Shown here: positions 1-33,918 of the stretch, piece after piece
Position numbering within the stretch: position 1 is the first letter of the stretch
How the letters are laid out: the number at the start of each line of letters is the position of its first letter
The notes under the pieces: generated by a model
What the model was told of the DNA's origin: nothing
What the model saw: only the letters and a program-made list of their open reading frames with translations
Databases searched by the model: none
Virus record (IMG/VR): IMGVR_UViG_3300025084_002696
Coordinates: 1 to 33,918 of that record
DNA from: a virus
Lineage: Duplodnaviria > Caudoviricetes
Reading direction: 5' to 3' (one strand)
DNA length: 33,918 bases
Program-made: the position numbers and the translations under genes

Positions 1-1
1 T

Positions 2-871
2 CATCTTGTTGATGATTCTTTGCATATAGTTATCAACTTCTGCTGGTGGTATGTTTCCGATATCAATCTTGAATACTCGTTTAGAAGGTGCTCTCATAAT
101 TCTGTGAATTAACATAGCGTCTTCCATAAGTGTTAATTGTTTCCAAATCTTTCTCGTAGACTCAACCATAGATTTACCATAAGGTAAGAAGTTACTATCG
201 TTTGCTAATCTGAAATGTGCGATTTGAAAGTTTTCAAATTCTATTTTTCCTTTACCACTTTGTTTTTGTCCAAAGTAAGGGTGTGCTCCTTCAATACTTT
301 CCAAGTAGAATTTTGTATAATAAGGATTTTCTGGGTCTTCTCCCTCTGCTCTAATGATTTCATAAGGTGATAATGGAACTACATTTGTAATTCCGTATTT
401 TTCATTAATGTCTAAATGTAAAAAGAAATCACCATACTTAACCATATTACGAACCCAAGGCCATAGATTGAACTCGACATTCATAATATCATAAAATAAA
501 TTATGTAGAATTTCTTTGATGTTTTCATTATCAGATTTGATAGTGACCACTTCACCATACTCACCCTTCATAGTAGATTCATCTGAATAGATATCCAATG
601 CTGATGAAATGATTGGGTCGGAATCCATTGATTCATAATCTTTAAACAATGCCAATCTTGCCGCCATAATTTGATGAACGGTTGAATAACCTGTTCCCAC
701 TAAATCTAAATTGTTGTGTAGTTTTGTATATCTATCAACAAGATGACTCTTGACTTGTTTTTGTACTTGGTCTGTATCGGCTATCTTTAATTTTTTACCA
801 CCGACATTTCTTACGATTACATTTGTACTAAATAATCTCTGTAATCTACCAAATAATGTTGTATCTGCCAT
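2..871 (-). CDS. T4 gp20-like portal protein, N-terminal 290 aa (runs off left edge; absent from ORF track)
   Basis: Manual translation from ATG at 871 (GAGG Shine-Dalgarno upstream): MADTTLFGRLQRLFSTNV...DYESMDSDPIISSALDIY...VRNMVKYGDFF...PYGKSMVE...WKQLTLMEDAMLIHRIMRAPSKRVFKIDIGNIPP. These match gp20 motifs, and the gene lies directly downstream of the terminase. Confidence 0.93.
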   Translation of the reverse strand, partial: MADTTLFGRLQRLFSTNVIVRNVGGKKLKIADTDQVQKQVKSHLVDRYTKLHNNLDLVGTGYSTVHQIMAARLALFKDYESMDSDPIISSALDIYSDESTMKGEYGEVVTIKSDNENIKEILHNLFYDIMNVEFNLWPWVRNMVKYGDFFLHLDINEKYGITNVVPLSPYEIIRAEGEDPENPYYTKFYLESIEGAHPYFGQKQSGKGKIEFENFQIAHFRLANDSNFLPYGKSMVESTRKIWKQLTLMEDAMLIHRIMRAPSKRVFKIDIGNIPPAEVDNYMQRIINKM

Positions 872-884
872 TTTTTACCTCACT

Positions 885-2456
885 TTATAAGAGCCAATCT
901 AAAGACTCTTTCTCTTTTCCTGTATCCCACTCCCAACTATCGTTTTTGTTTGCGTCTTCTGGGGTGTATAAACCCTCAGTATCGTTCATTCTACTAAGAG
1001 TTTTTTTTGTTAATTCAATTCCCTCAGTTCGTAATCTTAAAGCAGTATCACGAACCCAAAGTCCAATAGCAAAAGACATTACCAAGTCATCATTGTAACC
1101 CGACATTGCTTCTGCTCTATTATTTATATAGACGAAAGTCAATAGTTCATCAATCAAACGATTACTACGAACCACTACACTTTCCTCTCTAAAAAATTCT
1201 TCTAACTTACTAATAATTAGTGGTCTGGTCTTAGAAGTCGTTGAAAAACCAGCAACCATATTCCTTTCTTGTCTGTTGATTCTATTGTTCATTTGGTGTT
1301 GAACATCAACATATTGTAAGTCTTTACTTGTATAAAATAGATTAGGATAATCCCTATCTATTACTTGTTGGATTGTCGCCCAACCAATATTATTGTTCTC
1401 TATAATAAGTATCGCATCATTATATTCTGTTGATATAGAAACCAACATATTTCCAAAATCTTTGGTATTTATTCTACCTTTGTATTCTGCGACTTGTGTT
1501 AGAGTTTCCAACTCAATAACGTGAAAAGCAGAATAGTCTGTTCCGTCTCCTCTACTAACATCTGCACATACAATATAATTTTTTGCATAATTTGCTGGTT
1601 CCCAAATCCAACAATTATTATCAATACCTCGTTTTTCTAATGGGTCATTACAAGAATTCTTTCTTAATTTTTCCAACAATACTGGGTCAATCACACCTGT
1701 ACCAGATGTTAAGAAGTCACAATCACACTCTTGGGCTGCAGAACTTGGACCCAGTAAAGTATCTTGTTCTTTTCTCCAACTTTCCTCTCTATCTGGGTGT
1801 ACGGTCCAATGTAATTTTATTGGATTAAACATACCACGACCCTCTTCAGCTTCAACCCAAGTTTTATGGAACCAATTACCCACACCATTAGGTGTAGATA
1901 ATGCGATACATTGACCACCAGTCGTTAAGGTAGATTGTGCCGCTGTCCAAATTGAATCAATTCTATCGATGAATGCCGCTTCGTCCAATATCAATAATGA
2001 TAATGCTTCTGAACGGGCTGCTTCTGGACCAGATGATACCGCTTTAATCTGGGAACCATTACGATATCTCAGATTTAATTTGTTATCCTCAACACATCTT
2101 TGTTTCAACCAACTCGGTAAGTTTGCGTGCATAACACGAACTTTAGTTACCAAGTTTTTTGCTACTTCTTGTTTGGTTGCAATTACCAAAACATTTTTGT
2201 CTTGGTGAAATGTCATTAACCACAAACTATATCCGGCTGTCAATGTAGAAATACCCAACTGACGAGCTTTCAGGATTATGTTCATACGATGTTCTTGGAA
2301 CTCACTTATAGACTTTTCTTGAAAGTCGTATAAATCAAAAGGAATCTTTCCTTGTATCGGATGTTGTATCATACAATACTTTTTCATAAAATATGCAGAA
2401 TCTTTTGCACACTTTATATACTCTTGTTTGATTACTTCTTTTAGTTGCTCTGCCAT
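885..2456 (-). CDS. Terminase large subunit, T4 gp17-like
   Basis: LKARQLGIST Walker A, LLILDEAAF Walker B, STPNG motif III, nuclease acidic motifs ADVSRGDGTDYSA and DDLVMS; adjacent to portal. Confidence 0.96.
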   Translation of the reverse strand: MAEQLKEVIKQEYIKCAKDSAYFMKKYCMIQHPIQGKIPFDLYDFQEKSISEFQEHRMNIILKARQLGISTLTAGYSLWLMTFHQDKNVLVIATKQEVAKNLVTKVRVMHANLPSWLKQRCVEDNKLNLRYRNGSQIKAVSSGPEAARSEALSLLILDEAAFIDRIDSIWTAAQSTLTTGGQCIALSTPNGVGNWFHKTWVEAEEGRGMFNPIKLHWTVHPDREESWRKEQDTLLGPSSAAQECDCDFLTSGTGVIDPVLLEKLRKNSCNDPLEKRGIDNNCWIWEPANYAKNYIVCADVSRGDGTDYSAFHVIELETLTQVAEYKGRINTKDFGNMLVSISTEYNDAILIIENNNIGWATIQQVIDRDYPNLFYTSKDLQYVDVQHQMNNRINRQERNMVAGFSTTSKTRPLIISKLEEFFREESVVVRSNRLIDELLTFVYINNRAEAMSGYNDDLVMSFAIGLWVRDTALRLRTEGIELTKKTLSRMNDTEGLYTPEDANKNDSWEWDTGKEKESLDWLL

Positions 2457-2842
2457 TAGTCTACTATTTGACCTGCTAATTTAACTGATGTAGCAGTCAA
2501 AGCTACTCCAAATGTAAAGTATATCCACTTGTTTTCATACCATTTAGGTTGAACGAGTTTTACTTTTTGTTCAAGTAGTTTTGTAGTGTCTTTTAGTAGA
2601 TTAATTTGGTTAGTTTTATTCGCAATCAACATAGAATCTATGACTGAATTTTCCTCAAAAAGTTTCAATTGTGATTCCAAATCCTCAACCAAAGATACAT
2701 TTAAACTATCTTTTAGTTCTAATGTTTTGATTTCGTTTGTGAATGCTAAAACTTCTTCCTCCGTAAAGGTATAGGTTTTTGGTTCAATCACATCTTGACT
2801 GAATAAACTCCCGATTAGTAATATGTAAATTAAATATCTCAT
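2456..2842 (-). CDS. Hypothetical secreted/membrane protein: signal peptide, coiled coil, C-terminal hydrophobic segment
   Basis: N-terminal MRYLIYILLIGSLFS, heptad-like middle, C-terminal KWIYFTFGVALTATSV; stop overlaps terminase start. Confidence 0.75.
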   Translation of the reverse strand: MRYLIYILLIGSLFSQDVIEPKTYTFTEEEVLAFTNEIKTLELKDSLNVSLVEDLESQLKLFEENSVIDSMLIANKTNQINLLKDTTKLLEQKVKLVQPKWYENKWIYFTFGVALTATSVKLAGQIVD

Positions 2843-2845
2843 ATA

Positions 2846-2853
2846 TATAAGTA
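2846..2853 (-). promoter_or_regulatory. Candidate late-promoter-like motif TACTTATA, 3 nt upstream of the ATG at 2842
   Basis: Lies in a short intergenic gap with no Shine-Dalgarno; near-identical to TATTTATA at 10646-10653. Confidence 0.35.
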
Positions 2854-2859
2854 TCTAAC

Positions 2860-3141
2860 TTATTTACTAAACTTCTTTAAAAATTTAACTGCTTCATCGG
2901 CATTGTCTTCTTTTACCGCTTCACCAGCTTTTTCAATCTGTTTTTTAGTAGTAGTAACTTTTCTTTTTAATTTAGCTACTTCTTTTTTGTTAACTTTTTT
3001 CTTTGATTCAAGTTTTGTGACCTCTTTTTCAAGTTCTTTAACTTCTTGGTCTTTTACTTTAATCGCTTTATCTAATTCTTTGACTTCTTGTTTTTTATTA
3101 CCACCAAAAAATAGATTTAGTATTGCATTAATGATTCCCAT
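2860..3141 (-). CDS. Hypothetical Lys-rich coiled-coil protein with amphipathic/hydrophobic N-terminus
   Basis: MGIINAILNLFFGG followed by K/E-rich heptads; GGAG upstream; start overlaps upstream stop. Confidence 0.75.
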   Translation of the reverse strand: MGIINAILNLFFGGNKKQEVKELDKAIKVKDQEVKELEKEVTKLESKKKVNKKEVAKLKRKVTTTKKQIEKAGEAVKEDNADEAVKFLKKFSK

Positions 3142-3710
3142 TATTGTGCTCCTGTTAGTTGTTGTTCTGCTTTTTCTACGATTTCTCTTTTTTCTCGTAT
3201 AAAATCTCTTGCTTCTTGAATTGTTTCTTCAAATTTTTCTTCTGCCATTTCCCATTTATCTTCTTCTAACATTGGTGTATTTACACCAACATTATTATAC
3301 CAAGTTTTTTTACCACCTGTTTTTTCAAAGTCTGTTAAACTTTGTTCTAAATCCTTTAATTGTGATTTTTGATTTTCTAACATTTTTCTTTCTGCCCAAT
3401 CATCAAACTCACCTTTCATTCTTAGTTTGTTTTCAAATTCTACTTGACAATCAAAACAATGACCCATCATTCTCCAAAACTTATCATCAAGTTTTTTCTT
3501 CATTGCTTTTTTACATTCTGGACAAAACCAAGGCATTCTAACTTCTGCCATAATATCAGTCAATTCTGATTTTCTTGTTTTACCACCAAGGTCCTCTGGT
3601 TTCTTACCTTGATATCCAACTTGAACATAATCCTTTTCTACTGGTTTACCTTCAAGAATATTTTGTAACGCTTTATTCTGTCTTTCTGCTTCTTTTGACC
3701 TGTTTGCCAT
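3141..3710 (-). CDS. Hypothetical protein with CxxC...CxxC zinc finger and coiled-coil C-terminus
   Basis: WFCPECKK...HCFDCQ; strong AGGAG Shine-Dalgarno upstream. Confidence 0.8.
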   Translation of the reverse strand: MANRSKEAERQNKALQNILEGKPVEKDYVQVGYQGKKPEDLGGKTRKSELTDIMAEVRMPWFCPECKKAMKKKLDDKFWRMMGHCFDCQVEFENKLRMKGEFDDWAERKMLENQKSQLKDLEQSLTDFEKTGGKKTWYNNVGVNTPMLEEDKWEMAEEKFEETIQEARDFIREKREIVEKAEQQLTGAQ

Positions 3711-3719
3711 TATAACTCC

Positions 3720-6700
3720 TTAAAATTTTAAACTACCTAATATTTGATTGATTGGTGCAAATGCTCCTGTGAATTTGTATATGTTTCCTTTGTATTTGAA
3801 AACCAACCCTTCACTTGGAACGATTGCACTTGAACCCCCGATAGCTTCTAATTTCTCTATTTGTATTTTTAATTTATTTAATTTTTGTACATTGTCTGGT
3901 TTTTGTAAATCTTTTAATGCACTATCTACATCTTTCTTAATTTTTTGAACTGCTGCGTCCGGTGATACTGCTAAGAAACCTGACATATTCTTTAATATTT
4001 CTGCTCCGACTTGAAAGAATAATATTTCAAATGGTTTTATATTGTCTTTAAACATTTTGTTGTGGTCAAGTTTGTCAGTCTTTAATACCCAGTCAATAAA
4101 TTTTGGACTATCTTTAAAGTCTTTTTTAATGTCTCCAATTTTATATGATTTATCAAAGAATGCCCAACGATTAGTTAAGTTCACCAATTGATTGTCTTCT
4201 AACTTTACATTAAATTGTTTTGATGCGTTAAAAATATATTCTTGCCAAAAAGATTGATGATACATACCTAATGTGTCAGTATCTTTTAATCCATATTGAC
4301 TTTGTAATTTATTTAACTTATTTAAAAATGTAGATTTCTTCTTACCAAAGTCCTGAACTTTACTCATCTTTAAGAAATTAGGTTTACTAATTTTAAATGT
4401 TTTTTGTATATTTTGATTTACTTGTCTTATCATACCTTGTAATGTACGAGCAGATTCTTTTGAGTATCCTTTTGCTCTACCACTTTTATCATATTCGGTA
4501 GTTCCGTGGAATACTATTTCTGCTACATCGTAGTCTATTATATTACTTGTTTGTGGATATATAACCTCTAAATTCATCCATTTGGTTCCATTACCAAAAA
4601 TCTTTTTCTTTTGTGAGTCTGATAAAGAACCTATTGATTTTTCTAAATCTCTCATCGCACCTACAAATGCTTTTTTAATATTTCCTCTACCACTAAACAT
4701 ATTAGCGATACCTGCGGTTGTTGGTGCAGTTTTACCACCATTTTTCAGGTGTCCTTTGTTTCGGGCTGCTTTTAACTTTCCGTCTACCCAACTTATCATT
4801 AGGTTTTGTCCGTCAAGTTTTTCAGAAACCTTATCTTCACGATTTAGCTTTCCTTCTAACCCTATAATAATTATGTTCTTCAAGTCTGAAAACGTCAAAT
4901 TATTATCATCAAATGGATGATTCATATGTCCATATGCCCCACCTTCTATTAATAAGTTGACTTCTTGCTCAAATTCTTCCTGAATCTTCTTAATGTGTGT
5001 AACACCCTTTTCAACATCCTTTTTACCAATAGTTGGTGAATCTTTCCAACCTTTCCAATTCTTAAATTTCTTTTCACCGAAGAACTTAACTATTTCCCAA
5101 CCCAATGAATCTAAATTCTTTTTCATTTTCTTTTTATATTTTGGAAATGGATTAGCAACACTATCTGTATTTTTTCTATCTTGGTTAATTGTTTTACCAT
5201 ATGTTACCGTTTTTGCTCTATCTTTTTCATAATCATCTGCCATAATGGTAAACATCATATCTTCGGTATCGTTGATTGGAAAACCTATAACTTCCCAACC
5301 TAATATTTCTGCGTGTTCCGGTGATATTCTGAAGTAGTCATCTAGTGAACCAAAGAAATCATACATACCTTCATCTGACATATCACTTGCATTTACACTA
5401 CTACCGAAACCACTAACTTCTTTTATAATTTTTTTTACATTTGGTTGTTGATAGAATTCAAATAGTTTTTTAAACTTGTTAGTCATCATAGTGTAAACAC
5501 CTTTGTCAAAGTATCCAAATGTTTTTTTAAATATTTGTTCTCTTTTTTTGTCGTCAAACTTTGGACTACCCAATAGATTTCTGATTTCTGTTCCACTTGA
5601 TATACCACTAACTTTTACCGTTGGTGCCGTATAAATGTATCCGTGTTCTTCAAATCCTTTTAAATTGTTGGCATTTGATTTTAAGTCTTGATAATAAGTT
5701 AAACCACCTGATTTTTTCTTTCCACCTTTTAATCTACCGGCGTCTTTTGCTCCAAACACATAAACTACTGCGGTTGTGTCTTTGTTAAATTTTTTCAATA
5801 AGTTATTCGCAACATAAGGAACCTTTTCTTTAATGATACGATTCTTTGGTATTCCCATTTTAACCATATGACGAACCTTTTCATTAAAATTCATTGGGTG
5901 TCTTGGTGGAGCTTTAATATCTGATGTTGTTATGTAAACTTCACCAAACTTACTTTTTAATGCTTCAAATACTTTTTTATGGTGTGGACCAAATGGTTGA
6001 AATCTACCTGGATAAATTGCTACTACTTTTTTAGCTCTTGTATCAACTGAAATTTCATTGACTTTTTTACTCGTATCGGTTTTCATAAATGGGCCACGAG
6101 AAATAGTTCTAAATTTAACTTTTAAATCTTGTCCAAATAATTTTTTTGGATTTAATATTCTTAAAGTAACGAGTTCTGTTTTATTATCTATTTTTTTCGC
6201 TTCAAAATCTATTTCTTTATATTTTTTACCTTTGTAAGTAAGATTAAATCCTGTAATATTTTTGTGTAGTTTTCCACGAACTACTGCTTGTTTTGCTCTT
6301 TCATCAATTTTTTTATATCCGGACATTCTATCGGTTTTGTTTTTCTTGACTGCTTTACGACTTGGTGAAGGAACATCTCCTGCTCCCAATCCAAAGAAAG
6401 ATTCATTAATAATACCACCTCGTTCATTATACCATTTTCTAAATTTTCCTGGTGTTCCTACGGTAACTTGACCTGTTGCAATTTTTTCAGCTGCTTTTTT
6501 AATGTTTGGTAAAGCACTTCTCTTTAATAAAAATACATCTTTAACTTTAATTTGATTGACGAGTATTTCGTTCCACCCGTGTTCTGATGGTTTATCTTTT
6601 TGACTTAATATATGTCGTTTGATTTGTGGTTTGTATTTATCAATAATTTTATAACACATATCAATATATTTTTTAATCCAATCTCTTTTGATAGGACCCA

Positions 6701-7571
6701 TTATTTTTTTCAATTCCTTTTCTTTACCTTCATAACCTCCTTGATAATCGCCGTAATAATCATTCTTATCCATCCACTTCTGTTCTTCTTCTCTTTCTAT
6801 TTTATACCAAGAGCTTCTATCCATTTTATTTTTTTCAATGGCTGATTTTAATTCTTTATACATTTTACCACCAGCAACTTTACCTGCTAAATCTTGAATC
6901 GCAATCCACCTACGACCTGTGTTATCGGGCATTGATTGCATATCTCTTGTGCTTGCAACTAATAAAGTTCCTTCTATTTGATAAATGATACCACCACCTG
7001 ATTGTATACCTTTTCCTTTTGCAAGTTTCTCACCTTTGTCTACTGATGTAAATGTGGATAGTGTTCCTTTTTTTCCAACAATTCTTGAAACTTGTTTTAT
7101 ATCTCTTTCATATTCTGCATTACCAACGTGAAATACACTTACTTTTTCTTTACCCAATATACTTTGTATTTTTTTAGTAGACAATGGAAGATAATTAGCA
7201 TACCAACGACCAAATGTTGCGTCAAATGTTGATGTTCTATGAACCGAATGAAACTTTGGTTCTTTATCATCTTCTTTTAATTTGTAATGTGGATATTCAT
7301 CATCAACACCTTTTCTATCTGAATCTGGTTCTGTTGATTTTTTGTTTGTGGTTTTTGTCGGTAATAACTTTTTGTCGTTTTTGACTAATCTGAATTTGAG
7401 TGCAGGTCTTCCATTGATTAATAAATCACCTTTCTCATTATAGTCAATAGACTTAACTTTCACTCGTTTGTTTTTAAACCTACCCATCAATACATCATCA
7501 CCAACTTTGATTGGTAATTCTACTTCATTGAGAAAAGGTTTAACTAACCATTCTGTTAATTTATTTTTCAT
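3720..7571 (-). CDS. Large multidomain probable internal head protein (~1283 aa): ART-like module, HIGH-superfamily nucleotidyltransferase (cytidylyltransferase/NMNAT-like) domain, C-terminal KxDG ligase-like domain
   Basis: Start re-assigned from 7604 to 7571 (ATGA overlap with upstream stop). YPGRFQPFGPHH...GAKDAGR...SSGTEIR is HIGH-type; GGAYGHMNHPFD...SEKLDGQN...EGLVF...YKFTG resembles ligase motifs I, IV and V. Confidence 0.75.
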   Translation of the reverse strand: MKNKLTEWLVKPFLNEVELPIKVGDDVLMGRFKNKRVKVKSIDYNEKGDLLINGRPALKFRLVKNDKKLLPTKTTNKKSTEPDSDRKGVDDEYPHYKLKEDDKEPKFHSVHRTSTFDATFGRWYANYLPLSTKKIQSILGKEKVSVFHVGNAEYERDIKQVSRIVGKKGTLSTFTSVDKGEKLAKGKGIQSGGGIIYQIEGTLLVASTRDMQSMPDNTGRRWIAIQDLAGKVAGGKMYKELKSAIEKNKMDRSSWYKIEREEEQKWMDKNDYYGDYQGGYEGKEKELKKIMGPIKRDWIKKYIDMCYKIIDKYKPQIKRHILSQKDKPSEHGWNEILVNQIKVKDVFLLKRSALPNIKKAAEKIATGQVTVGTPGKFRKWYNERGGIINESFFGLGAGDVPSPSRKAVKKNKTDRMSGYKKIDERAKQAVVRGKLHKNITGFNLTYKGKKYKEIDFEAKKIDNKTELVTLRILNPKKLFGQDLKVKFRTISRGPFMKTDTSKKVNEISVDTRAKKVVAIYPGRFQPFGPHHKKVFEALKSKFGEVYITTSDIKAPPRHPMNFNEKVRHMVKMGIPKNRIIKEKVPYVANNLLKKFNKDTTAVVYVFGAKDAGRLKGGKKKSGGLTYYQDLKSNANNLKGFEEHGYIYTAPTVKVSGISSGTEIRNLLGSPKFDDKKREQIFKKTFGYFDKGVYTMMTNKFKKLFEFYQQPNVKKIIKEVSGFGSSVNASDMSDEGMYDFFGSLDDYFRISPEHAEILGWEVIGFPINDTEDMMFTIMADDYEKDRAKTVTYGKTINQDRKNTDSVANPFPKYKKKMKKNLDSLGWEIVKFFGEKKFKNWKGWKDSPTIGKKDVEKGVTHIKKIQEEFEQEVNLLIEGGAYGHMNHPFDDNNLTFSDLKNIIIIGLEGKLNREDKVSEKLDGQNLMISWVDGKLKAARNKGHLKNGGKTAPTTAGIANMFSGRGNIKKAFVGAMRDLEKSIGSLSDSQKKKIFGNGTKWMNLEVIYPQTSNIIDYDVAEIVFHGTTEYDKSGRAKGYSKESARTLQGMIRQVNQNIQKTFKISKPNFLKMSKVQDFGKKKSTFLNKLNKLQSQYGLKDTDTLGMYHQSFWQEYIFNASKQFNVKLEDNQLVNLTNRWAFFDKSYKIGDIKKDFKDSPKFIDWVLKTDKLDHNKMFKDNIKPFEILFFQVGAEILKNMSGFLAVSPDAAVQKIKKDVDSALKDLQKPDNVQKLNKLKIQIEKLEAIGGSSAIVPSEGLVFKYKGNIYKFTGAFAPINQILGSLKF

Positions 7572-7933
7572 TTTCTTTTGTAGATTGTTATTCTTCGTTT
7601 CCATACTGATGTTTTTAATTCGTCTTGAACATCTTTTATAGCTTTTACTTTATATAATAGTGTATCGTTCTTTACTAACATACCATATACATTATCAACA
7701 TCCATTTCAGAACCACCTTTTAATCTCTTTGATAAGTCTAATAATTGAGATGAAACACTCTTTTTTAGTATGTCTAAACTATATGAACCCAAACCACTTA
7801 CTACAACGGTAGGATTTTTAGGGTCAAACTTACCCTCTTTCATTTCTTTTTTCCAATTGTAAATATAACCATCATCTTTTGATGATACTTGAATTTTTAC
7901 ATCTTCTTTTAGTAAGTTTTTTAATTTTACCAT
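7568..7933 (-). CDS. Hypothetical probable internal head protein with MVKLKNLLKE leader
   Basis: Start likely 7933 (ATGGTAA overlap with upstream stop) rather than 7942; leader shared with the 9747-10613 protein. Confidence 0.7.
   Translation of the reverse strand: MVKLKNLLKEDVKIQVSSKDDGYIYNWKKEMKEGKFDPKNPTVVVSGLGSYSLDILKKSVSSQLLDLSKRLKGGSEMDVDNVYGMLVKNDTLLYKVKAIKDVQDELKTSVWKRRITIYKRK
7910..7927. repeat. 18-nt exact direct repeat, copy 1 (encodes KLKNLL leader)
   Basis: tagtaagttttttaattt, identical at 10590-10607. Confidence 0.85.
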
Positions 7934-8595
7934 TTGCGACAAGACCAGTAACGAGCTTTGTGTCTTGGGCCGGGATTATCACAATTGTGTCTTGCTCTAA
8001 ATGATTTACGAGCCTGTGGATTAGATTTTCTGATTTTCATCGTTCCACCTTTAGCATCTCCACCTTGTCCGAAGTTTACTTTAACGACATTACCTTTTGG
8101 ATTCTTTACATAAACTTTGAACTTTTTAGCATCACCTTGCATAATTTTACCAAGTTTAACTTTTCTTCCTTGATATTCTGCTTCATTGATATCTTCTTTT
8201 TTAAAATTAAATGAATATCCACCGGCTTCACCTGTATTGGATTCGTAATAAAGTTCGTTTTCACCTAACCAAACATTAGTTTGAACACCCTCTTTCTTTA
8301 CACAATTAGGATATGTTTTACCGAACATTTTCTTCATACCCTTTTGCTCATACCCTTTCCAACACTTTTCATCAAGACTCCAAACCTTAAACTCATTCAC
8401 ATTTTCTTTTTTAGATTTGTTACCCCAATTCTTTGCACCAACTTTTCTACATTTTACCAATGCACCACTAGCGTAAGCAGAAGGCCATACATCGTAACGA
8501 GCTTTTACTTTACGATAACAAGCGTCTTTTTCTCCTGCAGCTTCATCAAATTGAGCTTCTGTAATTGATTTACCTACTAATTCTTCTAACTTCAT
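7927..8595 (-). CDS. Basic Cys-containing modular phage protein (probable virion internal protein)
   Basis: Three small modules (DACYRKVKARYDVWPSAYASGALVKCRK; CWKGYEQKGMKK...PNCVK; AEYQGRKVKL...SFRARHNC...ARYWSC) that I recognise from T4-like marine phages, separated by xxE sites; GGAG upstream. Confidence 0.75.
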   Translation of the reverse strand: MKLEELVGKSITEAQFDEAAGEKDACYRKVKARYDVWPSAYASGALVKCRKVGAKNWGNKSKKENVNEFKVWSLDEKCWKGYEQKGMKKMFGKTYPNCVKKEGVQTNVWLGENELYYESNTGEAGGYSFNFKKEDINEAEYQGRKVKLGKIMQGDAKKFKVYVKNPKGNVVKVNFGQGGDAKGGTMKIRKSNPQARKSFRARHNCDNPGPRHKARYWSCRKW

Positions 8596-8604
8596 TACCT
8601 TCTC

Positions 8605-8961
8605 CTACTTCTTAGGTTTCGTGGATACTCTGATTGGAGCTTTTCCTTGTCCTGCAGATTTCTTACCACCTCTGTTTGCTTTATTTTGTGCTGCTCTCTT
8701 TCTTCGAGTTGCACTTTCCTTATCTTTTTTACTCATACCTGCGGCTTTAGATTTCGGAACACATTTAGCATATCCTCTCTTATCACCACTCGTACCGCAA
8801 GGTGGATGTCCACCGCCTTTTTTCTTTTTACCGATGTTCACCCATTTGTCACTAAACCATTTTTTTAGGTCTTCGTTAGTGATTGAACCACAATTAATAC
8901 AACGACTATCGTCAATCAATTCTGTGATTGCTTCTCTTATTATTTGTCCTACTTGACTCAT
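8605..8961 (-). CDS. Small basic Cys-containing phage protein (probable virion internal protein)
   Basis: EDLKKWFSDKWVNIG...PCG...KCVPKSKA, a motif recurring in large dsDNA viruses; preceded by IRE/ITE/TNE sites. Confidence 0.75.
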   Translation of the reverse strand: MSQVGQIIREAITELIDDSRCINCGSITNEDLKKWFSDKWVNIGKKKKGGGHPPCGTSGDKRGYAKCVPKSKAAGMSKKDKESATRRKRAAQNKANRGGKKSAGQGKAPIRVSTKPKK

Positions 8962-9254
8962 TATTTTATCAGTTGAACTACTGTACCACCACCATTAACA
9001 ACTTTTTTCAAAGCGATGTTATATACTTGACCAGTTACTAAACCTGCTGTTAAATCATCTCCACCGTCTGCTGGTGTCAATGCGTAACTAGTTCCTGCTT
9101 CAACTAAAAATGCTGTATTTTTAAATGAACCTGTTGGTTCGTATGTTGTTGATGCCGCTACTTCATATGTTTTATGAAAGGAACTTGGTCTTGGGTTTTT
9201 CTTTGTTCTACTAACGAAAGAACCATTTCCCGGATTACTTGCGAAGTTTGCCAT
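8961..9254 (-). CDS. Hypothetical small beta-rich protein
   Basis: GGAG Shine-Dalgarno, fills the gap in the operon, Gly/Thr/Ala-rich. Confidence 0.7.
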   Translation of the reverse strand: MANFASNPGNGSFVSRTKKNPRPSSFHKTYEVAASTTYEPTGSFKNTAFLVEAGTSYALTPADGGDDLTAGLVTGQVYNIALKKVVNGGGTVVQLIK

Positions 9255-9264
9255 TTAATTTCTC

Positions 9265-9747
9265 CTAAATTGATATTGCTCGTTTATACCAACCATACAA
9301 GAATCTTTCTTGTTCTGGTTTTTTATTTACTAAATCATAATAATGTTTCAATCTATAACAACGAACTCTTTCTATTGTAGGTTTGTATGTATTGATTGCT
9401 GCTTGTGTTCCTGGTCCAAATCCTCCGTCAACGGCGATATCGGCTCCTTTTGCATTACATGCTCTTTGTAAAATTCTTACTGCTGTTCCATACCCTTGAT
9501 TAACACACATATCAAAATGTATATGTCTTAAATGTTCTGGCAATTTCTCAGCTTTATATCTGTCCCAATAATCTTTCTTGTAGATTTCTTTTGCTTCTTC
9601 TTTTGTAAGATTTTTGATATCTACATCTGGGTAAAATCTTTTTGCTATACCGAAGTTTGTTTCTCCACCTAAATCTTTTGGGTCGTGAACATATCCACCT
9701 TCGTGGTGTAGTGTTACTTCTATTATTTCATCAAATGATATTAACAT
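9265..9747 (-). CDS. Glycoside hydrolase family 108 endolysin (N-acetylmuramidase) with peptidoglycan-binding C-terminus
   Basis: HEGGYVHDPKDLGGETNFGI catalytic motif, FDMCVNQG, VDGGFGPGT, RFLYGWYKR. Confidence 0.92.
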   Translation of the reverse strand: MLISFDEIIEVTLHHEGGYVHDPKDLGGETNFGIAKRFYPDVDIKNLTKEEAKEIYKKDYWDRYKAEKLPEHLRHIHFDMCVNQGYGTAVRILQRACNAKGADIAVDGGFGPGTQAAINTYKPTIERVRCYRLKHYYDLVNKKPEQERFLYGWYKRAISI

Positions 9748-10613
9748 TATTTTCCCCTTAATATTTTTTGTTTACTAATCCAACTTAATGCTTTTTTACT
9801 TTTAATTGGTGCTTTTATAAATTTACTTAATCCTTGTTTCACCAACATCTTAAATCTTTTCTTTGCTTGTGCTTCTGTTTTATATTCGTTATTATCAACA
9901 ATCATAAAGTTACTTGAACCAAACAATCCTTGAAATGCACCAATATTTCTATTCACCTCTCTGTGTGATTGTGAAACTATACTCGGTGGAAGAACTCTAT
10001 CTCGGTTTTCATTTCTTTCAAGTGCCACTTCTAATGTAGTGCTGACAAAAATCATATATGTTTGGTATCCAATTTCTTCTAATTCTGCCTTTTCTCTTGA
10101 TATTTTTTGAAAATCATCACCAGTTCCATCGATAATCATACCAAGTCTTCCGTTTTGATATAATCTTCTTCTTTCTGCGGTTAGGTCTTTCGCAAAATTT
10201 CTTAATCCACTTGATTGTGGTCCGTCACCTGTAAGATTTTTAAATACTTCATCTGGTAATGAATCTAAGTCAGTACCGAATCCAAACTTATTCAATAAAT
10301 ACTTAAGTTCTTTATCACTATTAACCATTTTTAAACCCGTTTGAGATACATTTACCTTATCGGGTATTCCAAATAATCCTTTTGCTATGTAGGTTTTACC
10401 TGAACCTGGTCCACCTGCTAAGAATACTGCTTTGAATATACCTGGGTCTTTAAATCCCTCAACTAATTCTACACGAAGTGTTTTCTTTATCCACTTCTTG
10501 TATTTTTCCATTTCGGATAATTTAAAGAAACCTTTGTATCCACCAAGTTCTTCAGAACCTTTTGATTGTCCTGTTATACTGGATTCAAATAGTAAGTTTT
10601 TTAATTTAATCAT
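9747..10613 (-). CDS. P-loop kinase (zeta-toxin/AAA_33/Pnk-kinase-like) with MIKLKNLLFE leader
   Basis: FKAVFLAGGPGSGKT Walker A, VNSD, MIIDGTG Walker B, lid motif ALERNENRDR. Confidence 0.85.
   Translation of the reverse strand: MIKLKNLLFESSITGQSKGSEELGGYKGFFKLSEMEKYKKWIKKTLRVELVEGFKDPGIFKAVFLAGGPGSGKTYIAKGLFGIPDKVNVSQTGLKMVNSDKELKYLLNKFGFGTDLDSLPDEVFKNLTGDGPQSSGLRNFAKDLTAERRRLYQNGRLGMIIDGTGDDFQKISREKAELEEIGYQTYMIFVSTTLEVALERNENRDRVLPPSIVSQSHREVNRNIGAFQGLFGSSNFMIVDNNEYKTEAQAKKRFKMLVKQGLSKFIKAPIKSKKALSWISKQKILRGK
10590..10607. repeat. 18-nt exact direct repeat, copy 2 (encodes KLKNLL leader)
   Basis: tagtaagttttttaattt, identical at 7910-7927. Confidence 0.85.
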
Positions 10614-10645
10614 TTATGTCCTTAATTTATATAAATCTATACAAC

Positions 10646-10677
10646 TATAAATATAAAGTTTGGAAGTTTTATTTATA
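10646..10677 (-). promoter_or_regulatory. Candidate late promoter region for the head module
   Basis: Minus strand has TATAAATA (T4 late consensus) at 10670-10677 and TATTTATA at 10646-10653, in or next to the largest intergenic gap of the window. Confidence 0.45.
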
Positions 10678-10773
10678 AATGAACGGGTCTCGTTTCTTTA
10701 ATGCTTCAAGTTTTTTCTTTAATTTTCTTTTATTCTTCCAGTCTTGGAATTTTTGTTTTATTTTTTTAAACAT
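10669..10773 (-). CDS. 34-aa basic micro-protein MFKKIKQKFQDWKNKRKLKKKLEALKKRDPFIYK (absent from ORF track)
   Basis: Manual translation; AGGAG Shine-Dalgarno upstream; start overlaps the end of the 10766 ORF. Confidence 0.75.
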   Translation of the reverse strand: MFKKIKQKFQDWKNKRKLKKKLEALKKRDPFIYK

Positions 10774-11506
10774 CATAGTTCTCCTTAATGTATTTGTGTA
10801 ATTCGTTCCCCCACTCTATGTGGGATTTATCTGTTGGGTGTATCGTATTGTAGTAATTACCATTATCACCCCAATTTGTATTAAATTTTTTATCTATAAA
10901 ATTACGGAAGTGTGGCTTTAAATCATTATTGTATATTTTATCAAAGTTTATAAATTTATACAATGGTTTATTTTTCAAGTCATTCTCTATATATTGGTCA
11001 AATGCACTAAATATCAAATAATCAATACCTTTCATAGATAAATAGTTCTGTAAATTGATTAACTGCAATAAATTATGTTGAATTAATTCATCAGTTGCGG
11101 TCTTTGTTTCATCTACTCTACAAGGTTTGTACTTTATCTCCTTATGTTTTTCTATCATCATATCATACCTAACCAAACTTGTTAATCCAATAACAACAAA
11201 TATATCCTTTTTACCCAATGATTCTAAATATTCAATAGAATTTATCGTAGTTCTTACTATTCTTTGATTACTTGCCCCTAACCTACCACAATTCCAAGTT
11301 TCCACCCCAAGTTTTTCACCTAATACTTTTGGCCACACATCACTATCATAAAATTTATATGTGATTCTATCATTACAAGGTATGGTGGGTTCACCGAAAT
11401 TAGGTATTATATTATACCAGTCTAAGTTTGGTTTTGCTTCCCAATTCAAGTCTTGTGCTGGTGAGTCACCTTGTGTCCAACTATCTCCATTACAAAGTAG
11501 TATCAT
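10766..11506 (-). CDS. SGNH/GDSL hydrolase-like protein (paralogue 1)
   Basis: NGDSWTQG block I, GASN block II, C-terminal IHP. Confidence 0.75.
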   Translation of the reverse strand: MILLCNGDSWTQGDSPAQDLNWEAKPNLDWYNIIPNFGEPTIPCNDRITYKFYDSDVWPKVLGEKLGVETWNCGRLGASNQRIVRTTINSIEYLESLGKKDIFVVIGLTSLVRYDMMIEKHKEIKYKPCRVDETKTATDELIQHNLLQLINLQNYLSMKGIDYLIFSAFDQYIENDLKNKPLYKFINFDKIYNNDLKPHFRNFIDKKFNTNWGDNGNYYNTIHPTDKSHIEWGNELHKYIKENYDV

Positions 11507-12315
11507 TCAAATCTTCCTCGATAATACTCGTGATTAAATCTTTGTTCTTCATTAAATCCATTTAGAGTTAAATACTGACCTTCTTTTGTATAATTACTAA
11601 ATGTTTTTAACTCTTGTAATTCTTTCGGTGTGACTGAAACTTTACCATCTCGTGTTTCTTCTTTATCCAATATAGTAAAGTGTCTTTCCAACATATCAAT
11701 ACCTTGAAAGATTGCCTGTTTACTTGATAATAGATTATCTGAATGGTCACTAAATCCAACTTTGTCGTGTAGTGTTTTCAAATGTTCTATTGATTGTAAA
11801 TTCAATTTCTCAAATGGTGTCGGATATAAACAAACACAATGTAATATTGTGAAGTCAACTCCTTGTAAATTCTCAATACACTTTTTGATATCGTGTAAAT
11901 GTAAACTTGATGTAGAAAATACTAAGTGTTTAAAATTAAACTTATCTAATTTTAGTCCGTAATCAAATTCTCTCATAGAATATCCACTCAACTTTAAGTA
12001 ATCATACCCTAAACTATTATAATAATCATAATGATTAGGACTAAATATTGTTGTCATTGGTGTAACATTGTTAGCTTTTGCTGTGTGTATAAATTCCAAT
12101 TCATCATCTATACTTAATTCTAATGATGATAATCTTTTATATTCATCTGAATACTTTCTAAAAGATTCATACTCATCTCGTTTAGTAAGTGAATTAGCTT
12201 TAATGGATTGAATCTTTACTATGTCTGCTCCACTCTCGGCAGACTTGACCACCATATCTTTTAATGTATTAATATCACCATTGTGATTCTGACATAATTC
12301 AGCTATTAGTTTCAT
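11503..12315 (-). CDS. neuB: N-acetylneuraminate/nonulosonate synthase (NeuB family), lacking C-terminal AFL/SAF domain
   Basis: IAELCQNHNG, GADIVKIQ, LHCVCLYPTP, GFSDHS, ERHFT. Confidence 0.9.
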   Translation of the reverse strand: MKLIAELCQNHNGDINTLKDMVVKSAESGADIVKIQSIKANSLTKRDEYESFRKYSDEYKRLSSLELSIDDELEFIHTAKANNVTPMTTIFSPNHYDYYNSLGYDYLKLSGYSMREFDYGLKLDKFNFKHLVFSTSSLHLHDIKKCIENLQGVDFTILHCVCLYPTPFEKLNLQSIEHLKTLHDKVGFSDHSDNLLSSKQAIFQGIDMLERHFTILDKEETRDGKVSVTPKELQELKTFSNYTKEGQYLTLNGFNEEQRFNHEYYRGRFE

Positions 12316-12899
12316 AATTTTATATCTCCAATGTCTGTTTTATAGTTACAAGAAAAAAAACTTGGTGGACGTTTAGGATTCTTCCTGTAAAAATCTCTTG
12401 TCCCTGCTCTACCATCTATAAAATATGAAACTTCATAACCTAAATGATTAACAATATCCAGTAAATTAAATGTTGTTTGGGGGTTATTTGAGTGATACTC
12501 GGACCTAAGATTTGGTCCATCGATAATAACAAAATCAACACCTTGAATATCTTCCATTGTGTGAACATATCTAACACCATTAACATTGTTACATTTATCC
12601 TCTACAATGTCAATTAACTTTATATTGTTGTGTTCATTCCAACCATTTTCTATGGATTGATTATACCAATATTCATCACTTTCGTAACCAATAACTTTAC
12701 CACCATAATCTAAGTAATTGACAAGTTCTGTAATCATAAGTGTGCTTTGTCCACCACCATATTCCACAATAAACTTTGGTTGATGTTCTACAATGTAATT
12801 AAGTGCACTAAGGTATTTTCCTGTATCAACATACATAGTTTTTATCCACTTGTATTCTGTTGTTTCTATTGTTTCTAAAAAATTATTTAATGTTTTCAT
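12312..12899 (-). CDS. Class I SAM-dependent methyltransferase-like protein
   Basis: IVEYGGGQST motif I, GYESDEYW, DFVIIDGP. Confidence 0.75.
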   Translation of the reverse strand: MKTLNNFLETIETTEYKWIKTMYVDTGKYLSALNYIVEHQPKFIVEYGGGQSTLMITELVNYLDYGGKVIGYESDEYWYNQSIENGWNEHNNIKLIDIVEDKCNNVNGVRYVHTMEDIQGVDFVIIDGPNLRSEYHSNNPQTTFNLLDIVNHLGYEVSYFIDGRAGTRDFYRKNPKRPPSFFSCNYKTDIGDIKL

Positions 12900-13713
12900 A
12901 TTTCTCCAATACTCGTTTGTATGTTTTTTCTTGTGCTTCTATTGATGTTCCTGCTATGTGTGGTGTGACAATTACATTTTCTACCCCGTCAAATGTAGAT
13001 TGTTTTCCATTGTATTCTGATTGTAAAACATCAGTAGCGTATCCTTTTATTCTACCGACTGATAGTAGATGTTTTATATCTTGTTCGTTTACCACTTCAC
13101 CTCTCGCTGTGTTTATCAAATAAATATTTCTTTTAAAATGACTTAAAAATTCATTGTCAATTAAATTTTTTGTTGTTGGATTTAAATCTATATGAATAGA
13201 AACTATATCACTCTCTATGTAAAGTAAGTTTATATCATCATATTCGTCCACACAAATAACATCTTTAAATAATGGTTTACATAATTGTTCTACCATTTTA
13301 CCAAGTCTTCCATGCCCAATGATACCTAATGTTTTATCGTGTAGTTCGTGTTTTCCTCTAACTATTGATAACATTAGATATAGAGTATGTTCTGCTGTTG
13401 ACCAAACATCATTTAAAATCTTATCGTTCTTTACCGATACAATTGGAACTGATTTAACATCAATGTGATTAAGTCCTGTTGATGGTGACAATATAGACTT
13501 TATGTTTGAGTCTTTAATTAAATCTTCATCAATAACAAATGTTTGATGATTAGGTGCACAAAACAATATATCAAAGTTTTTTATTTGATTCTTCACATCT
13601 TCATATGTTGGTTCTATTAATTCCAACACTTCATAGTTTTGTAAAGTATAACTATAAAATTCTTTTAAGTGTTTTACTGGTGTTATAAATAAAATTCTTT
13701 GTGTATTGTCCAT
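12883..13713 (-). CDS. D-isomer-specific 2-hydroxyacid dehydrogenase (SerA-like)
   Basis: STGLNHID, TAEH, GIIGHGRLG, INTARG, ATDV, TPHIAG. Confidence 0.9.
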   Translation of the reverse strand: MDNTQRILFITPVKHLKEFYSYTLQNYEVLELIEPTYEDVKNQIKNFDILFCAPNHQTFVIDEDLIKDSNIKSILSPSTGLNHIDVKSVPIVSVKNDKILNDVWSTAEHTLYLMLSIVRGKHELHDKTLGIIGHGRLGKMVEQLCKPLFKDVICVDEYDDINLLYIESDIVSIHIDLNPTTKNLIDNEFLSHFKRNIYLINTARGEVVNEQDIKHLLSVGRIKGYATDVLQSEYNGKQSTFDGVENVIVTPHIAGTSIEAQEKTYKRVLEKYENIK

Positions 13714-14894
13714 TTGTTATCTCCTGTATTTCTACAATTCACTACTGATATCTTTCCGTCTTTTGTTTCTGCTAACTTTATATCTTTTCTGGTAAAACAC
13801 AAAAACTCAAATATTTCCCTATCAATTTTTTCAATCACATCTTTATCAATCCAAATTGCAAATCCTTTGTTGTCATTTAATTCTGATACATTCTCTGGTT
13901 TTTTATCCACCACTACAACATCAAAGTTGAATTTGTCAACATTGTGAAACTCAAAATTATATCTATTATCTCCCCAGTCATTATTTTCTTTTAAATAACT
14001 CTTTGCGTTATCTATTAATTTATTTCTGATATCCATAAAATACTTTTTTAGATTAATTTTGGAATCAGTATATATAGTAAGTTTTTTTTCAAATAAAGTA
14101 TCTGCGAGTTCTTTTCCAGAATCATTCAATAAGTCAATATATTTTTGAGTATGTAATATGTTTTTTCCAAGTCTACCAAATTGGTCTCTTGTATCTAAAT
14201 CTCTAAAGTTCCATAACTTTAAAACACTACAATCAGTTGACTTGTGAAATTTAGAACCTTTGAATAATCTATCTGCCGAACCATCAGTTTTTGATATATG
14301 AACAAAGTCATATGATAGATTATTAGATTTAGCTCCAAGTGGTTTCCAATGGGAAAATAACTCATCAACTGAAGTTATTTCTGTCATCTTTTGTTTGAAC
14401 ATACCTTCATAGTAATTATCATTATGAATATAAACAAAACACTTATCAAGATTTTTTCTCAGATAAGATGAAGCATAAAATCTTGTGTTTCCTGGGTGTG
14501 TGACCAAATTAAAATTATCAAATAATGTTTCTGGTTTAGTAAAGTCAATACTTATATTTTTAGACTTATCCTTTGCTTTAAAACTATGATGTGTTGGGTT
14601 GTAGAAGTTATCCGATATCAATTCTTGAACTATATATCTTCTATTTCTAAAGTGATACGAGAAATCTTGATGTTCTTTGAATGCTTTCTCATTATCCAAT
14701 TCGTGTAATGTTCTGTTAAAAAACCCATTTTTTGCGAACAAATATTCCAACCTAACATTTAAATTACTACTTCTTGGTTTTTTTCCATTTTCGTAATTAT
14801 AAAATTGCCAAGGCAAACTATCACAAAAAAACAATCTGTGGTTCTTGAAAAAATAATCTATGTAATGTTTGTTTTCTTTAAAGTCTGTTAACAT
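13683..14894 (-). CDS. Hypothetical protein, possible ParB/sulfiredoxin-like N-terminal domain
   Basis: 403-aa ORF in operon; ELISDNFYNP...HPGNTRFYA loosely matches the ParB GxxR motif. Confidence 0.6.
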   Translation of the reverse strand: MLTDFKENKHYIDYFFKNHRLFFCDSLPWQFYNYENGKKPRSSNLNVRLEYLFAKNGFFNRTLHELDNEKAFKEHQDFSYHFRNRRYIVQELISDNFYNPTHHSFKAKDKSKNISIDFTKPETLFDNFNLVTHPGNTRFYASSYLRKNLDKCFVYIHNDNYYEGMFKQKMTEITSVDELFSHWKPLGAKSNNLSYDFVHISKTDGSADRLFKGSKFHKSTDCSVLKLWNFRDLDTRDQFGRLGKNILHTQKYIDLLNDSGKELADTLFEKKLTIYTDSKINLKKYFMDIRNKLIDNAKSYLKENNDWGDNRYNFEFHNVDKFNFDVVVVDKKPENVSELNDNKGFAIWIDKDVIEKIDREIFEFLCFTRKDIKLAETKDGKISVVNCRNTGDNKWTIHKEFYL

Positions 14895-15544
14895 ATTTTC
14901 CTTATTTTAAAACTATTAAAATCATATTCTACTTCTACATCATACTCTTTTATAAACTTCTTAACATCATCTAAAACTTCTTGATACGCTATATCATCTC
15001 CGGCTATAACACCACCGATTTTTAACTTAGGCCAATAGTTAACCAAGTCTTTATACACTACATCTTTTCCGTGGTCCCCGTCAATCCATACAAACTTTAA
15101 TGAATTGTCTTTGTAGATTCCGTGAGAATATTGTTCTTCACAAGTTATTAAGTTTATGTAGTCCATAACACCTAAAGCTACGAGTGGATGTCTAACGATG
15201 TTTATAATGTTCAATCCCCACTCGTCTTTTACACCATTGTAGTAATCTAAAAATTGTTTTGGGTGTCCTGTAATTTTATAATTCTGTAATGCTTCTTCTA
15301 TTACCCAAAAAATATCAATGGCATCAAACTTTATATTTTTTTTACTATCACGAATTAACTCACCCATACGAGCAGTTGATTGTCCAAGTAAAACTCCAAT
15401 CTCTACAAAGTGGTCTCCGTCTTGTGCTTCATTGACCATTTCCTCATAAATAAATTCTGCGTCATTTACCCAACCCGGAACATCTTTGTATGAGTTAAAA
15501 TCAAATATACTATATTTCTCTTTGAAATATTTAGGTTTAACCAT
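14888..15544 (-). CDS. Class I SAM-dependent methyltransferase (Methyltransf_24-like, likely sugar O-methyltransferase)
   Basis: VEIGVLLGQS, FVWIDGDH, PKLKIGGVIAGDD. Confidence 0.85.
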   Translation of the reverse strand: MVKPKYFKEKYSIFDFNSYKDVPGWVNDAEFIYEEMVNEAQDGDHFVEIGVLLGQSTARMGELIRDSKKNIKFDAIDIFWVIEEALQNYKITGHPKQFLDYYNGVKDEWGLNIINIVRHPLVALGVMDYINLITCEEQYSHGIYKDNSLKFVWIDGDHGKDVVYKDLVNYWPKLKIGGVIAGDDIAYQEVLDDVKKFIKEYDVEVEYDFNSFKIRKIC

Positions 15545-16586
15545 CTATCAACTCCTTGAAAAATTCTTGTTCTGAAAGTCCTGGTTGAATTGTCATACGA
15601 CACCAATTATTTCGTTTTCCGTATGGGTGGACTTTGCCGTATTTGACTAATACTTTGTGTTTATCTAAAATCTTTTTTGTTTTTAGATTGTCATCATCTG
15701 TATTGAAATGTATCCAGTTTGTCTGACTATCTAATATACTAAAATTTTTCATCAATGTCAAGACTTTTTTTCGTTCTTCGATAACTTCTTGTGTGTAGAT
15801 ATCAACCAAATGAAAGTTATCCAATAGAAACTCACAATACTTCAAAGATACGCCTGTAATTTCATACATTTGTCTAAATTTTGATAAGGGTTCTATCATA
15901 TCTTTGTGTCCAAATGTCATACCGACTCTACAACCTGCTGCGCCAAACCCTTTTGAAAAAGTTCTCGTAACTAACAAGTTTGGATATTCATCAATATACT
16001 TGATAAAACTATCCCATTGTAAATCTTCTGTATCTAAGAACTCTATATATGCTTCATCAATCAATACCGGAATACCTGTATCTAATAATGGTTTGATTTC
16101 ATCTATGGTTTTGTAATCACCGATTGGACTATTTGGATTTGCCAATATAATCAACTGAGTTTCATCATCTACAAAACTTAACATATTTTCTATTGATAGT
16201 TTTCTTGTATCTAAATCATAGTGTATCCCTTTGTAAGGACAATTGTATAAAGATGCGTAAACTCCATACATAGGAAAGGACGGTTCTGATGTAACGATAT
16301 TGCCACAAGTTGTGAAGGTTTCAAATATAGACTTGATACCGACATCAGAACCATCACTTAAAAATAAATTTTCTGACTTAACATTATAAAATTCACATAT
16401 TTTTTCTTTGAAGTTTTTTGTATTGGGATAATATGCAAAGTCTTCTTGTTTTAAACTTCTTAGAAACTTTGTATAGTAAGAGTGTGGAATTGGTTGTGAG
16501 CGCTCTGATTGGTTTAGAATAAAATCATACTCAGATTTATCCGTATAATCAAACTTTCTTTCTACTTTATGTAAGTGATTTTTCAT
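15537..16586 (-). CDS. PLP-dependent class I/II enzyme, HisC/CobD-like aminotransferase or decarboxylase
   Basis: YYP, DGSD, LANPNSPIG, IDEAYIEF, TRTFSKGFGAAGCRVG, CRMTI. Confidence 0.9.
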   Translation of the reverse strand: MKNHLHKVERKFDYTDKSEYDFILNQSERSQPIPHSYYTKFLRSLKQEDFAYYPNTKNFKEKICEFYNVKSENLFLSDGSDVGIKSIFETFTTCGNIVTSEPSFPMYGVYASLYNCPYKGIHYDLDTRKLSIENMLSFVDDETQLIILANPNSPIGDYKTIDEIKPLLDTGIPVLIDEAYIEFLDTEDLQWDSFIKYIDEYPNLLVTRTFSKGFGAAGCRVGMTFGHKDMIEPLSKFRQMYEITGVSLKYCEFLLDNFHLVDIYTQEVIEERKKVLTLMKNFSILDSQTNWIHFNTDDDNLKTKKILDKHKVLVKYGKVHPYGKRNNWCRMTIQPGLSEQEFFKELIDG

Positions 16587-17061
16587 CTTTTAATTCCGAT
16601 ACTATTTTATAAGGTGTTTTTTCCCATACCGATATCTCCCCAATCTCAATATGTTTTGGTTGATTAATACACCAGACTATAATCTCTGTTATTTCTTTGT
16701 AAGTAAGACTTGGTAACTCCGATTCCAGTAAACCACAATTGACATCAATGATTCTGCAAGTCTTGTCACTATTTAATCTCAAATTATTTGATAGATGATT
16801 TAGTGCTGCTTTTGAAGTTGAATACATAAATCCCTTTGATATATTTGGATATTTACTTCTACTACCAATATTAATAATTGTCTTGTCAGTATACTTCCAC
16901 TCATCAAACGCTTTCATAAGTAATTTAGTCTGATTGAAACTATCGTGTCTATTGTTTATAAACACATCAGTATTTTTATCAAAACCCTCAACTACATCAT
17001 CAAACCTACTTGATAACTCTTTTCCCAATCCCCTATCTTTATTTGTTATTGATATTTTCAT
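16567..17061 (-). CDS. Minimal short-chain dehydrogenase/reductase
   Basis: DVFINN, IINIGS, YSTSKAAL (YxxxK); degenerate Gly motif TNKDRGLG; start likely MKISIT at 17061. Confidence 0.8.
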   Translation of the reverse strand: MKISITNKDRGLGKELSSRFDDVVEGFDKNTDVFINNRHDSFNQTKLLMKAFDEWKYTDKTIINIGSRSKYPNISKGFMYSTSKAALNHLSNNLRLNSDKTCRIIDVNCGLLESELPSLTYKEITEIIVWCINQPKHIEIGEISVWEKTPYKIVSELKDEKSLT

Positions 17062-17935
17062 AATACTCATTTATAATGTTAAAACTTTCCTTTCCAAATA
17101 ATTGTCCATTTACTGAACAATTTTTACAAGGACTAAAATCTCTATCTCCCTTTGATAACTTTTTTCTAATATCATACATTTTATCACTAAACCAAACATC
17201 AAATAGTTTTTCCTTTACTAGATTACCAACTACAATTTCTTTGCCCCAATCGTTGGAACAAAATAAAACATCTCCGTTCCAATCTACGAACAATTTGTAA
17301 AATGGATAATGACAAGGTTTTCCTTTTAGTGATTCCACATCACTATCATCAAATCCTAACCAGTCTATATTACCACCTCTATTGTTAACGAATAATCCGT
17401 AGTCGTCTTGTGAATAATGTGCTCGATATCTATACTTAGAATTATCAATGTCTGACATAATCTCTTCAAACTTTTCCTTTTGTTCTATACCATCATATAA
17501 GTTTATATACAATAAGTCTAATCCACTTTCAAAGAATTTTCCTATACTTTCTTTTTTTAAAAAATCTCCATTAGTATTACACTCAAACAAATTGTCTGTT
17601 AGATATTTTCTCATAATTGAAATAATGTCTAAAAACTTTTTATTTAAGAAGTTTTCACTGTAACCACTATAAGATATTTTACCCTTGTAGTTGTGGTTTG
17701 TTAAATTTTTTGCAATACTTTCAGCATCCTCAACACTCATATTCAAGTTTCTATTCGGATAAACTTCTGAGTCGTGTCTTGGACAAAAAATACAAGTTCT
17801 GTTACAAAGTTCTGTTGTGTTTAACTCAATAGTCAAGATTGAATTTAGTGGATTGTCGGTATCAACCTTGTTAAAAAACTCCCGTTCTTGCTCTTTTCTA
17901 TGTTTTAAAAAAGTATCTTTATTGTAATCACTCAT
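17039..17935 (-). CDS. Radical SAM protein with SPASM/twitch domain
   Basis: CNRTCIFC; C-terminal PCHYPF...GDVLFCSND...VGN...PCKNC. Confidence 0.92.
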   Translation of the reverse strand: MSDYNKDTFLKHRKEQEREFFNKVDTDNPLNSILTIELNTTELCNRTCIFCPRHDSEVYPNRNLNMSVEDAESIAKNLTNHNYKGKISYSGYSENFLNKKFLDIISIMRKYLTDNLFECNTNGDFLKKESIGKFFESGLDLLYINLYDGIEQKEKFEEIMSDIDNSKYRYRAHYSQDDYGLFVNNRGGNIDWLGFDDSDVESLKGKPCHYPFYKLFVDWNGDVLFCSNDWGKEIVVGNLVKEKLFDVWFSDKMYDIRKKLSKGDRDFSPCKNCSVNGQLFGKESFNIINEYYENINNK

Positions 17936-18752
17936 AGGTAAAATACTCGTTCATTAATTTGTCTAGTGGTTGATTATAAATCCACTCAACTCCCTTTTCT
18001 TGTATCAAATATCTCATTATTTCTGGTGTTGGTCTACCTTGTTTTATCATTTTACCATCTCTGAGTAAAAGTGGAAATCCTCGTATCTTAATAGAAGTTA
18101 GTCCTTGTTTATATATGTGTTCTGCTGGTGTAAAGTGACAAGACCTTGATGATATATCACCATCTATAAATGTCATATCATACATTTTAGAAAATTTATC
18201 CATAGCTATTGGTGTTCCGAAGTAAAAATTATCCTGTTGTAATATTAGTCTATATGGATTTTCTCTAATAAATTCTTTTTGGATAGATAATGATTCTGAA
18301 GTAAAAAGTGTATCATCATTATAAAAATATTGTTTATTTCTAACGAGATTTACACAAGTATCAAGTATATTTGAATTATGAATAAGTGCATCATTCCTTG
18401 TTTGTATTACCCCATCAAATTTATGTTTTGAATTTCTTCTAAGTTTTTGAACCTCTTTTATAGCATAAGACATATAGTTAATATTTGGTTTAGAACTTCT
18501 AAGATTAAAGTCTACATCACTTGGGTCCAGTTTTATGTAATCTTTAAGAAAGTCATACTTACTATAATCAATGTCAACAATTTCTATCTTACCAAATCTT
18601 TCTTCTTCATACCAAACATTATCACCTTTCCAAGTTGCTAAAAAAAATACAAACTCTACATCATCATACAAATTATTCCAATGCTCAAATAAAGGATATG
18701 TTTCTTCCCAATATCTAACTAAACCTGATATACAAACTGCTATCTTTTTCAT
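17928..18752 (-). CDS. Hypothetical 'KIAVCxSG' family protein, possible glycosyltransferase-like (paralogue of 24512-25300)
   Basis: MKKIAVCISGLVRYWE, FLATW, FDGVIQTRND, DNFYFG. Confidence 0.6.
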   Translation of the reverse strand: MKKIAVCISGLVRYWEETYPLFEHWNNLYDDVEFVFFLATWKGDNVWYEEERFGKIEIVDIDYSKYDFLKDYIKLDPSDVDFNLRSSKPNINYMSYAIKEVQKLRRNSKHKFDGVIQTRNDALIHNSNILDTCVNLVRNKQYFYNDDTLFTSESLSIQKEFIRENPYRLILQQDNFYFGTPIAMDKFSKMYDMTFIDGDISSRSCHFTPAEHIYKQGLTSIKIRGFPLLLRDGKMIKQGRPTPEIMRYLIQEKGVEWIYNQPLDKLMNEYFTYE

Positions 18753-19684
18753 ACTCCAACATACTCCAAGATTGGTGATAATTCTTTATATGAACAATTA
18801 TTACAATGTGATGTTGGATTGTTTGTATTACAACCTTTCTTTACATTTTGATAATCTGTCATTTCCCTTATCTCATCAATTGAATTTACAAACAAATTAC
18901 CAAATGGTTCTGCTCCTGTATTTAGACAACACATTTTTACATTACCTTCTACGGTAGTGTATAGTGCGTTGTTTACCCAAAAACAATCTTTATAATCCCA
19001 CTTGGATTTACCCATAATTTTACCACCCCAATTCTTTTTTAAATAATCTAATTGGTCTTTTGTATAACCTGATGTTGCTACATTATCTTTGATACTACTT
19101 CCCTCGTCCCAAATTTGTGCGATGTTTAATCTCAACTGACCTAACTCATAATTTACTCTAAGTTCGTCTATCTTGACAATGTCATCTACATTGTATGCAT
19201 TTACAACATAATTCACAACAATATCACAACCTTGTCTATCAAGTTCTCGTGTATTGTCTAAAAATTTTATCAACTTACTCCACTTTGCTGGTGCTCTATC
19301 TCGTTCGTAATTGTCCTCATACCCGTCAATTGAAAAATATAATACATCAATATATTGTAATGCATTTTCAAAAACTTTACGAAGTCTTTTACCTGGTTTA
19401 ATGTCATATTGACAATTAGTCGCTACAACTACTTTACAATCTGGAAACACTTCTTTAAACATACGACAAACTTCGTCAAAGTGTGGGTGTAGAAATGGTT
19501 CACCCATTCCCATAAGTTTTGCTTCTTTGATTGGGTGGTGTTTTATTCCGTCCAACAACTTACCCCAATTCTCTAATGACATATGTTTGAGTGGTCCAAT
19601 CACCTCATCACGATTACAAAAACTACAAGCTAAATTACAATAGTTTGTAGTTTCTAAGTATGCGTATGTTATTGGTTTAGCCAT
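18749..19684 (-). CDS. Radical SAM protein with SPASM/twitch domain
   Basis: CNLACSFC, GMGEPFLHP, FSIDG; C-terminal CFW...GNVKMCC...FGN...CNNC. Confidence 0.92.
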   Translation of the reverse strand: MAKPITYAYLETTNYCNLACSFCNRDEVIGPLKHMSLENWGKLLDGIKHHPIKEAKLMGMGEPFLHPHFDEVCRMFKEVFPDCKVVVATNCQYDIKPGKRLRKVFENALQYIDVLYFSIDGYEDNYERDRAPAKWSKLIKFLDNTRELDRQGCDIVVNYVVNAYNVDDIVKIDELRVNYELGQLRLNIAQIWDEGSSIKDNVATSGYTKDQLDYLKKNWGGKIMGKSKWDYKDCFWVNNALYTTVEGNVKMCCLNTGAEPFGNLFVNSIDEIREMTDYQNVKKGCNTNNPTSHCNNCSYKELSPILEYVGV

Positions 19685-20402
19685 TTAAATATTCTTCTAA
19701 GTCTTCTGGTGTTCCTAATGAATAACATTTATCCACCATAAACACTCCTACTCTTTTTCCGTCACGAACTGCCCAATTATAAACTGGTGCTACATAGAAC
19801 TCTCCGTTGGTTCTACTATTCTCTTCAATCATTTGTTCTGCATACTTTACGAAATCACTACCTTTACTCCAATAGTAATATCCTGCTGTTGCAGTGTTTG
19901 ATATTTGTTTCTTTTCTGCTACCTCTTGAACATATCCGTTATCAAGTGTTCTGGCATAACTCCAAGCATTTCCCTCTCCGTAAAAACAAGGAATTACTCC
20001 GTCAAATTGTTCACACATTTCAAACAATCTTTCTACATCCCAATCTACTAATTGGTCTGAGTTCATTGTCATCAATGGTGTGTCGTCATTGATTAAATTT
20101 TTTGCTTGTAATATAGTCTGTGCTGCTCCCTCAGTTACATCATCTAATATTACAACATCATAAGAATTATGACCGATAACTTTTTCAAATTCTGTAAAAT
20201 CATACTTGTCAAAGTCCTCTTGTAAACAAATCATTATAAATTTGTAATCGGTATTAAATTCCATACCTAAGTTTTTTATAACTCTATGTATCATTGGTTT
20301 TCCATTTACATCTATAAATGGTTTTTTGTCTGTATATCCTTGTTCTTCAAATCGTGAACCACGACCTGCCATTGGTATCAATATATTACACTTTTGTTTC
20401 AT
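19677..20402 (-). CDS. Sugar-phosphate nucleotidyltransferase (NTP_transferase, BcbE-like)
   Basis: IPMAGRGSRF...KPFIDV, TEGAAQT, NSDQ, VAEKKQIS, EFYVAPVYN, LGTPEDL. Confidence 0.88.
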   Translation of the reverse strand: MKQKCNILIPMAGRGSRFEEQGYTDKKPFIDVNGKPMIHRVIKNLGMEFNTDYKFIMICLQEDFDKYDFTEFEKVIGHNSYDVVILDDVTEGAAQTILQAKNLINDDTPLMTMNSDQLVDWDVERLFEMCEQFDGVIPCFYGEGNAWSYARTLDNGYVQEVAEKKQISNTATAGYYYWSKGSDFVKYAEQMIEENSRTNGEFYVAPVYNWAVRDGKRVGVFMVDKCYSLGTPEDLEEYLNG

Positions 20403-20697
20403 TGAAAAAGTCTCCTGCGTTTATTCCTCTGTCATCTATGAAGTAATCTCCATTGTGTCCTTTAAAACACAACTTGTGATATTTTACTCCCCACTCTTTT
20501 AATTGTTGTTCTGTAATTGGACGATAATGTTCCTCACCTCTACCACTCTTTAATCCACGAGCAGTATAGAAAACTATTGTGTGTCCCTCGTCGTATAGTT
20601 TGTTTATTTTTGCGATTCTATCAAGATACGGTTCTCGGCCGATTACCTTACCTTCTTCTTTACATATAGTTCCATCTATATCTATGACATACTTCAT
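20386..20697 (-). CDS. Capless HAD phosphatase (BcbF/capsule biosynthesis phosphatase-like)
   Basis: DIDGTI motif I, YTAR motif II, FIDDR motif IV. Confidence 0.85.
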   Translation of the reverse strand: MKYVIDIDGTICKEEGKVIGREPYLDRIAKINKLYDEGHTIVFYTARGLKSGRGEEHYRPITEQQLKEWGVKYHKLCFKGHNGDYFIDDRGINAGDFFNETKV

Positions 20698-21578
20698 ACC
20701 TTCACTTCTCCTATTTTTTTGTCATCTAAAAACAATTCATATTGTTTTTTATTTAAATTAATCTTCAATGTCAAGTCAGTATTTCCCTTGAAAATTGGTC
20801 GTAATGTTTTTACTTTAAATTCTTTTTTACCTTTTGGTATCGGTATAAACATAGGATAATCGTTACCACTCATACCACACATAAACAATCTATGTGTTCC
20901 TGTTGTCAGTATGCTGTTTAACTTAAATGTTGTGTTTGGAAACAATAACCCATTTTTTAATATACTCATATAAGACATAATTGGAAAATCGTGATTCCAA
21001 TTCGGATACTTTTTATCAAACTTATCTATTTTAGAATCTACTTCTTCTATGTTGGACCAATTTTTTATCTTACTAATAAATAGTCTTGGAATTTCCATAA
21101 TCCAATTATTATTTGTTTTTTCAAGATAGTCAAATATGAATTTATGTGGTATCGGTAAGTATAAGTAATCCTTTTCTATAAGATTATTTTCTACCTGTAA
21201 AAAATGATTTGTATATAAATCTAAATGTTCAAATGGTGACTTAACGATTCCATCTCTAAATTGATAGTTACAAGTTGAATTTATCAAATCATTATTATAT
21301 TTGTATCTAAATAAAGGTTTACCTTCTGGCCAAAACCCCACTTGTTTATCTATATGGTCATTATCTTTATTGAACTTTTTATACAAATCGTTCATCTCGG
21401 GAATATCATTGTACTCATCTTTATAGTAAATTAATTTTCCATTTTCGTGTAAGTCTCCAAAATCAGCAAATGTTTTTTCAACACGATATAAAAGTTCGTG
21501 TAAACCAACTCTATCAAAACAACCTAAATCATTAAAGTGTGGTTTCCAATATTTTGTTCCTATTAACTTATATTCCAT
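20694..21578 (-). CDS. Hypothetical protein with C-terminal ParB/sulfiredoxin-like motif
   Basis: SILKNGLLFP...ILTTGTHRLFMCGMSG. Confidence 0.6.
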   Translation of the reverse strand: MEYKLIGTKYWKPHFNDLGCFDRVGLHELLYRVEKTFADFGDLHENGKLIYYKDEYNDIPEMNDLYKKFNKDNDHIDKQVGFWPEGKPLFRYKYNNDLINSTCNYQFRDGIVKSPFEHLDLYTNHFLQVENNLIEKDYLYLPIPHKFIFDYLEKTNNNWIMEIPRLFISKIKNWSNIEEVDSKIDKFDKKYPNWNHDFPIMSYMSILKNGLLFPNTTFKLNSILTTGTHRLFMCGMSGNDYPMFIPIPKGKKEFKVKTLRPIFKGNTDLTLKINLNKKQYELFLDDKKIGEVKV

Positions 21579-22221
21579 AACTCTCTACTATTTTAAAGTC
21601 TGTTTCTGTATCTATATCTAGTAATTCCTTTTCACTCCAATCTACTGAAAACGGATATGGATTATTCTTGGTATTTGGAAACAACTCCCAATTCTCTAAC
21701 ATATATTGTTTTTTATAAAACACTAATGAATGTGTTGCAGAATGAATCCAAGGACCAGTTGATGTTGATAACCTATCCTTTGGTTCAAAGTTTATTGGAT
21801 TTCTATCTTTATCCCAAAAGAAGTTTCTTTCTTCTTTAACTGTAATCATACTTTCAAAGTTTGAATACTTAAATGATGTAATGACTTGTTGTAGTTCCCC
21901 AACTTCCAAAAATGGTTGACAAGGATTTAGATTTACTATATAGTCTGATTCAACATTTTCTAAATGCTTATACATTACATTGTGTGGACAATTACCTGGT
22001 GCAACTGAATCATAATCTCTATGTAGTATTTGTACACCATCAATAACTTTATCTTTTAATTCTTGGTCATAAACTGCTAAATACTTTTCATCAACATCTA
22101 ACTTATTTAGTTTCTCCAAAGCGATATCAATCAATGTTGTTCCGTTTAAATCTCTAAGATGTTTGTTTGGACACCTTAAACTATTTTTTCTTGCGTGTAT
22201 AATTCCGGCTAATGTTTTCAC
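21568..22221 (-). CDS. neuA: Acylneuraminate cytidylyltransferase (CMP-nonulosonate synthetase)
   Basis: IIHARKNSLRCPNKHLR, LNPCQPF, LDIDTETDF. Confidence 0.88.
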   Translation of the reverse strand: MKTLAGIIHARKNSLRCPNKHLRDLNGTTLIDIALEKLNKLDVDEKYLAVYDQELKDKVIDGVQILHRDYDSVAPGNCPHNVMYKHLENVESDYIVNLNPCQPFLEVGELQQVITSFKYSNFESMITVKEERNFFWDKDRNPINFEPKDRLSTSTGPWIHSATHSLVFYKKQYMLENWELFPNTKNNPYPFSVDWSEKELLDIDTETDFKIVESYGI

Positions 22222-22901
22222 TTCAAACTCTCATATTCATTTACCCACAATTCACCATACTTTCCTTCCCAAGTTTCATGCCAAGGTCCACCATTCGTAA
22301 AGTGAATTACTTTTGGATTATCTATATATTCATAATCACCCTCTAAATAATTGTAAGTCAATGGAATACTTCCGATTGAACTTGCCCAAGACATTCTGTG
22401 TAAATATTTTGGACTTTCTGTATTAACCACTTCTACTGATAAGTTTTTTGTGTCTGGATGTTCACAATTAAACATCATCAGACTTGACCAATTTTTTCTT
22501 GGATATGTTGTTTGTTGTAGTCCGTCCATTTTAGTAGTGGATGTTGGTGTGTAATCGTGTTGAACACAAGACACCGCATCTGTTTCATCATAAAACTCTA
22601 ACAACTCCTCAATATCACAATTCCATAAAAAGTCTGAATCACAAAATACTGCGATACCCTTGTAGTCATTCAAAAATGGAACTAAAAATCTACTATAAGT
22701 AAATTCCGTAGACGCTAATGGGTCTACATCACGATAGTAATGTCCACTATCAATGAGTTCATCTAATATAATTGGTTGTATTTCAATATCTTTGTTGTGT
22801 TTTAGTATTGAAGACTTACAAACTTCATAACAAGGATTTTTAACCTTGTCATATTTTGGTGGGTAATCCTGTCTACTATCGTATCCTATATATACTTTCA
22901 T
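22218..22901 (-). CDS. GT-A fold glycosyltransferase (GT8-like, phage type)
   Basis: YIGYDSR, STEFTYSRFLVP, CDSD (DxD), YPRKNWSS, HFTNGGPW; start likely 22901. Confidence 0.85.
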   Translation of the reverse strand: MKVYIGYDSRQDYPPKYDKVKNPCYEVCKSSILKHNKDIEIQPIILDELIDSGHYYRDVDPLASTEFTYSRFLVPFLNDYKGIAVFCDSDFLWNCDIEELLEFYDETDAVSCVQHDYTPTSTTKMDGLQQTTYPRKNWSSLMMFNCEHPDTKNLSVEVVNTESPKYLHRMSWASSIGSIPLTYNYLEGDYEYIDNPKVIHFTNGGPWHETWEGKYGELWVNEYESLK

Positions 22902-23679
22902 AAAATCTAAATAACTCCTCTGCAATTAATTCGTGTCCCGTTGTGTTTGGGTGTTTTGTTCTACTTTTTGGAAATGTTGGTCCAGTTTCAAATAAATCTC
23001 CACCATTTTTTACCAAAAACTCGTATGTGGTTTGATGGTTATAATAATTTGTTGTATCAACCAACTTTTTATCATATGATAATTGTTCAAACGCATCACA
23101 CATTATGTAATCTATTCCTTTACTTTCTAAATATTTTTGTAGTAAAACTATATAATTAGTATTTAATTGTTTATAATAACTTTCATTGTGTAAGTTTTCT
23201 ACATAGAATGGAAAATATTCTTCCATAAATTTAAGCAAATCATTTTCTATATATTTAATTTCTGACTCTTCTGTTTTTCCATAGTGTTCATAGTATCTAC
23301 TTTTCCACTCTTGTATATCTTGACTCATAAACTCTTTCATAGACCAAGATAAACCAATTGGACTTGTTCTACTAAACATATGTGGAAAAAATGGTAGTGG
23401 GTCTCGTAATGGTGAACTCCACATTATAACCACTAAGTCATCATTATTAATATTGTTGTAAGCGAATTGCTCGAATATATTACTGAATATTCTGTAATTG
23501 GACGAACCTACTTCACCATTATTCACATATTTAACACCAATCTTGTCTGCTAAATATCTTGGCCAAGAATGTTCTTTTTGATATTTTTCTATTTCTTCAA
23601 ATGTAGATAGTTGTTCTACATACTGATTATCCGTTCCTTCACCAGCAGTGAAACTATCACCAAAACCTATTACCCTCAC
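22876..23679 (-). CDS. SGNH/GDSL hydrolase-like protein (paralogue 2)
   Basis: FGDSFTAG, GSSN, KHPNTTGH. Confidence 0.78.
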   Translation of the reverse strand: MRVIGFGDSFTAGEGTDNQYVEQLSTFEEIEKYQKEHSWPRYLADKIGVKYVNNGEVGSSNYRIFSNIFEQFAYNNINNDDLVVIMWSSPLRDPLPFFPHMFSRTSPIGLSWSMKEFMSQDIQEWKSRYYEHYGKTEESEIKYIENDLLKFMEEYFPFYVENLHNESYYKQLNTNYIVLLQKYLESKGIDYIMCDAFEQLSYDKKLVDTTNYYNHQTTYEFLVKNGGDLFETGPTFPKSRTKHPNTTGHELIAEELFRFYESIYRIR

Positions 23680-24515
23680 AACTTTACCTCTTTACAAAAA
23701 TTATTAAAATCTAATAAATTATAATCTTTCCAATTATAAATATTATAGTCCTGTAAATTATCCACATTAAAATTTTCCCAATCGTCTACTAATACCATTG
23801 GAAACCATTTTGAAAAATACTCTGTTGTAACACTTCGGTCCACAATTGGTATTGTTTTTAAGTAAAGTGATTCCCACAATCTATGAGTATCAATTCCATT
23901 TCCCTCTGGACATATACAAAATTTGTAAGTAGATAAATTTTCTATGTAAGATTTATAGTCCGTTGTTTCAATCCACTCTATTCCCTGTGATAAAATGCTT
24001 TCATAACATTTTGGTCGTTTAACATCTCTACAACCACCCTCTACTTCAAAGTTAAAATAAATAAAGTTTTCTTTAACTTGATTAAGTTTTACATTATCCC
24101 ATACTGATAAGTCTCCCCAACTCCAACAAGTGTTTGCTATACCGATTGGTATTGGAACTACTCTATTATCAGTAGTGGTTACATTTTGTGCATATATTTT
24201 TTCACAATTTGGTATATCAAAATATTTCAGTTCATTGTCACTAAATGGTGAATCATTATTATGTAGAATTAGAGTAAATGGATTTTTAAATTGAGATAAT
24301 ATGTCAAACATATTTACATCTTGTAGTTCTGGTATTAGGTCGTTTACTAAATCACTATTGATATGAACAAGAGTATCATTGTTAAAGTTTGTAAAATCAA
24401 AATCTCTAACATCAATGTGTTTTTCTGATGGATATAGTTCAAATGGCATAAACTCTTTTATACTCAAATGATGACTACACAAACTTTGAAACTTTTCTCC
24501 CGTTATTATATTCAT
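23676..24515 (-). CDS. Exostosin/GT47-like glycosyltransferase
   Basis: PIPIG, YKFCICPEGNGIDTHRLWESLYLKTIPIV; start likely 24515 (ATGA overlap). Confidence 0.78.
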   Translation of the reverse strand: MNIITGEKFQSLCSHHLSIKEFMPFELYPSEKHIDVRDFDFTNFNNDTLVHINSDLVNDLIPELQDVNMFDILSQFKNPFTLILHNNDSPFSDNELKYFDIPNCEKIYAQNVTTTDNRVVPIPIGIANTCWSWGDLSVWDNVKLNQVKENFIYFNFEVEGGCRDVKRPKCYESILSQGIEWIETTDYKSYIENLSTYKFCICPEGNGIDTHRLWESLYLKTIPIVDRSVTTEYFSKWFPMVLVDDWENFNVDNLQDYNIYNWKDYNLLDFNNFCKEVKL

Positions 24516-25300
24516 TTTGTATACCAATCTCTAAAATACTTTTCCATTTTATGAAATTCATTGTGGTCCATTAGGTTTAAATCTTGTGGACAACCCAACT
24601 TTACTAATGTTTCTATAAAAGTGCTTCTATTTGGTTGTATTGATTGTGTAGTGATTCCATAGTCTCTGAAATACTCTTGCATTAAAACTCCTGGACCAAT
24701 TGAACCTGTGAATAATTTGTCCTTGAATAGATTTCGTTGGTCTAACATTTTTTGTCTGTAAAAGTACATTGGTATTACCAAATCCATTGTGTAAGATTTT
24801 CCATAAAAAACCATATCGTTAGTATTGAACATATGAAACTCAGATTCCATTAATCCACCTTGTGTTGCAAAAAGTATATTGTCTTCAAGTGGTTCCCAAG
24901 TGAAATGATACCTTGGGTCAAACACCACATCCGGTCTGGTTTTAATTACTAAGTCATACTCAAAATCATTATCTATTTCATATTGCCTTTTTAGCATCAT
25001 AGAATGTGACATACTATAAAACAAACTACTCCAATGGTCATTAGCGTAAAAGAAATCTTGCTTTCTATCATCAAACATACAACCTTTCGGTTTATACCAA
25101 TCAACCAATTCATCAAATTCTTTTCGTGAAACATCTCTTGTAATGTATGGTTGTGATACTCCTTCTCTATCTCCACTATAATCCCAAGTGTGAATAAAAT
25201 AATCTATTTCAACTCCAGAAGTTTCCCAAAACCATTTTTGGTTTTCTTTTGCTATTTCCCATTGACGAAGTTGTCCACTCATACAAACTGCTATCTTCAT
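24512..25300 (-). CDS. Hypothetical 'KIAVCxSG' family protein, possible glycosyltransferase-like
   Basis: MKIAVCMSGQLRQWE, FIHTW, YDLVIKTRPD, DMVFYG. Confidence 0.62.
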   Translation of the reverse strand: MKIAVCMSGQLRQWEIAKENQKWFWETSGVEIDYFIHTWDYSGDREGVSQPYITRDVSRKEFDELVDWYKPKGCMFDDRKQDFFYANDHWSSLFYSMSHSMMLKRQYEIDNDFEYDLVIKTRPDVVFDPRYHFTWEPLEDNILFATQGGLMESEFHMFNTNDMVFYGKSYTMDLVIPMYFYRQKMLDQRNLFKDKLFTGSIGPGVLMQEYFRDYGITTQSIQPNRSTFIETLVKLGCPQDLNLMDHNEFHKMEKYFRDWYTK

Positions 25301-26073
25301 TTCAAATCCTCATATATTCTTTCTGCTAATTCTTTGTTTGCATTTGGTGAAGGGTGACCATCACAAAATCTCTTACCATAAGGTGAAATTGCACTTCTAT
25401 ATTTTGTATTATCTGGTTCTTTAACATCCTCTTTGTCTATTTCTCTCATCTGCCACCTTAAATATTCAACCCAAGTATCATCACCATTGTATCTATCATC
25501 TTGAAAAGATATATAGTTTATTTTTGATTTGATATTTCCTAAACTATCTTGTAATGAATTGTGTATTCTATAATCACAATTGTTTCCTTTTAGATAATGA
25601 TGTAAAAATACTATTTTTCTTTGAAGTTTTTTATCTTCAATTTTAACATTGTAAATCCATAGAACATAGTATTCTAACCATTGCCTTAAGTTTTGAACAC
25701 TATCTTTAGAGTTTGTTAATTTAGCATTTATTCCACCTAAAGCTTCATCTGTATATGAATCAACTGCTCCTGGTTGTAAATCATAAAACTCTCCCCTGTG
25801 TTCACTATAAAATGGATACCTTGTAGATTCGGACAAACCAATAACAAATAGTGGGTTCTTATATGTAACATTTGACTCTACCCAATCATAGATTCTTCTA
25901 AACATTCCACCATTTGATGAACCAGTTCTTGCTAAGTTCACATAATCACACTTTAATTTGTTAGATAATATATTTCCTGGTCTATATTCTGTTGCGACTT
26001 TTAAGGTTTTACCAAGTATTCTATCTGCGTTCATATAACTACAACCAACTCCAACTACTACATCATAATTCAT
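25297..26073 (-). CDS. SGNH hydrolase-like protein (paralogue 3)
   Basis: GCSY, GSSN, IGLSESTR, DGHPS. Confidence 0.72.
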   Translation of the reverse strand: MNYDVVVGVGCSYMNADRILGKTLKVATEYRPGNILSNKLKCDYVNLARTGSSNGGMFRRIYDWVESNVTYKNPLFVIGLSESTRYPFYSEHRGEFYDLQPGAVDSYTDEALGGINAKLTNSKDSVQNLRQWLEYYVLWIYNVKIEDKKLQRKIVFLHHYLKGNNCDYRIHNSLQDSLGNIKSKINYISFQDDRYNGDDTWVEYLRWQMREIDKEDVKEPDNTKYRSAISPYGKRFCDGHPSPNANKELAERIYEDLK

Positions 26074-26446
26074 CTAACGCCTCCCATATGTTCTTTACCC
26101 GTATTCTATGATTTCTCATATCACCAAATAAAGTTTCATCATTCCTATGGTGATTTCCCAATAACCATAAAACAAAAGAGCCACAATATAGTATATTATC
26201 ATCAATACTACATTCCTTATGTAAAAATGAATAATTAACATTATTAACATAAATCAAGTTATCATCTAATGGTAATGAAAATATCTTATCAGTATCTAAA
26301 TTATCAAAATTTCTTTTTAGTATTAAATTACCTGAAAAGACTTCATCATTATCCAACTCTTGTTTTCTAATTTTAAATGTTTCATCAGCTAATGACATAT
26401 TTGGTTTAATAATATTATATTTTCCGTTGTAATAATTTTCGTTCAT
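26063..26446 (-). CDS. Hypothetical protein
   Basis: 127-aa ORF overlapping both neighbours in the operon; no motif recognised. Confidence 0.65.
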   Translation of the reverse strand: MNENYYNGKYNIIKPNMSLADETFKIRKQELDNDEVFSGNLILKRNFDNLDTDKIFSLPLDDNLIYVNNVNYSFLHKECSIDDNILYCGSFVLWLLGNHHRNDETLFGDMRNHRIRVKNIWEALDEL

Positions 26447-27711
26447 TAAAATATCCTATCATATAAGTTTGTTTTTATATCGTAATTTTCTATAACATTA
26501 ATATTATGTTGTAAAGTTTCTTTCATATCACCATACATATGTAATAAATCTTTTTCATCATAATCAGATAATGTTAAAACCAAGTCCATAATCATTTGTA
26601 ATCGTTTCCAATCATCTGGTTCGTTATCATAACTTTCGTCCCACCATTTGTCAAAAGTTTTAAATCCATATTGTTTCATAACCTCTAATGTTTTGTATGG
26701 TGCGAATTGTATGATTGGGTGCCCACAATACATAGGATTAAAAGTAGAACTATGTAAGTGATAACCACTTGTATCAAATGGAAAAGCTCCCATAACAATA
26801 CTGATAAAAGTATCACGATAGTGAATTGGGTCAAATGGTAAGTCTGCGTCAAAGAATCCTTTACCAATTCCTGCTGGTCCGTGATTTGTTTTATCCGTAT
26901 TATCAATATCAAATGGTAGTTTTGATTTTAAATCATTAATATTTTCTTGTTGTGTGTATTTGTAAAACATATTAGAATAGTCAGGCCATTTATGTAATTC
27001 TGGAAAACTAACTAAACACTTATCAAATAGTTTTTCAAAATTCAAAAACAACATAAATATATCTCGTTCATCACGATTAGTTCTATTGATTTTTAAAAAG
27101 TGTTTTGTTTTAAATGTATTTACTGATTTATACTTATATTCCATATCTACTGAAACTTTTTTTGGTAAATCTCCCTGATGTTTTAATCTTTGGACATCAA
27201 ACACATTCCACATAACTGATACAACATTTATCTTATCTGCTCTATGATATTCTTGATGTGTCTTTTCTGCTATTAAATTGTTTGTAATGAAGTAAATATT
27301 TTTTGTTGGAAGTTTTAATTTGTCAATACTTTCGTAAAATGGATTTAAAAATTCATCTCCCTCGATAGATTTACCTTCAAGTGTATTGTCAAAGATTAGT
27401 TTACAATTTCCTTTTCTAACTTCTTCTAATATGTTGTTCGGTATAACATCTAAGTTTTTTGCCCACAATGGTTGATTGTGATGAACGTGAACAAAATAAC
27501 TAAATGGTCTATCAAATGTAAAGTTTTCTGTTTGAACTTCTGTCAACCCCAATACATTTGGTAAACTGGAATGACTAAATAAAGGTCTACAAATCGTTTC
27601 ATTACGATTATCTTGTTCAGTTATTTCTGGTATATGTTTGTATATATCAATTATTTCTTGACTCGGCTCAGTCATACTAACCTGATTAAAATTATCAATT
27701 AATGTTATCAT
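26446..27711 (-). CDS. Hypothetical protein, possible GT-B (GT10-like) glycosyltransferase
   Basis: C-terminal GHPII...YGFKTFDKWWDESYD...LQHN, typical of a GT-like family in phage glycan clusters. Confidence 0.55.
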   Translation of the reverse strand: MITLIDNFNQVSMTEPSQEIIDIYKHIPEITEQDNRNETICRPLFSHSSLPNVLGLTEVQTENFTFDRPFSYFVHVHHNQPLWAKNLDVIPNNILEEVRKGNCKLIFDNTLEGKSIEGDEFLNPFYESIDKLKLPTKNIYFITNNLIAEKTHQEYHRADKINVVSVMWNVFDVQRLKHQGDLPKKVSVDMEYKYKSVNTFKTKHFLKINRTNRDERDIFMLFLNFEKLFDKCLVSFPELHKWPDYSNMFYKYTQQENINDLKSKLPFDIDNTDKTNHGPAGIGKGFFDADLPFDPIHYRDTFISIVMGAFPFDTSGYHLHSSTFNPMYCGHPIIQFAPYKTLEVMKQYGFKTFDKWWDESYDNEPDDWKRLQMIMDLVLTLSDYDEKDLLHMYGDMKETLQHNINVIENYDIKTNLYDRIF

Positions 27712-28315
27712 ATATAACCTCCGATATATTTACACAACCTTCTTTTGTTGGGTGTGATGTATCATCTATATATAAATCTCTCCAATCATCACGAAAGTTT
27801 ATTATTTTACTTTTATCCAATTTATTGTAGATTGGTAAATCTATTTCACTCAATTGGGTAAGAAAATTTATAATTCTATATTCAAATTTGTTTTGTTTTA
27901 AAAAACTTTGTAATGATATTAAATTTGTAATTAAATTTTTGCGTTGATTTTCAGATAAATTTTCATCATTTTCTACCAAATATTTGTAATATTCAGCGAA
28001 CACATTTTGAACTTCGTGGTCTTGTTCACTATTCAAACAACTTGGTGATACATCTAAAGTTTCATTTCCAAATTGAATCATATATCTGGTTTCCCAAGTT
28101 AATCCGATAATAACAATGGTGTTTTCTGGATTTAATTCACTCAAAGTATTAATTGAATTAAAAGTTATAGATTGAAAAGATTGTCCATTTTTAGATTCAT
28201 TTATCAAATTACAATTTAGTTTATCGGATAATAACTTTGGCCAAGTTTCTTCTCTTGGAAGAGTATGACCATAAGTAAAACTACAACCATTTGTGTATAA
28301 ATTTTTACTTGACAT
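27695..28315 (-). CDS. SGNH hydrolase-like protein (paralogue 4)
   Basis: NGCSFTYG, TWP, GQS, IGLTWETR, DTSHPT; start likely 28315. Confidence 0.75.
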   Translation of the reverse strand: MSSKNLYTNGCSFTYGHTLPREETWPKLLSDKLNCNLINESKNGQSFQSITFNSINTLSELNPENTIVIIGLTWETRYMIQFGNETLDVSPSCLNSEQDHEVQNVFAEYYKYLVENDENLSENQRKNLITNLISLQSFLKQNKFEYRIINFLTQLSEIDLPIYNKLDKSKIINFRDDWRDLYIDDTSHPTKEGCVNISEVIYDNIN

Positions 28316-28925
28316 TGTCAATAAACTTTCGTATCTTACGATAGGTGACATCTGTTGAATCTTCTATTTCTAACACCGGTGAACCTGTTTCTCTTGCTCC
28401 TCTTCTACCCAATTCGGAATCTTCCAATATAATAGTTTCTTTTGGACTTACTCCTGCTTTAATCATACACCTTAAATAAATTTCTGTATTGGGTTTTGGA
28501 TTCACTACATCTTGATTGGTAAATACAAATTCTAAATGGTCAATGAATCCTCTTCTTGTTAATTGAACGATTGCACTATGACGAACTGAATTAGTTGCAC
28601 AACATAATGTAAATCCGTCTCGTTCTAATCTTTCCAATACTGATATTAATCGTTTGTCTTTTTCCAAATCATTAATCATTTGTATTGTTAAGTTCTGTTT
28701 ATCTTCCCACACTTTATCGTGTAGTTCATAAGGTAACCCTTTTTGTTGTGATAACATAGTTAGTTTAGTTCTCGTAGGATTTCCGTCATATTTGGATAAA
28801 TGTTCGTCACGATTAATAACATATTTTTTATCTATGTTTTTTAATGCTTGGTTTAATGCGTTATAATGAATTTCTTTGGCATCAACCAATACTCCGTCTA
28901 AATCAAATATTATTAACTTAACCAT
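28305..28925 (-). CDS. HAD-superfamily phosphatase (beta-PGM/CbbY-like)
   Basis: FDLDGVLVD, ATNS, KPNTEIY, LEDS. Confidence 0.9.
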   Translation of the reverse strand: MVKLIIFDLDGVLVDAKEIHYNALNQALKNIDKKYVINRDEHLSKYDGNPTRTKLTMLSQQKGLPYELHDKVWEDKQNLTIQMINDLEKDKRLISVLERLERDGFTLCCATNSVRHSAIVQLTRRGFIDHLEFVFTNQDVVNPKPNTEIYLRCMIKAGVSPKETIILEDSELGRRGARETGSPVLEIEDSTDVTYRKIRKFIDNVK

Positions 28926-29712
28926 TTAAATCCCAATCCTTTACTACCGCTTGAACAAATTCATCATAATAGTCAACAAAATTTTTGTGTACATAAGGTA
29001 TTTTTTGGTTAGTGTCTCTTAAAACTTTGTCAAGCTTTTCCATATCATTGTAATATTTTTTCAAATACATTGGTGAATACTCATAATCTTCATAAAAAAT
29101 GGTATGTAAATTGTATTTGATTGATAATAAATGTAACATATTAATTTCATCTTGATACGCTTTCATTAAATAGTTAAGGTAGTAATATTCATTTTGTCCA
29201 TCTTGACTTTTAAACATTTGAGTCTCCCAACCAAGATGTAAATTTTTATAATTTATTTTACTTTTCAATAATTTTTTATGAAAGTTTATCATATCTTCAG
29301 TTTGTTCTAATGGTGTTTTCCACTGTTTACTAAACAATTTTTGGTTGATTAACTCTTCCCATATCGGTAAGGATAGTAAAGCTTTTTCTTTATCTTTTCT
29401 TTCCAATACTACAAGATTGTATTCTTTACTTAATTTATCAAAATATCCACTATTATAAAAATGACTTATTACTAATGAATTGTTTAATAAAACAACTGCA
29501 TAGTTTTTATGTTTTAACATATTAGAAGTCTGTTCTGTAAAAGAAACTCCTGACAAAGTATCAAAATCTAATTCTCCAAGATTATCATAACTTATATCGT
29601 TAATTCTTAAGACTTCTTTAAGACTTAATTGAAGTTGAGTTCCTCCCGAACGATAATGTGAAAGTATTATTGTTCCCTTTTTGTTTTTATCATACATTTG
29701 AAAGTTATCCAT
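28918..29712 (-). CDS. Sulfotransferase-like protein (Stf0-like P-loop)
   Basis: ILSHYRSGGT resembles 5'-PSB loop, LERKDKEKALLS resembles 3'-PB, IFYED. Confidence 0.6.
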   Translation of the reverse strand: MDNFQMYDKNKKGTIILSHYRSGGTQLQLSLKEVLRINDISYDNLGELDFDTLSGVSFTEQTSNMLKHKNYAVVLLNNSLVISHFYNSGYFDKLSKEYNLVVLERKDKEKALLSLPIWEELINQKLFSKQWKTPLEQTEDMINFHKKLLKSKINYKNLHLGWETQMFKSQDGQNEYYYLNYLMKAYQDEINMLHLLSIKYNLHTIFYEDYEYSPMYLKKYYNDMEKLDKVLRDTNQKIPYVHKNFVDYYDEFVQAVVKDWDLNG

Positions 29713-30526
29713 AAATGTCCCTCTTTATTCTACTTAATATTTGTTTTGTCCACAACTCTTGTCCATCTTCTGATGGGTGATATTTGTCGAAAAGTGCTTG
29801 TTTAATTCTTCTGTCTTCTTGTTTTAGCAAATAATTTCTAAAAGAAATTGGAAATACTACATCTTGCCTAACTTTCTGATACTCTGTGGTCAATGCGTAT
29901 TGTTCTATCTTATCATATTGATATGAATTTTCTATAATGTCATCAATATTCAATGAATTGACTATACCACTTGAACTATCAGTATTTGCTTCGTAAAAGG
30001 CATCAAAGAACAAATGTTTTATTTTGTGTTCTTTTAAAAAGTAATGAAGAAATAAATTTTGTTGAATATATCTGTCTAAAAATTCCTCCTCATTCCAAAA
30101 TTTCTCTAAGTATATGTTGTAAAACTTTTTTAAATCTTCATCATCATTAAAACTTTGTTGTAATTGTGCAGGATACATAGTTTCCCAATGTCTTGTTCTT
30201 CCGTTTTTGTAAAAAAAATCTTTTCTCTCTGGTGAAGTCCATCCTACAATTACATACAAGTCTTTTGCTCTACGTTCTAATAACATTCCCATAACTTTTC
30301 GTATAATTCTACGAACTATTCCGTCATTAGAACTTCCAGCGTGTGCAATATTGTGTATTTCAACATCTTTTAATTTGTTGCCAAGTTTGTCCGGCCATAG
30401 CTTTGGTAATCTATATTCGTCATTATCTGGGTGGTTAACAAACATACCATCAATTCCCTCTAAATCTGGATTAATTTCGTGTCCACCTGTCCAACTATCT
30501 CCGTCACATATTATTATTTTACTCAT
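29705..30526 (-). CDS. SGNH/GDSL hydrolase-like protein (paralogue 5)
   Basis: DGDSWTGG, GSSNDGIVR, VGWTSPER, DKYHPS. Confidence 0.78.
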   Translation of the reverse strand: MSKIIICDGDSWTGGHEINPDLEGIDGMFVNHPDNDEYRLPKLWPDKLGNKLKDVEIHNIAHAGSSNDGIVRRIIRKVMGMLLERRAKDLYVIVGWTSPERKDFFYKNGRTRHWETMYPAQLQQSFNDDEDLKKFYNIYLEKFWNEEEFLDRYIQQNLFLHYFLKEHKIKHLFFDAFYEANTDSSSGIVNSLNIDDIIENSYQYDKIEQYALTTEYQKVRQDVVFPISFRNYLLKQEDRRIKQALFDKYHPSEDGQELWTKQILSRIKRDIYG

Positions 30527-30954
30527 TTATACTCCTCTATGTAGTCTGAACAAACTCCTGCTATATAGTTTGATAATTTCTTGTTTCTTGGTGGCATAAC
30601 ACATATAGTTTTATTTGTCATTTTTTGTCTCCAAGTTGACCAGAAATAACCTTTTGTTGTAAGTGCCACAATATCTCGTGTGTGTGAAAAACAATGTATA
30701 TCTTTATCTTTACTCAAAAGATAAAAACCTACAATATCTTTTGCGTGACACCATATTCCGTCTTGTCTTAAAAACTCATAGTCAATGTCATATTGTGGGA
30801 AGTCGTGTCCTAATGACAATCTACCATCTTCCCAACCCCAAACATCAACCTCAACATCATAACCTAAGTCTAATGCTTGTTGTATATATTCTGGATTATT
30901 TTCCATTTCAGGATTTCGTCCGTTTATGTTTCCTCTATGTGATATTAGTATCAT
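30523..30954 (-). CDS. Short glycerophosphodiester phosphodiesterase/PLC-like protein
   Basis: ISHRGN, EN, DVEVDV, LGHD, WCHAK, GVCSD. Confidence 0.75.
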   Translation of the reverse strand: MILISHRGNINGRNPEMENNPEYIQQALDLGYDVEVDVWGWEDGRLSLGHDFPQYDIDYEFLRQDGIWCHAKDIVGFYLLSKDKDIHCFSHTRDIVALTTKGYFWSTWRQKMTNKTICVMPPRNKKLSNYIAGVCSDYIEEYK

Positions 30955-31670
30955 TCTTTCCCAACATCTAAATTTTTCATTAAAAAGTTACAATGTCCTG
31001 ATAAGTCCCAAACCTTATACTTATTCTGTTCATTGAAATTAAAGTAAAATACCATATCATCCAATGAACTTTTTAATGTTGTTTTTGAGTCATTATTATC
31101 CTTTACAAATTTTAGTATATCATCAACATTATACTTGCTGTTATTTAGTAAACCAGAATAATGTAATGTATAATCTGCCCAAAAGTAATGTGATTCATCT
31201 ACCATTTTAAAATAATTACCACAACCAAAGTTATATGGTGTTCCTGAATAACTCCACAACTCACCCTCATACTCTCTTGTCTGAATATGAACTGCCTGTT
31301 CTGGATTTATTAGTGTTAATTCAAATAATTTATTCTTTAAATCGTGACGAACTACAAATGTCCATTCTTGTTCCAATTCGTATGGTTCTGTAAAAAATGT
31401 TACAAAGTCGTGTTTAGAATCGTCACCAACCTTTGTCCAAAACTCCCATTGAATATGACCAGATTGTTGATTATAACTTAATCCATAATGCATACCTGGT
31501 CTCATCATAATTGCCGAAGGTGTTTCTGTATGTTGAACCTTTCCCTCTTTATTAAATTTGATAAAAAATGTGAAATCTTCTTGCATTACTCTTGAAGGTG
31601 GTAAAGTTGTTAAGTCATACCTTTGAGTTGGTAAAACATAATATGGTTGCTTTTCATCAATTTTTAACAT
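30951..31670 (-). CDS. LamG/concanavalin A-like lectin-fold protein
   Basis: Aromatic-rich beta pattern DFTFFIKF...PYNFGCGN...VFYFNF...WDLSGHCN. Confidence 0.55.
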   Translation of the reverse strand: MLKIDEKQPYYVLPTQRYDLTTLPPSRVMQEDFTFFIKFNKEGKVQHTETPSAIMMRPGMHYGLSYNQQSGHIQWEFWTKVGDDSKHDFVTFFTEPYELEQEWTFVVRHDLKNKLFELTLINPEQAVHIQTREYEGELWSYSGTPYNFGCGNYFKMVDESHYFWADYTLHYSGLLNNSKYNVDDILKFVKDNNDSKTTLKSSLDDMVFYFNFNEQNKYKVWDLSGHCNFLMKNLDVGKE

Positions 31671-33076
31671 AAGTCTTTACACTCCATATAAAATTGCTCC
31701 AATTCTGGAAAAGTTTTACAAAAATCTGTTCCACGTCTTTTATCGTGTTCAGAAAACATTCTATAAAAGTTTTGTCGTTGTGGTGTAATCTTATCGTAAT
31801 CGGTAGAAATCATCCAGTCATATATTCTCTTTAATTTTTGAACTTCAATATCCGAATACCCAATTAACCTTGTTTCAAAATTTGGTGTAGCAAAGTATTC
31901 AATAAGTTGTGTTTGTTTGTATATTAAATCAGACATTTCTTTTGGTAAAACTTGTACGGTTTGATGACTCGGATATCTTAAATAACTTGAATCTAAAAAT
32001 ACTGCTGAGTTCCAATATCTATCTGATGAACCATATTGTGTTTTTAAATCATAAACACCCTTAACCAATTTATCATAGTTTGGAACTGATAATGCGTTGT
32101 ATGTTGACATAATGGTTAAATTCACTCTTGGACATTTTTCTAATATCTTGTTCATATTATCCCAATGACGATTAAAGTCTAATCCATTACGAATATACTC
32201 TGCTTGTTCACCCCAAGTATCAACTGATGTAAATATAATAAATTCTTTCACTCTTTCTTCATCTTCTATTCGTTGTATCTTTTCAATAAAGTTATCAACC
32301 AAATTATCTGGTATTCCAAGATTTGAATTTATTGCTAATTGTAAATTTTTGTTTGGATTGGGTTCATCAATAATGTAATCTAATACTTTCCAAGTATCTT
32401 TTGATAGTAATGGTTCTCCACCCGTGATTCTAAATGTATGTAAATCACGATATAAATCTGGCCACCATTTCCAAAAGGCATCAACATAAGGATTTGGTTC
32501 CGTATGTAGTATTGGAACTTTGTTTTCTGCTTCCATACCTTCCATACCATTAAACTTATCTGATGTTGGATATGCTCCGTGTTTTTTAATTTCCTGCATC
32601 CAAGTAGATGAATAAGGTGGTCCACAATAACTACATTTGAAATTACAAGCATTTGAGAAAGCAACCTCTACATATCTTGGATTTATATTCTCTCTCCAGT
32701 CTGCATTTACTATTTCATCAAAGTGTGGTTTAGACCAACTTTCATTTGATTTAAAAACTCTATCACTAAATCTATCTGAATTGTCTTCTACACCCCAACA
32801 ATAATCACACTCAACTGGTCGTTTACCCGTAAGCATTTCTCGTCTACGAAGTTTTTTATATTGAGTATTGTGTAGAGCACTTGGATTTCTTGTGATTTCC
32901 TTTTCTGAAATCTTGTGTGTTCTGGGGTGGTGACAACTATGATTGTGCCCTGTTTGTAGTTGTAGTGTAACTTGTGTCCACTTTGCTAAACACATACCTG
33001 GTCCAATTGAGTCTAACTTTTCTTTCGTTTCTTGAAACAATGGATTTTCTTTTACTTGGTCATTATATCCTGACAT
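31664..33076 (-). CDS. Radical SAM protein with N-terminal twitch-like Cys cluster
   Basis: CLAKW...SCHH...ECDYCW; CNFKCSYC; ITGGEPLL; FTSVD; YIRNG. Confidence 0.92.
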   Translation of the reverse strand: MSGYNDQVKENPLFQETKEKLDSIGPGMCLAKWTQVTLQLQTGHNHSCHHPRTHKISEKEITRNPSALHNTQYKKLRRREMLTGKRPVECDYCWGVEDNSDRFSDRVFKSNESWSKPHFDEIVNADWRENINPRYVEVAFSNACNFKCSYCGPPYSSTWMQEIKKHGAYPTSDKFNGMEGMEAENKVPILHTEPNPYVDAFWKWWPDLYRDLHTFRITGGEPLLSKDTWKVLDYIIDEPNPNKNLQLAINSNLGIPDNLVDNFIEKIQRIEDEERVKEFIIFTSVDTWGEQAEYIRNGLDFNRHWDNMNKILEKCPRVNLTIMSTYNALSVPNYDKLVKGVYDLKTQYGSSDRYWNSAVFLDSSYLRYPSHQTVQVLPKEMSDLIYKQTQLIEYFATPNFETRLIGYSDIEVQKLKRIYDWMISTDYDKITPQRQNFYRMFSEHDKRRGTDFCKTFPELEQFYMECKDLC

Positions 33077-33918
33077 TAAAACCTCACATTAATTAACTTA
33101 TGTCTACTATAAATAGTATCAATACTATGTATCTTGTATTTCATTTGTCTTAGTCCTGAATTATCAATATCAACTTCACCCTTTTGCATTTTCTTTCTGT
33201 AAAGGATTTCGTTTTTACTGGTTTGTTCTACATCTCCTTGGAATTGATTGTTAACAATTCCCTCGTCGTCGTGATACATACACTCCATAGTTCCGTATCT
33301 TCTATGTGGTGCTGGACTATCTTTGATAACTTCTTTATTTTGTAAAAATCTAATATTACGATTTTCAATTATTCCGTGATTTCCAAATTCACTTAAATCT
33401 TTAACGATATCCCCTTTACATCTTTTACAACCTTGGTCACAACATATTGATTTAGTCATATCGTAATGTAAAACTAAGTCATCATAAGAGTTCCACATTT
33501 TTACTTCTGCTATTTCACCTTTGAAGAACCTTTGTCCTTCCCAAGCAAGTGGGTCATTACACCCTAACCAAAATGGATTATTACCATATCTTTTTAATTT
33601 TTCTTCATACGATATAGTTGATTGTTGTATACCGAACTTTTCCCCTAAGTCTTGGTCATTGATTTGAAAACTGATTTTCTTATTGTCTTTGTCGTGTATC
33701 AAACTAACTTTTGTCCAATTGTTTTGATATCTTCGTCTCCAACGATATATGTGTTGGTTTTTCCAATCCCACATTGATGATGCGAAAGCATTACTATTGT
33801 TGTAATCTATTCCGAAGTCATATCCTATTTTAGATAATATTGGATATTTAAGATATCTGTTATTTCCTTTACCGATTAAATGTTCTGGGTCTTGTTCGGG
33901 TATTTCGGGTTTACAAAT
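33076..33918 (-). CDS. Partial CDS (runs off right edge): LamG-like region plus GT7 (beta-1,4-galactosyltransferase-like) C-terminus
   Basis: Frame is open from 33918 (ICKPEIPEQ...FASSMWDW), so 33774 is an internal Met. FKGEIAEVKMW and KDLSEFGNHG are LamG-like; HRRYGTMECMYH...SGLRQMKY resembles the GT7 C-terminus. Confidence 0.6.
   Translation of the reverse strand: MCKPEIPEQDPEHLIGKGNNRYLKYPILSKIGYDFGIDYNNSNAFASSMWDWKNQHIYRWRRRYQNNWTKVSLIHDKDNKKISFQINDQDLGEKFGIQQSTISYEEKLKRYGNNPFWLGCNDPLAWEGQRFFKGEIAEVKMWNSYDDLVLHYDMTKSICCDQGCKRCKGDIVKDLSEFGNHGIIENRNIRFLQNKEVIKDSPAPHRRYGTMECMYHDDEGIVNNQFQGDVEQTSKNEILYRKKMQKGEVDIDNSGLRQMKYKIHSIDTIYSRHKLINVRF

Follow-up and report, generated by a model that had tools for sequence, protein, structure and literature searches.

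A large island of soluble glycan-related enzymes in an uncultured marine myovirus, located in relatives between the tail-fibre and terminase genes, and its possible role in virion glycosylation

Which molecule receives the product of a phage gene block more than 23 kb long that encodes sugar-activating, transferring and tailoring enzymes? The question is raised by IMG/VR record IMGVR_UViG_3300025084_002696, whose 33,918 nucleotides (the whole stretch analysed, hereafter the window) were originally predicted to encode a self-contained pathway decorating virion proteins. The window phage is an uncultured large marine myovirus, with a terminase showing 53-54% identity to those of Immutovirus and Mel-JY01, its nearest cultured kin, and 30-31% to those of cyanophages. 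Eight relatives (G001-G008) were compared with the window gene by gene; one of them, G001, is complete (238 kb) and encodes no integrase among the 137 proteins scanned.

Integrity and composition of the gene block

The block comprises 30 minus-strand ORFs of at least 100 amino acids, from position 10766 to the window edge, and each of the 29 junctions overlaps by 1-50 nt in the called coordinates, in which a small number of TTG/GTG starts probably reach too far upstream; the co-oriented, gap-free coupling originally described is thus borne out. The single gap allowed for at 10.7 kb contains in fact a conserved 35-aa ORF (10669..10776, minus strand), encoding a basic peptide with a C-terminal KRDPF motif, of which 14 distinct versions were found in the window and other loci. 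It lies upstream of the kinase gene in 10/10 loci with island genes at that place and in 0/8 without them, and marks these islands.

The block is real and contains no chimeric joint at about 10.7 kb, a risk that had been raised with the prediction. An independent IMG/VR contig (L083) matches window positions 1506-12724 with 99.96% identity over 11,219 nt, spanning the junction, and the order NeuB-SGNH-kinase is kept in all seven NeuB-bearing relatives (L084-L090). Contigs from marine metagenomes cover 30/30 bins of positions 21001-33918 in 3/3 runs, and 30/30 bins of positions 8001-21000 in 2/2 DNA runs.

The description of the genes as nearly all sugar enzymes was overstated, since only 8 of the 30 ORFs fall into sugar-specific families (NeuB-like, CMP-transferase, NDP-sugar nucleotidyltransferase, GT8-like, GT47-like, GT-B fold, GT7-LamG and BcbF-like phosphatase), several of these family or fold matches scoring below curated cut-offs. 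Two further ORFs are DUF7796-like, 13 belong to generic enzyme families (five SGNH, one methyltransferase, three radical SAM, HisC-like, 2-hydroxyacid dehydrogenase, SDR and HAD), and seven have no firm family (starts 12312, 13683, 20694, 26063, 28918, 30523 and 30951). Nor is the block directly upstream of head genes: ten other ORFs (8.3 kb) intervene before the terminase, and the other border, as seen in relatives, is the tail-fibre block. The expected lack of membrane machinery holds: profile searches of the 30 ORFs gave no match to Wzx, Wzy, ABC or phosphoglycosyltransferase families, and their highest 19-residue hydropathy is 1.22, therefore none has a membrane segment.

Genes of the island in the window

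All features below lie on the minus strand and are given in the direction of transcription. The block opens with the C-terminal 280 aa of a GT7 (galactosyltransferase-family) and LamG protein (33076..33918) clipped by the contig end, showing 91% identity to a 481-aa G005 protein that matches Glyco_transf_7N/7C and Laminin_G_3. The following core gene encodes an N-terminal twitch-domain radical SAM enzyme (31664..33076; NF033640, 361 bits, cut-off 170), present in six of the eight relatives, the other two contigs stopping short of that position. Then come a probable free LamG-like protein (30951..31670; no match of its own, G001 homolog weakly matching Laminin_G_3, E 0.08) and a small phosphodiesterase-like protein (30523..30954; phrog_34507, no Pfam match), whose N-terminal motif we take to be GDPD-like and whose homologs adjoin HAD/NTP-transferase genes in cyanophages Bellamy and S-CAM9. 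They precede a protein of SGNH/DUF6071 acyl-hydrolase/transferase fold (29705..30526; DUF6071 E 8e-19), with Ser, Gly and His-Pro blocks retained, and a P-loop-like protein without family (28918..29712) that has a conserved RSGGT motif. A sulfotransferase identity is unconfirmed for the latter, no sulfotransferase match being found in Pfam or PDB; the suggestion of a possibly sulfated glycan is thus unsupported.

The next gene encodes a beta-PGM-like HAD phosphatase (28305..28925; HAD_2 E 4e-26), whose homolog forms a single fused gene with the NTP-transferase in G001 and G004. Two SGNH paralogs (27695..28351 and 25297..26073), recognized by paralog comparison and conserved blocks, flank a GT-B-fold glycosyltransferase (26446..27711; AlphaFold pLDDT 90) and an ORF negative in profile searches (26063..26446). 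The GT-B protein represents a multi-copy family of these islands, with 1-4 copies in 8/8 relatives. Its best structure match has Z 11.2 and rmsd 4.2 with 267 residues aligned; nearly all best-ranked matches are GT-B transferases, and because the second is T4 DNA beta-glucosyltransferase (Z 10.9), folds cannot reveal the acceptor. This part of the block continues with a DUF7796-like, putative glycosyltransferase (24512..25300; ESM Atlas match 0.98, to a cluster with DUF7796 annotated on 12%; DUF7796 E 7e-6 in relatives), a GT47/exostosin-like glycosyltransferase (23676..24527; PF03016 E 6e-6, under cut-off), a further SGNH/DUF6071 protein (22876..23679; family match and conserved blocks) and a GT8-like glycosyltransferase (22218..22925; PF01501 E 0.003, phrog_28018).

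The downstream part begins with a CMP-ulosonate synthetase-like cytidylyltransferase (21568..22221; CTP_transf_3, PF02348, E 2e-10), whose best NCBIfam matches are to KdsB, far under cut-off. The adjacent ORF (20694..21578) belongs to a family of 152 representatives without assignment, occurring in 1-3 copies beside the NeuB cassette, with a Pfam match on the family's own domain in 0/58 scanned representatives; the ORF has no PDB match. A BcbF-like small HAD phosphatase (20386..20697; TIGR01689 E 2e-5), matching a component of the BcbEFG fructofuranose module under cut-off, is followed by an NDP-sugar nucleotidyltransferase (19677..20402; NTP_transferase E 8e-10, PDB 4evw E 2e-18), possibly BcbE-like, with 48% identity to genes in cyanophage islands. 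Family profiles identified two radical SAM/SPASM enzymes (18749..19684 and the accessory 17039..17935, the latter found in 0/8 relatives G001-G008 and present in locus L098), separated by a DUF7796-like paralog (17928..18752; 24% to the 24512 ORF, phrog_13607), and an accessory short SDR oxidoreductase (16567..17070; family profile match). A contig of run X14 links 16550 to 18747, omitting the SDR and two neighbours, with a short side of only 20 nt. Beyond lie a HisC-like PLP enzyme, transaminase or decarboxylase by family matches (15537..16586), a SAM methyltransferase (14888..15544; Methyltransf_24, E 4e-11), a NeuB companion without family (13683..14894; 34-57% in NeuB-bearing relatives), a D-2-hydroxyacid dehydrogenase (12883..13713; E 7e-34) and a probable O-methyltransferase (12312..12899; weak RMNT_CmcI matches only, E 0.08 and 0.05). 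The divergent NeuB-family ulosonate synthase (11503..12315; 270 aa, PF03102 E 5e-38) and an SGNH/DUF6071 protein (10766..11506; family match and conserved blocks) complete the enzyme genes. The downstream border is an ATA(T/C)TTAT motif (10647..10654), a candidate late promoter of the head-side transcription unit.

Divergent NeuB-like synthase

The synthase shares the NeuB-family barrel, the metal-site motifs (SDH/SxH and ERHFT, conserved) and an accompanying CMP-transferase with the bacterial NeuB/NeuA, PseI/PseF and LegI/LegF pathways. It differs from them in scoring far under equivalog cut-offs (140 bits against 400 for NeuB, 117 against 340 for PseI), in its family match stopping near residue 240 without a C-terminal antifreeze-like domain, and in the company it keeps, family profiles detecting no NeuC epimerase, PseB/C or LegB/C dehydratase/aminotransferase among the 30 ORFs. 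Because the enzyme is divergent and known precursor enzymes, which the host may supply, are missing from these ORFs, the sugar is named only as an ulosonate; of the nonulosonate-containing glycan originally proposed, the NeuB-family synthase and CMP-transferase stand, and the sugar class is softened to an ulosonic acid. Searches against cultured phages gave nothing beyond two weak matches to this gene. Its closest cellular relatives (34-38%) occur in SAR11, SAR116 and one Chitinophagales genome, in surface-polysaccharide-type loci, and five of seven cellular loci with related NeuB encode a protein with 5-11 hydrophobic segments.

The complete island in related phages

In relatives the complete island measures 22-36 kb and lies between the tail-fibre block and the genes preceding terminase-portal. 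Starting from the tail-fibre genes, the order is the GT4-fold transferase, a methyltransferase, a GT2 enzyme, GT7-LamG genes in two or three copies, the twitch radical SAM gene and then strain-specific cargo, the frame being identical in all relatives with a contig extending as far as the upstream border (G001, G002, G003, G004, G005, G008 and L187-L189/G014). The window block is the variable half of an island with cargo differing between strains: within one well-supported terminase clade of five members, the place of the NeuB cassette, present in the window, G005 and G006, is taken in G002 by epimerases and TPP enzymes, and the G014 cargo includes several radical SAM-like proteins. One relative has the same flanks with no island in between.

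The GT4-fold border protein (pLDDT 93; Z 24.3, rmsd 3.5, 314 residues aligned with a known structure) is encoded next to fibre-like genes in every relative showing it, and G001 has a second copy, with a fibre gene on one side and the tail sheath on the other. Completing the island from relatives did not change its soluble, self-contained character or its place in the structural region. Only 1/272 island-region proteins has at least two hydrophobic segments (two), and neither Wzx (PF01943; control matched 13/14) nor the initiating transferase (PF02397; control 9/14) was found in five relatives including complete G001, so no flippase was detected in the rest of the cluster, which might have held one. 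The membrane flippase, polymerase, acyl- or glycosyltransferase trait of serotype-conversion cassettes (Gtr/Wzy/Oac type) is likewise absent. Among 50,697 phage records, no cultured phage with this island frame was found; the GT4-like protein matched one uncultured record, and GT7-LamG, GT-B and the 35-aa peptide matched none.

Candidate late promoter motif

The ATA(T/C)TTAT motif, chosen by eye from these same genomes, precedes 15/24 gap-led structural-block genes of G001 versus 7/75 others (Fisher p 5e-7, post hoc; coding background 11/3002). It also precedes 3/6 tested structural genes of cultured Immutovirus, and 0/4 tested glycosyltransferase genes in the replication region of that phage. 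In G004, G008 and G014 it stands before the first island enzyme gene. Thus a late-type rather than early-type candidate motif, with a putative promoter role, precedes the island in relatives; early expression would have pointed to host-surface conversion. The promoter of the window's own island falls outside the window, and the motif position was read from relatives.

Acceptor of the glycan

We consider it somewhat better than an even bet (probability about 0.55) that soluble enzymes of the island, acting late in infection, place a strain-specific glycan on virion proteins of the phage itself. Transcription would start at the late-type motif before the giant tail-fibre gene, and again before the first island genes, reading on through the gap-free block. 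Before lysis, Ser/Thr-rich fibre proteins in the cytoplasm would receive a conserved inner glycan, attached and lengthened by the lineage-wide core (the GT4-fold transferase flanked by two fibre-like genes, GT2, the methyltransferase, twitch radical SAM and two or three GT7-LamG enzymes). The NeuB-like synthase and CMP-transferase would supply a CMP-ulosonic acid as unusual donor; a second donor, an NDP-sugar for which fructofuranose is one candidate, would come from the nucleotidyltransferase and the two HAD phosphatases. GT8-, GT47-like, GT-B and DUF7796-like proteins may add outer residues, which SGNH, methyltransferase, PLP and radical SAM enzymes may edit, and cargo exchange by recombination between conserved borders could create particle-surface "serotypes". 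Glycans on mycobacteriophage capsids and tail tubes provide a precedent (Freeman 2023, as cited in PMC12619734 and PMC11256854). The fibres themselves are not specific to island phages, because the SGS/TGS tripeptide, about 4-fold enriched there, is equally so in Immutovirus and Mel-JY01, and fibres of island-free G018 contain 21-31% Ser+Thr.

Solubility, lack of a flippase and the late-type motif make virion proteins the likeliest acceptor, as predicted, although soluble enzymes also fit host lipid-linked glycans. Such enzymes could take lipid-linked precursors of the host as substrates and rely on its flippases. On the cytoplasmic side, they and the new nucleotide sugars would then alter the host's LPS, capsule or protein glycans by way of host carriers, blocking superinfection or grazing. 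This reading has no strict need for phage membrane proteins and agrees with the surface-polysaccharide-type loci of cellular NeuB relatives; we nevertheless judge it the less likely one, since host protection would come too late from a virion gene block with a late-type motif, the phage islands lack the membrane partners found in 5/7 cellular loci, and a 22-36 kb pathway with a conserved core resembles de novo assembly rather than a single edit. It is also the published reading of pelagimyophage and cyanophage islands (PMC7029224, PMC12801897), and the BcbF-like phosphatase recalls capsule loci (PMC13552107).

In a further reading the virion is left uncoated, and the island produces an unattached glycoconjugate or a small molecule, for example a glycolipid, a released polysaccharide or a modified metabolite, or serves more than one acceptor. 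It would suit the 13 ORFs of generic enzyme families and the seven of no firm family, the radical SAM-like proteins of G014 and the small-molecule transferases among the best GT4-fold structure matches, but is rather improbable given the absence of an exporter and the close physical linkage between the GT4-fold gene and fibre-like genes. Least probable is glycosylation of modified DNA bases ahead of packaging. In its favour, T4 alpha- and beta-glucosyltransferases are among the many proteins that the GT-B folds resemble, phage DNA glycans can be diverse with such transferases sometimes adjoining terminase genes (bioRxiv 10.1101/2023.12.21.572611), and G001 has several 2OG-Fe(II) oxygenases without assigned role. 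Against it, ThyA-family hydroxymethylase (PF00303) was found in 0/5 relatives (control 10/14), the replication module does not include the island, a separate Mom-family gene is present in G001 and a DpdA pathway in Immutovirus (NC_055915), and LamG domains, SGNH enzymes and CMP-ulosonate fit surface glycans. The PF12851 profile (TET/5mYOX) matched neither the five relatives nor any control.

Comparison with known phage systems

Similar islands are already published for pelagi- and cyanomyophages, which qualifies the claim of an enzyme combination unlike any characterized phage pathway. The host recognition cluster of those phages, read as modifying the host O-chain (Zaragoza-Solas et al. 2020, PMC7029224), is described there as a large hypervariable, non-syntenic island in the structural region adjoining tail fibres, with glycosyltransferases, LPS-type genes, radical SAM cassettes and stepwise cassette gain or loss, features that the present island shares. 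Its carriers are Cyano-T4 phages, whereas the window phage represents another lineage; it sits between VrlC and gp14 rather than between a fibre block and pre-terminase genes, and the conserved GT4/GT2/GT7-LamG/twitch radical SAM core found here is a point of difference. Cyanophage "LPS / cell-wall synthesis" islands (P-SSM2, S-SCSM2R, Bellamy, S-CAM9; PMC12801897) share nucleotidyltransferase, HAD and phosphodiesterase-like genes (36-48%), and S-SCSM2R carries KdsA/KdsB, an ulosonate synthase-activator pair. In contrast, the cluster of Bellamy and S-CAM9 comes after the nrd/tRNA region instead of the tail fibres, and the GT7-LamG core is absent from these islands.

Mycobacteriophages such as Che8 also encode soluble glycosyltransferases, for which a cytoplasmic role in decorating virion proteins has been proposed (PMC12619734, PMC11256854). 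They have a few transferases instead of about 35-40 genes including donor synthesis and tailoring, and their glycan has been demonstrated, whereas the present one is predicted. The three transferases searched, GT4-like, GT7-LamG and GT-B, had no mycobacteriophage match in the 50,697 records. Moraphages and Immutovirus are large phages of aquatic origin like the window phage; their hosts, predicted or known, are Bacteroidota, and glycosyltransferases belong to their core genes (PMC12619734). Immutovirus has no island at the corresponding position and no match to the core genes of the island, but shares the T4-like portal beside the terminase and the candidate late motif, and has a 13-gene glycosyltransferase cluster. 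Both G001 and Immutovirus carry a second glycosyltransferase cluster, located in the replication region, and in the relatives neck-like genes come after the major capsid gene.

Extent and borders of the island

The locus is a real, lineage-wide and swappable glycan island with unusual chemistry, whose acceptor is putative. The 33.9-kb virus-record fragment has a G+C content of approximately 30% throughout, and its minus strand carries every long ORF. The island comprises 30 ORFs from position 10766 to the right window edge, overlapping at all 29 junctions, and would, by analogy with the related contig G005, continue for about 7 kb beyond it. The chimeric joint near 10.7 kb that the original prediction named as a refuting possibility is rejected: an independent IMG/VR contig spans the junction, matching window positions 1506-12724 at 99.96%, and the junction is therefore no assembly artefact. 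Derivation from a fragment of host chromosome was ruled out by the structural genes and the synteny with phage relatives. In the two stretches compared, marine-metagenome contigs covered the island in 2/2 and 3/3 DNA runs, respectively.

The island and the terminase gene are ten ORFs apart, and a 152-nt gap at 10.7 kb contains a 35-aa ORF together with the motif ATA(T/C)TTAT. The product of this ORF (10669-10776, minus strand), an unannotated basic peptide with a C-terminal KRDPF motif, occurs in 14 versions in or at the end of islands. It was present in 10/10 island loci vs 0/8 island-free loci, a distribution not independent of kinship, and gave no cultured-phage match; it could be a scaffold, a membrane tether or a virion component.

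Gene content and predicted sugar chemistry

Sugar-specific families or folds were matched by eight of the 30 ORFs, namely a NeuB-family synthase, a CMP-transferase, an NDP-sugar nucleotidyltransferase, GT8-like, GT47-like and BcbF-like (phosphatase) proteins with matches below cut-off, a 421-aa protein of no sequence family with a predicted GT-B fold (pLDDT 90; best Z 11.2), and the C-terminal part of a GT7-LamG protein cut by the window edge. Thirteen further ORFs belong to generic enzyme families: five SGNH proteins that retain both catalytic blocks (Ser and His), three radical SAM proteins, a single clear methyltransferase, and one protein each of the HisC-like PLP, 2-hydroxyacid dehydrogenase, SDR and HAD types. 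Two ORFs resemble DUF7796, and the remaining seven, one of them probably a second methyltransferase, have no firm family. The latter include the ORF proposed as a sulfotransferase (28918-29712), a reading with no Pfam or PDB support. A ParB/Srx-like motif spotted by eye in the family of ORF 20694-21578 was also abandoned, there being no PDB match and no Pfam match on that domain; the Pfam scan covered 58 of the family's 152 representatives, one of which is fused to a sulfotransferase domain. An ESM Atlas search with ORF 13683-14894 returned no match.

The NeuB-like protein retains the family motifs but reaches only 140 bits, the cut-off being 400, and ends without the antifreeze-like domain. 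Neither NeuC nor Pse/Leg precursor enzymes were encoded beside it, and the closest cellular relatives found, at seven loci (SAR11, SAR116, Chitinophagales and others), are 34-38% identical. Its product is best called an ulosonic acid of unspecified kind. A precedent is found in Campylobacter capsules, where HisC-like enzymes make amino-alcohol phosphates. In Pasteurella multocida, according to PMC13552107, fructose is added by BcbE/BcbG and BcbF is a predicted participant, so that a fructofuranose donor is a lead, and a lead only.

Conservation of the island among related phages

The terminase is 53-54% identical to those of Flavobacterium phage immuto and Microcystis phage Mel-JY01, and 30-31% to those of cyanophages; an estimated 2,500 or so stored IMG/VR stretches hold a relative. 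In the terminase tree, which includes one non-terminase row (G008_25015, on a long branch) and of which only the starred 5-row and 9-row clades were used, the window groups with contigs G002, G005, G006 and G007 in the starred 5-row clade. No terminase was found in four of five more distant contigs with the twitch radical SAM gene, all fragments.

The same gene order was found in seven related contigs (G001, G002, G003, G004, G005, G008 and G014), where the island spans 22-36 kb. The order starts with a giant fibre protein, which in G002 carries an S74 chaperone domain, then usually a fibre-like gene, a transferase of 330-390 aa and usually another Ser/Thr-rich gene. A methyltransferase gene and a GT2-like gene come next, ahead of two or three GT7-LamG genes and the twitch radical SAM gene; variable cargo and, finally, the head-proximal genes close the order. 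A fold search assigned the border transferase to the GT4 type (Z 24.3), a PDB sequence search with the GT4-like alignment having given no match; in the complete genome G001 a second copy precedes the tail sheath gene. The cargo varies strongly: most window genes are common to G005 and G006, G007 is mixed, and G002 carries epimerases, TPP enzymes and a PhyH dioxygenase in their place. In G018 (terminase 73%), which has no island, the fibre genes lie directly upstream of the lysozyme gene, and island genes are missing upstream of the kinase in 8 of the 18 loci with enough upstream DNA. The cargo variation and the island-free loci therefore define a block whose core is conserved and which can be swapped or dispensed with. 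The same frame in G014 (81449-99564; terminase 80%) encloses, as cargo, some eight paralogs of the GT-B family together with several proteins resembling radical SAM enzymes.

Acceptor of the glycan

The gene content, folds, conserved frame, cargo exchange, motif placement and lack of exporters are observed here, and the most likely mechanism, with a probability of roughly 0.55, is late cytoplasmic glycosylation of virion proteins. The conserved core would build an inner glycan, and the cargo would supply rare donors, outer transferases and tailoring enzymes; the substrates and the acceptor in this scheme are putative.

The expectation that the cluster lacks a flippase and an initiating transferase was borne out. 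The maximum 19-residue hydropathy among the 30 ORFs is 1.22, and among 272 proteins encoded in island regions a single one contains two hydrophobic segments, with none exceeding two. Wzx and initiating-transferase families were absent from five relatives (0/5; one complete; controls worked) and from the 137 non-island G001 proteins scanned, small ORFs and the 147-222 kb block of that genome being covered by the Wzx/initiating-transferase searches and the hydropathy count. By contrast, five of the seven cellular NeuB loci carry a membrane protein with 5-11 segments.

Regarding timing, ATA(T/C)TTAT, a candidate late promoter (window 10647-10654 and 2847-2854, minus strand), occupies orthologous positions throughout the lineage and also in cultured Immutovirus. 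In G001 it stands before 15 of 24 structural-block genes led by a gap, compared with 7 of 75 others (post hoc p 5e-7); in Immutovirus, 3 of the 6 structural genes tested have it upstream. The giant fibre gene is preceded by the motif in six contigs (G001, G002, G003, G008, G014 and G018), as is the first enzyme gene of the island in three (G004, G008 and G014). No gap above 60 nt interrupts the G001 island. From sequence, this arrangement suggests late co-expression of the island with the fibres, the promoter function of the motif being presumed. An early-type promoter pattern (1/24 structural vs 16/75 other G001 genes, p 0.06) is too loose to place promoters in the island, and the two RNA runs, X15 and X16, yielded short pieces only, uninformative on transcription and timing.

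Several points count against virion glycosylation. Neither fibre Ser/Thr richness nor SGS enrichment follows island presence, and the transferase folds resemble those of transferases acting on DNA, on proteins and on small molecules equally. The replication regions of G001 (19419-34290) and Immutovirus (NC_055915, 49172-59988; 13 genes) each hold a second glycosyltransferase cluster, located after a PD-(D/E)XK nuclease gene. Soluble enzymes are also able to act on host lipid-linked glycans. The strongest alternative, albeit an unlikely one, is editing of the host envelope by the island enzymes. Free glycoconjugates or mixed acceptors are more doubtful still. DNA is the least probable acceptor; the ThyA family is absent from the relatives searched (0/5), and the TET family (PF12851) gave 0/5 with no match among the controls either. 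DNA-glycosylating clusters adjoin 5mYOX or ThyS genes (bioRxiv 10.1101/2023.12.21.572611).

The SGS/TGS tripeptide was rejected as an island-specific acceptor signal: its approximately 4-fold enrichment is uninformative because it is shared by Immutovirus (3.7x) and Mel-JY01 (5.6x), which lack the island, Immutovirus having other glycosyltransferases.

Comparison with known glycan gene islands

The host recognition cluster (HRC) of pelagimyophages and cyanomyophages is hypervariable, adjoins tail fibres, carries glycosyltransferase and radical SAM cassettes, and is interpreted in PMC7029224 as modifying the host O-chain. The window island is of HRC type in its manner of working, but differs in position and lineage. 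Cyanophage S-SCSM2R is described with 22 such genes, KdsA/KdsB included (PMC12801897), moraphages with four core glycosyltransferases (PMC12619734), and giant-virus islands as glycosyltransferase-rich (PMC13620141); mycobacteriophage virion glycans have been demonstrated (Freeman 2023, as cited in PMC12619734 and PMC11256854). GT7-LamG and GT-B queries had no match in cultured phage records, and open-access full text yielded no experimental work on the product or glycans of such islands or on a phage ulosonate synthase.

If the islands coat the particle, abundant marine phages would bear strain-variable glycans relevant to adsorption, grazing and stability as well as to the pool of marine carbohydrates. 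The islands would then also offer new sugar chemistry, in the form of a divergent ulosonate synthase, a GT7 with LamG inserted and radical SAM enzymes that edit glycans. To our knowledge, glycan-gene islands of aquatic myophages have for two decades been interpreted as host-surface-altering tools without a test. With its defined borders, a relative free of the island, cargo exchanged between the closest kin and Immutovirus as a cultured proxy, the present locus makes the acceptor question testable. It is tentatively conceivable, though on balance doubtful, that phage enzymes alone suffice for an entire lineage of large aquatic phages to build a complex glycocalyx on the virion. In that case the conserved GT4/GT7-LamG core would prime the fibres, and the swappable cargo, here making a previously undescribed ulosonic acid with radical-SAM/acyl tailoring, would give each strain its own serotype at the particle surface, as a phage counterpart of bacterial O-antigen islands.

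Other features of the lineage

The distant relative G001 likely has a Bacteroidota host, an assignment not extended to the window's own clade. Upstream regions of its non-structural genes (at 74310 and 76725) carry TTTG-N20-TA..TTT motifs, which we take to resemble the Bacteroidota housekeeping promoter, consistent with such a host. G017, which has no island at this site, harbors a carbamoyltransferase-like cluster within its tail gene block (20940-32000), tailoring enzymes being again tied to tail genes. A 1294-aa protein with a central cytidylyltransferase-like domain (window 3720-7604, minus strand) is kept before the terminase across the lineage, its relatives measuring 915-1642 aa with variable N-terminal inserts, and the head-proximal group includes a GH108 lysozyme with a peptidoglycan-binding domain (9265-9747, minus strand). 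Finally, many head-region ORFs start with the leader M-x-K-L-x-x-(I/L)-(I/L)-x-E (window 9747-10613 and 7568-7942; G002 37868-60158; G008 58698-64939), counted twice in the window, at most seven times per relative and in none of the 30 island ORFs. The leader resembles the T4 capsid-targeting sequence, and suggests a set of packaged internal proteins, a zeta-like kinase included.
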